Shown here piece by piece: positions 1-64,000 of a stretch of DNA of 64,000 nt (position 1 is the first letter of the stretch; each line of letters opens with the position of its first letter). Made by a program: the position numbers and the translations under genes. The DNA is taken from the IMG/VR virus record IMGVR_UViG_3300025133_000024; one strand, 5' to 3'. The notes beneath the pieces are model-generated. The model ran no database searches. It saw only the letters and a program-made list of their open reading frames with translations, and was not told where the DNA came from. Source of the stretch: a virus.

Positions 1-561
1 TGCTTCGTGAATTTCGTCGAATAAAGCGTCTTCGTATTTATCATGATGTTTATTTAAATTTTGCTTTCTATCATCTAGGAATTTTTTACAATAATCATGG
101 GGAAGGTTAATTTTAATTACAGACATCTTTTCATTCTGTCGAGCTTGATTAAGAAAATCCAGGCTCTCTATTAATAAAACAGAAACCCCATCTCTTTTGT
201 CTGTAATGTTAGAAATGTATTCATCTTTTTTACCCTCTTGCAATGAAGAAAATGCGGAATAAAATTGACTTGCAGCATCTATTAATTTTCCTATAGAGTA
301 AAAAAATACCCAATCATACTGAACATCCCAACTCCAATATTTACTGGAATCTGTCCCTATAAATTCTAAAGTTTCAATGGCATTGTCAACGTGTTTGAAA
401 TCAGAATATATTTCCTTTTTCACTCTTTCAGGGATTTCAAGCAGCCATCTGCGGCTATTTCGGAGATAATCATATATTTCATTTAATAATTCATATGATG
501 AATCAATTATAATCTGTTTAACTCTTTCTGGCAGTAACTCACCAAGACATTCTTTATTCAT
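1..561 (-). CDS. Hypothetical protein, partial (runs off the left edge)
   Basis: Manual translation: ATG at 561 directly after the stop of the 2821-aa gene; open for 187 codons to the window edge (MNKECLGELLPERVKQIII...). Not in the supplied ORF track. Confidence 0.75.
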   Translation of the reverse strand, partial: MNKECLGELLPERVKQIIIDSSYELLNEIYDYLRNSRRWLLEIPERVKKEIYSDFKHVDNAIETLEFIGTDSSKYWSWDVQYDWVFFYSIGKLIDAASQFYSAFSSLQEGKKDEYISNITDKRDGVSVLLIESLDFLNQARQNEKMSVIKINLPHDYCKKFLDDRKQNLNKHHDKYEDALFDEIHEA

Positions 562-563
562 TT

Positions 564-3500
564 TTATTTTCCAAAATCAATTTTTACTTTTAAATTTGCT
601 AGCTCAACAAGAGAACAAAAATCATAAGGCCAATTGTAATTGTAATCGACTTTTCTCTTCTCTATTCTATCAGTCTTGACCTTAATATTTTCATAATCTG
701 GAATTATATCAAAATAATTCTTTCCAGCCTTTCTCTTTACTTTAAATACCAACCATTTTAACTTTTCGGGAATTTCCATGTCCCCAAAGAATTCATCTTC
801 ATTCATTTTATGCTCAATCTGGATTTCTTGCTCAGAAGCATTTAAAGCAATTTTTGGCATCACTCCTTGCCAAATATCTGATAGGTCTTGTTTGTCAAGT
901 TCCGAAGAAAATTCGAAAATATAAATTATGAACGGATTAATATTATTATTATCATTAGAGAAATCCATGAACGGAGGAAAATAATATTTATCCATCCTCT
1001 TTATCATGTTGCTAACGCTAGTTTCTTTCTGAGAAACATTACTTGCTATGTTCTGCTTTGTTTGTCTAAAATGTTCTTTGTTAATGCCAATAAAGTTCCG
1101 ACCACCAACACTAACAGTTTTTTCACTCTTGTTATCAACATAAGGAATTGCAACAATTGCCTCTTTGATAACCTTTTTGCTTGCCAACTTTCCAATTCTC
1201 TTGCGCTTTGCCCCAAAACCACAAGCCTGAATTAGGGAACCTGTCAAACCAAAAGAACCCGATGCAATTTGAAGACCATATGAACCACTTTGAGGAAATG
1301 ATTCTTCCAAAGACAAATAAATCCCCTCAGAACCCGTTGGAATTGAACCATAGGTTCCCCAAATCCCTGAACTGAGAAATGCAGGTTGGTATGTAAAGCC
1401 ACTATCATCAGAATAAACATCATTGATGTGAGGTGAGCGCTGCGTTCCATTGAAGTTTAATGTTGGACATTCAAATTTGGAAGCAATGACCCAAGAATCA
1501 AAACCGGATGAGTCATCAGAGTCCAAACTATTTCCTTTTCCAAAAAGATTCACAGAAGATTCAACTCTCATGGAGTTTAATTGAGCCATTTCTAAATTAG
1601 ACTCACCACGCTGGTCAGTTGGTTGTGATGAACTAGCAACAGAAGATGCGATGATTTCGTCTACTGTGTACTTTCTTGTTTCAGTTGGAGAGAATGCTAG
1701 TCTTACTTTTGCTGCACCATAAAAATATGGTGGTGTATAAGGGGCATAAACAGGGTCTTTATAAAAAATTGCTCTAGAATCCGCATCAGAGCCAAAAACA
1801 TGTCCATCGCCCCAAGCATTAACAGGTGGGCCAAAATATCTTCCATGATATGAGCTTGATACTTCGAACTCGCTCCCCAAAGTACCGGATGGAACGCTTC
1901 CAGAGAAATAACTTCTTATCATATCAAAATTGTCCGTTTTTCTCAAGACAACATCCATATAATAAGTCTTTCCTGCCTTCATTATTGCAAATGTCTTTTC
2001 AGGTTTACTTGCAAATGTAGTTATTGTTTCATTTTCTAAAAAGAATTTGGGAACCTCCGACAAAAAGTTGTGCATAGACATTTCGAACTTATCAGATTTC
2101 TCCCCTTTCCAATAAACCCATGGGAATATAGTGTTTGCGCTTCCACTTTGTTGCAATATTTTATCTGGAGCAATGTGCATCAATCTTGAGCCAGATGGTA
2201 AGGTGTTTTTAATGTCAACAAGGGATTCGAATGGTAGGCGAAAATGATATTCACCACCCAAATTACCAAAAGATGACGACAACAGATATTCTTGCCAATC
2301 TTCTTGTACACCAGTTAAATCAAGACCACTTGCTGTCAAATATTGACTAGCAAATCCAGATGCATTATCGTCTGAACCTGTTATCATTGGCCAATCAACA
2401 GCAATACCAGATTTAATTGTATTAAAGACAATTCCAGGTGCAAAATAAGGTTGTAGAAGGGACTGCAAGCCTAATCCAGGCTTTGTATCATACAAAGAGC
2501 CTGAAATGTATGGGCCCAAAGATTGTGAAAATATTGCTCCGAGTTGTGTTGTTCTTGTTGTAGGATAAAAACCATTATAAGGAAGAAGCTTCTTCACTCC
2601 TTTACAGACTAATTTTATCTTTTTTGTTTTCCCAAAATCTCTTCTAAAAGTTTCAAAATGCTCCATGAAGTCGGAGTTTGTGTGTCTTTCGAAGAAATCG
2701 TTTATATACCCATCCCCAGGAGAAGCTGAGCTTTCACTCAAAATCCCACCTTTAACTTTCAAAAATGCATTGTTTTTTGAATTAAAACCTTTGTTTTCGT
2801 CAATATAGTAATCCATATAATCTGATATATTAAATTCAGACAAAACAGAATATTCTTTGTTGTATTTTATGTCTGAGGCATAATCTTCATACGAGTCAAA
2901 CCAAGGACTTTTACTTGATAGAGCAGGAACATCATAAGGATAGTTCATTTCTGTGAACTTGCCAATATTTGGCATATAAACAAACTGCAATGATGCTGTA
3001 ATATTATCATAATACGTTGAATCAATTGCATCATCTGTTGCTGTTCCACTCAAATAAGATTGTCCAGAACCATACATACCAATTTCGTTTGGAGAAACGT
3101 ATGAGATGAAACTTGATGTTGTTATAAAGGCAGATGGGTTTAATTCACCATGAGCAGAACCAGAATTAATCTTATTAACCGATAATAACCAAGGAGGAGA
3201 GTTTAGAACATCTTCACGGGCATGGTAAACATATTCATTGTCTAATGGGTGAACACTACGGCCATGTCTATATTCAACAGCGTTTTTAAAGGGAGTTGAG
3301 GAGGATATGGAGCTTCTAAATTTGTTTTTTTGCCAAAATGTTCTTCGTTCATCAATTCTTCTATCATATCCACTAACACCAAGGCCGCTTTCCTCAACAT
3401 ACCCTAATCTTGCTCTTGTTCCAGACAAAGATGTGTATTGACTTTGAGGAAACACCTGTTCACTATAACAATGATACAAAAGATTGTCATTCGCATTAAC

Positions 3501-6500
3501 AAATTCTTTTATCTTATTATATTCTGTCTTATTCTTCCCTTCAGGGTTGTGCTTTCTTTTTAGGTTTTTGTTTCCAAAATATTCTAGAGCATTATTGTGT
3601 TCATATTGAACTTTTAGGTTTTTATTGTTATATTCAAAGCCTGTTTCCAAAGGAAGATTATAAGAAATTGGTGGCTCTATGTATTTTGTCTCTTCTACTT
3701 CATTTTCAGGAACAATAGAGTAAACATTGTTCTTTTTTAACCATTTTGTTATTGGATGGTTGCTATTTCTTGTTTGTTTCCAACTTGTAAATCCACCTGG
3801 ACCTGTTCTTTTAAAGTTTAATGCGTTAAGAATAGAAGACACACCCTCTAAAGTTGAAGTATCATCCGTATCTTCTCCGTTTTGTCCATTTACTAACGCA
3901 TCATTTACATAATTTGATTGAACTCTTGTCCAATCACCAAATGGATTTGATACAACCAAACTTTCAAAACCCAATGTATTATTTGAACTTGTTATTGGTT
4001 CATAAATGTTCATGTTTAGGTTTAAAGTGGTTTCAGGAATGAAATTAAAACCAAAAGCTATCGCCTCAGTTGTTCCGAAGAATCGATTGTTTCCTGCTAT
4101 AGGGTTTCTATAGGAGCCAAAGTCACTTGCGCTAACAAACAATATGCTTCTGTGCTTTCCATCCCTCAAAGACCCTGAAGAATATTGAAAAGGGACGTTT
4201 TGATTGTTTATTATCAATTCATCAACTTGCAGTGCAGACTTTTTAATCCAAGAATATTGTAAATCACTTCTTGGAATTGCTCTCGACACAAAATTATTGT
4301 CATATTTGGAAGCCGTAATAAAGGAACTTCCACTTAATCTCATCTCATAAGAGATATTTCTATTTGTTTTATGGAATGATGCACTAACAGGGCTAAGAGG
4401 GTTGTCAATACCGAATTGATTGGATGCAGTAGCCCATAATTCATCTAAATAATTTCTAATTACAAGATTTATATAAGGTAATGCATTATAAGCAGAATAT
4501 TCACCCGCTTCCAAGTCCAAATAACCCTCAGCAGTTGTTTCTACAGAACCAGGAGAGGAAAATTTAGAGACAATTACAGAGTTACTACCAGTTAAATCTC
4601 TTCTTGGAACAGCATAATCATAAAGCCCTGTGACATTCTGTGAAGCAGTGAAAGAAGCTGTAATTCCGTTGTTTTCTCTCAGGTAAAAGTTGTTTTCTTT
4701 TCTTCCTGAGAGGGTTGCGACTTCATAGTTGTGTTGATAATTTCCTAAAACCTTGCTATCTGTTGTATGCTGTATATTTTTGACGTTTATTGGACTTTTT
4801 GCAAGATTATCTCTTGACCAACGAGAAAAAACAGTGTTCATGTTGGGATATAAAGCAGCACTATTATAATCAGGACCAACAAGTAGAATATCACCTCCTT
4901 CTTCCACAATTCTAAACCTTTCCGGTCTTGTGGATTTGTCATCTGTCCCTTGATTAATCTCTATGTGTCTGTGTTTATATCCACCAACATGAACATCTGT
5001 AAAAATACCTTGCACAGGCTTTTCTTTATCAAACCCATACAACTCATGATGCAAGTTTTCTACATTTGCACCCGTTAAAGTAATATTGTGAGCATCATTT
5101 ACACTTGATGACACAATATTAAATGGCATATATAACTCACCCTTACCCTCAAAAACATCATCACCACTTATTACATCAAATCCTAACTTTAATTCAGAAT
5201 TTTCATGATGTTTTGATTTTCCATCAACAATAATCTCATTAAATTCGTTACGTGGCTTTCCAGCATCCAAAGAGGAACTTGTAGCCCTTAATAGATTAAC
5301 ATTGATTCCTGCTATTGGAGTTGGACCTAATGGCTCTACAAATGGCTTATAAAAGGAAATATTTTTATTATTTGAAAAATTGATACCTCCTTTTATGATT
5401 TTTTGTTGGGAGGTGTTTAAAGTTTGTGTTTTTTTGCTTTCTTGTTGTAAAAATTGATTTTTTACATCTGCTAACAGTTTTCTATCTTGAATTTGTGCTG
5501 CTGTTAAAGAGGGCCATGCATTATCATCGTTAAATGCTTTGTCACTCCACCATTGGCCATGTAAGTTTTCGTTTAATGGCGAGGGAGCATGACCATGTTC
5601 CCAATTATAGTCAAATTCTCCAACGCCTTTCATCGAACCTGTTGTGGAAGGTTTTGTTTCTAGGAGAGGGAATTTGTGTTGAAATTTGTTTCTTTCAAAA
5701 ATATGACTTTCGACAACATCTAGTACATCTTCAGATACATTTAAGGATGCAGGAAATAACTGAGAGAGTGTTTTTGTTAAAGATTTATCAATCCATTTAT
5801 AATATTCAATAAACTTGTTGACATCAGGTGTGTTTTGGATTTTTGTAAAATATAGTTGTCGAAGTTTCTCTAAAGACTTATATTTGATTCGATATTTTTC
5901 AACAGGATGTCCGATTAAGTTGTTGTAGTCAACAATTGTCTCCATCCATTTTATCATATCTTCAGATATTGTTTGATATGGACTTTTTTCAACAAACAAA
6001 ATGTTTTTGACGGGCCTTGAAGTTTTTGTGTGAATTTCAAGGTCGGAATTCAAGATATTAATCATATCTGAACTATTGACTGTTTCCGGTATCCTGGGAA
6101 CAACAGTTGGTAGATATTTTTCTTGAATTACTTCTGAACTGGAAGTTAAAAAGAAATCACCCTTGCCAGGAAGTCTATATCCAAACGCACCACCAAAACC
6201 ACCATAAGAAGCCGAGGCATCTGTCTGTGAACCAGAAGTTTCATCGAAAACATGGAACTGTCCCAAGTCATTTGATGAAGAAATAGTGGAAAATTCCCAA
6301 TTAAAATTTAATGTTTTGATTTTAGGGATATAAAAATCTGAAACATCAGTATTATTGAGATAAGCATATTGATAAGGATTTTGAACACCAAAGTCACCTG
6401 TTTTGGCATGTGATAAAATGGAAGATGTTGGAATATAATCGGACCAACACCTTAAATTATTAACTTGTACATCTGAATATGTTAATAAAGAGCCTGTAAA

Positions 6501-9029
6501 GTTTGTTCTGTGCGCTCCAGCATAAACTCTTTTATCTGAAAGGAGGAAGTTTCTTCCTTGTGTGTTTGTTAGTGAAGCTGTTAAAGTAAATTCTCTAGTT
6601 TTCACTCCTCTTTCAGCGACTTTATCTTGAATTGTGTTAACACCATAAAGTTCAAGAATGTATGTTGGGGAGCTAGAACCAGTTGTTAAATCAACATAAG
6701 GATGTTTTGAAGGTTTAATTGAAACTGCAAAATTCCATTTGTCGTTATCATAGACATCTTCATAAAAGCTTGATGTTAATACAGGAAAAGTTGAATCTAA
6801 TGTCCCAGTTAATACAAATTTTGCATCTTTGGATTGTTTTGTTCTTCTTACTGCATAAATCTGAAGGGAAGCTGTTTCGGGAGTTTGCCATGTTAAGTTT
6901 GAACTGTCTGTTCCTAATGCATTATGACAACCAAACAAAGAAGATGAAGTGAAGTTTGTGTAAATGAAATTGTTATCAGATTGATTCCATTTTTTGGGAA
7001 ATACAATTTGAGATTCCAATGTAAACGGAACATATTGGTTATTGTCCCCTAAAGTGGGAACAAAAGAACGGCTATTTGTAGGGTCGTTACTTGCTGTAGA
7101 TTGATAAACTGTAGCATCAAAATGGTCTGGGTGGGAGAAGTTGATTAAATTATCTCTTTTTGAACCCAATGTGTGACTGTTTTTAAGTTCAAAAGATTCA
7201 TCATTTGCATATAAATTGATTTTTACTAAATCATCACCAACACCAAAGCACCTTAGGAGATTTCTATAGGACTCTTCAGTTCCTTTTGTTTTATAAAGGT
7301 GATTTAAGCTGTTGTATATGTTCTGATAGATAATGTTTTTTACTTCATCAACACTTTTAACAAAATGCTTATCAAAACTTCTGTTTTCAATATATTCTAG
7401 AACAGAAGCATTTTCGAATAACTCGGGGACCACAAAGTTGAAACTCTTAAGAGACTCTTTTATTAGTGTATTCGTTTCAACTTTGTCAGTGTCGTATGAA
7501 GGGGTTTTGTATTTGTTTATGTGTTCTGTCTTGAGAAATAAATCGTCAAGAGAAGATGCTAGAATCTGTGTTAATTTTTTAATTTCACCACCAGAGTTAG
7601 CATCCTCGTTCAATATCCACTTTGGTAAAGTGTAATATAAGGCAGAATTATTGGTTAAATCATGGTTTGAGCCTGAATCTATGAGATTGTTTAATAATGT
7701 GTTGACATCATTGTGAAATGAATAAACAATCGGGTCTTTAAATTCATAAAAAGATGCTGAGGATTCAATAATAGCAGAGCCGGTAGAACGGGGAGTTAAT
7801 GCCTGAGAGTATCCTGTCCATTGTCCGTTAGAAACCCTTCCAGAATAATCTAGAACAAGAGAATCAACACTTGATGTTTGTGTTATCCCTTCATTAAACT
7901 TATAATACAAACCAAGCTTTGTTGTGTTATCATCTGTATTTGTTCCACCACCAACAGTATCAAAATAATATTTTTTGATTTCTTCTGCGGTTCTTTTTGT
8001 TTTCCAAAAACGGAAATCATCCAGCGAAGAAGAAACCAATTTTCCATGACCTTCATCAACCCCTGATGCTCCGAATGGAGATGTTCGAATGGAACCAATA
8101 TTAGCAATTAAAGTTCCAGTAACCTCTTGTATTTCATCTCCCATCAACAACTCTTGATTTAAGTCACCGTTGATGTATAAACGACTATACATGCCACTAT
8201 CTTGGTTGTAAAAAACAAAAGCATAATGATTCCAAGAATTATTTGTTACGCTTGAAATAGCCGTAGAAGTTCCTGTTCCTAACTCTACATTCTCATTTCC
8301 GTCAGAGCCAGATTTGCAAGTAACCCTGAAGGTGGTATTTGAAGCTGTGAGATTCATCTCAATTTTCAAACGACCATATTCGTTGGATGTTGAATGTCCA
8401 TTCCATAAATCAAAAAGAACTTCTTTCGATGTTAATCCCAGGTCATAGCCATTCTTTTTTAACCAAAATTCTACAGTAACACCATTATTGGAACCACTAA
8501 AAGAACCAGTTGTGTTAAATTCAAGGTTGGAACGTCTTTTCTTTGTGTTGTCAAATAAATTTGTATTTTCGAATCTTAGTTTAGTTTGTTTTGATAATCT
8601 ATCTCCAGTTAAATCGAAACCAAGATTGGGTCCACCTTTAACTTGAATATATTCATAAGAGGATGAAGCTGGTGCACCATAACCATCAACTGTAGAAACT
8701 AATGTTCCCCAATTGTTTCCTAAGGTTCCATAGCCATTTGTTCTGGGATAGAAATTGTTAAAGATATATTTATCTAAAGCAGTTGATTCATTAATCCACT
8801 GTTGTTTTTCAAATTTAGAACCATCATAAGGATAAGTTTTATAAATTCTCTTAACAGAGTTTGTGTAATATTCTTCTGCCAATCCAAACCTAACAAAATT
8901 AGAAGCTGTGAGATAATCTATTGCTGGAGAGTATTGTTTCTTTTGTTCTAGAACGGCTTTTATCTGTTGTCCAGATTCAACCTGCTCACCCAATTCTTTT
9001 AAACTTTGTAATTCAAGATAATTTTTCAT
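564..9029 (-). CDS. Giant virion structural protein: LamG/concanavalin-A-like domains plus baseplate wedge/tail-protein-I-like region
   Basis: 2821 aa. LamG signature (VTVEFWLKK...WNHYAFV...LYINGDL...LDDFRFWK...YYKFNEG), a second LamG-like block (FTLESQIVF...KWNFAVSI...NNLRCWS), and a LYKTKGTEESYRNLLRCFG motif typical of P2 gpI/T4 wedge-like proteins; lies in the baseplate module. Confidence 0.7.
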   Translation of the reverse strand: MKNYLELQSLKELGEQVESGQQIKAVLEQKKQYSPAIDYLTASNFVRFGLAEEYYTNSVKRIYKTYPYDGSKFEKQQWINESTALDKYIFNNFYPRTNGYGTLGNNWGTLVSTVDGYGAPASSSYEYIQVKGGPNLGFDLTGDRLSKQTKLRFENTNLFDNTKKRRSNLEFNTTGSFSGSNNGVTVEFWLKKNGYDLGLTSKEVLFDLWNGHSTSNEYGRLKIEMNLTASNTTFRVTCKSGSDGNENVELGTGTSTAISSVTNNSWNHYAFVFYNQDSGMYSRLYINGDLNQELLMGDEIQEVTGTLIANIGSIRTSPFGASGVDEGHGKLVSSSLDDFRFWKTKRTAEEIKKYYFDTVGGGTNTDDNTTKLGLYYKFNEGITQTSSVDSLVLDYSGRVSNGQWTGYSQALTPRSTGSAIIESSASFYEFKDPIVYSFHNDVNTLLNNLIDSGSNHDLTNNSALYYTLPKWILNEDANSGGEIKKLTQILASSLDDLFLKTEHINKYKTPSYDTDKVETNTLIKESLKSFNFVVPELFENASVLEYIENRSFDKHFVKSVDEVKNIIYQNIYNSLNHLYKTKGTEESYRNLLRCFGVGDDLVKINLYANDESFELKNSHTLGSKRDNLINFSHPDHFDATVYQSTASNDPTNSRSFVPTLGDNNQYVPFTLESQIVFPKKWNQSDNNFIYTNFTSSSLFGCHNALGTDSSNLTWQTPETASLQIYAVRRTKQSKDAKFVLTGTLDSTFPVLTSSFYEDVYDNDKWNFAVSIKPSKHPYVDLTTGSSSPTYILELYGVNTIQDKVAERGVKTREFTLTASLTNTQGRNFLLSDKRVYAGAHRTNFTGSLLTYSDVQVNNLRCWSDYIPTSSILSHAKTGDFGVQNPYQYAYLNNTDVSDFYIPKIKTLNFNWEFSTISSSNDLGQFHVFDETSGSQTDASASYGGFGGAFGYRLPGKGDFFLTSSSEVIQEKYLPTVVPRIPETVNSSDMINILNSDLEIHTKTSRPVKNILFVEKSPYQTISEDMIKWMETIVDYNNLIGHPVEKYRIKYKSLEKLRQLYFTKIQNTPDVNKFIEYYKWIDKSLTKTLSQLFPASLNVSEDVLDVVESHIFERNKFQHKFPLLETKPSTTGSMKGVGEFDYNWEHGHAPSPLNENLHGQWWSDKAFNDDNAWPSLTAAQIQDRKLLADVKNQFLQQESKKTQTLNTSQQKIIKGGINFSNNKNISFYKPFVEPLGPTPIAGINVNLLRATSSSLDAGKPRNEFNEIIVDGKSKHHENSELKLGFDVISGDDVFEGKGELYMPFNIVSSSVNDAHNITLTGANVENLHHELYGFDKEKPVQGIFTDVHVGGYKHRHIEINQGTDDKSTRPERFRIVEEGGDILLVGPDYNSAALYPNMNTVFSRWSRDNLAKSPINVKNIQHTTDSKVLGNYQHNYEVATLSGRKENNFYLRENNGITASFTASQNVTGLYDYAVPRRDLTGSNSVIVSKFSSPGSVETTAEGYLDLEAGEYSAYNALPYINLVIRNYLDELWATASNQFGIDNPLSPVSASFHKTNRNISYEMRLSGSSFITASKYDNNFVSRAIPRSDLQYSWIKKSALQVDELIINNQNVPFQYSSGSLRDGKHRSILFVSASDFGSYRNPIAGNNRFFGTTEAIAFGFNFIPETTLNLNMNIYEPITSSNNTLGFESLVVSNPFGDWTRVQSNYVNDALVNGQNGEDTDDTSTLEGVSSILNALNFKRTGPGGFTSWKQTRNSNHPITKWLKKNNVYSIVPENEVEETKYIEPPISYNLPLETGFEYNNKNLKVQYEHNNALEYFGNKNLKRKHNPEGKNKTEYNKIKEFVNANDNLLYHCYSEQVFPQSQYTSLSGTRARLGYVEESGLGVSGYDRRIDERRTFWQKNKFRSSISSSTPFKNAVEYRHGRSVHPLDNEYVYHAREDVLNSPPWLLSVNKINSGSAHGELNPSAFITTSSFISYVSPNEIGMYGSGQSYLSGTATDDAIDSTYYDNITASLQFVYMPNIGKFTEMNYPYDVPALSSKSPWFDSYEDYASDIKYNKEYSVLSEFNISDYMDYYIDENKGFNSKNNAFLKVKGGILSESSASPGDGYINDFFERHTNSDFMEHFETFRRDFGKTKKIKLVCKGVKKLLPYNGFYPTTRTTQLGAIFSQSLGPYISGSLYDTKPGLGLQSLLQPYFAPGIVFNTIKSGIAVDWPMITGSDDNASGFASQYLTASGLDLTGVQEDWQEYLLSSSFGNLGGEYHFRLPFESLVDIKNTLPSGSRLMHIAPDKILQQSGSANTIFPWVYWKGEKSDKFEMSMHNFLSEVPKFFLENETITTFASKPEKTFAIMKAGKTYYMDVVLRKTDNFDMIRSYFSGSVPSGTLGSEFEVSSSYHGRYFGPPVNAWGDGHVFGSDADSRAIFYKDPVYAPYTPPYFYGAAKVRLAFSPTETRKYTVDEIIASSVASSSQPTDQRGESNLEMAQLNSMRVESSVNLFGKGNSLDSDDSSGFDSWVIASKFECPTLNFNGTQRSPHINDVYSDDSGFTYQPAFLSSGIWGTYGSIPTGSEGIYLSLEESFPQSGSYGLQIASGSFGLTGSLIQACGFGAKRKRIGKLASKKVIKEAIVAIPYVDNKSEKTVSVGGRNFIGINKEHFRQTKQNIASNVSQKETSVSNMIKRMDKYYFPPFMDFSNDNNNINPFIIYIFEFSSELDKQDLSDIWQGVMPKIALNASEQEIQIEHKMNEDEFFGDMEIPEKLKWLVFKVKRKAGKNYFDIIPDYENIKVKTDRIEKRKVDYNYNWPYDFCSLVELANLKVKIDFGK

Positions 9030-9030
9030 A

Positions 9031-9927
9031 TTATGTCATCTGTCTGTAATATTCAGGGTAACGATGAGCGAAATAATTCAACTGCATGTCTTTTACTTTC
9101 TCTAAAAACTCTTCTGTCGGATTTATCTCGCCAGCAGAATAACCCAGATACAAGGGGATTAAATAACTTTTAATCCAGTTGTCGATTTTTTCTTCCAAAG
9201 TTGAACCACCATAGCTTCTTCTAATTCCACTAGCGAAACTTTCTTTTTCGGCTGGAAAGGATAGATATTTGTAAAGCTGGCCTTCAAAGTTTTCTTGCCT
9301 ATCGAGACCCTTTAAATGGCTAGGAGTTAATAACGTGGAACTTCCATCTTGAGACCTAAATGGAGTAGTATGAGTAAATTCATGAATCATTATATCCTGA
9401 AGTGTTTTATAAAAATCCGCAAAATCTTTTTCTGAGAATCTTCTATCAAGACGAACCGTTATTTCAATTTTGCCCCGATTATCAGATTTATTTTCTTTAG
9501 ACGCCATACCACCAATTGCAAAAGTCTTTTCGTGAAAATCTCTATCTAACATCCACCAAACTTCAAATCTTAAATGGTCAAGAAAAAACCTTTTATCGCT
9601 TTCTATCTCTTTAAAGAGGTTGTCAATTGTTTCAGGGTTAGAAGAAGAAGAAGTTTTATGTTTTTTTGCTGTCATGATGTCGTAAACATAATATACGTCA
9701 TCCTTCTTATAACGAAGATTCGTTAATAAACGATATGGGTCTCCTGACGACATTGCCTCTTCTTTCTGTGATAAAAACAATACTTTAAAAACCTTGAACA
9801 AATACTTGGTAAAAACATTGGACATCATTCTTAAACGATGATAAAAAGAACCACCAGGCCTTAATGAAGAAGCTCTTTTTTCAATAAGTTTTTGTATTTC
9901 TTCTTTGATAATTTGTTTAATGTTCAT
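9031..9927 (-). CDS. Putative zincin metallopeptidase with IIKEE leader (candidate head-packaged protein)
   Basis: IMIHEFTH (HExxH) plus downstream EKESF; N-terminus MNIKQIIKEEIQKLIE. Confidence 0.55.
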   Translation of the reverse strand: MNIKQIIKEEIQKLIEKRASSLRPGGSFYHRLRMMSNVFTKYLFKVFKVLFLSQKEEAMSSGDPYRLLTNLRYKKDDVYYVYDIMTAKKHKTSSSSNPETIDNLFKEIESDKRFFLDHLRFEVWWMLDRDFHEKTFAIGGMASKENKSDNRGKIEITVRLDRRFSEKDFADFYKTLQDIMIHEFTHTTPFRSQDGSSTLLTPSHLKGLDRQENFEGQLYKYLSFPAEKESFASGIRRSYGGSTLEEKIDNWIKSYLIPLYLGYSAGEINPTEEFLEKVKDMQLNYFAHRYPEYYRQMT

Positions 9928-10693
9928 TCACTATCTTCTCCTGCTCTACTTCCCAATCATTTATCATAATTTCAAATTCCTTTGAAACAGCTTCTTTTTG
10001 TTCTGGTTTTTTGAAATAAGATAATAATCTATCCCTCTCTTTCATTATTCCATCCTTAGTCACATCATCTTCAAAAATTTCAGTTACATGACCGTCATAA
10101 TTACTTGAAATGCTTCTTGACGAAATAACATCACCTAAGTATGTAATACTTCTTTCGTGTGGAACAAATATATCAAAACCATATCCCTCATCAGGTTTTA
10201 CAAAATCTCCCCCAATCGAAGAAACATACACCTTCTGTGATGAAATTTGAAAAATATTTTTTACAGAACTTGGGTCTATTAATGGCTCTCTATCTGTTCC
10301 TCTTTTGCCAGAATCTATTCCATCAAAAACCCAAAAATCTTCATTAAAAACTCTATCAAAAAATAAACTATTTGCTTGTCTTTTAAAAATATGCATTTCA
10401 ATTGGAATGCCAACTATAATTTTATTTTCACTGAAAAATAAAATAGGATAAGCCGACAAGCCACTTTCATATTGTTGGTGGGCGCGATAATTATCTGGTC
10501 CATGCAACCACCACTCTTCTTCATATGAACCATGAATCATTGATGAATTAATTCCAGCAGGATTACCTAACCTAAAAAACTTACAATCTATAAAAGTTGC
10601 ATTTTTACCCCTTTTGACAAAAGAGTAATTTTGGTTTTCTAGTAATAATCTCTTAGTTTCTTCTTTTATAATCTTCTTTATTCTATTCTTCAA
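9917..10693 (-). CDS. Hypothetical protein with IIKEE leader
   Basis: ORF track starts at 10774 inside the upstream gene; a TTG at 10693 overlapping the upstream stop gives MKNRIKKIIKEETKRLLLEN, matching the leader of the neighbour. Confidence 0.7.
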   Translation of the reverse strand: MKNRIKKIIKEETKRLLLENQNYSFVKRGKNATFIDCKFFRLGNPAGINSSMIHGSYEEEWWLHGPDNYRAHQQYESGLSAYPILFFSENKIIVGIPIEMHIFKRQANSLFFDRVFNEDFWVFDGIDSGKRGTDREPLIDPSSVKNIFQISSQKVYVSSIGGDFVKPDEGYGFDIFVPHERSITYLGDVISSRSISSNYDGHVTEIFEDDVTKDGIMKERDRLLSYFKKPEQKEAVSKEFEIMINDWEVEQEKIVNEH

Positions 10694-12215
10694 CTCTAAA
10701 TTTCCATAATTTATTTTGAACCTGCCATGATTGATTGACATCATTATAATAAGCCAATTTAATTCCATAGGCATAATCAGGTTCTAACATTCCCATGTCA
10801 AAGTCAAAATAATTTCCTGAGACATCATAGGAAAATTTCGTGTGTAATAAAGAGCCTGTTCCAAACCCAACAACCTTTAAGTTATCACTTATTCTTGTGA
10901 TTTCATATGCTCCAGAGACAATGATGTTGTTTTCTGGCGTAGCATTGGCTTTATCGTAGATAGTTGGTGTCCAGTTTTTCTCTCTATTGTAGACTCTAAA
11001 TCTTGCTGTTTCTGTTGGTGAATACCTATCTTTTAAGTTAGTAATTGTTGAGTAATAAGTGTAATTTGGGTTAAACTGAGTTGTTGGTAATCGTTTTGGC
11101 TCAAATGAACCCGTATAATATTCCACACTACCTGAATGCCATATATCAAAAACTGTTAATAATGGACTTGAAGATGCTGTCACAGCAAATGAAGCTGTAT
11201 AAATTCCAGTAGAAACCCATCCACCTGTAATATTAGTGTCAAGGTCTGTTACAACACCACCACCAACAGAGTTTAACAGTTGTGAGCCTGTTGGTGTTGT
11301 TGAACCTGAATACAAACTAACATTTATTTTCCCTGTTCCTACTCCTGGGATGTCTCTCAATCTTCCTCTTGCATAATTGTAAAGATACAAAGTGTTGAGA
11401 TTGTCCTCAGCCGTCATCAAGGAGGAAGAAAAATACACATTTCCTCTATCATCTTGTTCAGATGAATTCCATCTTGCTTCTAAAATAGGTCTTTTGAAGT
11501 AATGTTCACTTCCTCTAGCAAAAAACTTTTTTGTATAATATGATTCCTGAGAACCTAAAACATTATGGAGAATAGAACCAGTATTGGAACCATTAGATGA
11601 AGAATAATATGCTTCATGACTAGCGGTCAAATGAATTCCTAAGCCAAAATTACTCCGGGTTTGAGTTAACCATTGTTCTGCTAAAACTGTAACATCAATT
11701 TCAATATCTTCGTAACCATTTTGTAAACTTTGTGTATAATAAGTTGAAGAAGTGAAATCATAATCACCTCCAACAGTTGTCCAAGTTGTGTTTTTTGCCG
11801 AATTTATCCAATTGGAGCCACTTCCATCTCTGGTTTCATCAAGATATGTTTCCATATCAAGACCGTTGCCTTCTTCCCAATCTTTTGTTATTGGAGTAAT
11901 ATTGTAAATTGCATTTCTGGGTAAAGTTTCTGCATGAGTGGCATTAAACATTTTCAGATAAAAACTTACACTTCCAGAAGCTGGAATTTTATCATTTGTT
12001 CTGTCTGTTATCATCTGAGATATAGGAAACTTTAATAAAATTCGGGATAGTTCTTGTGATAAACCTGCTGAGGATGAAGCTTGTGCGTATAGAGAAAATA
12101 CTTCAAGAATATCTGATAGGCCCATGTTTGAACCTGTGCCTCTGTTTATGAGGTTGGATTTATATGCATTTGTTATAGTGTTGTCTGAAGAGGCGACATA
12201 TCTTTTGATTGCCAT
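10683..12215 (-). CDS. Virion structural protein, DNRLRE/carbohydrate-binding-like N-terminal domain
   Basis: MAIKRYVASSDNTITNAY...ILEVF...SRILLKF...WEEGNG pattern; S/T/G-rich; located between gp6 and the giant wedge protein. Confidence 0.55.
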   Translation of the reverse strand: MAIKRYVASSDNTITNAYKSNLINRGTGSNMGLSDILEVFSLYAQASSSAGLSQELSRILLKFPISQMITDRTNDKIPASGSVSFYLKMFNATHAETLPRNAIYNITPITKDWEEGNGLDMETYLDETRDGSGSNWINSAKNTTWTTVGGDYDFTSSTYYTQSLQNGYEDIEIDVTVLAEQWLTQTRSNFGLGIHLTASHEAYYSSSNGSNTGSILHNVLGSQESYYTKKFFARGSEHYFKRPILEARWNSSEQDDRGNVYFSSSLMTAEDNLNTLYLYNYARGRLRDIPGVGTGKINVSLYSGSTTPTGSQLLNSVGGGVVTDLDTNITGGWVSTGIYTASFAVTASSSPLLTVFDIWHSGSVEYYTGSFEPKRLPTTQFNPNYTYYSTITNLKDRYSPTETARFRVYNREKNWTPTIYDKANATPENNIIVSGAYEITRISDNLKVVGFGTGSLLHTKFSYDVSGNYFDFDMGMLEPDYAYGIKLAYYNDVNQSWQVQNKLWKFRVEE

Positions 12216-12216
12216 T

Positions 12217-13935
12217 TTATATAAAATCTCTTAATTGTTCCAGGATTATTTGTTCTAGATTCTTCTTCTCGTAAATATGCCCAATGTGTTCATCTCCATA
12301 AAAATTAGATAAAGACAAAAACTTTCTTATTGCATAAATCATGTCTTTTGTTAACCTGTTAGGTTCTAATATATAAAACATGAAAGTTTCTGCAAAAGAC
12401 TCTTTTAAGTTGGTTCTCGCATATTCGCTCGGAAGTGCTCTATCAGGCTTAAATTTGTCATCGCCTGAGCCTCTTTGCATCTCTGGTGAAATGGGATATT
12501 CAATTCCTGATTTGAACATAAAGTCCCTCCAGAACCCTTGGGATGTAGGGCTTGAATTGAAATGTATCAAGTGACCAAATTCATGAACAAGGTCATTTAG
12601 GTTTGCATGCTTCGAAAATAACTCTATTCCATTTCTTTTTGACAAGCCACCTGATTTTTTTGAAACCCGGCCATGGTACATCCCCGCAACTTCTTTTCCG
12701 CTTTTTCTGAGAATTGTTCCGCCAGAAAATTGAATAAATTGAATCAAATTAAGTGAACGAGAGGACAGTTGTCTTTTTTCCATTAATCTATAAAAGCCCT
12801 CAACCACTCTAAGAAGTTTGTTTACTTCGGATTGAGATACCAAATGCAACACTAATTGTATTTGATGGTTTGTAGATGTTGTGTACTCGTACAGTTTCTT
12901 CTCCATCTCGGTTTCTTTTCGCGAAAAGGCCCTTTTTAATTCCAAATTGATTTCCTCCGGTAATTCAAAACTGTCAATAACGAAATTATCAGGCTCTTTA
13001 ACAAATTCAGATAAATCATTAACAAAAGTGTTTAATATTTCTCTGGAACTTTGTCGAATTTCACGAGGAGTAGAAAATCCTACGTCTTCAAACTTTAAAA
13101 AGGTTTTTTTATGATATTCATAAACCATATCAAGGGTCTCGTGAAATTCCTTTTTGTTATTTAAAATTATTTCCAAAACTTGTTTTTCACTTTCAAGCTC
13201 AAATTCAAACTGTCCTGAAAAATTCTGTACAATAAAACTAGAAATTTCTCGATAATCTTTACGTTCCAAAAGAGACTCTTCGCCACCTCCGCAAGGAAAA
13301 AAAACAGACTCCATCTCAGACATCAACTCTGAAATTTTTTTGGACTTTGGATTAATTCTCATTCCATCATTGAGAAACAAATAAATGTTCGCTTGAAATT
13401 CCTCTGGAGAGATTTTCTGGATATAATCTTCTAAAAATCTAAAAATTCTTGCATAAAGAATTTCAATTGGTTTATGCCAATCATGAAATTCTTGCATATT
13501 GTGAGCTTCTTCACTTCCCAGTTTTAGAACTTTTGGATTTCGAAGAGAAGGAAGGTAAGAAATGCCCTCAATAAAAAGAAAGGACTTTAACAACGCCATA
13601 ATAACATTGCTCCCCATCCTCAATGGCCGAAGTAAAACCTCGAAAGAACGTGTCCAGGAAGAGGTATACAGTTTTTCATCAATATAATTGTAATTGAATC
13701 CCTTTGAAATTCTTTCTTTTATGAAATCCTCTATTTCTGACAGCACACTTTCCATACCAGAATTCAAAATAGACCAACAAAATTCCTCTAAATTTGGATA
13801 GTCTAATTCTTGTTGAAAAGCAGGAGATGTGTACCAATCATAGTTTTTGATACTATTCTGATAAGGTCGAATAACATAATCTTCCAAAGCGTGGTACAAA
13901 TCATTAAAAAAATATTCGATATCAATATTGGTCAT
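12217..13935 (-). CDS. Protein with C-terminal zincin metallopeptidase domain (anthrax lethal factor/MtfA-like)
   Basis: LVHEFGHLIH followed by PSEYARTNLKESFAETF, the HExxH + Y-x6-E(x)FAE signature. Confidence 0.7.
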   Translation of the reverse strand: MTNIDIEYFFNDLYHALEDYVIRPYQNSIKNYDWYTSPAFQQELDYPNLEEFCWSILNSGMESVLSEIEDFIKERISKGFNYNYIDEKLYTSSWTRSFEVLLRPLRMGSNVIMALLKSFLFIEGISYLPSLRNPKVLKLGSEEAHNMQEFHDWHKPIEILYARIFRFLEDYIQKISPEEFQANIYLFLNDGMRINPKSKKISELMSEMESVFFPCGGGEESLLERKDYREISSFIVQNFSGQFEFELESEKQVLEIILNNKKEFHETLDMVYEYHKKTFLKFEDVGFSTPREIRQSSREILNTFVNDLSEFVKEPDNFVIDSFELPEEINLELKRAFSRKETEMEKKLYEYTTSTNHQIQLVLHLVSQSEVNKLLRVVEGFYRLMEKRQLSSRSLNLIQFIQFSGGTILRKSGKEVAGMYHGRVSKKSGGLSKRNGIELFSKHANLNDLVHEFGHLIHFNSSPTSQGFWRDFMFKSGIEYPISPEMQRGSGDDKFKPDRALPSEYARTNLKESFAETFMFYILEPNRLTKDMIYAIRKFLSLSNFYGDEHIGHIYEKKNLEQIILEQLRDFI

Positions 13936-13936
13936 A

Positions 13937-15739
13937 TTACTTTATAATCCCTTTAATATCTGAATCCGGGAACTTAATCTCGAACACAACATTTTTTGGA
14001 CAATTATAATAACGTTTGTCTGAAGATAGGAGCGAATCAAGGTCAACATACGACGTTGAATAAAATGTTCCATTCTTTACCCTTATATTGACATCAACGA
14101 CATCTAACAAACCATCGACTTCTCTCAACTCTTTATAAACATCTGTTATAAAGAATGGCTCTCCAATATTTTGTTTTCTTGTATATTTTTGTTCTAAAAT
14201 TGCATTTGCTTTTCTCAAAATGTCATATTTATTCGACCCCAATTCAGACAAAGCAACGAATTCAATCTCCAAATTAACGATTTTTGCATTTAAAATGTCA
14301 ATCGTGTCATTAATCATCTTATATTGACCAATCCAAGTCTTTAAATTTTCCTTGATAACGTTATTTGTCGTTATTAAATTTCCTTCCGAATCCTCAGATA
14401 ACACATATAAATTCAAGTTTCTTTTTTTGTTGTTCGGGTCTGTAATGACGTTTGCTCTTTTAATCCCGCCAAACTTCCCAGGCATTGCATAACACAAAGT
14501 CACATAATCTTCTTTTGTGACTCCTCTCTTTTGAGCAGAATAAAATCCATAAATTCTTTGTCTTATCTCTTCTTCATCAACTTCTATCACATCACCCACA
14601 ATTGGACTTTCATTCTCTGTTTCCAGAGAATTTATTACATCCAAAATCACAGACTCATCTAAATCTTCTCTATTTTCAAACTCAACTAAAGGTGATGACA
14701 CTCTTGTAACTGTTTTTACTGCTGCATTTGTTGATGAATCTGTGCTAGCTCTATATGTGATATATAATGTAGTGTTAACCGGAACAATACCCATATCACC
14801 TGTTGAAACAAGATTTGTCGGGTCAAAAGTTAAATCACTAATATACTCCTTTCCATGTTTCTGAAGGAATACTTTATTTGGTTCTAAAAACCTATCCTCA
14901 GAATTCAATCCTGTCTTTCCAGAGCCAAATTGAAGGGAAATTGCATCTCCATTAAAGTCAGACACAAATCTCCTTGGCACAGTTAAAGGAATCAACAAAG
15001 AATTCGGTTCATCATTTGATTTTGTTCTATTCGGAATAGATTTATACACAATTTGTTGTGTTAAAGACTCCACTTCATAGTATTCGTTACCATTTCCATC
15101 AAATACAGAAACAATATCAACAAATTCATCATCTTCAAACTCTACCTTCAGAAATCTCTCATAAGAGCCAACACTAATCTGTTTTAATCTCAATTCTCCA
15201 GAAATAACCTGTCCTTTAGCTTTTACAGCAAAAGAAGTTGGGTTTCCTGTTGTTGAATCAATCTCCGCAACAACAACTTTCCCATCATTTTGAAAGTGAA
15301 TGTCTTCAGTTAAAGAATAAATTCCACCTGTGTTTGAAGAAATCTCTGTTCCTTGTTTCAAAACAGGAAAGTAATCAGGATTAGGACCATCACCGATTGT
15401 TTTTGCTGGAATTATTGCATAAAAAGATTGCTCACCAAAGCCTGAGGAGGAATTTCTATATTTATACCCATGCATTTTACCAATGTTTATAATATTCTCT
15501 AATTCTGTCGCAGTATCCAAACTACCCTCATTTGCTTGGTAATCCAAATAAAATGACAGGTTATCTCCGATATAAGAAACTGTATCCATCATCAAAGACA
15601 AAAAACTATTCTCTGAATAGTCTTCGTTAATGTCTGAATAGTAGTTTTTAGCGTAATTTTCTAAATCTTCTCTTAATGAAGAAATATCTCTATTGGTATA
15701 ATCGATTGAAACTGTTCTCAGTTTATTATCTCTTGGCAT
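13937..15739 (-). CDS. Baseplate wedge subunit (T4 gp6/baseplate J-like)
   Basis: IDYTNRDISSLREDL...SLMMDTVSYIGDNLSFYLDYQANE...LDTA...GYK N-terminus and QKRGVTKEDY motif; adjacent to gp25. Confidence 0.9.
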   Translation of the reverse strand: MPRDNKLRTVSIDYTNRDISSLREDLENYAKNYYSDINEDYSENSFLSLMMDTVSYIGDNLSFYLDYQANEGSLDTATELENIINIGKMHGYKYRNSSSGFGEQSFYAIIPAKTIGDGPNPDYFPVLKQGTEISSNTGGIYSLTEDIHFQNDGKVVVAEIDSTTGNPTSFAVKAKGQVISGELRLKQISVGSYERFLKVEFEDDEFVDIVSVFDGNGNEYYEVESLTQQIVYKSIPNRTKSNDEPNSLLIPLTVPRRFVSDFNGDAISLQFGSGKTGLNSEDRFLEPNKVFLQKHGKEYISDLTFDPTNLVSTGDMGIVPVNTTLYITYRASTDSSTNAAVKTVTRVSSPLVEFENREDLDESVILDVINSLETENESPIVGDVIEVDEEEIRQRIYGFYSAQKRGVTKEDYVTLCYAMPGKFGGIKRANVITDPNNKKRNLNLYVLSEDSEGNLITTNNVIKENLKTWIGQYKMINDTIDILNAKIVNLEIEFVALSELGSNKYDILRKANAILEQKYTRKQNIGEPFFITDVYKELREVDGLLDVVDVNIRVKNGTFYSTSYVDLDSLLSSDKRYYNCPKNVVFEIKFPDSDIKGIIK

Positions 15740-16137
15740 TATGAGTAATTTCCTAATATTAACCCAACATTCAAAGAATCACTCTCTTGTATGGGCTTGA
15801 TAAAATATATAAGCTCTAATTCTAATTGATGTGGAGAATCAACACTGTCATAATTGAAATCTACATGAGCAATTTCAATATATGGCATATATAAACCAAC
15901 TTGTTCACCAATTCTTGCAACAATCTCAGAATGCAAGACGTCTGATGAACCAGCATTCTCAAATAAAAACCCTTCAATGCCAACTCCGTAATCAGGAATC
16001 AATAACCTCTCCCCAGGATTTGTTAAAACTAACATTTTTAGATTTTGCCTAACAACTTCTTTGATATTCTTGTTTAATCTGTATAAACCATCTCGCTCAT
16101 CCTGAACTAATGGCAATTTAATTGATAATCCTGACAT
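15739..16137 (-). CDS. Baseplate protein gp25/GPW-like
   Basis: VRQNLKMLVLTNPGERLLIPDYGVGI signature. Confidence 0.92.
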   Translation of the reverse strand: MSGLSIKLPLVQDERDGLYRLNKNIKEVVRQNLKMLVLTNPGERLLIPDYGVGIEGFLFENAGSSDVLHSEIVARIGEQVGLYMPYIEIAHVDFNYDSVDSPHQLELELIYFIKPIQESDSLNVGLILGNYS

Positions 16138-16138
16138 A

Positions 16139-19100
16139 TTATAATTCCAATGGCACCTTTAACGACCCCAAGCAGACATTCTGAAGGGTTTTTGAGAATT
16201 CTCTGGCTGCTGACATAGACACACCTGTTTCAAACTCTATTTTTTGTTCTAAAATTGAATTATTTTTAATTTTTTCCAAAAGGTCTTTTCCGACAATGTT
16301 TTCAAATGCGAGATATGCGAATCCAAGTGGAGAAGGAATGAGACCTGTTACAGTCAAGAAAATAGAGGGAACCTGAATTGATAAATCTGGAACCTTTTCA
16401 AATTCTTTGGCAAGGTCAATCACCCACTGGGAGGATATTAACTTATCTTTTTCTTCTTGCAGGGTTTCTAGACCTTTTGCAATGTTTTTTATGATTTGTA
16501 ATAAGGGTTTTGCTTCATTTAAAATTTTCTTCTTATAACTATTTGCCACATCTACAATTTTTTTCGATAATGATATGTTTGGGTCAAAAGTTTCCACCAA
16601 ACCCTTCAACATTATATAAGGAGTTGAATTTCTTATATAATCAATATCAAAAAACCTAGAATTCTCAGAATCTAAATTCAAATTGTTACCAGAAGCTAAA
16701 ATTCCCACATCATCATTAAACGCAACCCTTTTATTATCCTTAAATTTCACGTTATCAATGTTTTCAATATTTTCTAACAACGAAAAGATGTTGTTTTTAA
16801 CATTATTGAACATTGAATCGATTGAAGTCGTGCTTCTATTATACAAAACCATATATAAAACAAACATGGATGATAATTTTGATATTGGAAAGAGGTTATC
16901 AAAGATTAATTTATAGTCATTTTGTCCTTCAAGGCTCTTTACAAGCCTTTCCTTGAGACATTCTTCAAAAAACCTATCAAAAAGCACCCTTTCCTTCGTT
17001 TTCTTCTTTGTCTCTGCGCTCTGTTCTGGTTCACAATCATCTTTCCCTTTTTTGTTGTCTGAGAATAGGGATGAAATCTCTGTAATGTTGGATAAAGACT
17101 TGTTGATTATAGACTCTTCTTCATACAAGATTGGAATAATAACAGATTCGCCCGTTTTTTTATTGGAATAATACTTTGTTGGAGGTAATAATGGAGATGA
17201 TACAAATCCGTTCCTAAATCTTTGTATTGACTTCCTTGTGCTGGCTTGCGTATAGAGAAAATCGTCAATAAATTCTACAATATCACTATTTGTATAAAGT
17301 TTATTGGTCTTTACAGAATATAACTTAAACAATTTGCTATATTCTTCGAAAGAATAGTTTTTTCTCCCATTGATGATGACATTAATCTTATTATTTGTTT
17401 TATTTTCGCTTGTTAACAAGGTTAAGTCCCATTTATTGGTCCTTAACATCTTGTTTATCTTTTGTGTATCTTTCTCTGTCTTTGTTTTCCAAAAAAGTTG
17501 GATTGTTACCTTTTCTATAAGCCCCGCCTTTCTTACTCCTCGAACAGTTTGCTGCACAAGAAAATGGTTTGGTGTTTCGCTATCCCCAGGCTCAAAGTAA
17601 TCTTTCGTTTCATAGTTCAATTTTGAACTTCTTTTTGTGATAATCTTCCTGAGGAGGTCTTTTTCTTTTTGTGTTGGTCGATATAATAACCGAACACCAA
17701 CTTTCAGGTCATCGAAGTAATCTATGAAGTTATTTTTATCTTTTTTCTTTATAAAATTAAGATATTCGTTAAATGATTCAATATTAACAAACCCATTTAA
17801 TACCTTTTTGTTTTGTGGAGGGATGAATTCCTTTTTATAAGAAGGTTTCACATATGTTTCAAAGAAAAACCCGTTTTCTTCTGTGTTATATTTGTTTATT
17901 AATTTATTAACGTCTTCAATATTAACAAAACGTCTAGAAATGAAATCTTTTTGTTTGGAAGATAAGTTTCTGTTTTCAAACTCAACAAAACGCCCTCCTT
18001 TATTCCTATAATCCAAGTCTGATTCAGGAAGAGCTACAAAAGGAAAGAGTTTATCCTGAAATGACTTGATAGAAAAGTTATTAGATTGAATAACGTCTGG
18101 CTTGTATAATAATTGTCTTAATCGATTAGAGACCAAAACTAATTGCTCTGAAACTAGGGATTGTAGAGCTTTTTTACAGTCTATATTTGATTCATTTGAT
18201 TTAATCTTGTTGAGGTAAAGAGAGCCAACAATTTCATAGAATTGTTCTAGAAACTTATCATCTCTTCTTTTTTCTTGTTCTAAAATTATCTCTTTTTCAA
18301 TCTTAGAGCATATAAACAATGACAAGAAGTTTTCAATATCACTTGCATCAAGATGAATTTTGGAAAAAAAGAAGATGGATGATAAAACAAACTCTACCAC
18401 ATACAATCTTATCAAGATTTGCACAACCGAACTTGATAAAACCAAATTTAATTGCTTATCAGAGTCCTTCTCTTCAAAACAAACAGCAATGTTGGTATAA
18501 TCGTCCAGTGCTTTTCTCTTAACTTCCGATAATCTCATCAAATCAACATCAATGTTGCAATCTAGCCCCCCAGATTTAATTTTTGGAGAGAAATTAATAA
18601 ATTCTAATAGATTTACCTCTGATAGACCTCTATCTTTATCCAAATCCTTAATAGAAAAATCTCTTGTTTGTTCAGTCGTTGTCTCAATAGTGTTGAACAA
18701 AGGAGATAAAGAAACAAATTCCCCGATTCTCTTGATAAAACTTATGTGAATGTTATCATATCCATTGTTTTTATAAAATGAATGGATTTGTTGTTCTTCC
18801 TGAGGGGAGATGTCGTTAAACTTCTTCTTTAAAGAGTCAATAATCATATTTGACCACACAGAAGCATAAAATTTCTTGTTGGATGACTTTATCTTTTGAT
18901 TCTTAAAAATCTCATTGTTTTTATCTGTCCACTTTTCACTTTCTTCTGTGGAAAACCTCTTTTCTTTTACAAAACCAGTTTCAAATTGAGGTTTTATCTT
19001 GTTTTTAATGGGTTTCGTGCTGTTATATTCATTTTGAACTACTGCCACATCTATTTCTTTTGGGGGTGAGACAATGACCTTATTTGTGTTGCAATCCTTT

Positions 19101-21211
19101 TCAGTTTTTACTGAGGGGGATAGTATTTTTTGTTTGGCAATGTACAGAATGTTAAAATCTTCTTTGATATTGCCATCAACATCAATTGAAGAGTCGAAAG
19201 AAAACTTTAAATCATTAGATTCTTGCTTTGGGAAGCTTCTTTCGAAGAGTTTCCCTTTAAAAACTTCTGCTATCTTCTTATGTAAGTCACTTGGGAAAGA
19301 AAAATCAATGATTCCTGTATTAACAGAACAGAATTCTTTTGTATTTTCCCTTTTTATTCTTTCTAGTAGGTCAGGTTGGACCTTTTTTCTTTTATTTGTT
19401 TCCCCAAAAGAGCTTTCTTGGAGGTTTTTCAAGCCTTTCATGTCTAGAAAATCATTAATTTTCTTATCACCATCTAACGAACCTTCGATTATGTCTTTTA
19501 ATCTCTTATTATCTTCGTTTAATGATGAAAATGTCTTATTATATTGCTTGTTATATTCATCTTGATACAAATCTACAACTTTTTCTGTTAAATTTAGTAG
19601 AGTTTCATCTTCCTCAGTGTTAATTTCAACTTCTTTTAACAAACGAGAGACATATGATAAGAGAGCATGGTCATATGACATTCCAATTGAATCCAACAAG
19701 CCATCTAAAATTGTTTCTGTTGTTAAAGACAAACCCTTCTTGATACTTTTTAATAAAATATCATCTTCAGATATACGGCAAAGGTTATTTATGTTGAAAT
19801 CTTTTACTTCTGTTTCTTCTAAAATGTTAAAAAGATTCTGTAAATCATTTAAATGTTTTGATTTAATTTTTTCTAAAAGGGCTTCTACTTGGTTTTTATC
19901 AAAACCAACACCCCCTAATAAACATTTCTTCAGGCTATCCCTGTCATTATCAAAACAAGGCCCAAAATTTCCACCAGAGTCAATAATGTCTTCACATATC
20001 TCTAAATCCACAGCTTCAGACAACAAAACAAAGAAGTCAATCATTGATTCTCGGTCGTTTAATAGATTCTTTAAGTCAGGATAAAAAGTGTTTACAAGCT
20101 CGCTAACAATAATAAACACATCAGATGGCAATTTCCCTTTTAACAACCCACAAAATTCTGCTGAGGATAGGGTTGTTGCCATTTTGTCAACCAAAGATGA
20201 TAAATCACTTGCATTATCTCCAAATCTATTAACCAATAACTCTTGTGTTTTATTTGGTCTCTTTATTAACAACGGAGAGTCTACAATACAAGTTTCATGA
20301 ATAATTTGTTGCAATAATGAACTTAAAAATCTAATAGAAAAAGTTACCACTGTACTTTTGATGTTCTTTTCCAGATTTTCTTGAATAAAAGATAAGAAAT
20401 CAACTGTTGGAATGTTATCAAGTAACTTAAATGTTGGAACTTTTGGCAATTGATTCTTATATTTAAGAAATTTTTCTTCAAATACAGTTCCAATGTTAAG
20501 AATTTTTTTAAATGAATCAAAATTCAAAGATAACAACTCACATAAAGAATCAACACTTGCTATTTCATCAATCTTAGATAAAAGGTCATCAACTTCTTTT
20601 GCAGAATTTGCAACTTCTTCTGTTTGATTCAATAATAATTCACCAATTTGTAGAATAAAAGATTCAATATCACGGAATAAAGAAATAAATTCTTTAACCT
20701 TATCGAGATCAGAATTTTTTAACATATTTCTCAAAATGTTTTTGCAAAGTTCTTTCTGTACTTGAAAAAATGGTAGTTTTTTATTAAGACATTCAATAGA
20801 AACTGCAATAAGAGATTTTAAATCATATTTGTTTAAAATTTTATTGTAGACTTTTTCGATTTTATTAAGTTCTTTTTCAATATCCTTGAATGTAACTGAT
20901 AAATCTTCTTGCTTTCTGTATCTCTGTTTATCAAGTTTCTTAGACAGTTCTTCAAGAATCTCAGAATCTTCTAATAATTGTTCCTCAAGAGCAATTAAAT
21001 GTTCTTCTTCTTTTATTGTATCTGAGGAGTATTCTTTTAAAAATCCTTCTGTAACTTTATTCAACATTGATTTGTATCTCTGTTTATCAAGTTTCTTAGA
21101 CAGTTCTTCAAGAATTTTTTGAGCTTCTTCTTGAACTTCTTCTTGAACTTCTTCTTTTATTGTATCTGAGGAGTATTCTTTTAAAAATTTTTCTGTAACT
21201 TTATTCAACAT
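16139..21211 (-). CDS. Large helical, probably virion-associated protein of unknown function
   Basis: 1690-aa ORF between the spike gene and gp25; K/E/L-rich; duplicated N-terminus; no recognisable catalytic motif. Confidence 0.6.
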   Translation of the reverse strand: MLNKVTEKFLKEYSSDTIKEEVQEEVQEEAQKILEELSKKLDKQRYKSMLNKVTEGFLKEYSSDTIKEEEHLIALEEQLLEDSEILEELSKKLDKQRYRKQEDLSVTFKDIEKELNKIEKVYNKILNKYDLKSLIAVSIECLNKKLPFFQVQKELCKNILRNMLKNSDLDKVKEFISLFRDIESFILQIGELLLNQTEEVANSAKEVDDLLSKIDEIASVDSLCELLSLNFDSFKKILNIGTVFEEKFLKYKNQLPKVPTFKLLDNIPTVDFLSFIQENLEKNIKSTVVTFSIRFLSSLLQQIIHETCIVDSPLLIKRPNKTQELLVNRFGDNASDLSSLVDKMATTLSSAEFCGLLKGKLPSDVFIIVSELVNTFYPDLKNLLNDRESMIDFFVLLSEAVDLEICEDIIDSGGNFGPCFDNDRDSLKKCLLGGVGFDKNQVEALLEKIKSKHLNDLQNLFNILEETEVKDFNINNLCRISEDDILLKSIKKGLSLTTETILDGLLDSIGMSYDHALLSYVSRLLKEVEINTEEDETLLNLTEKVVDLYQDEYNKQYNKTFSSLNEDNKRLKDIIEGSLDGDKKINDFLDMKGLKNLQESSFGETNKRKKVQPDLLERIKRENTKEFCSVNTGIIDFSFPSDLHKKIAEVFKGKLFERSFPKQESNDLKFSFDSSIDVDGNIKEDFNILYIAKQKILSPSVKTEKDCNTNKVIVSPPKEIDVAVVQNEYNSTKPIKNKIKPQFETGFVKEKRFSTEESEKWTDKNNEIFKNQKIKSSNKKFYASVWSNMIIDSLKKKFNDISPQEEQQIHSFYKNNGYDNIHISFIKRIGEFVSLSPLFNTIETTTEQTRDFSIKDLDKDRGLSEVNLLEFINFSPKIKSGGLDCNIDVDLMRLSEVKRKALDDYTNIAVCFEEKDSDKQLNLVLSSSVVQILIRLYVVEFVLSSIFFFSKIHLDASDIENFLSLFICSKIEKEIILEQEKRRDDKFLEQFYEIVGSLYLNKIKSNESNIDCKKALQSLVSEQLVLVSNRLRQLLYKPDVIQSNNFSIKSFQDKLFPFVALPESDLDYRNKGGRFVEFENRNLSSKQKDFISRRFVNIEDVNKLINKYNTEENGFFFETYVKPSYKKEFIPPQNKKVLNGFVNIESFNEYLNFIKKKDKNNFIDYFDDLKVGVRLLYRPTQKEKDLLRKIITKRSSKLNYETKDYFEPGDSETPNHFLVQQTVRGVRKAGLIEKVTIQLFWKTKTEKDTQKINKMLRTNKWDLTLLTSENKTNNKINVIINGRKNYSFEEYSKLFKLYSVKTNKLYTNSDIVEFIDDFLYTQASTRKSIQRFRNGFVSSPLLPPTKYYSNKKTGESVIIPILYEEESIINKSLSNITEISSLFSDNKKGKDDCEPEQSAETKKKTKERVLFDRFFEECLKERLVKSLEGQNDYKLIFDNLFPISKLSSMFVLYMVLYNRSTTSIDSMFNNVKNNIFSLLENIENIDNVKFKDNKRVAFNDDVGILASGNNLNLDSENSRFFDIDYIRNSTPYIMLKGLVETFDPNISLSKKIVDVANSYKKKILNEAKPLLQIIKNIAKGLETLQEEKDKLISSQWVIDLAKEFEKVPDLSIQVPSIFLTVTGLIPSPLGFAYLAFENIVGKDLLEKIKNNSILEQKIEFETGVSMSAAREFSKTLQNVCLGSLKVPLEL

Positions 21212-21212
21212 T
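20917..21212. repeat. Imperfect tandem duplication (~150 bp unit) of the 5' end of the 1690-aa gene
   Basis: 43-bp exact match 20917-20959 / 21073-21115 and 64-bp match with 2 mismatches 21005-21068 / 21149-21212; translates as two MLNKVTE.FLKEYSSDTIKEE...ILEELSKKLDKQRY copies. Confidence 0.95.
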
Positions 21213-22173
21213 AATTTGTTCCATTATAACGACTTGCTACATATCCATCACCATAAGGCTCTAAATAATTCTGTTTTACATTCGATAAATTAATTTTATT
21301 TCCATATAAACTACGCTTAACGTCCTTTAGCATGTTCATAAGGTTTCTACCACCTTCAATCATTAAAACCTCTGAGGGAGTGGTAGGGGAGCCGAAAAAG
21401 GGTGAGATGTGAGTATGGTTGGATATGGCTTTGTTGAAATTTAATTGGTATTCAACAAATGCGTCAACAATTCCATTCATGGCACTTATATGTTTCATCA
21501 TTTTTTTTAATAATTCAATGGAGTTTTCACCTTTCAAAAAAGGTTGGACATCAGTATCATCATTACCAGCTATCAACTCAATCCCTTGTACTTCAAGAAC
21601 ATCTCCACCTAAAGAGTTTTTTCTATCTGTCCCTGTAACAAGTTTAATACTTTCTCTTGCAATGAATCGTAAATTATCTGATTTAATTCCTATTCCTGCT
21701 CTATTTGCATTTTTATCACGATTCTCTTCAGAACCAATTTTAAAATTATGGTCTAAGTCGGTTCTTTGTGATATATAAATTCTTGATGCATCATGAAAAA
21801 AATCGGGGTCAACAACTTTTATTTTTCCGTTATTATCAAACTCGAAAGAACTAAATCTTCCAGCCACAATATCAATGGTTCCACATTTCATGTGACCTTT
21901 TGGGCCATATGGACCTAGATTTTCTCCATTATCAAACTCTCCCGAAACAAACTTTGGACCGCTTCTGTCTCTTCCTAATACAATCCAAGTGTTGTTGTCA
22001 CCTTGAAATACTTTTTCGGAAGGGGATTTATTAAAATGGGGAACTGATTCTAACAGTTCCCCACATCCTAACCCTTTCAATTTGTTTTGCTCTATGTCAT
22101 CAAGTTGAATTAATGTGTCTTGATAGTTTATCGAAAGAGTTTTTATATCATTCGCTTTTTTAAATACAGACAT
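21211..22173 (-). CDS. Baseplate central spike (gp5 C-terminal/gpV-like)
   Basis: NNTWIVLGRDR, TIDIVAGR, RIYISQRTD, IGIKSDNLRFIARESIKLVTG beta-strand repeats and an NHTH (HxH) apex motif. Confidence 0.75.
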   Translation of the reverse strand: MSVFKKANDIKTLSINYQDTLIQLDDIEQNKLKGLGCGELLESVPHFNKSPSEKVFQGDNNTWIVLGRDRSGPKFVSGEFDNGENLGPYGPKGHMKCGTIDIVAGRFSSFEFDNNGKIKVVDPDFFHDASRIYISQRTDLDHNFKIGSEENRDKNANRAGIGIKSDNLRFIARESIKLVTGTDRKNSLGGDVLEVQGIELIAGNDDTDVQPFLKGENSIELLKKMMKHISAMNGIVDAFVEYQLNFNKAISNHTHISPFFGSPTTPSEVLMIEGGRNLMNMLKDVKRSLYGNKINLSNVKQNYLEPYGDGYVASRYNGTN

Positions 22174-22188
22174 TATCGTTACATTCTC

Positions 22189-23238
22189 TTAGCCGTCTTC
22201 GAAATGTGGAGAAGGGTCAATTGCGCTTTCCCTTCTATTGCTGCCAATTCTCAATTCCATGTGCAAGTGTGGTCCAGTGCTATCACCTGTGCTTCCAACT
22301 TTACCTATTACGTCACCTTGTTTTATTTTTTTACCTTTATAGACTAACACCTTACTACAGTGAGCAAATAAAATATAAAATAAAATTCCATTTTTTTTAT
22401 GCTTGGTGACAATTACATTGCCATAACCACCCCAGACAGAAACATTATTAACCACTCCTGTTTCTGGAGCAATTATATCTTGACCAGTTCTTGCTCCAAT
22501 ATCAATTCCACGATGAAACACAGGCTTTTGTTTTATTGGACTAATTCTTGGTCCAAAATTACTTCCAGGGCTGTGCTGAGGGAGGGGCCATTTTAATTTC
22601 AAACTTCTGTTCTTTGTTTTTCGAAGAGATTCTTTTCTTAACTCTTCTTTCTTTTTCCGAACATCTTCAGGATTTAAAGATGGAACATTTCCTTGAACAA
22701 CTTTATCTTGGTTTCTTTTGAATTTTTTTGCTGTGCTTATTGTACCAACAGGAAGCATTTTCTCATGAGATGTCACATCAACAATCAATGGCTCGGAAAA
22801 ATTAGATAGATTCCCATATGAAATTTTAACTATTTTCCCAGGAGATGACTTATCCAACTTATTTGAAATCTCTTTATTTTTACAAACAAAAATAGGAAAC
22901 ATCTCAATTGTATAATCATCCATTGATTGGTCAGATGACTTGGGATTTCCAAGGGATTCTAAATTAAAAGGAATTTCAGAGTGAGGTCCAGAAAAAACAT
23001 AACATCTAAATCTGGATAAAGGAGGAATGTTTGAATTGGGTATCTTAATGGAGTTTTCTTGTCTGAGGATGAGGGCATATAATTCTTGAGACACTTCAGA
23101 ACTTGACTCAAAAGACTTATTAGAGGCATGTTGCATGCCATCCAACACAGTTGTCTCTCTTAAATCAAACTCTCGTCTACCCGCCTCAGGCTTTTCAAAT
23201 TTATTTATTAAACCCCATTCTTCCCCCAATATAGGCAT
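22189..23238 (-). CDS. Tail-associated M23 family peptidoglycan endopeptidase with gp5-OB-like N-terminus
   Basis: HRGIDIGA (HxxxD), GGYGNVIV, FAHCS, GKVGSTGDSTGPHLHMELR (HxH). Confidence 0.9.
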   Translation of the reverse strand: MPILGEEWGLINKFEKPEAGRREFDLRETTVLDGMQHASNKSFESSSEVSQELYALILRQENSIKIPNSNIPPLSRFRCYVFSGPHSEIPFNLESLGNPKSSDQSMDDYTIEMFPIFVCKNKEISNKLDKSSPGKIVKISYGNLSNFSEPLIVDVTSHEKMLPVGTISTAKKFKRNQDKVVQGNVPSLNPEDVRKKKEELRKESLRKTKNRSLKLKWPLPQHSPGSNFGPRISPIKQKPVFHRGIDIGARTGQDIIAPETGVVNNVSVWGGYGNVIVTKHKKNGILFYILFAHCSKVLVYKGKKIKQGDVIGKVGSTGDSTGPHLHMELRIGSNRRESAIDPSPHFEDG

Positions 23239-23549
23239 TATTTGTTAGTTCCCTTTTTTGGTTCATTCTCTTTAATTTCATCAAACATATCATCAGCGCT
23301 AAAATCTTCGTCATCATCAAATCTATCTTCTTTTAAAATTATCGAAGCAGCTTTTAGAATTTGTTCGTTTGACCTTTGCATGTTGTCAATATATTTTGAC
23401 AATACTGGTCCAACATCCCTATGGGACTCACCAGTGCTCTTTAATTTGACCATTAACTCTAAAACCATTGCACCAACAAGATTTCTATCTGATGTCGCAT
23501 ATTCAATTACTTTTTCAATTTCTTCGTATTTCTTATTAGATATAGCCAT
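23238..23549 (-). CDS. Small hypothetical protein
   Basis: ATG at 23549 overlaps the end of the sigma gene (ORF track start 23576); helical with acidic tail. Confidence 0.7.
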   Translation of the reverse strand: MAISNKKYEEIEKVIEYATSDRNLVGAMVLELMVKLKSTGESHRDVGPVLSKYIDNMQRSNEQILKAASIILKEDRFDDDEDFSADDMFDEIKENEPKKGTNK

Positions 23550-24225
23550 CATCCCAATCTTCTTTAAAAACAGCATAATAAACTTTGAATTTCTTTAAGC
23601 TCGTTGCTATTTGTTTTGTTGTAAGTCCTGTCAACTCCCTAAGGTACAAATAAATAGCTTTTTTGTTAAAAATTTCAAGTTTTTCTTTCTTCTCGAAGAT
23701 TTCCAAAATTGAATTCAAAACCAACTCATCATTGGGCTTTAAGTCCGAATCTTTCCAGCTTTTAATCTCCTTGACAAGATTAAGCCAAAATTCATATTTT
23801 TCCATTTGTTTGTAAAATGGGTTTTCAACTGTTAATTCTTTTTCACTAATAACAGTATTTAAATCTCTATATGGGACTTCTCTTTCCAGACGCTTCTTTC
23901 TTTTCTTTACTTCATGAATAAACCAATTTTTGGTTATAACACTAAAGTAAGAAAACGCCTTAAAATTTTTATCGGGATTAAACTTTTCAATTATTGTCAT
24001 TAACCATGTCTTGCATTCACTTCTTAACAAATCAATATTATGAAGATTTGTAAACTTGAAAGTCAAAACAATTTTGTCAACCATTTCACTGAAAACTGGC
24101 TGAATATATTCCTTATAAATTTCTGTTCTTGTTTTTAAGCAATCAGTATTGTTATAGTCGATGATTTTCTCTTCATGAACCTTTGTGAAATACTGTTTGC
24201 CTCGCGGCTTTCTTTTTTTTGTCAT
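23536..24225 (-). CDS. Sigma70-family (T4 gp55-like) late sigma factor
   Basis: YFTKVHEEKIIDYN...EMVDKIV...DLLRSEC...EKFNPDKNFKAFSYFSVITKNWFI resembles region 2 (FDP..G.KAFSYF); C-terminal HTH-like LRELTGLTTKQI. Confidence 0.8.
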   Translation of the reverse strand: MTKKRKPRGKQYFTKVHEEKIIDYNNTDCLKTRTEIYKEYIQPVFSEMVDKIVLTFKFTNLHNIDLLRSECKTWLMTIIEKFNPDKNFKAFSYFSVITKNWFIHEVKKRKKRLEREVPYRDLNTVISEKELTVENPFYKQMEKYEFWLNLVKEIKSWKDSDLKPNDELVLNSILEIFEKKEKLEIFNKKAIYLYLRELTGLTTKQIATSLKKFKVYYAVFKEDWDDGYI

Positions 24226-24518
24226 TTATATTTTACTTCATCATCCTCTTCTTCTAAAAAATATACTTCTTGAAACTCCTTAAGTTCCTTTCTAAACTTA
24301 GCAGTATGCTTCATTAACGATTCCAAAGTTGCATCACCATAAAACATCTCTAACTTATAAACTCGCTTTAAATGCTTTTCATACCCACTTAAGAGTTCTT
24401 CTAAAAACTGAATATCTTCCTCAATCAACACTTTTTCTCTGATTATAATTCTATTAAACCAAAACAAAGCTCCTGAGAATGTGACGGACAAAATTAACAA
24501 ACTCACCAATATCCACAT
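24222..24518 (-). CDS. Small membrane-anchored protein
   Basis: Hydrophobic N-terminus MWILVSLLILSVTFSGALFWF followed by a coiled-coil-like region. Confidence 0.7.
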   Translation of the reverse strand: MWILVSLLILSVTFSGALFWFNRIIIREKVLIEEDIQFLEELLSGYEKHLKRVYKLEMFYGDATLESLMKHTAKFRKELKEFQEVYFLEEEDDEVKYK

Positions 24519-24782
24519 TTATTTCTTTGGGCTCCATTTTTTAAGGGTTGATTTTCTATCTTCTATTTCTTTTTTTGTGTTCTCGATAAACTCCTTAACC
24601 ACTTTTCCAGGCTTGATTTTTTTAGAAGTAGAAGATGGGGATTTTATGACTCCTTTGTAGTTCCAAACTCTCTTGATTTTATCCGACCTACATCGAATAC
24701 AATGATACACTTCATCAGAAATTCCTTTCTGAATTGCAAAAACATCATCACATTCTTCACAAAAAAAGTCATAAATAGGCAT
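24519..24782 (-). CDS. FmdB-family zinc-ribbon protein
   Basis: MPIYDFFCEEC...CIRC signature; start refined to the ATG at 24782. Confidence 0.85.
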   Translation of the reverse strand: MPIYDFFCEECDDVFAIQKGISDEVYHCIRCRSDKIKRVWNYKGVIKSPSSTSKKIKPGKVVKEFIENTKKEIEDRKSTLKKWSPKK

Positions 24783-24783
24783 T

Positions 24784-25101
24784 TTACACCTCTCCTTCTT
24801 GCTCCACCAATCGAGCCTTAAATTTTTCCTTAACACGCTCCTCCATCTCAGGAGAAACCTTAACCGTTGGAGGATTTGTTACATACAATTTTCCGTTAAA
24901 ACCAACCTTAAACTTAAATTCTTGAACGATATTCGAAATATCAACCTGCTCCATTAAACCCTTTTGCAAGGCAAACATAACAGCAGCAAGAGCCTGTTCA
25001 GATAAAACAAGGTCTCCAGATTGAATCTCTTCTTTTTTTAATCCCTTTGTTAATTCCGCTAAAAGGGATTTATTTACTTTTTTCTTATCTAATTCTAACA
25101 T
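24784..25101 (-). CDS. Hypothetical protein
   Basis: 105-aa ORF in the operon (LSEQALAAVMFALQKGL...VTNPP). Confidence 0.75.
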   Translation of the reverse strand: MLELDKKKVNKSLLAELTKGLKKEEIQSGDLVLSEQALAAVMFALQKGLMEQVDISNIVQEFKFKVGFNGKLYVTNPPTVKVSPEMEERVKEKFKARLVEQEGEV

Positions 25102-25102
25102 T

Positions 25103-26080
25103 TTACCACCTATAATTGTTTTTGTAATGTTCTACAATATTTTTAATTTCTTTTTCAAAATACTTTTTGGGTTTATACCCCAACTCAATTAATTTACTTT
25201 GATTCACAGCATACCTAACATCCTGTCCAGGTCTAACATGAGATAAATCAAAATATTTCTTCTTTTCTTCTGAGGTTAGTTCTTGATGAATGTCTCTATC
25301 TAAAAATGAATTCACAATCATCGATGTGACACTCATATTCTTTAATTCTTCATTTCCAGCCACATTATAAACTTCATTCCTTTTACCCTTTTCCACAACT
25401 GTTAAAATTGCTTCTGCTGTATCTTCAGCATGTAACCAACTTCTCACAGGGTTTCCTTTATTATGCAATTTTATTTTTTTATCTTCTTGCAACAACTTTA
25501 CACACAATGGAACCAATTTCTCAGGATACTGATAATTCCCATAATTGTTTGTTGGCCTAATAATATTATATTTCAAGCCATATGTTCTTGCCCATGATTT
25601 AATTAATAAATCCCCACTAGCTTTTGATGCTGCATAAGGATTTGAAGGGTTTAAAGGATTACTTTCATAAAAGTGACCAACCTCTATATCACCGTATACT
25701 TCGTCGGTTGAGACGTTTACCAAGATAGGTTGGTCCCTAATGTTTTTTGGTTTCCTGGAGATAAGTTCTAAAAGATTTCTCACTCCATCAACATTGGTTT
25801 TGATAAAATCTTTGCAATCAATTATCGAATTTCCAACATGAGTCTCAGCAGCCAAATTAATAACAAAATCACAATCGGGCAATCTTTTTAAATCGCAGAT
25901 ATCCTCTTTTAAAAAAGTATAAGTTTTTATATATTTTCCCAGAAGTTTATAATGTTCATCTTTGTTTGCAGCATATGTCATCTTATCAATTCCACATACT
26001 CGATAACCATTTTCCAGAAACTTCTTTGTTACATATGTTCCAATAAATCCACAACATCCTGTGATAACAACTGATTTCAT
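25103..26080 (-). CDS. rfbB: dTDP-glucose 4,6-dehydratase
   Basis: GCCGFIG, DKMTYA, NLAAETHV, STDEVYGD, PYAASKA, NNYGNYQYPEKL, RPGQDVRY motifs. Confidence 0.9.
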   Translation of the reverse strand: MKSVVITGCCGFIGTYVTKKFLENGYRVCGIDKMTYAANKDEHYKLLGKYIKTYTFLKEDICDLKRLPDCDFVINLAAETHVGNSIIDCKDFIKTNVDGVRNLLELISRKPKNIRDQPILVNVSTDEVYGDIEVGHFYESNPLNPSNPYAASKASGDLLIKSWARTYGLKYNIIRPTNNYGNYQYPEKLVPLCVKLLQEDKKIKLHNKGNPVRSWLHAEDTAEAILTVVEKGKRNEVYNVAGNEELKNMSVTSMIVNSFLDRDIHQELTSEEKKKYFDLSHVRPGQDVRYAVNQSKLIELGYKPKKYFEKEIKNIVEHYKNNYRW

Positions 26081-26511
26081 TTTTCTTCTCTATTTTTTTG
26101 TTCTAAAAAATGCCAAGCTCTTTGATAACCCCATGAAACAGGTTTCCGTCCTCTCCCCAATCCCTCAACAATTGTTAAATTTCCTGAGAATGATAGGAAA
26201 GTCTTTATTGGCATAATATAAAATATATCCAAATTGTCAACATAAATTAACGCAAAATCAAAATCTGTTTCTTGATATTTTTCTTTCTTTTTGCCTCTTC
26301 TTGTGTTGACAACATATTTTTCTTCATTGTTTTTTGAGGCAGTCTTAACTTGAATCTTGTACAAACATCCTTTAACATCAAATATCAAATCATATGGTAA
26401 ATTATCACCAACAGGCTTAGAAACACCATAGTTTCTTTTTAATGCATGAACTATAGCCATATTCTCTGCTATATCACCAAGTTGTTTTCTATAGGATGTT
26501 TTGTATTTCAT
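26077..26511 (-). CDS. PD-(D/E)XK endonuclease, I-Ssp6803I/PDDEXK_5-like (putative free-standing homing endonuclease)
   Basis: GDIAE...PVGDNLPYDLIFD....YKIQVKT signature, C-terminal DFDFALIY. Confidence 0.8.
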   Translation of the reverse strand: MKYKTSYRKQLGDIAENMAIVHALKRNYGVSKPVGDNLPYDLIFDVKGCLYKIQVKTASKNNEEKYVVNTRRGKKKEKYQETDFDFALIYVDNLDIFYIMPIKTFLSFSGNLTIVEGLGRGRKPVSWGYQRAWHFLEQKNREEK

Positions 26512-26520
26512 TTACAAGGA

Positions 26521-26934
26521 TTAACGATTTTTCTTTAATGATACAGTCGGATCAGTATATTTTGGAGCCGTGACAGTTCTTGCAAATGCCTTAGAATCAG
26601 GATAACCTTCTCTTTCGGTTGTTTCCCTTTCCCTTTGTTCCTGGACTCTTACAATAATCGCATCAGCCCAATCAATATAATCATCCATTGCGTACATTTC
26701 GCTACGAGATAAATTAATCATTTCTACAGCAACATCAACATAATCAAAGGAAACATCAGTTTCTTTAACAACCAGTTGTTCAATTTTCTTTAATACACCA
26801 ATTACTTCTTCCGTAGGTTTGTTTTCCATTTTTAACAAAACAGCAATTTGGTCAACAATGTTCTTTAAAGCCTCTGGATGTATGGCTTCATTAACAAACT
26901 CTTTCCAGTTTTTTATAAATTTTTTATTCTGCAT
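26521..26934 (-). CDS. Hypothetical protein with W-x-x-F-x-x-E leader
   Basis: ATG at 26934 just after the cupin stop gives MQNKKFIKNWKEFVNEA. Confidence 0.65.
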   Translation of the reverse strand: MQNKKFIKNWKEFVNEAIHPEALKNIVDQIAVLLKMENKPTEEVIGVLKKIEQLVVKETDVSFDYVDVAVEMINLSRSEMYAMDDYIDWADAIIVRVQEQRERETTEREGYPDSKAFARTVTAPKYTDPTVSLKKNR

Positions 26935-26935
26935 T

Positions 26936-27331
26936 TTAATCACCCTTAACAATTCTAATAGAATCTTCGTCAAAATGTTGCGTTGAAAATTCAAACAACT
27001 CTGTGTCCTCTAGTGCTTCCATCTGATGTCGCAAGCCAATAGGAATGCGATACACCTCTCCTTCATTCAATGTCAAAATAGAAGCATTATCAATATCATC
27101 TTCCCAAGAAAGCGTCAACAACAACTTTCCTTTGTGAACATAAAAATGCTCTTCTTTCAATTTGTGATAATGAAAACTGCATTTTTTCCCCTTTTTGAAG
27201 AATAATAGCTTTCCACAATATTTCTCGTTATTTGTTATCCAAGATTCATAACCCCAACCTTTTGGAACAAAGTTTTCCGGGAGGGATGAAGTTGGAAAGT
27301 TAAATTTCTCATAAAATTCACCATGAAGCAT
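26936..27331 (-). CDS. Cupin-domain protein (sugar isomerase/epimerase-like)
   Basis: PKGWGYE...CSFHYHKLKEEHFYV...IPIGLRH cupin metal-binding motif. Confidence 0.85.
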   Translation of the reverse strand: MLHGEFYEKFNFPTSSLPENFVPKGWGYESWITNNEKYCGKLLFFKKGKKCSFHYHKLKEEHFYVHKGKLLLTLSWEDDIDNASILTLNEGEVYRIPIGLRHQMEALEDTELFEFSTQHFDEDSIRIVKGD

Positions 27332-27528
27332 TATTTGTATTTCCTTGTATATCTATTCCACCATGCCAACTTCAAATATTTATCAGGCACAGGACTTAAC
27401 CAAAATTTTTTATAACCCTCACAAACATCACATTCATGATATTCTTTCGAATTACACTCTGGGCACTTATTTCTCCAGAGTCTATATTTACCTCTCAACC
27501 ACAAACAACACTTAATCAACGAAAACAT
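27331..27528 (-). CDS. Small Cys-rich protein (CxxC...CxxC)
   Basis: CPEC...CDVC; stop/start coupled on both sides. Confidence 0.6.
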   Translation of the reverse strand: MFSLIKCCLWLRGKYRLWRNKCPECNSKEYHECDVCEGYKKFWLSPVPDKYLKLAWWNRYTRKYK

Positions 27529-27919
27529 GGGTCTTGTTTTCTTCTAAAAGTGATTTTAAGTCAATATTCCCCAAACCCTTGTCTCTATCCACCGTAATTC
27601 CGAAAGCCGTTTTGCCCATCTTCCCAGGTTTGTTGTCATTAATTAAAAACCTTGGGCCTCTACCAACACCCATTACAAGTTGATGATAAGGAATTGCACA
27701 CTTTTCTAGTTGTTCTTCCGTGTATTTCTTCATGGATGGTGGTCTTGCTGTTGTAATAAGAATAAAACGGCCATCAGAAATCCATTCGTTGAATCTTTTG
27801 TGAACACCATCTAAAACTATTGTTGGATTATTATAAATCTCAGTAATATCACCATGGTGTTTAAAAATTAAACCATCAATATCTGCTACTACTAATCCAC
27901 TATTGCTGTACGAAAACAT
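27512..27919 (-). CDS. HAD-superfamily phosphatase (small, capsule-biosynthesis type)
   Basis: VVADIDG (DxDG motif I), LITTAR motif II, LINDNK motif IV; start refined to 27919. Confidence 0.8.
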   Translation of the reverse strand: MFSYSNSGLVVADIDGLIFKHHGDITEIYNNPTIVLDGVHKRFNEWISDGRFILITTARPPSMKKYTEEQLEKCAIPYHQLVMGVGRGPRFLINDNKPGKMGKTAFGITVDRDKGLGNIDLKSLLEENKTHVFVD

Positions 27920-28859
27920 TGTGAACACCTTTGTCTTCAAATTTAAAATCCATAATATTATCTCTATAAATCTCTTTTAATTTCTTTTTTACTTCTTGAC
28001 TACAAATTGCCATAACAAAACCCTGTCCACCAGCACCTAATAATTTTGCTCCATAGGCTCCATTATCTAAACATGTGTCTATGATTTCTTCTATCCTTGG
28101 AGTAGCAATCAAAGGGGACAACAGTCTTTTGTGATTCCATGATTCCGATAAAAGATAACCAATTTCAGGGATGTCTTCTTGAATAAATACCTCATACGCT
28201 TGAACAGCAATATCATGAATTTGTTTTTTATCTTTATTTTCATGAGATTTTGCTATTGAATTTGTCTCTCTCTGCCCATTAGTATAAATCAAAATAATTG
28301 ATTCTTCTAGTCTTTTTTTAAATTTTTCTGTTACTGGTAAAGGCTTAACATTAAACGAACCATCATGTTCAATCTCTATTGTGTTTAATCCACCGTGCAC
28401 TGCCCAAATTTGGTCTTGAATTCCTCCAGGTTCGTTTAATCTATTTCTTTCAATATCAATCGCATCTAGAGCCAAATCATCCCAGGTTATAAATTCATCC
28501 TGAAGTTGTCGGAGAGCATATAACAAAGAAACACAAAAAGAAGAAGAACCTCCCAATCCTGTTCTAGAAGGAATATCTGCAAATGTATGTAAATCTACAG
28601 CCCTAGTTTCTCCATTATATTTTAATATTTCCTTTATTAAGGGGTGTTTAATATCTCTGTTGGATATTACAACTTCTTGTTCTGAATAGGAGATAATTGA
28701 CTTGTCTGAAACAATTTCTGGTCTGTACCTTAAAGAGGTATAAACATATTTATCAATGGTTGTTCCAATAATAAAACAACCATGCTTCTGATAATAATCT
28801 TCAATATCCGCAGACCCGCCAAAAAAGCTAACTCTCAATGGTGCCCTAGTGATTATCAT
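27900..28859 (-). CDS. hddA: GHMP kinase, D-glycero-alpha-D-manno-heptose-7-phosphate kinase-like
   Basis: MIITRAPLRVSFFGGSAD, PSRTGLGGSSS, GIQDQ, GAKLLGAGGQG. Confidence 0.85.
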   Translation of the reverse strand: MIITRAPLRVSFFGGSADIEDYYQKHGCFIIGTTIDKYVYTSLRYRPEIVSDKSIISYSEQEVVISNRDIKHPLIKEILKYNGETRAVDLHTFADIPSRTGLGGSSSFCVSLLYALRQLQDEFITWDDLALDAIDIERNRLNEPGGIQDQIWAVHGGLNTIEIEHDGSFNVKPLPVTEKFKKRLEESIILIYTNGQRETNSIAKSHENKDKKQIHDIAVQAYEVFIQEDIPEIGYLLSESWNHKRLLSPLIATPRIEEIIDTCLDNGAYGAKLLGAGGQGFVMAICSQEVKKKLKEIYRDNIMDFKFEDKGVHNVFVQQ

Positions 28860-29857
28860 TATACATTACCCCAAAGAGAACGAACTTGAGTTAACACTTC
28901 ATAACCTTTTATCAATTCTTCAATTCCATCTTCAATCGAATATTTAGGTTCCCAGCCCAGAGATTCCAATTTTTCATTGGAAACAATATAATTCCTCTTG
29001 TCAATGTCTTTTTTGCCCTCTATATGAAAAGTCTTAAGCTCAGGAACTTGCTCTTTTATCTTCTGACATAATTCAAACTTTGACAAGTTAGCTGAAGATA
29101 GGCCCATGTTATATGTCTCACCTTTCATTTTATCAAAATTGTTAATCGCGAAAATAAATGACCTTACCACATCTTTAATGTGAACATAATTCCTCTTGAA
29201 ATGAGGTTCAAACAATGTAATTGAGCCTTCTGTGACCGCTTTATAAACAAAATCATTAACCAACAAATCCAATCTCATTCTAGGAGAAAGTCCAAACACC
29301 GTCGCCAATCTAAAACAAACCACATTCTCAGGGGCCTGCTCCAAACAAAAAACCTCAGCGTTAACTTTCCAAATTCCATATCCACTTAACGGACTCAAAG
29401 TAGACTCTTCTGTACAATAAGCTAACTCCCCATCAACAACATCCCCAACTCCATAACCACTATTCGTACAGAAATAAACCATCTTCTTGTTATACTCTCT
29501 AGACCACAAAGCACAATCAACAATGTGAGAAAAATTAACCTTTTGATAATTATTGTATTTCTCTTTGTTACAAGCTGGCATTCCAACAATACAAGCCAAT
29601 GGCAACACCACATCACACCACTTCACCCATTTATGAACAAATTCCTTATCCCTCACATCTCCATAAATAAATTGAATATTTTTCTTCCTCAGAAGACTCA
29701 CAAGGGATGTTTGTTGATAATGAAGGTTATCTATCACAACAATCTCCAAATCCTCTTGAAATTGATATTTGGGGTCTTCCTGGGTATCTGGGTTGAGAAG
29801 TGTTTCTAAAAGAACAGTTCCGATGTATCCTGCTCCGCCAGTTATTAAAAGCTTCAT
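28859..29857 (-). CDS. NAD-dependent SDR, Cj1427/WcaG-like GDP-heptose C4 dehydrogenase
   Basis: TNSGYG, CTEES.LSPLSGYG..KV.AE, FRLATVFGLSPRMRLDLLVNDF, HFKRNYVH, KMKGETYNMGLSSANL, DKRNYIVSN closely match my recollection of C. jejuni Cj1427; adjacent to hddA. Confidence 0.7.
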   Translation of the reverse strand: MKLLITGGAGYIGTVLLETLLNPDTQEDPKYQFQEDLEIVVIDNLHYQQTSLVSLLRKKNIQFIYGDVRDKEFVHKWVKWCDVVLPLACIVGMPACNKEKYNNYQKVNFSHIVDCALWSREYNKKMVYFCTNSGYGVGDVVDGELAYCTEESTLSPLSGYGIWKVNAEVFCLEQAPENVVCFRLATVFGLSPRMRLDLLVNDFVYKAVTEGSITLFEPHFKRNYVHIKDVVRSFIFAINNFDKMKGETYNMGLSSANLSKFELCQKIKEQVPELKTFHIEGKKDIDKRNYIVSNEKLESLGWEPKYSIEDGIEELIKGYEVLTQVRSLWGNV

Positions 29858-30642
29858 TGATTTTCTCCGATTGGGTATTTTTTAATCATTTGTTTGCTGA
29901 GGGTTGTGATTCCTTTTTGTTGTACAATTTCTGTGCAGCAATTATTGGCGAACTTTATTGATTTGATGACATCTTTTGAGTTTAAAATTCCGTAGACGAA
30001 CGAAGCAATAAAGGAATCTTTGACTCCGAGTCTAGTTTTTGTTTCTACATCGGGAACAGGGTAGTTTGTTTTTTTATAATCTGTTCCATCTTTACCTTTT
30101 ATAAAAACGAGTTTGTCATCCAGATATGGTGTATTGTATTTCTTTACATTAGAATTTTTCACTTCTTCTCTGCTCATAATGATATAAGAAGGTTTTTTGG
30201 TCCAATCATCATTAATGTCAATTACTTTTTTTGTAAAGACAAAAGGCATTGAAGCGACAGAAATAAAAGAGCAAATATCTCTTAAGGATAAAAATCCTTT
30301 GTCATAATCAACAATGACCACTGCGTCATATTGTCTAATAAATTCTTTGGATGGTATTTGTTTTATTCTTTCTGTTTTTTCTTTTTCCGAATCAACTCTT
30401 AAAAACATATGATGCGTTCTTTTATCAATGAATCTTGTCTTTTTTACAACAGATTCATTAGACAACAATTCTGTTCCAGGAACAATTGCTTTTAAGTTTT
30501 CGTAAACATTTCCAGCCATTCCTTTATTTTGTTTTGTTTCTTCAGGAATGAAAATTGGAACAGGAACGTTGTTGGATAATGAATTTACAGAACCATAAAT
30601 AATTTCATCAATACAAGAATCTCCAACCACCAATATTTTCAT
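29854..30642 (-). CDS. PfkB/RfaE(HldE)-kinase-like protein with degenerate anion hole
   Basis: MKILVVGDSCID...VPV...GMAGNV..NL...KTRF....LRVD...DYDKG; the C-terminal motif reads RLGVKDSF instead of TGAGDTF. Confidence 0.75.
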   Translation of the reverse strand: MKILVVGDSCIDEIIYGSVNSLSNNVPVPIFIPEETKQNKGMAGNVYENLKAIVPGTELLSNESVVKKTRFIDKRTHHMFLRVDSEKEKTERIKQIPSKEFIRQYDAVVIVDYDKGFLSLRDICSFISVASMPFVFTKKVIDINDDWTKKPSYIIMSREEVKNSNVKKYNTPYLDDKLVFIKGKDGTDYKKTNYPVPDVETKTRLGVKDSFIASFVYGILNSKDVIKSIKFANNCCTEIVQQKGITTLSKQMIKKYPIGENQ

Positions 30643-31664
30643 TATTTGTAAAGCCTTTCATGAATGTCCAAATAAGATTGCATAAGTCCAACATCAATTG
30701 ATGTCTTTGGCTTCCAATCTAAAACATCATAAGCCTCCGAACAATCGCAATATTGTCTCTCAAGATTCCCAGGTGTTTTTTCTGTTTCAATCTCGATATT
30801 TTCTTTTTGTGAAATCTTAACAATTTTTTCAACAATCGTTTTGATTTTATAATAATTGTTGTTTCCGATATTAAGAGGACCAATTACTTCTTTTTTTTCT
30901 GCGGATAACTCAATCATTTTGAAAATTGCTTCTAATGCATCATCAATGTAACAATAAGAGCGAACTTCTTTTCCGTTTGTCATAAGTTTGACAGGTAACA
31001 CTGGATGTTCACAAACCCTTCTGCACATAACTGGGATGAGGGATGATTTGTGGATTTGCATTGGTTGTCCAGGACCATAAATTCCATTCAACCTTGCAAT
31101 AGAAATACCTTGAAATACATTTACATTCATTTCAAGTTTCTTTTCCATGATTCTCTTTACCCATCCATAAGAAATATCATAATCCTCTAAAGAATATGGT
31201 TTCTCCAAAAGGTCTTTTTCCTTCAATGGAGACTCAAAATGTGGAGGATAAACATGAGATGAACTTGCATAAAAGAAATATTTCACTTTTTGGAGAATTG
31301 ACAGTTTTAAAACTTGTGAATCAATATAAGAATTTTTTGCTGCAATAAGACCATCATTGTGTTTATAATAATGGTAGCCACCAACTAATGCAGCCAAATG
31401 AATAACAACATCGGCTTTGTGAAAAAAATTAATAAATCTTTTATGTGAGTCTCTATACAAATCTGCATTACAGAAAGTCGGTGCTTTGTGTAAAGAACCT
31501 TCAAATGTATCAGCGTAATATAATCTTAATGGTCGAAGTGATTCTGAATTGGACTCAATTGCTATAATCTCTGAACCTGCATCAAACAATGACCGGAAAA
31601 TATGTTTACCGATAAATCCACCTGCACCTGTTAAGACTACTTTTTTATCTTTCCACCATTTCAT
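30642..31664 (-). CDS. NAD-dependent epimerase/dehydratase (GME-like)
   Basis: GAGGFIG, HLAALVGG, ASSSHVYP, SYGWVK (YxxxK), RSYCYIDD. Confidence 0.85.
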   Translation of the reverse strand: MKWWKDKKVVLTGAGGFIGKHIFRSLFDAGSEIIAIESNSESLRPLRLYYADTFEGSLHKAPTFCNADLYRDSHKRFINFFHKADVVIHLAALVGGYHYYKHNDGLIAAKNSYIDSQVLKLSILQKVKYFFYASSSHVYPPHFESPLKEKDLLEKPYSLEDYDISYGWVKRIMEKKLEMNVNVFQGISIARLNGIYGPGQPMQIHKSSLIPVMCRRVCEHPVLPVKLMTNGKEVRSYCYIDDALEAIFKMIELSAEKKEVIGPLNIGNNNYYKIKTIVEKIVKISQKENIEIETEKTPGNLERQYCDCSEAYDVLDWKPKTSIDVGLMQSYLDIHERLYK

Positions 31665-32647
31665 TTTCTTGCTCTATCCTGATTTTGTTTATACCACTCA
31701 ATTGTTTCTTTTAATCCATCTGAGAGGGTGGTTGATGGGATGTTTGAAAAATCTTTTTTTAACTTTGTTAAATCATATACTCTTCGTTGCTGCCCATCAA
31801 GCTTTGGATATTTCCATAATATCTCACCTTCATATCCAACTTGTTTTTTAATTTCATTAATTAAATCAACAATAGACGTTTCAACACCTGTGCCAACATT
31901 ATAAGGTCCAAGTTGGTTAACAGAAAATGACTCTAAAATTACTTTCACCATGTCTTCAACATAAAGAAACTCTCTTGTTGCTTTACCAGAACCCCACACA
32001 ACAACTTCTTTTTTATTTTCTTGTTTTGCTTCAATAAATTTTCTCACTAAAGCAGGAACAACATGACTGTCATGAATATGAAAATTATCATAAGGTCCAT
32101 AAAGATTTGCTGGTAAAAGAACTGTAGAGTCGAAATTGTATTGTTCTTTATAGGACCACCCTTGGATGATTAGATTCTTTTTAGCCATAGAATATCCAAA
32201 CGAATTTATTTCTGGCATACCTGAGAAGAAGTTTGATTCTTTATATGGAGGAATTAAAGAATTTGGGTATCCACATCCAGCACCCAACGAAACCATCTTT
32301 TTTACTTTGTTTTTTCGACAAGCTTCATATAGAAAAATCCCCATAAGAGAATTTTCATAAAACTGTTGACCTTGAGATTGCTTGTTTAATAGAATCCCTC
32401 CAACCCTTCCAGCTAAATGAATAACATAATCAACATTATTAAACTGGAAATATTGTTCAACTCGTTCTTGATTCGTTAAGTCTAATGTTTTGCTGGATGG
32501 GTGTAGAAGAAACTTGTGAGGAACATTCTCTTTGATATAATGAATAAGATTTCTTCCAACAAATCCACTTGCACCAGTTATAAGAATAGTGCTATTTTTA
32601 AAAAGGTAATAAAAATCATTACTGTAAGTTTGTATTTTATTGTTCAT
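31661..32647 (-). CDS. fcl: GDP-L-fucose synthase-like epimerase/reductase (copy 1)
   Basis: GASGFVG, HLAGRVGGI, LGAGCGYP, YSMAK, PANLYGPYDNF...SHVVPAL, VWGSGKATREFLYVED; start refined to 32647. Confidence 0.85.
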   Translation of the reverse strand: MNNKIQTYSNDFYYLFKNSTILITGASGFVGRNLIHYIKENVPHKFLLHPSSKTLDLTNQERVEQYFQFNNVDYVIHLAGRVGGILLNKQSQGQQFYENSLMGIFLYEACRKNKVKKMVSLGAGCGYPNSLIPPYKESNFFSGMPEINSFGYSMAKKNLIIQGWSYKEQYNFDSTVLLPANLYGPYDNFHIHDSHVVPALVRKFIEAKQENKKEVVVWGSGKATREFLYVEDMVKVILESFSVNQLGPYNVGTGVETSIVDLINEIKKQVGYEGEILWKYPKLDGQQRRVYDLTKLKKDFSNIPSTTLSDGLKETIEWYKQNQDRARK

Positions 32648-33584
32648 TTTGCATATACCATTCAATTGTTTTTTTAAGTCCTTGTTCAAGAGTTACCTGA
32701 GGGGACCAACTATATTTTTCTTTTGCTTTGGAAATATCTAATACTTTCTGTCTTGCCCCAACAAACCTATCTGTATTATAAAAAATTTCACCTTGATAGC
32801 CAACAGTTTCTTTGATTTTCTCTGCTAAAAACTTAATGGTTGTTTCCTGTCCAGAGCCAACATTAATCAAATCTCCGTCATAATCCGCAACCAACAAAAT
32901 TCCTTTGATTTGGTCTTCAACATAAATTAATTCTCTACTTTGTAAACCATCACCCCAAACCTCAACTTGTTTGGAGTTGTCTAACTTTCCATCACAAAAC
33001 TTCTTTACCAAAGCAGAAACCACATGAACCTTTTCCAAATCAAAAGAATCATGTGGTCCATATAATGTGGTTAAAACTGCAACAGTACCTTTTAACCCAT
33101 ATTGCTGCTTATATGCCTTGATTCCTTGCAGCATATTACATTTTGTTAATCCATATGTCTCAACTGATGGGTGCAATGGACCTGAAAAATAATCTTCTTC
33201 TTTTAGAATATGTTTAGAAGGGAAGAAACATGTTGTTCCTAGACCAACCATAATAGCCTGAGGTTGATATTTTTTCCAGTTTTCAAATGTGTAAACATGA
33301 ATCAAATTGTTTTTGTAAAACTGTTCAGCAGGATATTTTAATGGATACTCTCCCGCACCCTGCACAGCAGCACCATGAAAAATATAATCAAACTTTATAT
33401 TGCTGTTAAACAATGATTCTGCAAAAAATGGTCTGGTCAAATCAATCTCAGAACCAACTGCAATAACCTTCGCACCATAACTCTCTAAAAGTGGGACAAA
33501 GTTTTTTCCAAGAAAACCGGTGCCACCTGTAATAAGAACTTTTTTTCCTTTATATTTTTTTTCTAAAATCTTGTCGTAGGACAT
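32637..33584 (-). CDS. GDP-L-fucose synthase-like epimerase/reductase (copy 2)
   Basis: GGTGFLG, LGTTCFFP, YGLTK, LYGPHDSF...VHVVSAL, VWGDGLQSRELIYVED. Confidence 0.8.
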   Translation of the reverse strand: MSYDKILEKKYKGKKVLITGGTGFLGKNFVPLLESYGAKVIAVGSEIDLTRPFFAESLFNSNIKFDYIFHGAAVQGAGEYPLKYPAEQFYKNNLIHVYTFENWKKYQPQAIMVGLGTTCFFPSKHILKEEDYFSGPLHPSVETYGLTKCNMLQGIKAYKQQYGLKGTVAVLTTLYGPHDSFDLEKVHVVSALVKKFCDGKLDNSKQVEVWGDGLQSRELIYVEDQIKGILLVADYDGDLINVGSGQETTIKFLAEKIKETVGYQGEIFYNTDRFVGARQKVLDISKAKEKYSWSPQVTLEQGLKKTIEWYMQNEQ

Positions 33585-33934
33585 ATTTCCCTCACTTTGT
33601 TTTTAAAATCTTCATATGATTCCAAAGATACCACTTTCATTTCATCACATGGAATATTATAAGAATAGCGTAAGATATAATGCTCTGTCTTTTCCTTAAA
33701 AACTGTATCTATATCATACAAAGTAATATGAGTCTTTCCTTGTTTTGATATTTCACCCAATACATTCTCTAGCAATTGTTTTTCACACAAAGACATATTG
33801 TTTTCTAGTGACGTAAAAAAAGGTAGACTACAGCCATACACAACCTTGATTCCGTTTTTATACAACGAGTTTAAAACTCTTTTGTGTTTTGTTATGCTCT
33901 CGTTTGCTTTTTGTATCCTATTAAAATATTTCAT
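33563..33934 (-). CDS. Hypothetical protein
   Basis: 123-aa ORF coupled to the downstream gene. Confidence 0.6.
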   Translation of the reverse strand: MKYFNRIQKANESITKHKRVLNSLYKNGIKVVYGCSLPFFTSLENNMSLCEKQLLENVLGEISKQGKTHITLYDIDTVFKEKTEHYILRYSYNIPCDEMKVVSLESYEDFKNKVREICPTTRF

Positions 33935-34034
33935 TTTTTACATCCTGGTTGTCAAACATGACTCACCTTTTTTTATTATATTATAAATTGCCTCAGCATT
34001 ATATTTAAAATATCTTTGATTGTTTTTTTCTGCT

Positions 34035-34955
34035 TTACTTTATATTCTCAATTTTTTTAAAAATCTTTTTTATTTCATATTCTTTGACTTTTTCATGAGC
34101 ATTTTCTGTTATAAATTTATAATCTTCAAAATTGTTAATAATTTTTTTAATTTTTCTTTTTAAATCGGAAAAATCATCCCAATAAAGAAAATGTTTTCCT
34201 GGTTCAAACCATTTTTCTATCACATTCCATTGGTCTCTTTTGCACAAAACCAATGTTTTTGTCACCATGGACTCTATGACTCTAGGTTTAAATTGGGGGA
34301 AGTAATTGGTGTCCAACCCTACAAAAGCTTCGTTTTGTTCCCACCCTTCATTTTTTTTTATTTCTTTAATTTGTTCTGGATTTGTAGGACATAAATTTAG
34401 AACAACAGAGATTTTTGATTTTGACAACAAATCCCATTTTTGTTCTATAGGGATATTAATATGTGTTGGTCTATATAATGAAAAAGTTGGAAACAACGCA
34501 GTATGAATATACTTAAAATTCCTCATAACATCAATAAGTTCACAATGTCTTTTATCCATCAATGTTCCCATATATATAACATCAAAAATTTTCCTATGAT
34601 TGACATTAATATTTTTAAAATTGTTTTCATTGTAAGGGAAAGGAATCGGAATATATTTCGTATCTTGAATCTTATTTAAAAAATTTGCTGTATACGGACA
34701 AATAGTGAAAACATGAGTAAAATAACTCTGTTCTTTTGCACAAGTAGTGGTGTTACAAAAAGCACAAGGGGATTCTAAATTTAAATAAGCTCTTTTCTTG
34801 TATTCCTTATATCTTTCCCGCAAAATTGGATCTAAAGAAGTATTATAACCTTGAAACAACACTTCCTCTTCAGAATTATCACAATAATTTTCTAAATAAT
34901 AATAACTGTTTACCACGTCATTATATTCCCCATCATGATTTACTATAATTTTCAT
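34035..34955 (-). CDS. Glycosyltransferase, CgeB/YkvP (Glyco_trans_1_2)-like
   Basis: FDVIYMG...LSKSKISVVLN...KPRVIESM....LVL...WFEPGKHFLYW..FSDL pattern. Confidence 0.7.
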   Translation of the reverse strand: MKIIVNHDGEYNDVVNSYYYLENYCDNSEEEVLFQGYNTSLDPILRERYKEYKKRAYLNLESPCAFCNTTTCAKEQSYFTHVFTICPYTANFLNKIQDTKYIPIPFPYNENNFKNINVNHRKIFDVIYMGTLMDKRHCELIDVMRNFKYIHTALFPTFSLYRPTHINIPIEQKWDLLSKSKISVVLNLCPTNPEQIKEIKKNEGWEQNEAFVGLDTNYFPQFKPRVIESMVTKTLVLCKRDQWNVIEKWFEPGKHFLYWDDFSDLKRKIKKIINNFEDYKFITENAHEKVKEYEIKKIFKKIENIK

Positions 34956-34969
34956 TTTTATACCCCAGT

Positions 34970-35213
34970 TTATTTTAAAACAGATAAATCTAAAGAATCC
35001 TTTAGATGTAAAAAATTTTTATTTATGTAGATTGCATCCAAAGAGGGTCCATGTTCTTCAATTTTCACAAACCCTTTATTCTTCAAAAAAAGATAAATAT
35101 CCTCGACTTTATGACTGTTTTCATACCCTGTTACAAACTGTTCAATTTGCAAAGCTGCCACTCTCTTTGATAATAATTCGCCACAACCTTTCAAAATATC
35201 TAACCCCTTTCAT
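34970..35213 (-). pseudogene. C-terminal relic of an FkbM-family methyltransferase
   Basis: Frame reads KGLDILKGCGELLSKRVAALQIE...YEN...IYLFLKNKGF...DAIYIN (FkbM C-terminal pattern) but lacks the SAM-binding half; the ATGA-coupled start at 35213 is out of frame with it. Confidence 0.6.
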
Positions 35214-36178
35214 TTTTTTTCCTGTCTGTTTTTATCTATCCATGCGAATGTCCTCTTTAAGCCCTCATCCAAACTCACTGAGGGTTCCCAACCTAACTTT
35301 TCTTTTATGAGTTTGTTGTGAGAATTTCTCCCCATGACTCCTAATGGACCTTCAATGTTTTTAATTTTGATATTTTTGTTGGAGATTTTTATAACTTTTT
35401 TAGCAAGATTTTGAATAGAAATGATTTCTTCCGAACCTATATTAACAGGACCAACAAAATCAGAATTCATTAAGCGATATGTGGCATCAATACAATCATC
35501 AATAAACAGAAAAGAACGGGTCTGGGAGCCATCTCCCCAAACTTCAATACTAGTTTTGTCTTCCGCTTCTGAGACTTTTCTACAAAAAGCAGCAGGTGCT
35601 TTTTCTCTACCACCATCATAAACACCATATGGGCCAAAAATATTATGATACCTAGCAACCCTAACATCCAAATTATGGTTCTTTTTGTGTGCTAGGTACA
35701 ATCTTTCACTGAAAAGTTTTTCCCATCCATATTCACTATCAGGAGCAGCAGGATAAGCGCTCGATTCTTCACAATTAGGGTTATTGGAGTCCATTTGGTT
35801 ATGCTCTGGGTATATGCAAGCAGATGAAGAAAAGAAAATTCTTTTTACATTATTCTTCAGACTTTCATCTAAGACATTAAGGTTAATCATTGCAGAATTA
35901 TACATAATATTTGCATCATTCTTTCCTGTAAAAATAAATCCTGCTCCACCCATATCTGCCGCAAATTGATAAACATAGTCAATGCCTTTACAAACTTGTT
36001 TTACAAAATCAGAATCTCTTAAATCCCCAAGGCAAAATTCATCACATGTTTCATCTACAGGCAAAAATAAATGTTTTTTAATATCTACTCCTCTAACCCA
36101 ATACCCCAATTCCTTGAGTCTTTTAACCATATGACCACCAATAAAGCCACCTGCTCCACAAACTAAAACCTTTTTCAC
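35210..36178 (-). CDS. GDP-mannose 3,5-epimerase-like NAD-dependent epimerase
   Basis: GAGGFIGGH...[12 protein letters not shown]...SSSACIYP...[15 protein letters not shown]...[11 protein letters not shown]; GTG start at 36178 (GTGA overlap). Confidence 0.9.
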
Positions 36179-37011
36179 TTTAAATCTCCTTTGAAATTCT
36201 TTTTTGCAACAACTAACGTATGCCAACCCATTTCTTGACATAATTCCTTATATTCATCATTCTTCATATTTTTAAAACAATCTCTAACAACATATTCATA
36301 GTTTTTATACTCTTCAATTTTATATGGGAAAATGTGTTCTTTTTGGATAAGAACACATTTTAACTTATTTTCCTTCAAGATTTCTTGTATTTCCCTAGAT
36401 GTGTAAGTTGATGCTTTTGGACAGTTCAATTGAGCTTCTGCGAAATATTGAATCGTTTCATTTGATTTAGAAAAATCCCAATTATTTGTAATATGCATAA
36501 AATCAAATAATTTAAAACTATATTTGGAATAAACCATAAACCTAAATTCTGCGTCTTTTTTTAAAAAAGGTACCACTTCATTTATAATTTTTTCAGGATA
36601 TTCTGTATGATGAATAACACCAAAAGAATATACTAAATCAAACTTATCCTCTCCTTCCAACAAAGAGGATAAGTTTTCGGCATTACCTAAATAAAATTTT
36701 GCATTTAGCCCATAAATCTCAAATCTTTTCTTGCATAGCTCCAAAGAACTTTCAGATAACTCCACACATACTAATTCAGCACCGTTTCTTGCAAAATTAA
36801 TACTGTCTGTTCCTATACCACACCCGATTTCTAAAACTCTCTTACCTTTCCAATTAGCAAAATTAGCAAAATCTTTAATGTGAGGTTCGACAAAATATTT
36901 TCTTTTTTCTACTTCATCAAAATACTCTCTACTTCCCACTTCTTTATTAGAATGCCTAATGTTACACGGACGCTCATCCCAAAAGTTTTTAATCTTTTCA
37001 GACAATTTCAT
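36175..37011 (-). CDS. Class I SAM-dependent methyltransferase
   Basis: [11 protein letters not shown] motif [13 protein letters not shown]; start refined to 37011. Confidence 0.9.
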
Positions 37012-38101
37012 ATTTAAACAAATCTCCATATAGCTTTTGAACCTTCTCAATTACATTTCTACCTTCTTTAATCGTAACGGGGAAACCTTCTTTCGCCAAT
37101 CCTACAGCAAACTTTAGTTGTTGTGATTCTACAATTAAATTCGAATTCTTTTTGTACGTAACATCAGAAATTAAAATTTCTTTCGATTTGTCTGTATTGT
37201 TCTTTACAAAATTTCTTACTTGATATTCCAAATGTGAAAAATTTGAATCATCAGATGCCTTGCTAATATCATGATATATGCCATTTTCTTTACAACACAA
37301 CCCTAAAGCCCTGTTGTCTCTTGGGAAACAAGGGCCTCCAAAACCAAAACCATATCCCAGATATTTGTGGCCAACTCGTTGGTCTTGACCAATAGCTCTT
37401 AAAATCCTATCAGGATTGGAATTCATTTCTGTAGCCAAATCACCAATCATATTTGCAAATGCAATTTTTGTCGTCAAGAAACAATTTAAAGAAATTTTTG
37501 TTATTTCTGCTTCAGTTAAGGACATGGTGTGAGTAGGTGCATTATTTTTCACCATTTTATTGTAAATTTCTTCAACCAAGCCAGTTTCATTCTCTTTTTG
37601 TTTCCCAATTAAAACAAAATCAGGGTCAGTTTGCCCCTTAAGTATCTCTCCTTGGGCAATAAACTCTGGATTGTAAACTGTATAATAATTTATTTTTCTT
37701 AAACGTTCTTCAATAGTTTCACAATAACCCGGCATTGTAGTGCAACAAACAATAAAATGACCTGGGTTTTTCCTGGGAGGTAATTTTTCCAAACCTGACA
37801 CAATTGACTCTACCTGAGTATGGTCATAACCTCCATTTTTCAGAGAAGGTGTACTAACAACCACAAATAGAGTATCTGAAAAAGATACAGATTCTTCTAA
37901 AGAAGTTGTTGCAAAGAAATTTGTCGAGTTTTGCAACAAAGAATCAACGCCCGGTTCACAGGACTTTAAAGTTTTATCATTAACTTTTGCAACATAATCA
38001 TCATTAATATCAACTCCACAAACATCAAATCCAGAGTTTTCTAAATTTAGAGCCAAACATAAACCTAATTTTCCAATTCCGACAACACTTATTTTTTCCA
38101 C
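36998..38101 (-). CDS. ugd: UDP-glucose/GDP-mannose dehydrogenase family
   Basis: [36 protein letters not shown] catalytic Cys motif. Confidence 0.9.
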
Positions 38102-38155
38102 ATCATCACCTATTATAAAATTGCTATTATATATCTAAAGAATTATTATTCACAA

Positions 38156-39058
38156 TCACACTAAAAACCAATTATCAGGATAGAAGCCCTCTCGATACGT
38201 AAACCCTTTTGTATCAAGATGGTAATTTTTAGGAGCCACAATAATTTTATCTGGGGATTGGGTTTCTCCAATATAAGCAGCCCACCAACCAAACGAACTA
38301 ATATGACTTAGAATATGATGGTCACACAACATTATCATACAAAAGTCAATCATTGTATTATTTTTTGGTGCAAAAATGTATTCAGAGCCTAACAAATTCT
38401 TCTTGCACCATGTAATGTCACTCTTGTTTGGATTATTTTTTTCTCTTGAGCCGCCTGTAAAAACCAAATATTTTACTCTTTTACCAGAAAACTCTTTTTT
38501 ACCTTTTTGAAGATATTTATAGAATACACTATTTTTGGTTAACTTTGTTTTACCATAATAAAAACTTGATAAATTTGAATTATCCAAAACATCACCTCTT
38601 CTTAAATGCAAAGAAACAATCTCGTAACCTTCATTTTCTTGTCTTACTTTGTCAAGAATCTCCCGAGCTTTATCCAAGTATTCTTTTTTGGGAGTTAATT
38701 CACTTTTGATTATATCTTCAAACCCCTTAAAGTACAAAATACTTTGAAAGAAACCTTCAATATTGGAAAAAGGGTTTAACGACCAAAAGCCATCATCATA
38801 TTTCATATGATGTGGCTCTTTATAACGATGATTAATCATCATTGATTCTCGCCATGTTAGTGGCTTTATTTGAGTGTTAAAAGCTTCTTTCAGTAAACAT
38901 TTTTGCCCATGCCATTCTTGATGGCTCAAGTAAGGAATCCTAACATCACAATCATGTTTTAGCGATAAAGCTCTTAAAGCAGCATACTGGAAGAGTTGAT
39001 TCCCTAATCTTCCAAGCTCTCCTAACCTATGAAATGAAAAAAACGGTCGCACTTCCAT
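38156..39058 (-). CDS. GT11 alpha-1,2-fucosyltransferase-like
   Basis: GRLGNQLFQYA, GFFQS, SLHLRRGD, SSFGWWAAY. Confidence 0.9.
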   Translation of the reverse strand: MEVRPFFSFHRLGELGRLGNQLFQYAALRALSLKHDCDVRIPYLSHQEWHGQKCLLKEAFNTQIKPLTWRESMMINHRYKEPHHMKYDDGFWSLNPFSNIEGFFQSILYFKGFEDIIKSELTPKKEYLDKAREILDKVRQENEGYEIVSLHLRRGDVLDNSNLSSFYYGKTKLTKNSVFYKYLQKGKKEFSGKRVKYLVFTGGSREKNNPNKSDITWCKKNLLGSEYIFAPKNNTMIDFCMIMLCDHHILSHISSFGWWAAYIGETQSPDKIIVAPKNYHLDTKGFTYREGFYPDNWFLV

Positions 39059-39071
39059 GATTCCTCCTCAG

Positions 39072-39371
39072 CTAATAAACTTCATGTTTCTCAGAGTAAA
39101 TTGTTCTTGTTTCGCCATCAGCGTCTTGCATTTCTGTCCAACCTTGATTTCTGTCGAAATGAATAACTTCCCAACCAGCTAACTCATATTTGCTAATTCT
39201 TTGTCTGATTCTTCTTACTGCATCTCTATTAGATGGTGAAGTTCCCCACACATCAATCTTCCAATCTCCATTTGTTTGCCAATCAGTGAATAAAACCCAA
39301 ACAAAAACTGGTTTCTCTACTGTACTAACTGGTACAATAAAAGGTTCTGGTTTTCTCTTCTTTTTCGCCAT
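39072..39371 (-). CDS. Hypothetical protein
   Basis: 99-aa ORF, coupled to neighbours. Confidence 0.65.
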   Translation of the reverse strand: MAKKKRKPEPFIVPVSTVEKPVFVWVLFTDWQTNGDWKIDVWGTSPSNRDAVRRIRQRISKYELAGWEVIHFDRNQGWTEMQDADGETRTIYSEKHEVY

Positions 39372-40108
39372 TAAAGTTCTTGCTCCGTATTTCTTAAAAC
39401 TGTTATAGGTTGATACATTGTTGACTTAGCATTATTAACCATATTGTCGAACGAATTTGAAGAAAATCCATATTGTTTTACTTTCTCCCAACCATCAATC
39501 AATAAAGGAAATCTAACTGCACCATAAACACGATGAACATTCCAAAATAACATATCCTTCCCAATTGGAACAGATAAAAATAAGAGGCCATCCTTTTTAA
39601 GATATGTTTTTAATTCTTTCATTGATTTTAAATCACCATTGGGGTTTATAGGGTCTCCACATCTTCCAAGTCCATCATGCTCAACAGAACTAATTGAAAA
39701 ACATACATCATATTCATCTTCCTTTAGTTCCCACGGTTTAGTGTATTTTACTTTATCATTGAAGCTTTCTCTATTAGAATATTCAGAGACAATCACTTCT
39801 TTTGCTCCAAAATACAAAGCGATAGCTTCATACCAAGGATAAGTCGAACCAACAATCAAGACTTTTTTATCTTTAATTGGATAGTCAAACAAAGATTGAT
39901 ACATCCAAGTGTCTGTCTTTCCATAATAATTTGTTTCTCTTCGTTCAACTCTTTCCAGACTTTTTTGAAAGTTTTCCTCTGTAAAGTTTTGATTAATAAT
40001 GTATTGAATAGACGACGAAGAATCATCTCTTATTTCAATCTCTACAGGAATCTCTCCATTACGTGTAAATTCCTGTAACATTTCTACAGGAAAATCTAAA
40101 CCACTCAT
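39371..40108 (-). CDS. DUF268-type SAM-dependent methyltransferase
   Basis: VLIVGSTYPWYE, SISSVEHDGLGRCGDPINPNGD, WNVHRVYG. Confidence 0.8.
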   Translation of the reverse strand: MSGLDFPVEMLQEFTRNGEIPVEIEIRDDSSSSIQYIINQNFTEENFQKSLERVERRETNYYGKTDTWMYQSLFDYPIKDKKVLIVGSTYPWYEAIALYFGAKEVIVSEYSNRESFNDKVKYTKPWELKEDEYDVCFSISSVEHDGLGRCGDPINPNGDLKSMKELKTYLKKDGLLFLSVPIGKDMLFWNVHRVYGAVRFPLLIDGWEKVKQYGFSSNSFDNMVNNAKSTMYQPITVLRNTEQEL

Positions 40109-40740
40109 TACTTAACAACCTCATTCTTTTCAAATAATTTAAATTCTTTTAAATCTCTATAAGGAGGGTCTTCAATCAAATCATCCATATCTTCAGGGTA
40201 ATTCTGAAGGAGCATTAAACCTCTTGCTGCATCAATAGGACTCATGTACATATTATATCCCATAAGTTCAATATCATCGTCGTGATATTTTACCTCAGAC
40301 CGACCTTCATATCTCATTTTCTTAAACCATTCATAAGCCTCTTTATCATCACAAAGAATCATTCCACCTTTTCCAATTGAAAGATGTTTCTTAATGTGAA
40401 AAGACAAACACATAAATGATTTTTCAATATACATATTTGATGTTAATCTTTTTGCTGCATCATACACTGGAAGGGGGTCTAATTGATACACACCTTTCCA
40501 TTCATAATCTTTAAAATTAACTCTATAACCGGCTCTCATGATTGATTGAGGAACAGATAGATAAGTTCGCTGAGGGATGGTTACTTCTAAATGTGCAGTT
40601 TGTTTCTTTTGCCATTTACAACAAAGAAATAAAGCATTTGTGCAAGAATCAAGAGCAACAGCATATTTTGCTCCGGTATAATCACACATTGCATCTTCGA
40701 ACATCTTTACAATATTAAACGGATTATTTTTCTTTTTCAT
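40108..40740 (-). CDS. DegT/DnrJ/EryC1/StrS aminotransferase (short form)
   Basis: AVALDSCTNALFL, VYDAA (PLP Asp), LSFHIKKHL (Schiff-base Lys), GKGGMIL; only 210 aa. Confidence 0.8.
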   Translation of the reverse strand: MKKKNNPFNIVKMFEDAMCDYTGAKYAVALDSCTNALFLCCKWQKKQTAHLEVTIPQRTYLSVPQSIMRAGYRVNFKDYEWKGVYQLDPLPVYDAAKRLTSNMYIEKSFMCLSFHIKKHLSIGKGGMILCDDKEAYEWFKKMRYEGRSEVKYHDDDIELMGYNMYMSPIDAARGLMLLQNYPEDMDDLIEDPPYRDLKEFKLFEKNEVVK

Positions 40741-41032
40741 TTCTTTCTTCCAAATGATTCTTTAATTCAACTGCTCTCATGTTAGCATCATAATTATACA
40801 CACCAGTTAATTTAGGATACTTCTCTTTTGATTCTTTTTTATCAAAATACTTATGAACTTCATCAAGAGAACTAAACTTGAGAATATGTGTTGAGGGCAT
40901 AGCATCAGGTGGCAGAAGAGTAGTCCTTGATTCATATCCCCAGGGAATAATACCAAACAAATAATGCTTAACTAGATAAAAACAACTTCCATCCCAATTT
41001 TCATATCTTTCAAGTATCCTTGTTACCATCAT
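40724..41032 (-). CDS. Hypothetical protein
   Basis: ATG at 41032 overlapping the upstream stop region; YLFGIIPW segment. Confidence 0.55.
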   Translation of the reverse strand: MMVTRILERYENWDGSCFYLVKHYLFGIIPWGYESRTTLLPPDAMPSTHILKFSSLDEVHKYFDKKESKEKYPKLTGVYNYDANMRAVELKNHLEERNEKEK

Positions 41033-41453
41033 CTTTCTCCAAAACATAATATTTTGTTTTAAAACCACATTTCTCAAACAGTTTCAAACTTGCTTCATTC
41101 GTGATTTTTACTTTTGCCGAGAATTTTTCTTCCATCTCCAAAAGAGATTTTACCATAAATTCACCAACACCTTTTCCTTTGTGGTCAGGATGAACAGCCA
41201 ACCTTACATCACCATCAATAATTCCAATAAAGCCGACCGGGAAATCTAAAAAACCTTTTTCGTTACTCCATCTCCTCCTAATAAAGCAAATCCAGTAATC
41301 ATCAATATGTTTTTTAAGATATTTTTTTTGCTCTCTGTCCGTTGGAATCTCTTGGTTAACAAAATTTTCAATATTTTCCTTACAATACCTCAAATTCTTG
41401 ATAAAAGACCAATCATTAAATGTACAAGATTTTAACACATACTTACCAGACAT
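41010..41453 (-). CDS. GNAT N-acetyltransferase
   Basis: VHPDHKGKGVG acetyl-CoA motif A, NEASLKLFEKCGF motif B. Confidence 0.88.
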   Translation of the reverse strand: MSGKYVLKSCTFNDWSFIKNLRYCKENIENFVNQEIPTDREQKKYLKKHIDDYWICFIRRRWSNEKGFLDFPVGFIGIIDGDVRLAVHPDHKGKGVGEFMVKSLLEMEEKFSAKVKITNEASLKLFEKCGFKTKYYVLEKDDGNKDT

Positions 41454-42243
41454 CTATCTGCTCTCCATATCTGTTTTTTTCTCCAAACCAATATGCTCTC
41501 AAATAATCTCTTGTATGTTTCCAGCCTTCCATTTTACTACCCAAATAAGGATTCAATGCAGAACCAATATCAAGATAGGTGTTGCTTGGAAACTCCTTAA
41601 AACACTCATAGATAACAAAATTTGACAATGAAGCAGCAGAACACAAAATCAAGTGGTTCTCTATTTTATTGTCTCTTATATAATCTTTAATCTCTTCTGT
41701 TATATCAAAGTTGTTGACCATGCAGTTTGAACCGATGTTAAATCTCTTTTTAACATTAAATGGTAAACCAGATAAATCAGCCCTTTCATTAACCACATAC
41801 AATATATCATATTTAGGAAAAATCTTGGCTACAATTTCTTCAATAAATTTCTTATAATTTGCGTTAATAAAAAGATTGGCAAAAGTTAAGTTACCTTCAT
41901 ATTGCTCATTTGATAACTTAACCTGCAAATCAAAGTCTTCTTCACCAACATCCACTTTACCTGAGAGTCCTTTAAAATATCCCTTTTGGACATACTGTAA
42001 GCACTCTTTTAATTTATTGTGAACATGGGGGTGGTGTTCAGGGTCAAAATGTTTTTGTTCTTCCGGTGTATAAACATTTGCACCGGCTCGTTGACCTGTA
42101 ACAAAAAAATTAGAACCCAAAACAACCCTTTCGTTCTTCAAAATAAAAAGCTCTCCGTCTGAGAACCTTGAAAAGGCGAAGGGTTGTTTTGTTTCTAACT
42201 TATGCTTGAATTTATTAAATTCTTCTTTAAAATCTTTGGACAT
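41443..42243 (-). CDS. GT-D-fold (DUF1792-like) putative glycosyltransferase
   Basis: FAFSRFSDGE resembles the GT-D RFGDGE signature; C-terminal YLDIGS. Confidence 0.6.
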   Translation of the reverse strand: MSKDFKEEFNKFKHKLETKQPFAFSRFSDGELFILKNERVVLGSNFFVTGQRAGANVYTPEEQKHFDPEHHPHVHNKLKECLQYVQKGYFKGLSGKVDVGEEDFDLQVKLSNEQYEGNLTFANLFINANYKKFIEEIVAKIFPKYDILYVVNERADLSGLPFNVKKRFNIGSNCMVNNFDITEEIKDYIRDNKIENHLILCSAASLSNFVIYECFKEFPSNTYLDIGSALNPYLGSKMEGWKHTRDYLRAYWFGEKNRYGEQIDVW

Positions 42244-42252
42244 TTTCTTGCT

Positions 42253-42951
42253 TTATGCGGTCCAGGTTTTGTTATAATCTTCCACAATATCACCATTTAC
42301 AACTTTAATACGACGAACTGTAAATGTACTTTTAACCTTAGGTTTTTGAGCTTGTCCTGGGGGAGTGATGTCCACTTTATGAATTGTCTTTGTTTCAGAC
42401 CTTGGACAAAATGAACATCCATCGCGAGGACCACAATCACAAGTTCTTGTTGTTTGATTTTTTCGATTCAATCGCTCTTTAAGTTTATCAACAGTTTGAG
42501 AAAGGGTTTTTAATTGATTTAAAACTTCTTCTTTTTTCTTGTTAAATTCTTTGGTTTTTGGTCTTTGGGTTCGTTCATAATTTGGCACAACCTTCTCACA
42601 GTTCAAATAACATGGTCCTGCACCAACAGGACAATGGCCACATTTTTCAGAAGCAAGTTTAATGTGACCAGGGTCTACTTGTGATGCATCAAACCTTACC
42701 TTTTCACAATCCAAATCACATGGTTGACCTTCATTTGGACAAAGTGAGCATTTGCTGTGACCAACTTTCATGCTTCCATCTTTAATAGCTTTAGAGATTT
42801 TATCCATTTCTCTTTGCAAAGGTGTTGGCCTTGACAACCACCATGAAACACCGACCACCATTAAAACTGCTGTGGCGCACATTACTAAAGCGGCAACATC
42901 AGCTTGATGAGTTGACATCCAATGTACAATTTGACTTAAAGTTTCTTTCAT
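42253..42951 (-). CDS. Membrane-anchored Cys-repeat protein
   Basis: TM segment VAALVMCATAVLMVVGVSWWL; two C-x2-C-P-x5-C-x3-C-E-K-V repeats and a third CDC...CSFC cluster. Confidence 0.7.
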   Translation of the reverse strand: MKETLSQIVHWMSTHQADVAALVMCATAVLMVVGVSWWLSRPTPLQREMDKISKAIKDGSMKVGHSKCSLCPNEGQPCDLDCEKVRFDASQVDPGHIKLASEKCGHCPVGAGPCYLNCEKVVPNYERTQRPKTKEFNKKKEEVLNQLKTLSQTVDKLKERLNRKNQTTRTCDCGPRDGCSFCPRSETKTIHKVDITPPGQAQKPKVKSTFTVRRIKVVNGDIVEDYNKTWTA

Positions 42952-42965
42952 TTTTGTTTCCTCTT

Positions 42966-44000
42966 TTAAATGATTTTCTTTAAAATTTCGTAAACTTTCT
43001 CAGCCGTATCTCCATCCCCATAAGGGCTAGACATATACTGATAATTTTCAAAGGTTCCTATTGATTTCTCAAATTCTGTTTTTAATTCTTGTGGGTCTTC
43101 AATAAAAGTTGTAAATTCATCAATCCTTTCAGATTCATTTTGTTTTCGACATAAAAATACTTTTTTTCCTAAAAACGTTGACTCTTCTTGAACACCTCCA
43201 CTATCTGTTATAACACACATACAATTAGCAAGTTCTTCAATAAACCCTTCATGATTCAAAGGTTCACATACATTTACCTCCTTAAAGACGTCCTTGTGCT
43301 TTTGAACATTAGGATTCGGATGCATAGGTAATAAAAACTCATATTCAGGGAAAGAAACTGCCAAACCCTCAATAACCTCGAACAACTGCCTCATTATACC
43401 ATGATTCTCCCTGCGATGCAAGGTCACTAGCACTTTTTTTCGGTAACAAGAAGTTTTGGCGTCTCTTATGTTGTTCAAGCAAGTGTTTCCGACAATATGT
43501 TTTTTCCCATCAATTTTTTCAAATTGGAGCTTTGTCACTTCAAACTTTGTTGGACAAAAATGATAATCTGCCATGACCGATATTGAACGACGATAAAATT
43601 CTTCTGGGAAGGGTGACTTATTATTGTTCGTCCTCATTCCGGCTTCCAAATGCAAAATTGGAATTTGCTTGTGAAATGTTGCCAATGCTATCGAAAAAGC
43701 CGATGCAGTGTCACCTTGAACCAAAACATGTGTGACATCTTCCCAAATATCCTTTTGAAAATCAAATTCAGAAACAATCGAACATGTTAAATCATTTAAT
43801 CGATTGGTATGCGACTCATTCCATTCATCTAAATTACCAATTGGCAATGTTATAAAATCATATTCAATCTCATCAACAATATCTTTATGTTGACCAGTAA
43901 ACAAAAGCTTATAAGGAATGTCCCTTTTTTGTTCTAAAATGTTCACAACAGATTTAATTTTCAACCACTCGGGTCGCGTCCCAAAAGATATTAATAACAT
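42966..44000 (-). CDS. wecB: UDP-N-acetylglucosamine 2-epimerase (non-hydrolysing)
   Basis: FGTRPEWLK, TGQH, VQGDT, HLEAGMRT, FPEE, TLHRREN, HPNP, TDSGGVQEE. Confidence 0.95.
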   Translation of the reverse strand: MLLISFGTRPEWLKIKSVVNILEQKRDIPYKLLFTGQHKDIVDEIEYDFITLPIGNLDEWNESHTNRLNDLTCSIVSEFDFQKDIWEDVTHVLVQGDTASAFSIALATFHKQIPILHLEAGMRTNNNKSPFPEEFYRRSISVMADYHFCPTKFEVTKLQFEKIDGKKHIVGNTCLNNIRDAKTSCYRKKVLVTLHRRENHGIMRQLFEVIEGLAVSFPEYEFLLPMHPNPNVQKHKDVFKEVNVCEPLNHEGFIEELANCMCVITDSGGVQEESTFLGKKVFLCRKQNESERIDEFTTFIEDPQELKTEFEKSIGTFENYQYMSSPYGDGDTAEKVYEILKKII

Positions 44001-44753
44001 TTATTAAACCATTTCGCTTTTATAAACCGACATCATTTTCCTAACTTCATGTGCGGATAATTCTTTTACTTGTCTCAAAATTTCCTTTCTTTTTTCAGGT
44101 CCATGTTTTTTTACAGCAAGTTTTATTAATAAACGACGGCTATCTTCAGGCATATCTGAAAGGGCATTATTTCTACGCAAAAATTTCATCATTTTGTTAC
44201 CTGTCATCACAACATCCTGTGTTGTGCTTCCTTCAAAATAATAATCTCCTGGTTCAGTTGTCATTGGGTGTGTCTCATAATAACCCATATCTTTATATCC
44301 AGGATTTCGCCTCCAAGAACTATAATCATCATAATCACCAACTTCAATATCGTGAAATATAATTAACATCCCATATTCTTTTACCATATCTTCCGTAACA
44401 TCGTTCATATATATACCAAGTTTTTTGCCAATATGAAATCTCATAGCACCAACACACTTATCTAGCTCTTTCTTGTCTGCCGCAAAAATTAACTCGTATT
44501 TTCCACAACCTCCAAGTTCTTCATCTTCAAAATCTATTGAGCACCCATAGGCGTCTTTTACCCAATCACCTATATCACCTATAACTCCAATATCTTCAAT
44601 TGATTTTTTATAATCAGTTATTGTTCCATGATAAAGATGTCTCTCATTACCCTCCTCAGATAAAATAAATTTATTCCATTCCGATATAAAACTTTTTTTT
44701 GAATTCATTTAGGTTTATCCTCTTTTCGTCCCAAAAGATATTAATAGCATTTA
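43977..44753. repeat. 27-bp direct repeat of the wecB translation start bracketing the 44004-44708 gene
   Basis: cgtcccaaaagatattaata(a/g)cattta at 43977-44003 and 44727-44753, 1 synonymous mismatch; the upstream copy encodes the stub MLLISFGTKRG* (44715-44750). Confidence 0.9.
44004..44708 (-). CDS. Hypothetical protein, possible ADP-ribosyltransferase-like fold, with leader motif
   Basis: MNSKKSFISEWNKFILSEE leader; HLYHGT first-strand motif; LIFAA and EPGDYY segments. The fold assignment is an inference. Confidence 0.4.
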   Translation of the reverse strand: MNSKKSFISEWNKFILSEEGNERHLYHGTITDYKKSIEDIGVIGDIGDWVKDAYGCSIDFEDEELGGCGKYELIFAADKKELDKCVGAMRFHIGKKLGIYMNDVTEDMVKEYGMLIIFHDIEVGDYDDYSSWRRNPGYKDMGYYETHPMTTEPGDYYFEGSTTQDVVMTGNKMMKFLRRNNALSDMPEDSRRLLIKLAVKKHGPEKRKEILRQVKELSAHEVRKMMSVYKSEMV

Positions 44754-44908
44754 CCAAAAATCTCCTCTAACCATTTATCAACTTCATCATCAATTTCATC
44801 CCATTCAACACCTATTGGCTCCAATTCTACAGGTTTATTAATAAATCTCTTTGGAATCTCGAATGTCTCTTACATATGTTTCAACCAATCACTTAAGTTA
44901 TCAAACAT
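44741..44908 (-). pseudogene. Small acidic ORF interrupted by an in-frame TAA
   Basis: MFDNLSDWLKHM*ETFEIPKRFINKPVELEPIGVEWDEIDDEVDKWLEEIFGKCY*; single stop at 44870-44872; overlaps both neighbours in operon style. Confidence 0.55.
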
Positions 44909-45665
44909 TGTTAACTGTTTTCCAGATAGGATAAGGGTGATTTTGAGCTTTTTTAAATTTATTTTTAAATTCTTGGGGCCAATCATTGTTTATATAAGAA
45001 TCTTTATCATTTCTTCCCGGTAAATAAATTGTATATCCATATTCTTTACATAATTTGTAAACTTTATACACAAAATATTCATCAAGGTGTCTAGAAATCT
45101 TAACATCGATATTTGAATTTGGAGTTACTGTAATTCCAATCCTATTTTGCAACAATTTACAAAACAATTCTACGGTTACTTTATCACACAAATTACAAAA
45201 ATCCTCCATTGAATCCTTTTTATCATAACAAATTTGCTTTTTTAATAATATATTTCCATTGTCGATTTTTTCATTAAGTTCAAAAATCGACACTCCCCAT
45301 TCACCTTCTGAAAATAGTTTTCCCCAAACTAAAGACGCTCCTCCTTTCACATCTGGCAACAAAGCGCCATGATTACCAATGACATAAAATTCACTTATAA
45401 TAAACTTAGGAACTATCCTTGAATCACCTGCACACAAAATCACATCAATTTGTTCTGATTTACAAAAAGAATATAAATCTTTCCAGCAATCATTATCAAT
45501 ATATTTAATTTCATTTATTAAACAAAAATCTTTTAAATCAACAGAGTTTGTTTTTTTATTTTTTCTAAAAAGAGGTAAAGCAAAAAGACACACAACTTCT
45601 TTTTTAATATTTTCCAAAAGAAGTTGTGTGAGTTTGGTTTCCCCCGTAACAACTATTTTCCGCAT
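44901..45665 (-). CDS. Formyltransferase (sugar N-formyltransferase/Fmt-like)
   Basis: GNHGALLP (NxH), KGGASLVW, WGVSIF...IDNGNIL (catalytic Asp). Confidence 0.8.
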   Translation of the reverse strand: MRKIVVTGETKLTQLLLENIKKEVVCLFALPLFRKNKKTNSVDLKDFCLINEIKYIDNDCWKDLYSFCKSEQIDVILCAGDSRIVPKFIISEFYVIGNHGALLPDVKGGASLVWGKLFSEGEWGVSIFELNEKIDNGNILLKKQICYDKKDSMEDFCNLCDKVTVELFCKLLQNRIGITVTPNSNIDVKISRHLDEYFVYKVYKLCKEYGYTIYLPGRNDKDSYINNDWPQEFKNKFKKAQNHPYPIWKTVNNV

Positions 45666-46204
45666 ATTGCTTCACACCATCTTTTTGCCATCTCTTTATA
45701 ACCATCATTTGAAAAATGAACACCATCAACATAAAACTTACCCACAGTTGTCATATCTACTACGTAACAACCATGTTCTTCTGCAACATTCTCAATAACT
45801 TTATTATATTCGGAAATATAATTTTTATTATTAAAATAATGTGGAGAAAAACCAAGTTCCGGTAGCAACGCCATAAAGATATTTTTCTTGAAAATTTTTC
45901 CAATTTTAACAAGATACTCTAAATTTTTCTTATAAATATTAGTTGGTATAGGTAATTTAGTGTCATTTGTACCAACCATAATCGTTAGTATTTTAGAATC
46001 ATTGTGCCTCCCAATGTCATTCCAAGCACGGCGACACAAATCTGAACTTGTGTCGCCATTAATGCCATAATTATGACAAACATAAAATTCACCAGTTTGT
46101 TCTTCTAATTTCCTAGATAACTCTACCGGAAATGACAAGCCAAATTCATCCCTGGCTCCATATGTTAAAGAATCTCCAAGACAAACTACTTCATTCCAAA
46201 TCAT
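45653..46204 (-). CDS. SGNH/GDSL hydrolase
   Basis: LGDSLTYG (block I), NYGING (II), VGTND (III), DGVHF (V). Confidence 0.92.
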   Translation of the reverse strand: MIWNEVVCLGDSLTYGARDEFGLSFPVELSRKLEEQTGEFYVCHNYGINGDTSSDLCRRAWNDIGRHNDSKILTIMVGTNDTKLPIPTNIYKKNLEYLVKIGKIFKKNIFMALLPELGFSPHYFNNKNYISEYNKVIENVAEEHGCYVVDMTTVGKFYVDGVHFSNDGYKEMAKRWCEAICGK

Positions 46205-47886
46205 TTATTTTCTCCTACCAAATTCCAATTATTTTTTTTACAAAATTTAACAACAAAATCCCTCTCTGAAAAAAATTGTTCATAAGATTTTATTGTGTTG
46301 TTTGATGTCGCAACTTTATCAACTCCTAACTCATTACCTTTAACACTACCCCACCATCTCTTGTCATTCATAAAATGCGGAGGGACATAAGTCTTAACAT
46401 TACCATATTTTTGAGCAGTATATGATAAAAACATGTCTTCTCCATTGTCCCAAGTAGGAGGTTTTTCTTTCCATAAATGAAGCAAATGGTCCCTTCTTAA
46501 AAACCACCCATGCCCAACATAATCAACTTCTTGAACTTTTTCATTAGAATTGGGCCATCCAACCCTATCATCTATTTTTGATGTTGACAAACGATTATCC
46601 AAATAATATCCAACTGCTCCCATAATTCCATTGTGAGTTTTCATTGTTTTCAGACAATTTTCAAACCAATGAGTTCCAGGGATTGTATCATCATCAAACA
46701 ACGCAACATATTTTGTATCTGTTAACAAAGCTGCCGCAAAACGACCATAAAATTTCCAATTATGATTATTGTCAAAAACTTTTATAGGAATTGAACATTG
46801 AACATCAGAATGAATTTTATAATTTTTGCACCAATTAACAATTTTATCTCGTTCTGTTTTTAAACCATCAGGCATTTTTGAATAATCTGGTTCGTTACAC
46901 CAAACCCAAATTTCTTTTGGTTTTACAGTCTGATTTAAAACAGAACAAATTTGTTCTTTTAGGTTTTGAGGTCTAGCATAAAGATTCAAAATAACTGTAA
47001 TGTCTTCATTGCTTTGAACAATTGTATTAACTTTAACATTTTGAACATTAAAGACTTCTTTCAATTTAGCAACAATTTCCTGTGGTTTTTGTTCCATATA
47101 ATCAATTAAATCTTCTCCTTTGTACTCAGAGAACCATTTTTCATGAATAGCTCCAACATTAGATGACGTTCTTACTTTGACACCTAGCATCCTTGCTTCC
47201 ACAATGACTCTAGATAAAGTCTCTAATGTCTGAGGGAGAAAGAGAAATTCTTTGCAGTTGGAAAGTTGTTCGATAAAAGATTCATAATCACCTTTTATTA
47301 GTCGGAATGGCTTTCCATTTCTGGTACATGTTTCAACAGCCTTTAGCGTTCCTTTATGAGTAATGTTGGAATCCATGATGGCAACAACATCATCACATTG
47401 AACATTCTTAGCGTAGTGTCTGAGGAGGTTGATATGCTCTTTAGACCATAAATTTCCAGCACAATTATAAGTTTTAACTTGTGGAAGATTTTTGTTTAGA
47501 ACTTTTTTGTGCAACTCAGATTGACAAAACACACTTTTAGCATTATTGTATAATTCTTCGTTAATAATTGCATAGTGTGGGGCTTGATAATCTTTAAAAG
47601 CCGATGGATTTCTGTTTTTTAGATATTTGTGGTCATGCTCATAAATAATGTATTCTCTGTTCTTTTTAACATAAAAAATCACTTCCTGTTTAACATTAAT
47701 AAAATTAGAGATAATAATTTTATGTTCAGGAAGTGATTTTAAAAAGTCAAGTGATGCTTCATGTGAACTCATTTTAATAACTTCATGTTTTTGTTCTAGA
47801 AGTTCTTCAATCAAAACATGATTACACATTTCAGCACCACCTAAGACATTGGGATAAAAGAAATCAGAAATAAAAATAAATCTCAT
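46201..47886 (-). CDS. Two-domain glycosyltransferase (GT-B-like N-terminus, GT2 C-terminus)
   Basis: ISDFF...GGAE and ETLSRVIVEARMLG (GT4-like); TVILNLYAR...YVALFDDD (DxD) and NGEDMFLS (GT-A). Confidence 0.8.
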   Translation of the reverse strand: MRFIFISDFFYPNVLGGAEMCNHVLIEELLEQKHEVIKMSSHEASLDFLKSLPEHKIIISNFINVKQEVIFYVKKNREYIIYEHDHKYLKNRNPSAFKDYQAPHYAIINEELYNNAKSVFCQSELHKKVLNKNLPQVKTYNCAGNLWSKEHINLLRHYAKNVQCDDVVAIMDSNITHKGTLKAVETCTRNGKPFRLIKGDYESFIEQLSNCKEFLFLPQTLETLSRVIVEARMLGVKVRTSSNVGAIHEKWFSEYKGEDLIDYMEQKPQEIVAKLKEVFNVQNVKVNTIVQSNEDITVILNLYARPQNLKEQICSVLNQTVKPKEIWVWCNEPDYSKMPDGLKTERDKIVNWCKNYKIHSDVQCSIPIKVFDNNHNWKFYGRFAAALLTDTKYVALFDDDTIPGTHWFENCLKTMKTHNGIMGAVGYYLDNRLSTSKIDDRVGWPNSNEKVQEVDYVGHGWFLRRDHLLHLWKEKPPTWDNGEDMFLSYTAQKYGNVKTYVPPHFMNDKRWWGSVKGNELGVDKVATSNNTIKSYEQFFSERDFVVKFCKKNNWNLVGENK

Positions 47887-47900
47887 CTTTTACCCCTTTT

Positions 47901-48092
47901 TTAGTCTTGTTTGGTAAGTTTTTCCAGAATGAAAACAAGTTTACCAGATTTTTGCCATTCTTTAACTTGATGAACAACATATCCTTGTTGGGCTGCACCA
48001 TTAAGAACATTGGTAACTTCCATTTCATTCCAAGACTTCATGTCAAAAGTCTTTACTGCATACTTTCTTTCGTGTTTCATTTCTCTCTCCAA
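47901..48092 (-). CDS. Small DUF4177-like protein
   Basis: KYAVK...VLNGAAQQGYVVHQV...VFILEK pattern. Confidence 0.5.
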   Translation of the reverse strand: MEREMKHERKYAVKTFDMKSWNEMEVTNVLNGAAQQGYVVHQVKEWQKSGKLVFILEKLTKQD

Positions 48093-48110
48093 TAATATTA
48101 TTTTGTTTTA

Positions 48111-49367
48111 TTAATCGAATTCTACAATATCTTCAGTTTTTTCTTCTACCGAAATACCAAGAGATTCAACAAATTTACGATACATTTTTTGTTGTTCAAA
48201 TTCTACATTCACCCACTCAGCAAGTTCTTCAGCTTTCTCAACATACTTTTCATATTCTTTATAAACTTTTCTGAGGGTCATTTTATAACTACCCGGTTTT
48301 GGAAAAGACCACTGTGAACCTCTTTCCAAAACCCCTTCCCACACATGATGGTCAGCAATTGGAGCAAGGTCATAATCAACCGCTGCAAATAATTGCTGAG
48401 GAGGAGCTTCACCCCTTTTATAAAGAAAATCCAAATGTCCAGACCAATCAACAGCCAAAACAGGAAGTTTGTTTGAAGCTGATTCAAAGGCAGGAAGACC
48501 AAAACCCTCAGCATGTGATAGACTTACAAAACACTTAATCTGAGGGTGAGTGTATAATTCCGATAACTCTTTATCGTTCATGTCCCCATGGAGAAAATAA
48601 ACTTTGCACTTTCTCCCTTCATATTGCTTTAGAAGACCTTTTAACTTTTCTTCTGTATAGGTTCTGTCAATATTAGAATTGTTTGATAAATTAGTTTTAA
48701 CAACCAAACCAACATTTTCATTATCAAAAAACTCTTCAACCCACCAACAGATTGTGTTCTCCAGATTTTTTCTTGGAGACCATTGAGCCACAACCAAAAA
48801 ATTAAAATCTGTTGTTAACTTTAACTTGGAATAATCAAGGTCATCATATGATTTTGCAAGAAGTGTAGGTTCCACAGGATAATTTACAACCTCAATTGGT
48901 GTGCCACATTTCATCATCCCGACAACTTCGTCCTTTTCGTTTCTAACTTGAAGTTTTGTATTTTCAAATGCATATTTTGCATGTTCAGAAACAACAACAA
49001 TTCTGTCAACGACTTCATTTGATTTCTGCATCCATTGCGGAGAAATATGTGTTGTTTCTGTTCCCGCTGTCACTCCAATGTTAACAGGAGCAAGTTTTTC
49101 CCACTCTCCAGGAATTGTCACTTGAATTGACATATCAAATTGACCACCATTGTGAACATAATGATATGTCTCCTGAATCCTTTGGTCAATCCATTTTCTT
49201 TCTATAGTATCTTCCCATAAATAACCTGTTCGACCCCAATTAATATTCATAATATAAATGTCAAACAAATGTTCAAATTCCCTCAACGCTCTTAATACAA
49301 AACGAGCGTTAATTCCGTACCCACTGGTACTTAAGGTTGGCCCACGAACCAAAATTTTTCTTCTCAT
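48111..49367 (-). CDS. GT4-family glycosyltransferase
   Basis: STSGYG, FNFLVVAQWSPRKN, SLSHAEGFGLPAFE, WSGHLDF. Confidence 0.9.
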   Translation of the reverse strand: MRRKILVRGPTLSTSGYGINARFVLRALREFEHLFDIYIMNINWGRTGYLWEDTIERKWIDQRIQETYHYVHNGGQFDMSIQVTIPGEWEKLAPVNIGVTAGTETTHISPQWMQKSNEVVDRIVVVSEHAKYAFENTKLQVRNEKDEVVGMMKCGTPIEVVNYPVEPTLLAKSYDDLDYSKLKLTTDFNFLVVAQWSPRKNLENTICWWVEEFFDNENVGLVVKTNLSNNSNIDRTYTEEKLKGLLKQYEGRKCKVYFLHGDMNDKELSELYTHPQIKCFVSLSHAEGFGLPAFESASNKLPVLAVDWSGHLDFLYKRGEAPPQQLFAAVDYDLAPIADHHVWEGVLERGSQWSFPKPGSYKMTLRKVYKEYEKYVEKAEELAEWVNVEFEQQKMYRKFVESLGISVEEKTEDIVEFD

Positions 49368-49804
49368 TTTTTCTCCATTTTCTTTTCGTAAGTTGTCATT
49401 TCTTTTACAACTTTCATTTTAACAAAAGTTTCATTATTTTTCTCAAGAAACTTCTTGCTTCTTTTTAAAATTAATTCGATTTCTTGTTCACTTGGGCACT
49501 CATTCAGAAATACCCAATAAGACCACCAATGTTTTTTGTTGTCTCCTGACTTGCAAATATTAGAATTAAAAACTTTATGCCCGTTCCATTCTAATATGTC
49601 AAGCCAATCAAGAAAAATACTTTCACCATGTTCATTAACAAACAAAGGACATTCTTCTAAAAAATCAACAAGTTCTTCACCACCGGCTCCACAATCACTC
49701 ATAACGCCTGTTGCATACGAGCATAACTCTCTATGCCATGAACCAGGATATTCTTTAGTTTCAACAATAAAAACATATCTCTCACTATCATGAAAGTCTG
49801 ACAT
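49364..49804 (-). CDS. Hypothetical protein
   Basis: 146-aa coupled ORF. Confidence 0.65.
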   Translation of the reverse strand: MSDFHDSERYVFIVETKEYPGSWHRELCSYATGVMSDCGAGGEELVDFLEECPLFVNEHGESIFLDWLDILEWNGHKVFNSNICKSGDNKKHWWSYWVFLNECPSEQEIELILKRSKKFLEKNNETFVKMKVVKEMTTYEKKMEKK

Positions 49805-50076
49805 TACTTCTCCAATTTCTTTTCATGGTGTTTTTGTCGCGATTGTTCAGATAAAAGTCTCTTTCTCATTTTTTCAAAATCTTTCTTGCCCATGTATTCT
49901 TTCAAAATATCACTAGAAAAAAAAGACTCAATATTATAAGATGGTTTGTCATCGGATGTGTTAGGGTCTTTGATTGCTACAAATACGACTGAGGGGTATA
50001 AATCATAACCCTCTAACATAGGCATTGTTGTTGGGGACGCTAACTTCCATGTATTTTTCTTTCGATGATTCTCCAT
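49804..50076 (-). CDS. Hypothetical protein
   Basis: 90-aa ORF; start uncertain. Confidence 0.55.
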   Translation of the reverse strand: MENHRKKNTWKLASPTTMPMLEGYDLYPSVVFVAIKDPNTSDDKPSYNIESFFSSDILKEYMGKKDFEKMRKRLLSEQSRQKHHEKKLEK

Positions 50077-50497
50077 TTGTTTTTTTCACTCTCTCTAGTT
50101 CAAATTTATTTACATGTTCGGCTCCCAACCAAGGAACAAGTCTGGAAATATCTAATCCAGGTTCATCCTTTATTTGCTTCTTAATTTCATGAAGTGGGTT
50201 GTATCTGTTACTTGATAATATAGGTTTCATCTCCAGCAACTGTTCTCTTGTTTTCTTTCTAAAGGGGTAAAACAACAAAAATTTAACAGTATAAAACAAA
50301 GATACAAAAAATTCAGGAATCAAATAAAAATACAATTTAAATTGTTTAAAATGTTTTCTTTCCATATTATATTGGTGAAATTTTCCGTACCAATATCTCT
50401 TGTATTGTTCTTCTGCGATTTTATCTTCTGAATCCATAATTGAAACTTCAATAGGGCGCATAAAGTTTTTTTCAATGTTGCTTAAATTTTCTGTCAT
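50003..50497 (-). CDS. Hypothetical protein
   Basis: ORF track 50003..50533; the ATG at 50497 removes the overlap with the GT4 gene. Confidence 0.6.
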   Translation of the reverse strand: MTENLSNIEKNFMRPIEVSIMDSEDKIAEEQYKRYWYGKFHQYNMERKHFKQFKLYFYLIPEFFVSLFYTVKFLLFYPFRKKTREQLLEMKPILSSNRYNPLHEIKKQIKDEPGLDISRLVPWLGAEHVNKFELERVKKTNGESSKEKYMEVSVPNNNAYVRGL

Positions 50498-50511
50498 TTC
50501 ATGTCCTCTTT

Positions 50512-51765
50512 TTAAAGCTCTTTCACTTCCCATGATTCATATCCTTTTCTATTTTCCCAAGAACCATGTTTTTCAACAACATCATCCATAATTTTAACCC
50601 ATTTTTCTTCAAACTTGTTAAAATTATAGTTTTTATGCATATGCTTCATTCCGTTCAAACCCATCTTTTCATACTTTTCAGGCTTGTTTTTCCACATATC
50701 ATAAAGTTCTTTGAGTTTTTTCAAAAATGTTTCTTTGTTAATCCTGTCTTCATAAATGTAAGGAACCTGCTGAGAGCCGACGACCATTTGTGAACATGGC
50801 CTAATTCCTCTTCCAAACCATTTCTTTCCATCTGTCACTTGCTCTTGAAGTCCACCTGTCATCGTAACCAACACAGGAGTTGCACAATTAAGACTCTCCA
50901 AACAACTTAAACCAAAGCCCTCAGCATCAGAAATTGCAACTGTCAAGTCAACAGCGTTATACATTTGACATAAAGTTTCAGGAACAACAGCAGCCGTTGA
51001 AAACTTAACTTGTCCATCCATCAAATCAAAATCCACCACAATTTGTTCCAAATCAGGTCCATTAGGGTCTTTTGGGTTTGTATGCATCAACAACATTGCC
51101 TTGTCATGACCAACCATATCAAGAAAATCCTTGAACCAAACAATAAGATTCCCAGACATTTTTCTTCGTGCATTTCTACTATTAAAAAACAAGACAAACT
51201 TATCTTTGTCTTCCTTCAAAATATCTTCTTTCACTGCTTTCGAATTTAACCTGCAAAAAACATCTGGATTTGTTGTATGAGGAAGATATTCAGAGTCCAC
51301 TGAGGGAGAGACTTCTTTCACAATATCATGCGTTACTTTAGAAATACACACAATCTTGTCATTACTTTTGTAAAATTTGTCATTGTATTTGGGGGCATAA
51401 TAGTTGTCCCACACATGGTAGTATACCATCGGAATCAACGGGCGAACTTCGTTCTCAATCGTCCACAGCCATTCATAAAATCTTGGGTCTGTCATAAACC
51501 ACAAAACATCCGGTCGCTCTGTTCTCAAAATAGAGCGAATTGCATCTTGATTTCCATATCCATCAACAGGATAAACAATAAAGTCTTCTCCCCAGGGGTC
51601 AATTGCTTGTGGCTCATAAGATTGATGTTTGATTGCACCACCCAAACAAACAAATTTATAGCGGTCTGTTTTTAATAATGCTTCAATAAACATTTTTGTT
51701 TGAGTTCCAACTCCAGATGGACTCATGGGATGGTCACTTATAACCAATACTTTTTTCTTATTCAT
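50512..51765 (-). CDS. GT4-family glycosyltransferase
   Basis: SDHPMSPSGVG, FFNSRNARRK, ISDAEGFGLSCLESL...TGGLQEQV. Confidence 0.9.
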   Translation of the reverse strand: MNKKKVLVISDHPMSPSGVGTQTKMFIEALLKTDRYKFVCLGGAIKHQSYEPQAIDPWGEDFIVYPVDGYGNQDAIRSILRTERPDVLWFMTDPRFYEWLWTIENEVRPLIPMVYYHVWDNYYAPKYNDKFYKSNDKIVCISKVTHDIVKEVSPSVDSEYLPHTTNPDVFCRLNSKAVKEDILKEDKDKFVLFFNSRNARRKMSGNLIVWFKDFLDMVGHDKAMLLMHTNPKDPNGPDLEQIVVDFDLMDGQVKFSTAAVVPETLCQMYNAVDLTVAISDAEGFGLSCLESLNCATPVLVTMTGGLQEQVTDGKKWFGRGIRPCSQMVVGSQQVPYIYEDRINKETFLKKLKELYDMWKNKPEKYEKMGLNGMKHMHKNYNFNKFEEKWVKIMDDVVEKHGSWENRKGYESWEVKEL

Positions 51766-51778
51766 CTAAAACCTCTTT

Positions 51779-52156
51779 TTAATTTATCTCTTCTATACAG
51801 AGATGTCCCCCACGGTCTAAGCTATTTTTATTCATAACTGATAGAACAAAATTATGAACCTCAGGGTCAAATGTAGAATTAATTACTGTAAAATATTTCT
51901 TAATAGATTCATCACTACTTTTCACATAATAAGGAATAAGCTCTGCATGAGCCTCAACCATATAAACAACACAAAACTTTATTTCATCTTTGTATTTAGG
52001 TTCATAAAATAAATCGCTGCTAACATAACCAATTGAATCACCATAATACGTTAATAAGTCTTTGAACATATCAGAACCATCATCACTTGCTGGGTCAACA
52101 ATAACCGAATATCCTAACCAACAATCAATTTCCATTTCTTTAACCTTACCACTCAT
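51779..52156 (-). CDS. Hypothetical protein
   Basis: 125-aa ORF. Confidence 0.6.
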   Translation of the reverse strand: MSGKVKEMEIDCWLGYSVIVDPASDDGSDMFKDLLTYYGDSIGYVSSDLFYEPKYKDEIKFCVVYMVEAHAELIPYYVKSSDESIKKYFTVINSTFDPEVHNFVLSVMNKNSLDRGGHLCIEEIN

Positions 52157-52211
52157 TTATTAAACACCATACACTTGAAATTGGATATTATCATACATTT
52201 ATGTTTTTTTC

Positions 52212-52394
52212 TCATTTTTTTGCAAAATTATTTTTCATAAGACAAAACTTCAGTGCAGCCATTAACATTATATTCAATTTCATTTCCTTTCTTTTTCGCA
52301 AAATTATCATGTTTGTATACAAACTCAGAGCTAAATTTCCCTTAGAAGTGTAAAAGTAATGACCTTTTTTAGCTATTTTCATCTTTGTCCTCAT
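52212..52394 (-). CDS. Small hypothetical protein
   Basis: 60-aa ORF overlapping the upstream ORF; KKGH motif. Confidence 0.4.
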   Translation of the reverse strand: MRTKMKIAKKGHYFYTSKGNLALSLYTNMIILRKRKEMKLNIMLMAALKFCLMKNNFAKK

Positions 52395-52581
52395 AAGAAA
52401 TATATTTATAGTGATTATGGAGACATCTGTTCGTTACAATACTCGTATCCTCATACCTCTCTATACCAACTATAAAATATTTTGGGTCTTTATATATGAC
52501 TAAAAATTCGTTTTTGTTTAGTCTAAGATTTATGAGATATTCATAATCAAAGTTTGATATTGACAAAGCACCTTTACTCAT
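52369..52581 (-). CDS. Small hypothetical protein (tandem small-ORF family)
   Basis: 70 aa, ends YISYED. Confidence 0.55.
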   Translation of the reverse strand: MSKGALSISNFDYEYLINLRLNKNEFLVIYKDPKYFIVGIERYEDTSIVTNRCLHNHYKYISYEDKDENS

Positions 52582-52759
52582 TTTCTTCCTCGTATGTTAA
52601 AATGTGAAAATAAGGGTTGTTATGAACACTTGATTTCATTTCAATAATTTGCGATCCTGTGGGGATAATATACAACCTTTTATTATTTTTTAATATTAAA
52701 TGAACAGAATTAAAAACCTTATCCAATAAAACAGTTCCATTATCATAAAGTGACTTCAT
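52574..52759 (-). CDS. Small hypothetical protein (tandem small-ORF family)
   Basis: 61 aa, ends ILTYEE. Confidence 0.55.
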   Translation of the reverse strand: MKSLYDNGTVLLDKVFNSVHLILKNNKRLYIIPTGSQIIEMKSSVHNNPYFHILTYEEENE

Positions 52760-52760
52760 G

Positions 52761-53645
52761 TTACCACCTACAATATTCAGTTTTATAAAATGAACAGAAT
52801 TTACAAGAATCTCGATTCTTTGGGAACAAATTCAACTCATCACTTTTGATAACTTTGCTGAGGAGGGAGAGAGCGTTGCTTGTTTTTTTGTTGCCCGAAG
52901 AGATTCTTAACAACTCAACCTTTTCTTCCTTTGCTGTTCTCTTGAGAAGAATAAAATAAGTCTCAACGTCCTTTTTATCCCAGTTGTATTTGTTGCACAG
53001 AAAGTTCTTGTATAACGTCAATTGATAAGTTATTTTGGGGTCTGTTTTTTTCTTAAGGTTCCAGCCCCAAGATGTTGTTTTAAAATCGATAATATGAATT
53101 TTATTGTCTTTTTTGGTTTTTAGAATCAAATCCACAAAACCTGTGAAAACATATCCCTTTTGCTTCAGGGGCGTATAAATTCTGTCTTCACATCCTAGAA
53201 CTTCATAATCACCAAAGTATTCTTTCAAACAAGGAAGAATCAAGTTTGAAATTTCTTGACCTTGAAGTCTCATCTCAGAAAGTAGTTTTTTATTAAAAGT
53301 TTTATAAAGATTGTCTTTGAAGTGTTTTAAGGTGGCAGGATAAGTGTTTAGTTTTTGTTCTGTCAGTTTCTTGTTATTGTAGAACTCGATGAAGAATTTT
53401 GAGGCTAGAAACAAAACAAGGCTTTTGTCATAGTGTTCAACAAAAGCCTTATCAAAATTTTCTGTTAGGTTTTCTAATGCGATTTGCTCACATATATCAT
53501 GAATTACATTTCCAAAAATAGTATATTCATTAGCCGTGAACGAAGAAAGTTTTTCTCGATATGAGAGTTTATATCTGTATGGGCACTCAATCCATGTTTT
53601 TATCGCTGAGTATGATATTTTTCTTTTGGGTTTTTTTAGATTCAT
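52761..53645 (-). CDS. RecB/AddB-like PD-(D/E)XK exonuclease with 4-Cys Fe-S staple
   Basis: SYSAIKTWIECP, GNVIH, E..I, GFVDLI...IIDFKT, C-terminal CKFC...C. Confidence 0.88.
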   Translation of the reverse strand: MNLKKPKRKISYSAIKTWIECPYRYKLSYREKLSSFTANEYTIFGNVIHDICEQIALENLTENFDKAFVEHYDKSLVLFLASKFFIEFYNNKKLTEQKLNTYPATLKHFKDNLYKTFNKKLLSEMRLQGQEISNLILPCLKEYFGDYEVLGCEDRIYTPLKQKGYVFTGFVDLILKTKKDNKIHIIDFKTTSWGWNLKKKTDPKITYQLTLYKNFLCNKYNWDKKDVETYFILLKRTAKEEKVELLRISSGNKKTSNALSLLSKVIKSDELNLFPKNRDSCKFCSFYKTEYCRW

Positions 53646-53898
53646 TTTTCTTCTTTTTACATAATTTTTCTTTCAACAAAAACTTAAAATTCCCTTCTAG
53701 TTTGTTCACATCCCAATTGCATACATAATCAACCTCTCCAAGATAATTCTCAATGTTATAGCCTTTGTCTGTTAATTCTTTTTCTGCGTCCTTCCAGGAA
53801 TACGCAAATTTCGCGTGCCTTGCTAGTACTCGTGCTTTTAATATAACACGTAGGGACACCTCTTGGCAAGTCTTTTTTATTTTTTTTTCTTTAAACAT
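53587..53898 (-). CDS. Hypothetical protein
   Basis: 103-aa basic ORF overlapping the neighbours. Confidence 0.55.
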   Translation of the reverse strand: MFKEKKIKKTCQEVSLRVILKARVLARHAKFAYSWKDAEKELTDKGYNIENYLGEVDYVCNWDVNKLEGNFKFLLKEKLCKKKKNESKKTQKKNIILSDKNMD

Positions 53899-54589
53899 TT
53901 TGGCCCGTTACCTCCATCTCTAAGTCCTTGATTCTATTGAACAAATTTGGACACACCACTTCAAGTCTCTCTTTACCGGCTAAATAATAATGCTCAAACC
54001 CATTGGCAAAATACTCTCTCAGAGATGTTGCAGCATAGGGAGAATAGAACAAATCTTGAGTAAAAGCTTCCAATTTATCATAACCGATGTGGTGATAAAA
54101 CAACTCATCTATTTCTTCGTCATAATCAGGCGAATGGAACTTGTTATACAACTGTTTATTAAAGTTTAGCCCTTTATTTGACAAGGTTTGATAAAGATTA
54201 TATCTTTTTTCAATAAATTCACCTTCAAGAGTTTTATCACCATAAATTAGGTTGTAATATCTTTCTTCTAGAGCATGACCCAATTCATGAACAACATCAT
54301 CTAAAAAATCTGATTCTGATTCTTGTCGATTTGTGACATAAATTGCATTATCTTTGAAGATAGCATTAATTTCTCGTTGTTCGAATTCTTTAATATGAGC
54401 AACATAAATCCCATCAATCGCATTAAAATATCTCGGCGGGATATTTTTTTTAACATAATCGACAATATAATTTATATTAAAGAATTCAGGAAGAGAATGA
54501 ACAATCGTCATTTGACAATTATTAGTTATTTCAACAATGCTTTGTTTGTTTTTTTCAGGAATTGCTTTCTTTATATATTCTAAAATCAT
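53891..54589 (-). CDS. Zincin metallopeptidase (lethal-factor-like)
   Basis: VVHELGHALE plus SPYAATSLREYFANGFE. Confidence 0.75.
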   Translation of the reverse strand: MILEYIKKAIPEKNKQSIVEITNNCQMTIVHSLPEFFNINYIVDYVKKNIPPRYFNAIDGIYVAHIKEFEQREINAIFKDNAIYVTNRQESESDFLDDVVHELGHALEERYYNLIYGDKTLEGEFIEKRYNLYQTLSNKGLNFNKQLYNKFHSPDYDEEIDELFYHHIGYDKLEAFTQDLFYSPYAATSLREYFANGFEHYYLAGKERLEVVCPNLFNRIKDLEMEVTGQNV

Positions 54590-54846
54590 TATTTTTTACC
54601 TTCTTCATCTTTTACTTCTTCTTTATCTTGAAGGGCTTGATTGTATCCTCGAAAAAAATTCTCTTCAGCTAAAATCTGAAGAAACTCAGGAAATTCTTCT
54701 GAGAATATGTCGAAGACCATTTCAACATCAACTTTGTTATCTTCGGGTTTTAATTTTTCTCCTGTATATTCAACAATCAAATCTCGCAAAGTAATATTTT
54801 CTTCCGATGTTGTTAAAAGTTTTTTAAGCAATGGATGTTTAAGCAT
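54589..54846 (-). CDS. Small hypothetical protein
   Basis: 85 aa, EEFPEF...AEENFFRGY.QAL.D pattern. Confidence 0.7.
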   Translation of the reverse strand: MLKHPLLKKLLTTSEENITLRDLIVEYTGEKLKPEDNKVDVEMVFDIFSEEFPEFLQILAEENFFRGYNQALQDKEEVKDEEGKK

Positions 54847-54857
54847 GATATTTTCCT

Positions 54858-56177
54858 TTATAAAAGTTCTGCTGCTAGGGATGCCACTTCACTTCTGTGA
54901 CCTTTAATCAAGTGAACATGTCCCGATAATTTTTGTTCTTTAAATTTCTCTACAAGATATGTCAAGCCATTCGTTCTTTTGTTAATCTTGTGATTGTCAA
55001 TTTGGTCAATATCTCCTGTGAAAATAATCTTAGAACCTTTACCAACCCTGGTTAAAATAGTCTTTATTTCATGTGGGTGAAGATTTTGACTTTCATCAAT
55101 GATGATAATTGAATTTGCTAGTGAACGTCCACGAATATAAGTTGGAGCTTCAACTTCAATTATTCCCTCGACAATATATTCTTCAAATATAGATTTATCA
55201 CCAAATAGAAACTCAAGATTATCTTTAATAGGTGAAACCCAAGGAGATAATTTTTCTTGCATATTTCCTGGGAGGTAGCCAATGTCGTTCCCCATTGGTT
55301 GAATTGGTCTAGAAACAATGACCTTGTTGTACTGTTCTGTGACTAAAGTCTGATACAAAGCTGTAGAGAGAGCTAATAATGTCTTTCCACATCCACTTTT
55401 CCCGACCAATGTAACAACCGGAACATTTTTATCCAATAACAAGTTCATTGAAAAATTCTGTTCTTTGTTCAGAGGCACAGCCCAATCAACACTAAAATTA
55501 TCAAAATCATATTTTTTAAAAGATTTTTTATTATATTCTTTGATAAGTTGGAAAATGCCTGATTCTCGATGTCTTACCAAAGCAGATTTATTAGTTTTTG
55601 TTTTGAAAATTACAAAGTCATTTGGAAATAAATCATATTTTGTTTCTTGGTGAATTTGTTTTTTAACAAATAATAAGTCCATATCTTCTTCTGAAATAGT
55701 GTGTGTTTTTGTAGTTTGCAAGGAATAATCAAGGGTTTTTTCTTGGGAGACAGTATCTTCGTAATCAATACCTAAAAACATTGCTTTCAACTGGAGGTTG
55801 AAGTCGTTTGATAATAACACAACTTTTTTATTTTTTTTCTTAAAAAACAAACAAACGTTCAAAATTTTATCATCTGGTTTGTTTAGGTCCAGTTCACCCG
55901 ATAAATTATCCAAAATATCTTCTTGCAAAATAAGAAAGCCATGCTGAGGGGATATTTTTGCTTTTTTCTTGTTGGGTGATTTTTCTATGATTTCTTTTAT
56001 TAACCTTATGGATTGACGGGCATGATAGCCACTCTCCTTTTTGTTAGTTTTGTTGTTGTCGAGTTCTTTAATTACTTGATATGGGAGAATTAAGTTGTTT
56101 GTTTTGTAATCAAGAATACAGGAAGAATCGTTAAGGAGGGTGTTTGTGTCTAGAACATAGTAGGTTTTTTTAGCCAT
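54858..56177 (-). CDS. phoH: PIN-PhoH protein (PhoH2/YlaK-like)
   Basis: YVLDTN...ELD...DDKIL...SNDFNL (PIN); GKSGCGKT Walker A, YIRGRSL, IIDESQN, ILTRVG, TGDIDQID; start refined to 56177. Confidence 0.95.
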   Translation of the reverse strand: MAKKTYYVLDTNTLLNDSSCILDYKTNNLILPYQVIKELDNNKTNKKESGYHARQSIRLIKEIIEKSPNKKKAKISPQHGFLILQEDILDNLSGELDLNKPDDKILNVCLFFKKKNKKVVLLSNDFNLQLKAMFLGIDYEDTVSQEKTLDYSLQTTKTHTISEEDMDLLFVKKQIHQETKYDLFPNDFVIFKTKTNKSALVRHRESGIFQLIKEYNKKSFKKYDFDNFSVDWAVPLNKEQNFSMNLLLDKNVPVVTLVGKSGCGKTLLALSTALYQTLVTEQYNKVIVSRPIQPMGNDIGYLPGNMQEKLSPWVSPIKDNLEFLFGDKSIFEEYIVEGIIEVEAPTYIRGRSLANSIIIIDESQNLHPHEIKTILTRVGKGSKIIFTGDIDQIDNHKINKRTNGLTYLVEKFKEQKLSGHVHLIKGHRSEVASLAAELL

Positions 56178-56266
56178 GTAACGTTTTTTAACTCCAACTT
56201 GCAAAAATTAATGGAAAAAAAGTTTCTCCGTAAAATAGGGAACTTACAGAAAATCGTAAAAAATAC

Positions 56267-56296
56267 TTTACAATAATTAGATTTTTGTGGTATTAT
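56267..56296 (+). promoter_or_regulatory. Candidate sigma70-type promoter upstream of the protease gene
   Basis: TTTACA (56267-56272), 18 bp spacer, extended -10 TGgTATTAT (56288-56296), A-rich upstream sequence. Confidence 0.45.
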
Positions 56297-56357
56297 AATT
56301 TTGCAAGGAGATGATAATTGGCTGTACAAGGGTGATAAAATATTTCTTTCTTAATAT

Positions 56358-56364
56358 TATTTAT
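56358..56364 (+). promoter_or_regulatory. Possible late-promoter element TATTTAT
   Basis: TATTTAT 38 nt before the protease ATG; the same heptamer lies on the minus strand at 63090-63096 before the nucleotidyltransferase. AT-rich context makes a chance match plausible. Confidence 0.25.
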
Positions 56365-56401
56365 ATAAAGAATAGTACTAAGAATAAAAAGGAAAATCAT
56401 T

Positions 56402-57208
56402 ATGTCTTATAAAACTTTATATAAATTATTTATTATTATTTTTATGTTAAATATTTCTTGTTTATATAATATTAAAACTAAAAATATAATAAATAATAAA
56501 AAAACATATATACAATCTAGTATATTAAAATTAGAAAATAAAGTATATCTAAAAATAATAAATAAAAAAAATAATAAACTTATAAATATTTTAAATTTTA
56601 ATTCTTCTTCTACTGGTATATATATAAAACATAAAAATAAGAAATATTATATTTTAACTGTATTTCATTCTATTAATCAATCTATAAAATATCTAAAAAA
56701 AATAAGAAAAGTATTATATCCCAATAAAAAGAAATATAAATTAAAATTTATATACAAAATTAATGGTATTTCTTATAACTTAAAAAATCATAAATTTAAT
56801 ATACAAAAAATATCTAAAAAATATGATTTAATGATTTTATATACAAAACAAAAAATAAATTATAAGCCTATGATAATAGCAAAACGAAAACCGAAACAAT
56901 ACACAAAAATTAGAACAGCTTCTGTTCCACTTGGATACCATTTCGATAATTTTATTTATACATTTCAAGGAATTTATTTAGGAGAAAGAAAGAAAAAATC
57001 ATACTTCTTCAGCAAAACAAAAAAATCCCCAAAAGGAGATTACTCAATATATACCTCAGTGATTTATCCAGGTTCTTCTGGAGGAGCTATCACTCAGAAC
57101 AATAAATTAATTGGAGTTATTCTTGGTTATGATATACGTATACGAAATTCAATGTTATCTGCCACACTAAAAGAAATACAAACCTTTACGAAATTCCTTT
57201 TTCAATAA
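56402..57208 (+). CDS. Trypsin-like (S1) serine protease, possibly secreted or lipoprotein
   Basis: ILTVFH (His), YDLMIL (Asp), YPGSSGG (Ser); hydrophobic N-terminus ending in SC. Confidence 0.8.
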   Translation: MSYKTLYKLFIIIFMLNISCLYNIKTKNIINNKKTYIQSSILKLENKVYLKIINKKNNKLINILNFNSSSTGIYIKHKNKKYYILTVFHSINQSIKYLKKIRKVLYPNKKKYKLKFIYKINGISYNLKNHKFNIQKISKKYDLMILYTKQKINYKPMIIAKRKPKQYTKIRTASVPLGYHFDNFIYTFQGIYLGERKKKSYFFSKTKKSPKGDYSIYTSVIYPGSSGGAITQNNKLIGVILGYDIRIRNSMLSATLKEIQTFTKFLFQ

Positions 57209-57536
57209 AGTCATCTCCTAAATCAAATTGACCTGCTAAATCCATCATCCCTTGTTCATCCAACTCCAATAGATTTAGCAGGTCTTCTCTACTCTGTGTT
57301 ATTAATAATGCATACCTTAATACAGATTCATAAATTATTGAATCCAAATTCTTCCAAATACCAAAGCAAAAAAACTTATCCTTCAGCACCTTCGATGTAC
57401 ACTCTAACTTTAAAGAAATTAACTCCTCCAAAGTTAAACCATTCAACATCGTTAAAAAATTTCTTGATATTTTCTTCTTCTTGATTAAATGCTCAATAAA
57501 AGAAAAATCATTGTACTTCTTAAACTTGTAAGCCAT
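57186..57536 (-). CDS. Hypothetical protein
   Basis: Start refined to ATG 57536 (MAYKFKK...LTLEELISLKLE); converges on the protease with a 23-bp overlap. Confidence 0.65.
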   Translation of the reverse strand: MAYKFKKYNDFSFIEHLIKKKKISRNFLTMLNGLTLEELISLKLECTSKVLKDKFFCFGIWKNLDSIIYESVLRYALLITQSREDLLNLLELDEQGMMDLAGQFDLGDDFIEKGIS

Positions 57537-58332
57537 CTTGACCCAACATGTTATCAACCTTATGCTTCTCTTCCTCATAACCAGGAATGTCAATTTTACT
57601 GTTAATATCAATGTCTTGAACTTCTTTAAAAGCTTTATCAGCATGAAGCCAAGTATTAATCAATAAATACCGAACAAACAACTCTTTATTTAAATTATCC
57701 GAAATTGAACGATATGCATTTAAAATTACATCATCTATCTCATTCATCATCTCAATTGATTGATTCCTTGCATCCGATTGACCAGAATCACCCTCCAATT
57801 CCATTTGCTGCCGTTTTTCAACTCTTTTGGAAGAATCATCAATATCGGCTGTTGGAAGCTCCAAGTGACCTATGTCCTCTTCTTCACCCTCCTCAGGAAT
57901 ATCAGCAAGCTCACTATCAATCGGTGAACTATCAATATCATCAGGGTCTACATGCAGTTTTACCGATTCATTTAACGCGCCTTGAATCTGAGAGACTTCA
58001 TTTTCAACATCTCTCATATCCAAACTAGTCTCAAACAAATCTTCCAAAAATAAAGCCGTATATTTTTTAAAATATTCAACCCACTTTTCATTACCACCTA
58101 ACTTTTTAGTTCTATCATGAATCTTATCTTTAATTTGAGACAAAACATCATTCAAAACATTAATACCAAGATATTTTGAATATTGCTTGTCCTTTATCTT
58201 TTCTTCAACAATAATCTTTCGAACATAAGACTTTAATAATGAAATCTCTTTTCTCTCTTTCAAAACCTTGTTCCTATATGTCCTTCTTATCTTTTGCCTT
58301 AGATAACTCTCTTGCAAAACATTCATATTCAC
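57520..58332 (-). CDS. Acidic hypothetical protein, candidate head-core/scaffold-type
   Basis: LQES, VRKIIVEE, ALNES (I/L-x-E) motifs and an acidic linker. Confidence 0.55.
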   Translation of the reverse strand: MNMNVLQESYLRQKIRRTYRNKVLKERKEISLLKSYVRKIIVEEKIKDKQYSKYLGINVLNDVLSQIKDKIHDRTKKLGGNEKWVEYFKKYTALFLEDLFETSLDMRDVENEVSQIQGALNESVKLHVDPDDIDSSPIDSELADIPEEGEEEDIGHLELPTADIDDSSKRVEKRQQMELEGDSGQSDARNQSIEMMNEIDDVILNAYRSISDNLNKELFVRYLLINTWLHADKAFKEVQDIDINSKIDIPGYEEEKHKVDNMLGQDGLQV

Positions 58333-58338
58333 AAACCC

Positions 58339-58560
58339 TTATTCATAAAATTTTTCTTTCAATTTATCCAACTTATCCACAATCTCACGTTTGGTCATCT
58401 CCTCCTCAACCTCAACCCCAAATCCCTCAGCAATCTCCATCAACTTCTCTTTTCTCATCGTCTTCTTATACTCAGCATCCAAAATATGAGGCTTTCCAAC
58501 CTCCTTAACCTGCTTTCCCTTAACCCTACTTAACCAAACCTTTTTCCATCGTTTTCCCAT
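58339..58560 (-). CDS. Small protein with Rho-N/HeH-like domain
   Basis: MRKEKLMEIAEGFGVEV...MTKREIVDKL pattern. Confidence 0.6.
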   Translation of the reverse strand: MGKRWKKVWLSRVKGKQVKEVGKPHILDAEYKKTMRKEKLMEIAEGFGVEVEEEMTKREIVDKLDKLKEKFYE

Positions 58561-58613
58561 TTTATATTTTCTCCATAATGTTTTTTATATATCTCACAAC
58601 CACCTCCGCGCCA

Positions 58614-58675
58614 CAGCAGCACACCAAAGAGCAACGGAGAGAGGTTTTTAGAAGTTTATTGACCCCATGGTCATG
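58614..58675 (-). promoter_or_regulatory. Conserved 62-bp intergenic element, copy 1
   Basis: Ungapped 46/62 identity with 63126-63187; ends 54 nt upstream of the 58560 start. Confidence 0.6.
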
Positions 58676-58724
58676 TGGTGTGTTCATGGCTCTCTGAGGG
58701 TCTAATAATTTGAATTAAAATTGT

Positions 58725-59042
58725 TTAATCTACCGGGAAGTGTTTTCCAAAGATAGAATCATATAGTCCCGATTCGAATTCATCTAACGAACGTTTTATT
58801 TTTGTTGTTACTATTCTTACAATTTCTTCATTTCTTTTTTTGCTATACTCGTCACCTGTTTTGAGAAAAGCCAATACAAGAGAGAAAAGTTCGGCTTTCA
58901 TTCGAGTGATGTTTATTTTCTTTGCTTTGTATCTTTTATAAATCTTTTTTGCTGTTGATTCAATATCTTCGAAGCTTGGTTTTCTCCTGATAGTGGTGTC
59001 TAATATGTGAGGACGACTTTCTTTTAATATTTTAATTTTCAT
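58725..59042 (-). CDS. Hypothetical protein with MKIKILKE leader
   Basis: 105-aa ORF. Confidence 0.7.
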   Translation of the reverse strand: MKIKILKESRPHILDTTIRRKPSFEDIESTAKKIYKRYKAKKINITRMKAELFSLVLAFLKTGDEYSKKRNEEIVRIVTTKIKRSLDEFESGLYDSIFGKHFPVD

Positions 59043-59056
59043 TCTATATTTACCTT

Positions 59057-60661
59057 TTAATTAAATACTACATTAGCATCAATGCCGCTACCAGAATTAT
59101 ATAACTGAGAGACTTGATAAGATGATAGTTCAAAGTCCCAAATGCTCACTTCATCAACACTTCCACTTTTAAACGGACTATCACCATTTAAAGCACCAAT
59201 TGATAATTGAGTTGAGCCAGTAACAATCGTGTTTGAAGCTAATGTGTCATATTCAGTTGTTGTTCCAATTACAGCACCATCTACATATAATGCTACGTCT
59301 GATGCAGAACCACTTCCATTATACGTTGCAACCAAGTGATGCCATGCATTGTTGTTTCTTGAACCAACTGAATCTCTTACTCCAATTCTTTGATTATCAG
59401 ACCAATCATTAACTAAATGGAACACTAAATCACCACCCTGTAAACCCATTCTCCAACCACGATAAGGTTCAGCAGATTCCATTTTGCTCACAATATATGA
59501 TGTGTCTGAAGCTGCTGTCTTGAACCATGCACTAACCGAAAATGGAATATTATGTTCGAAGTTAACAATTTCGCTACCAGCCACAACATGACCATAAACA
59601 GTCGAGCCATCCATTGCCAAAGCTTTTGTTCCTGAAACAAATGTGTTGTCTTCGAAAGATGTAACTTCCATGTTTTGTGTTGTTCCTGGATGTGAACCCT
59701 GAACATCCGTGACTGTGGTGTCAATCCCATCAGACATATCATAATATGCGACAAGATTTGATGGTGAAATCGTGGACGCTGGCTCTCCATTTCCACTATT
59801 GTATAGTGATGAAATTGAACCTGAGTCTAATGGAGTGTCCCATAAAGCAACTTGTGTTATTTTTCCATTAAAAGGAGTTCCAGCATCAACACCCCTCGCT
59901 CCAATTTTCATTGTTCCCACTGAAGCCTTAGGGTTGACAGTTATGTTTTTCTCTCCATCGTGAGAACCATTTAAATATATTTTCCAAATAGAACCACTAG
60001 CAACTCCAATCACATGTTGCCAAGAAGACTGAGGGATGTTAGTTCCACCAACCAAAGCTTGCGCTCCATCATCATCGTCCAAAGGTGTCCATTGTAACTT
60101 GTTGTCTCCTCGAATCCTCATGGACCAACCACCATTATCAGTTGGATTTACATAATCAAATTTCTCCAACATCGAATGTTGCGTGTTTACAGCGTTTCTT
60201 TTTATCCACATAGAGATTGAAAAATTAGAACCTGTAAATTCTAAATCATCATGCTCTGGAACATCCACATATTCATTCGAACCATCCATGTTCAGACTTT
60301 GATAGACACTGCCCCAAGGAATGTCTCTAGACCAATCTGAATAAACATTCATGACAATATTGCTTCCCGACAAACTTGTATCTGTCATTGTGTTTAAGGA
60401 CTTTTCAACGTCATAATAAATAACAGGGTAAATTGGGTCTGGAGGTGGTGGAGCCGAAGCACTCTCAGCCAACGAACCACTAAAATATAATTCCAATTTA
60501 TCACTTTGAGCAACAAGATATGGACGATAATTTTTGTTTAAATGCATTGGAAAAGAAGAATATAAAAATAATGGAACACCAACACCATTCCAATCTGAAG
60601 AAACATCAACCGCATTTCTTAATGTAAATTTATCGTCTTTTGAATTGTTTTGTTTTGCCAT
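59057..60661 (-). CDS. Virion protein with two LamG/concanavalin-A-like domains
   Basis: FSISMWIK...WQHVIGV...IYLNG...KIGARG...FNGKITQVALW and FSVSAWFK...WHHLVATY...LYVDG...SIGA...VDEVSIW. Confidence 0.88.
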   Translation of the reverse strand: MAKQNNSKDDKFTLRNAVDVSSDWNGVGVPLFLYSSFPMHLNKNYRPYLVAQSDKLELYFSGSLAESASAPPPPDPIYPVIYYDVEKSLNTMTDTSLSGSNIVMNVYSDWSRDIPWGSVYQSLNMDGSNEYVDVPEHDDLEFTGSNFSISMWIKRNAVNTQHSMLEKFDYVNPTDNGGWSMRIRGDNKLQWTPLDDDDGAQALVGGTNIPQSSWQHVIGVASGSIWKIYLNGSHDGEKNITVNPKASVGTMKIGARGVDAGTPFNGKITQVALWDTPLDSGSISSLYNSGNGEPASTISPSNLVAYYDMSDGIDTTVTDVQGSHPGTTQNMEVTSFEDNTFVSGTKALAMDGSTVYGHVVAGSEIVNFEHNIPFSVSAWFKTAASDTSYIVSKMESAEPYRGWRMGLQGGDLVFHLVNDWSDNQRIGVRDSVGSRNNNAWHHLVATYNGSGSASDVALYVDGAVIGTTTEYDTLASNTIVTGSTQLSIGALNGDSPFKSGSVDEVSIWDFELSSYQVSQLYNSGSGIDANVVFN

Positions 60662-60670
60662 ATCCGTATA

Positions 60671-61144
60671 TTATAACACCATTTTTGATTTTTGTTTAAC
60701 TTTATTAACCCATTCTCGAAGAAGATTGTTTGTTCTTTTATACTCATCTTCCCAATCACGAAATGTCATGTTCCCTGATAAATACGCTTCTTTTTCCAAT
60801 TTTCTCAAATGAGGGTCTTCCTGAGCATATCCATCAAATGTCTCATGGTCCTCTTTAAAATGACCATCACAATTTTGCTTATGATGAATCAACTCATGTG
60901 CAAAAGAACGAAGCATGTCCTTAATATGACGACCATCAGAAAATAAAATAATCAAGTTATTATCTGGTGAATAATAAGCCGTCCGACCCAAAGGGTTTTG
61001 ATGGTTTGATATATCTGATTTGATATGAAGATGAACAGGTTTTGATAATTCAAGCTTATTTTTGGCAAAAGAAAAGAAATTATTTGCCAAACTTATCAAA
61101 TCATCAAAGTTATTTTCTGTCTTATTCTTGATTGTCAATTTCAT
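60671..61144 (-). CDS. Small zincin metallopeptidase-like protein
   Basis: DMLRSFAHELIHHKQ (HExxH) plus LEKEAY. Confidence 0.7.
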   Translation of the reverse strand: MKLTIKNKTENNFDDLISLANNFFSFAKNKLELSKPVHLHIKSDISNHQNPLGRTAYYSPDNNLIILFSDGRHIKDMLRSFAHELIHHKQNCDGHFKEDHETFDGYAQEDPHLRKLEKEAYLSGNMTFRDWEDEYKRTNNLLREWVNKVKQKSKMVL

Positions 61145-61467
61145 TAAAATATATCACCAAATTTCTTTTTAAATGTTCGTTTCTTCTTGCCTATGTCAAC
61201 AGGCAAATCACAACCAATCAACCTACTTTTAATATAGTCAATATGCTGAGGAGATAGATTTTGCTCAACATAAACCCAAATTTCTTGTATACCCAACTCA
61301 GCATATTTACACATGTTATTTAATTCATACACAATACTATCCAAAGACTTATCAATGTCCTCACCACGATTTATAGACATAATATCTTTTTTTATTTCTT
61401 GCTCCGAACCATGAACATCATAATGTCTGTTATATCCTCGTTGCTCTTTTATAATTCTAATTTTCAT
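61144..61467 (-). CDS. Hypothetical protein with MKIRIIKE leader
   Basis: 107-aa ORF. Confidence 0.7.
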   Translation of the reverse strand: MKIRIIKEQRGYNRHYDVHGSEQEIKKDIMSINRGEDIDKSLDSIVYELNNMCKYAELGIQEIWVYVEQNLSPQHIDYIKSRLIGCDLPVDIGKKKRTFKKKFGDIF

Positions 61468-61468
61468 T

Positions 61469-62134
61469 TTATATCAATTGCTCCATAAACTTTGGATTGC
61501 CTTTGTTGCTTTTATATTGATTATTCGCGACCATCACATAAACATAAGATTCCCCAGACTCAAAAGCACCTTTTACTCGGTGATTTCCATCTCGAACCTG
61601 AACAACCCACTCTCCACAATCACCCTCTTCATATTCTTCAACTTCTCTTAGTCTTTCATTCAATTTCATTTCAGCTTCTTTTTCATCTTCATCAGAATAA
61701 TTATTCTCTATAAATTCCTTTCTGTCCCTTAAATATTCATCCAATTCATCATCACCAGTTGACCATTGACGATGACCCAAATCTTCCTCTGAAGATTGTT
61801 GAGCCTCCTTTATATCAGCAAGACCAATTTGTGACACCAAACCATAAGGTGCATAAAAATAAACTCTCTCTGGAGAATAATTTATCTTATCAACAACATT
61901 TTCAATTTTCTGAGGATAAAAAATATTTCCCCATATTGGATAATACTGCTCCTCCTTCACACGAATCATACGACCTTCCTGTCCAATCCAAATTACATTC
62001 CTTCCGTAATATAAATTGCCCCACTCCTTCTCTCTTTCTATCTCTTCTTTATCAATATCAGGAAAATCATAATCTTCATAACCCTCCATCATATTCATGA
62101 TTTCTTCTTTAATGATGCTTTTTAATTTCATCAT
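61469..62134 (-). CDS. Protein with IIKEE leader and ParB/Srx-like motif
   Basis: MKLKSIIKEEIMNMMEG; VQVRDGNHRV (DGNHR) motif. Confidence 0.55.
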   Translation of the reverse strand: MMKLKSIIKEEIMNMMEGYEDYDFPDIDKEEIEREKEWGNLYYGRNVIWIGQEGRMIRVKEEQYYPIWGNIFYPQKIENVVDKINYSPERVYFYAPYGLVSQIGLADIKEAQQSSEEDLGHRQWSTGDDELDEYLRDRKEFIENNYSDEDEKEAEMKLNERLREVEEYEEGDCGEWVVQVRDGNHRVKGAFESGESYVYVMVANNQYKSNKGNPKFMEQLI

Positions 62135-63075
62135 GTTGAATCTTCATCTCTTTTCGCTGGCTCCTGATTTCCCATGTTCAAATCATATGACATCTTTCTC
62201 AACTCATTCATCTCATCCAAATAACCCATTCCCCTCAAAACCTTAAAAACCAAATTCTCCACACTCATCTCTCCACCATCTTCCAAACCAGCCCTGCGAA
62301 ACCTCTTCAACTTCTGAAACAAATCATCCGTCTTCTTCTTCACCAAATCCCACTTGCCATCCTCAAACCAATCCGAAATCTTATCCATCTTTCCAACAAT
62401 TGAACGAACCTTTTTCTCCACTTGCTTCTCATCAACCTGATATATCTTCTTCTTCGGCTTCACAACCCAATCATCATCCAATATTGAATAAACCCCCGTC
62501 GATGCATGAACCTCAGTCTTGTGCTGAACATAAATCTCAACCTCATGCTCATTCAAAAATATATCATGCTTCAAATTCCACTCACTCTTCTTCGCATTGA
62601 AATATTCCGCAACCAACTTAAAATTATCATCAACATCATAATAATCAAGAATAATATGCAAATCAATGTCCGATAATGATGTCCAATTGTAATTCGCCAA
62701 CGAACCCGTCAACACCACATCAAAAAACTCAACATCCAATCCCAAATCATTAATAAAATCTAACGCAATACCATATAACCTCTCCCTAACATCACCCAAT
62801 AACCTATCATTCAACCAAAACTTATCATACAACTCATCATTAATACTCAAATACTCCAAATCAACATACCTCGACTCACCCAAGGGCGGCGCACTTTTTG
62901 AACGCTCATACGATGGCAACGACAAACCACTCTCACGATGCTTGTTACCACCCAAACCAATCAATTTCACCTTCCTTCCCTTGTGCTTCGCAATAACACC
63001 CCTCTGAAAAGGCTCAACCTCCTGCAATATATCACCCGAACGAATCCTTAAACGCAACAATATAAACATCTCCAT
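62131..63075 (-). CDS. Pol-beta-superfamily nucleotidyltransferase
   Basis: DVVLTGSLANYNW...SDIDLH (GS-x-D-x-D) and third carboxylate EVEIY. Confidence 0.85.
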   Translation of the reverse strand: MEMFILLRLRIRSGDILQEVEPFQRGVIAKHKGRKVKLIGLGGNKHRESGLSLPSYERSKSAPPLGESRYVDLEYLSINDELYDKFWLNDRLLGDVRERLYGIALDFINDLGLDVEFFDVVLTGSLANYNWTSLSDIDLHIILDYYDVDDNFKLVAEYFNAKKSEWNLKHDIFLNEHEVEIYVQHKTEVHASTGVYSILDDDWVVKPKKKIYQVDEKQVEKKVRSIVGKMDKISDWFEDGKWDLVKKKTDDLFQKLKRFRRAGLEDGGEMSVENLVFKVLRGMGYLDEMNELRKMSYDLNMGNQEPAKRDEDST

Positions 63076-63125
63076 CTGTCTTCTACTTCATAAATAGATT
63101 ACACATAAAATAGAATATCCCCCCT

Positions 63126-63187
63126 CAGCAACACACCAAAGAGAGAGAACAAGAGGTTTTTAGATTTTTAACGACTGAAGGGTCATG
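63126..63187 (-). promoter_or_regulatory. Conserved 62-bp intergenic element, copy 2
   Basis: See copy 1; ends 51 nt upstream of the 63075 start. Confidence 0.6.
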
Positions 63188-63236
63188 GGAAGGACTTGGA
63201 GGGGAATAGGAGGGACTGAGGAGGAAATAATTTTAT

Positions 63237-63428
63237 TTATTTGGAATATGTGAGTCTTTTTGTGCTTGTTAAGAATAGAGGGCTTTGTTCTTTAAAAACA
63301 AAGATTTCTTTGGTTCTGGTGTATATTTCGATGCTTGTTCTGTTGTCAAGATAAAGAATACAAACACCAGAACCAAGAAATAATTCACCCTTTTTTACTT
63401 CTGATTCAACTTCTTTTGTCGTTAACAT
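63237..63428 (-). CDS. Small hypothetical protein (tandem small-ORF family)
   Basis: VKKGE...ILYLD...RLTY. Confidence 0.6.
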   Translation of the reverse strand: MLTTKEVESEVKKGELFLGSGVCILYLDNRTSIEIYTRTKEIFVFKEQSPLFLTSTKRLTYSK

Positions 63429-63433
63429 TTTTT

Positions 63434-63652
63434 TTATTGCTCCTTTGGATATACAAGTCGATGATGTTTATATGCTAGAATATCTGATAACTTTTTAATA
63501 ATCTCCACTGTATTTGAATTTTTATAGAAAATAAATTTTGTTTTAGAATCAAGATATAAAACAATAATGTTTTTTTGAAAAGCATTTTTCGAGTTTTCAT
63601 CTTTTAACCACATTTCACCTTTTTTTACTGTTGATACTCCTATCGAAAACAT
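63434..63652 (-). CDS. Small hypothetical protein (tandem small-ORF family)
   Basis: VKKGE...IVLYLD...RLVY. Confidence 0.6.
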   Translation of the reverse strand: MFSIGVSTVKKGEMWLKDENSKNAFQKNIIVLYLDSKTKFIFYKNSNTVEIIKKLSDILAYKHHRLVYPKEQ

Positions 63653-63894
63653 CTTGGACTCCCATCCTCGTATGTTAAAAGCTCTCTTTCGTACCCTTTC
63701 CTTTCCAAAAACAACCTCACCGGCAACTTAACATTTAATTTCCGAATACTTGAATGAACATTCCTTAATGTATTTTCCAAAATAATAAACATATCTTCGG
63801 TTAAATGCAAAACCATATAAGAATCGCCCCTTCTTATGTTCCTACTTAACCCGACATCACCACATTTAAATGTTTTATCCGTCATATTTTTCAT
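63640..63894 (-). CDS. Small hypothetical protein (tandem small-ORF family)
   Basis: FKCGD...MVLHL...LLTYE. Confidence 0.6.
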   Translation of the reverse strand: MKNMTDKTFKCGDVGLSRNIRRGDSYMVLHLTEDMFIILENTLRNVHSSIRKLNVKLPVRLFLERKGYERELLTYEDGSPRCFR

Positions 63895-64000
63895 AACTCA
63901 ATTTATTGCCTCCATTAATAAAATCAAGAGCTTTCGACTCATTTTGGGAATGAATTCTACCAGAAACCAAAGAAATCCTTATATATTGACCTGGACGGAG
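63875..64000 (-). CDS. Partial small ORF (3' end), probably same family
   Basis: Manual translation LRPGQYIRISLVSGRIHSQNESKALDFINGGNKLSYEKYDG*. Confidence 0.5.
   Translation of the reverse strand, partial: LRPGQYIRISLVSGRIHSQNESKALDFINGGNKLSYEKYDG

Follow-up and report, generated by a model that had tools for sequence, protein, structure and literature searches.

A directional [S/T]-[G/A]-S tripeptide on outward-facing virion proteins of large myophages: a candidate acceptor tag for cytoplasmic O-glycosylation

To our knowledge, phage-encoded glycosylation of virions has been shown only for mycobacteriophages, and we know of no phage with a known short acceptor motif. According to the account of Freeman et al. 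(2023, Cell Host Microbe) cited in PMC12619734, mycobacteriophage-encoded glycosyltransferases (GTs) glycosylate the virions, and the glycans were shown chemically to sit on the C-termini of capsid and tail-tube subunits. As that system is described there, the locus analyzed here resembles it in encoding its own GTs (at least six GT domains) and in the proposal that these act in the cytoplasm on structural proteins of the phage itself to produce a glycan coat. It differs in its hosts, in being a prediction from sequence where the mycobacteriophage modification was shown chemically, and in the placement of the sites: C-terminal there, an internal tripeptide across baseplate, fibre and sheath-surface loops here. 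The sites do not cluster at C-termini; they are spread along the baseplate and fibre proteins and, in a relative, lie in the insertion domain of the sheath.

Bacteria provide further points of reference. GtfA/GtfB is the O-GlcNAc priming complex of the serine-rich-repeat adhesins of Gram-positive bacteria, in which GtfB is the non-catalytic partner that binds the substrate. Maf-type flagellin O-glycosyltransferases (PF01973, MptE-like/DUF115) add nonulosonic acids to Ser and Thr residues of flagellin and, unlike what is suggested here by the candidate phage tripeptide, do so without a strict sequon. The general O-glycosylation system of Bacteroidota recognizes the sequon D-[S/T]-[A/I/L/V/M/T] and is periplasmic and lipid-linked.

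The DNA analyzed here (the window) is a 64,000-nucleotide stretch of IMG/VR record IMGVR_UViG_3300025133_000024. It is part of a large uncultured myophage, to which Flavobacterium phage immuto and Microcystis phage Mel-JY01, at about 30% gp6 identity, are the nearest relatives in culture. The original prediction, made from the window alone, was that the tripeptide [ST][GAS]S is the acceptor sequon of a phage-encoded O-glycosylation system. The proteins that carry or lack it are the following:

564-9029, minus strand: giant distal baseplate/fibre protein, 2821 aa, 58 sites; last gene of the baseplate module
10683-12215, minus strand: multi-domain beta-sandwich baseplate protein (AF2 model), 510 aa, 17 sites
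12217-13935, minus strand: 572-aa protein between gp6 and the 510-aa protein; not enriched
13937-15739, minus strand: gp6-like baseplate wedge protein; inner baseplate control, no enrichment
16139-21211, minus strand: 1690-aa protein, upstream of gp6; not enriched
59057-60661, minus strand: protein with two LamG/ConA-like domains (Pfam LamG), 534 aa, 11 sites

Against 1000 composition shuffles of each sequence, the 2821-aa protein contains 58 motifs where 11.2 are expected (z 14), the 510-aa protein 17 where 2.9 are expected (z 8), and the 534-aa protein 11 where 3.5 are expected (z 4). This is a three- to sixfold excess over chance in proteins with a Ser content of 10.6-12.7%. The recount agrees closely with the figures first proposed (about 55, about 16, and 11), and enrichment over shuffled sequences, set beforehand as the test, is strong. 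The single motifs anticipated in gp6 and the 1690-aa protein were likewise found, one apiece, against shuffle expectations of 1.3 and 2.6, so that neither shows an excess. The same holds for the 572-aa protein (1 vs 1.0), and all sugar enzymes of the window are at or near expectation.

The family labels given earlier fared unevenly. Pfam recognizes LamG in the 534-aa protein and, as one domain at residues 175-352, in the 2821-aa protein. The "DNRLRE-like" label of the 510-aa protein is unconfirmed, since no Pfam family matched it; its AF2 model (pLDDT 86.7) shows several beta-sandwich domains and, among PDB entries, matches a carbohydrate-binding module best. A family search with the 572-aa protein gave no match. 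Orthologues of the giant protein, 2.8-4.7 kaa long, occupy the same place after gp6 in relatives. The 534-aa protein has weak similarity to the LamG parts of the giant protein of one relative (G014) and is a candidate outward-facing virion protein.

As originally claimed, the excess depends on residue order and not merely on serine richness. Thus [ST][GA]S is enriched 6-8x, whereas the single-residue variants [^ST][GA]S and [ST][GA][^S] occur at expectation, and the reversed order is rare: summed over the three enriched window proteins, TGS outnumbers SGT by 16 to 4, TAS outnumbers SAT by 14 to 0, and TSS outnumbers SST by 9 to 2. In an unbiased scan of all tripeptides, TAS, SGS, TGS and SSS take ranks 1-4. 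From their high Ser content it could be argued that these proteins owe the excess to a Ser/Gly-rich composition, to internal repeats or to a motif at the DNA level. We give this explanation practically no weight and regard it as ruled out: the shuffles preserve composition and still leave z at 4-14, the variant and reversed controls behave as described, codon usage at the sites is diverse, a search for internal repeats or self-similarity in the 2821-aa protein found none, and orthologues with 9-10% Ser are not enriched.

In a residue profile compiled from 1589 [ST][GA]S sites of 121 related proteins, the first residue (position 0) is restricted to T (4.5x) or S (4.1x), the second (position 1) to G (5.1x), A (3.3x) or S (2.3x), and the third (position 2) to S (4.3x; Thr 1.2x). 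Hydrophobic residues occupy positions -1 and +3; the charged residues K, R, D and E are depleted near the motif, and proline, at 0.2x in position +3, is rare directly after it. The Bacteroidota system is similar in having a three-residue O-glycosylation sequon, and some relatives of the window phage infect Bacteroidota. It differs in being periplasmic and lipid-linked and in its leading Asp, a residue that stands at 0.3x before the phage motif; in the three window proteins that carry the phage motif in excess, D-[ST]-[AILVMT] is not enriched (4 vs 8.7, 0 vs 2.1, and 3 vs 2.9 expected).

Of 80 IMG/VR relatives, about 75 share the directional [ST][GAS]S excess, as do the cultured carriers immuto, Mel-JY01 and Rhodothermus phage RM378, the last with a directional motif in a subset of its proteins (TGS 8 vs SGT 0). 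In 80 related loci, gp6 and the proteins upstream of it stay at about 1x. The relative G014, a complete genome of 187 kb, has 7 of 96 ORFs with z >3: the giant protein, the 510-aa orthologue, a baseplate-like protein, the sheath, two proteins of no known family, and a glycosyltransferase homologue in which the match is one of small counts. Its other ORFs, pooled, contain 74 motifs vs 76 expected. All sites of its sheath (9/9) fall in residues 143-629, outside the conserved core. As far as the enriched ORFs could be identified, the motif is restricted to virion proteins and their outward parts; the earlier statement that it is confined to lectin-fold proteins was too narrow, as the insertion domain of the sheath and other virion proteins of relatives also carry it.

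Orthologues of the 510-aa protein numbered 51, of which 48 have 5-27 sites; those of the loci L009, L013 and L051 have 0, 1 and 1, with D/E/K/R-rich residues or deletions at the homologous motif positions. Because some orthologues of both the 510-aa and the giant protein lack the motif, the fold does not need it, and the motif is dispensable in this sense. It should be noted that in these three loci both proteins next to gp6 are without the motif, while L009 and L051 retain an intact pair of glycosyltransferases (described below) with EX7E, which is a point against the glycosylation reading.

In the AF2 model of the 510-aa protein, coil holds 82% of motif residues vs 61% of all residues; the sites are mostly in loops and at strand ends and not inside strands, which does not refute the prediction. 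This placement would also suit a lineage-specific structural or biophysical loop element unrelated to any GT. Such an element, for instance a tight turn capped by Ser/Thr, might terminate beta-strands or help with folding, hydration or packing, and the sugar genes would serve another purpose, such as remodelling the host envelope during infection. Hydrophobic flanks and the exclusion of proline after the motif are compatible with such an element, as is an alignment of 38 orthologues in which about nine sites keep their position in 18-31 of the sequences; such conservation would follow equally well from a structural role. The distal baseplate orthologues that lack the motif despite a GT pair, and the generic GT4 resemblance of that pair, also favor it. 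However, same-fold orthologues without the motif have charged residues or deletions in its place, and the baseplate and fibre proteins of T4, of comparable architecture, show neither excess (z about 0) nor directionality. A pure turn motif, moreover, should not track the virion proteins of phages with the GT pair, or the outer domains of sheaths, and the strict choice of Ser over Thr at the third position (4.3x vs 1.2x) looks more like recognition by an enzyme. Envelope remodelling, for its part, is at odds with the searches, described below, that found no encoded priming transferase or flippase. In our opinion, the structural explanation is unlikely, though it is the alternative to be taken most seriously.

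The genes from which the glycosylation reading takes its candidate enzymes lie upstream of the baseplate module:

23536-24225, minus strand: 229-aa conserved protein before the baseplate module; marks the right edge of the island
25103-46204, minus strand: variable sugar island; content differs in every relative examined
46201-47886, minus strand: 561-aa double glycosyltransferase; compact GT-B-like domain at residues 1-290 with an ETxSRVIVE motif, GT2 domain at 297-463
48111-49367, minus strand: GT-B, paralogous GT4-like glycosyltransferase, second gene of the pair; intact EX7E motif
49364-50533, minus strand: three small ORFs (146, 90 and 176 aa) between GT-A and GT-B, a 1.1-kb insertion in the window
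50512-51765, minus strand: GT-A, GT4-family glycosyltransferase, first gene of the pair; intact EX7E motif
52761-56204, minus strand: conserved left flank of the pair, comprising a PD-(D/E)XK nuclease (52761-53645), a 232-aa protein (53891-54589) and PIN-PhoH (54858-56204)

GT-A and GT-B share 24-27% identity and lie side by side in most relatives, in several of which their start and stop codons overlap; the 176-aa ORF that lies between them in the window gave no match in a family search. Both keep EX7E in the window and the clade, only the GT-B homologue of RM378 having lost it; the GT-B gene of that phage is divergent and its GT-A gene is overlapping. Searches of 27 contigs located the pair in 18. 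The nine remaining contigs that were worked through all end short of its usual position upstream of gp6, and every relative with coverage has kept the pair. The order PIN-PhoH, 232-aa protein, PD-(D/E)XK, GT-A, GT-B is syntenic in the clade contigs examined, and PD-(D/E)XK, GT-A, GT-B also follow one another in immuto and Mel-JY01.

Relatives with equal enrichment but no GTs, named beforehand as contrary evidence, were looked for and none was found. Of the four refuting outcomes set at the outset, three (this one, a lack of enrichment over shuffles, and burial of the sites) were put to the test, and none of them spoke against the prediction. It should be kept in mind, however, that this co-occurrence rests on very few independent contrasts, because every covered clade member has the pair, and the association of pair and motif is phylogenetically confounded. 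The contrasts are T4, which has no GT4 pair of this kind, and LR756508, which has a GT-A orthologue and a weak motif excess (about 1.8x) and in which a search for GT-B found none; immuto, Mel-JY01 and RM378 are the positive outgroups.

With the pair included, the sugar cluster spans 25103-51765 (26.7 kb) and holds at least six GT domains: two GT4, the two domains of the 561-aa protein, and GT11 and Glyco_trans_1_2 in the island. The original description, about 27 kb with at least five GTs and sugar-nucleotide enzymes and without flippase or polymerase, thus holds. No window ORF of >=80 aa has more than two predicted membrane helices, and hence the window encodes no flippase or polymerase; in five relatives, neither a Bac_transf priming transferase (PF02397) nor Wzx (PF01943) was matched. 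A lipid-linked (Wzx/Wzy or OTase) pathway is not phage-encoded in the searches made; host enzymes could supply it. The island is fixed in position, between GT-B and the 229-aa protein, and the distance from GT-B to gp6 varies between 16.7 and 33.8 kb, or is 10.1 kb where the island is absent. Diversifying selection on a surface glycan would be expected to produce such variability; the island could also serve another target. In two relatives the GT pair is present without an island, and one of these, scanned in full, has the motif on the sheath and other proteins. The whole 27-kb cluster is therefore not the correlate of the motif.

The island encodes six SDR epimerase/dehydratases, a GHMP kinase, a PfkB kinase, a UDP-glucose dehydrogenase, a UDP-GlcNAc 2-epimerase, a short DegT-like protein, a formyltransferase, a SAM methyltransferase, a GDSL esterase and a DUF268 protein; the cluster carries more than one methyltransferase. 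Its methyl-, formyl- and GDSL-type acyl-handling enzymes lend some color to the idea that the tripeptide receives a different covalent modification (phosphorylation, acylation or ADP-ribosylation) from a phage or host enzyme while the sugar genes act elsewhere; the crisp, enzyme-like Ser/Thr specificity and the restriction to virion proteins would also fit this. Yet the methyl-, formyl- and acyltransferases are non-conserved genes of the variable island, and among kinases and other protein-modifying enzymes none was seen to accompany the motif. The two GTs are the only conserved enzymes found common to the window clade, immuto, Mel-JY01 and RM378. This idea has, in our estimation, a small chance of being correct.

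In one relative (G002), GT-B is fused to a Maf-type PF01973 domain (E 1.8e-8) next to a PseB-like gene; we take PF01973 to be the family of the cytoplasmic flagellin O-glycosyltransferases. In two others (G013 and G025), GT-B is fused to a GT2 domain. The Maf-type fusion points to a protein acceptor. It thereby speaks against a further possibility, that phage DNA is the target of the cluster, or that its product is a polysaccharide, free or bound to the host, with the tripeptide acting as a non-covalent docking or binding element of the virion surface. The GT pair does adjoin nuclease and PhoH genes, and according to Pyle et al. (2024, as cited in PMC12619734), GTs encoded by viruses can add a variety of glycans to DNA as hypermodifications. 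However, no ThyA-family pyrimidine hydroxymethylase (PF00303), which would provide the acceptor base, was matched in G014 (complete), G016 or G001, and a Ser/Gly motif of three residues, spread over loops of proteins with unrelated folds, is improbable as a binding site. We see only a slim chance for this possibility.

Comparison with the bacterial systems qualifies the glycosylation reading in both directions. Like the Maf type, the phage system is proposed to O-glycosylate, in the cytoplasm, exposed Ser/Thr residues on a structural protein that is secreted or assembled, and the surroundings of the sites are hydrophobic in both; the G002 fusion is a further similarity. The difference is that family searches found no PF01973 domain in the window proteins or in G014, G016, G013, immuto and Mel-JY01. 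GtfA/GtfB are likewise two adjacent paralogous GT-B-fold proteins that act in the cytoplasm without a lipid carrier, with further GTs extending the glycan (as proposed for the phage), on Ser-rich acceptors with small residues between the serines. However, both window GTs keep EX7E whereas GtfB is inactive, and the phage acceptors would be isolated tripeptides in folded beta-sandwich proteins, whereas the adhesins are long disordered repeats. PDB sequence searches returned BshA, MshA, GlgA and other generic GT4 chains for GT-A and no match for GT-B; no known protein O-glycosyltransferase and no GtfA or GtfB chain was among the matches. This purely generic similarity (BshA or MshA type) is a point against the glycosylation reading.

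The excess on outward proteins, together with a conserved pair of sugar transferases, makes the tripeptide a credible candidate for an attachment site. The gene context (GT-B fusions, no priming or flippase genes, no polytopic membrane protein) fits direct protein glycosylation. We consider it about an even call that [S/T]-[G/A, less often S]-S is the acceptor tag for cytoplasmic O-glycosylation of outward-facing virion proteins. The excess, order, restriction and dispensability of the motif and the synteny of the pair are observations; the attachment of a sugar, the residue that would carry it and the enzyme that would read the tag are inferred. The original prediction is supported in part: the excess and its directionality stand; the link to the whole cluster and the limit to lectin folds do not. 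In the proposed mechanism, GT-A and GT-B would start a glycan directly on Ser/Thr of soluble virion proteins, using neither a lipid carrier nor a flippase. The 561-aa double GT, GT11 and Glyco_trans_1_2 would extend it with unusual sugar nucleotides supplied by the hypervariable island. The baseplate rim and fibres would thereby acquire a sugar coat specific to the strain, as would the sheath surface in relatives.

A broader proposal, which we hold tentatively and at somewhat less than even confidence, is that of a general cytoplasmic O-glycosylation system of tailed phages, directed by a sequon. Here [S/T]-[G/A]-S would be recognized by the conserved GT4 pair wherever it faces outward on proteins of the baseplate, fibres, sheath and neck, and the hypervariable O-antigen-like island, fixed in its genomic position, would then build glycans specific to each strain. 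The candidate enzymes and acceptors are soluble proteins. Should the tripeptide be a real sequon, glycosylated virion surfaces would be predictable from sequence across many aquatic phages, and there would be an explanation for the large "LPS or sugar" gene clusters that big phages carry. A variable glycan coat could affect adsorption, stability, aggregation, grazing or immune recognition. If the general system exists, many aquatic phages, with hosts among Bacteroidota, Cyanobacteria and Rhodothermus, would wear a self-made, fast-diversifying sugar coat.

The tripeptide [ST][GAS]S, described as abundant in three proteins of the window and scarce in gp6 and the 1690-aa protein, was counted in each of these and compared with 1000 composition shuffles per protein. 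The counts bear out both halves of that description, and the excess over shuffled sequences is strong (z 4–14).

Motif counts in window proteins, observed against shuffle expectation
2821-aa protein (564-9029, minus strand): 58 observed, 11.2 expected, z 14
510-aa protein (10683-12215, minus strand): 17 observed, 2.9 expected, z 8
534-aa LamG protein (59057-60661, minus strand): 11 observed, 3.5 expected, z 4
gp6: 1 observed, 1.3 expected, z about 0
572-aa protein: 1 observed, 1.0 expected, z about 0
1690-aa protein: 1 observed, 2.6 expected, z about 0

All enzymes of the window lie at or near expectation. The core triplet [ST][GA]S is enriched 6–8-fold, while the one-position variants [^ST][GA]S and [ST][GA][^S] occur at expectation, which indicates a true three-residue interaction. 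The claimed order specificity also holds, reversed triplets being rare (TGS 16 vs. SGT 4; TAS 14 vs. SAT 0; TSS 9 vs. SST 2), and when all 8000 tripeptides are ranked blindly, TAS, SGS, TGS and SSS come out on top. Neither of the known sequons D-[ST]-[AILVMT] and N-x-[ST] exceeds expectation. Codons at the motif sites are diverse, and self-comparison of the 2821-aa protein gives no off-diagonal matches; a DNA-level cause and internal repeats are thus both ruled out, and selection acts on the protein.

The motif enrichment is real, specific and widespread. A gp6 profile search yielded 80 IMG/VR loci; in about 75 of these the motif reaches approximately 2–4 times expectation in proteins downstream of gp6, with gp6 and the upstream proteins at about 1×. 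No cultured phage is closely related to the window: a megablast search of cultured phages with the baseplate region came back empty, as did tblastn with the 510-aa protein. The nearest phages by gp6, each at about 30% identity, are Flavobacterium phage immuto, Microcystis phage Mel-JY01 and LR756508, an uncultured phage of 484 kb. The distal baseplate and fibre proteins of immuto (TGS 21 vs. SGT 6; TAS 16 vs. SAT 1) and Mel-JY01 (TGS 12 vs. SGT 1) show the same directional excess. In LR756508 the excess downstream of gp6 is only about 1.8× (sum of per-protein counts), in Rhodothermus phage RM378 it is moderate, directional and limited to a subset of proteins, and the baseplate and fibre proteins of T4 have neither excess (z about 0) nor directionality. 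The immuto "tail spike protein" (L001:35287-38448), a 1053-aa fibre protein, has 60 sites, many inside short repeats such as SGSF-TGSF-xGDGSGLTG and [ST]AS[YF]; in fibres, then, the repeat unit itself incorporates the motif.

Residue preferences were examined in a pool of 1589 [ST][GA]S sites from 121 proteins, which is informative only for comparing variants, since the proteins were chosen by the motif. The first residue of the motif can be T or S only, the second is preferably G, then A, then S, and the third can be S only (T 1.2×). With the first residue numbered 0, the flanks are hydrophobic at −1 and +3 and aromatic at −2; charged residues are depleted nearby, and proline is nearly excluded at +3. 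Judged from these sequences, the residue specificity of the motif is sharp.

The distribution over a whole proteome was assessed in G014, a complete relative of 187 kb. Of its 96 ORFs of at least 200 aa, only 7 exceed z 3: the giant protein, the 510-aa orthologue, two proteins of no known family, a baseplate-like protein, the tail sheath and, on a small count, a glycosyltransferase homologue. Pooled, the remaining ORFs hold 74 sites where 76 would be expected. In the sheath, all nine sites are confined to residues 143–629, outside the conserved core (622–982). The original prediction expected the sites in exposed turns. AF2 models the 510-aa protein (pLDDT 86.7) as a multi-domain beta-sandwich, in which 15 of 17 sites lie at strand ends or in loops, and the coil share is 82% for motif residues, 61% for all residues and 69% for other S/T/G residues; placement was judged here by secondary structure and substitution patterns. 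Such positions would also fit a motif that serves as a structural loop element, and part of the overall pattern can be accounted for in this way too.

The orthologues of the 510-aa protein bear on this structural explanation. Among 51 of them, 48 have 5–27 sites, and those of three loci, L009, L013 and L051, have 0, 1 and 1, with Asp/Glu/Lys/Arg-rich residues or deletions at the homologous positions. By this comparison the fold of the 510-aa protein does not depend on the motif. The giant proteins of the same loci are likewise motif-poor. In both the 510-aa and the gp6 trees these loci are nested within motif-bearing lineages, and the outgroups carry the motif; thus, the motif-poor state is derived. 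It originated on one or two occasions, perhaps when the distal baseplate module was exchanged. About nine sites are kept in 18–31 of 38 aligned 510-aa orthologues, and 78 alignment columns have a site in at least one sequence, a pattern that reads as conservation mixed with turnover.

Almost all genes of the window are on the minus strand, and are arranged as follows.

Gene layout of the window
54858-56204, minus strand: PIN-PhoH, first gene of the conserved backbone
53891-54589: 232-aa backbone protein, between PIN-PhoH and the nuclease
52761-53645: PD-(D/E)XK nuclease of the conserved backbone, followed by GT-A
50512-51765: GT-A, GT4-type glycosyltransferase
48111-49367: GT-B, GT4-type glycosyltransferase, paralogous to GT-A
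46201-47886: 561-aa protein with two GT domains
25103-46204: sugar-nucleotide and transferase genes, approximately 21 kb
Between the sugar genes and the baseplate module: conserved 229-aa protein
Baseplate module, in gene order: M23 peptidase protein, 320 aa, 1690 aa, gp6 (13937-15739), 572, 510, 285, 298 and 2821 aa
59057-60661: 534-aa double-LamG protein, apart from the baseplate module

The 232-aa protein has a weak, sub-cut-off Pfam match to the anthrax lethal factor N/C-terminal domain (PF07737, E 1e-5). The sole sizeable plus-strand gene (56402-57208) encodes a trypsin-like peptidase (PF13365, barely over cut-off). The baseplate module begins with a 349-aa protein (22189-23238) that ends in an M23 peptidase domain (E 5e-27) and is probably the enzyme of the baseplate hub or tail tip that degrades the cell wall.

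The window shares GT-A and GT-B, as syntenic orthologues behind the nuclease, with immuto and Mel-JY01 (about 30% identity, E 1e-49 to 1e-60). The pair was found in 18 of 27 related contigs searched; those unmatched contigs that were worked through end too close to gp6 on its upstream side to include the pair's usual position. The two genes adjoin in nearly all relatives and overlap in several. In the window they are separated by an insertion of three small ORFs of 146, 90 and 176 aa (49364-50533), and no family was found for the 176-aa one. Both proteins keep the EX7E motif of GT4; by sequence, GT-A resembles generic GT4 enzymes only, and GT-B matches no solved structure. The relatives G013 and G025 (L096:3696-5657, L097:6309-8252) have GT-B fused to a GT2 domain, and G002 (L095:6923-8956) has it fused to a Maf-type PF01973 domain; the next gene of G002 codes for a PseB-like dehydratase (PF02719, E 1.7e-82), a sign that this phage may have a nonulosonic-acid pathway. 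RM378 has a GT-A gene overlapped by a divergent GT-B gene (hhalign probability 96%), Rm378p014 (L126:3949-5223), annotated as "hypothetical protein", which has lost EX7E and reads HGESW where EGFGLP is expected. LR756508 has a clear GT-A orthologue, and no GT-B was found in it. Tetrasphaera phage TJE1 is uninformative as a control: it lacks the pair, having one distant GT-A-like gene, and shows no excess of the motif.

Loci L009, L051 and L013 had seemed to combine a GT pair with absence of the motif, which would break the link to the pair. Whole-contig scans overturned this: the motif-poor phages retain enrichment in the sheath and in two or three further virion proteins, and the shortage is limited to the two gp6-adjoining proteins. 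The excess persists in G001 (sheath 8 vs. 3.4; 459-aa protein 7 vs. 1.9; 694-aa protein 6 vs. 1.1) and in two proteins of G004 (4 vs. 0.7 and 8 vs. 1.2). The N-terminal domain of the 561-aa protein was dropped as a motif-tracking candidate, the motif-positive G002 and G006 having no detectable homologue.

The sugar-gene island, bounded by GT-B and the 229-aa protein, has a different content in each relative that was examined. In 15 contigs belonging to the window's clade, GT-B and gp6 are 16.7–33.8 kb apart, the window itself having 32.4 kb. In G001 and G015, where the pair is present and the island missing, this interval measures 10.1 kb, and no epimerase, GT2 domain or 561-aa homologue was found in either. 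G001 has no island, yet several of its virion proteins are motif-enriched, and the pair is therefore a better candidate than the island for reading the tag. As the original prediction had it, no flippase or polymerase is visible: the window encodes no polytopic membrane protein. Neither a priming phosphoglycosyltransferase nor a Wzx flippase was found in five relatives, nor a ThyA-family hydroxymethylase in G014, G016 and G001. With only 210 aa, the DegT/WecE-like protein of the window (40108-40740) is roughly half as long as its Pfam profile of 360 positions; it keeps this size in immuto (43% identity), G014 (66%) and G016 (58%), and is thus a conserved short form, not a pseudogene fragment.

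New here are the orthologues of two motif-rich proteins without the motif, the variable island at a fixed position, the Maf-type and GT2 fusions of GT-B, and the persistence of the motif with the GT pair and not with the island. The motif singles out outward-facing virion proteins, and the phages concerned have the conserved GT4 pair in common, although independent contrasts are few. The most economical interpretation, to which we give an even chance of being correct, is that the motif is the sequon of a phage-encoded cytoplasmic O-glycosylation system: the GT pair would read the tripeptide tag on virion proteins, phage enzymes would O-glycosylate the tagged proteins in the cytoplasm, and the island would supply the varying sugars of the glycan.
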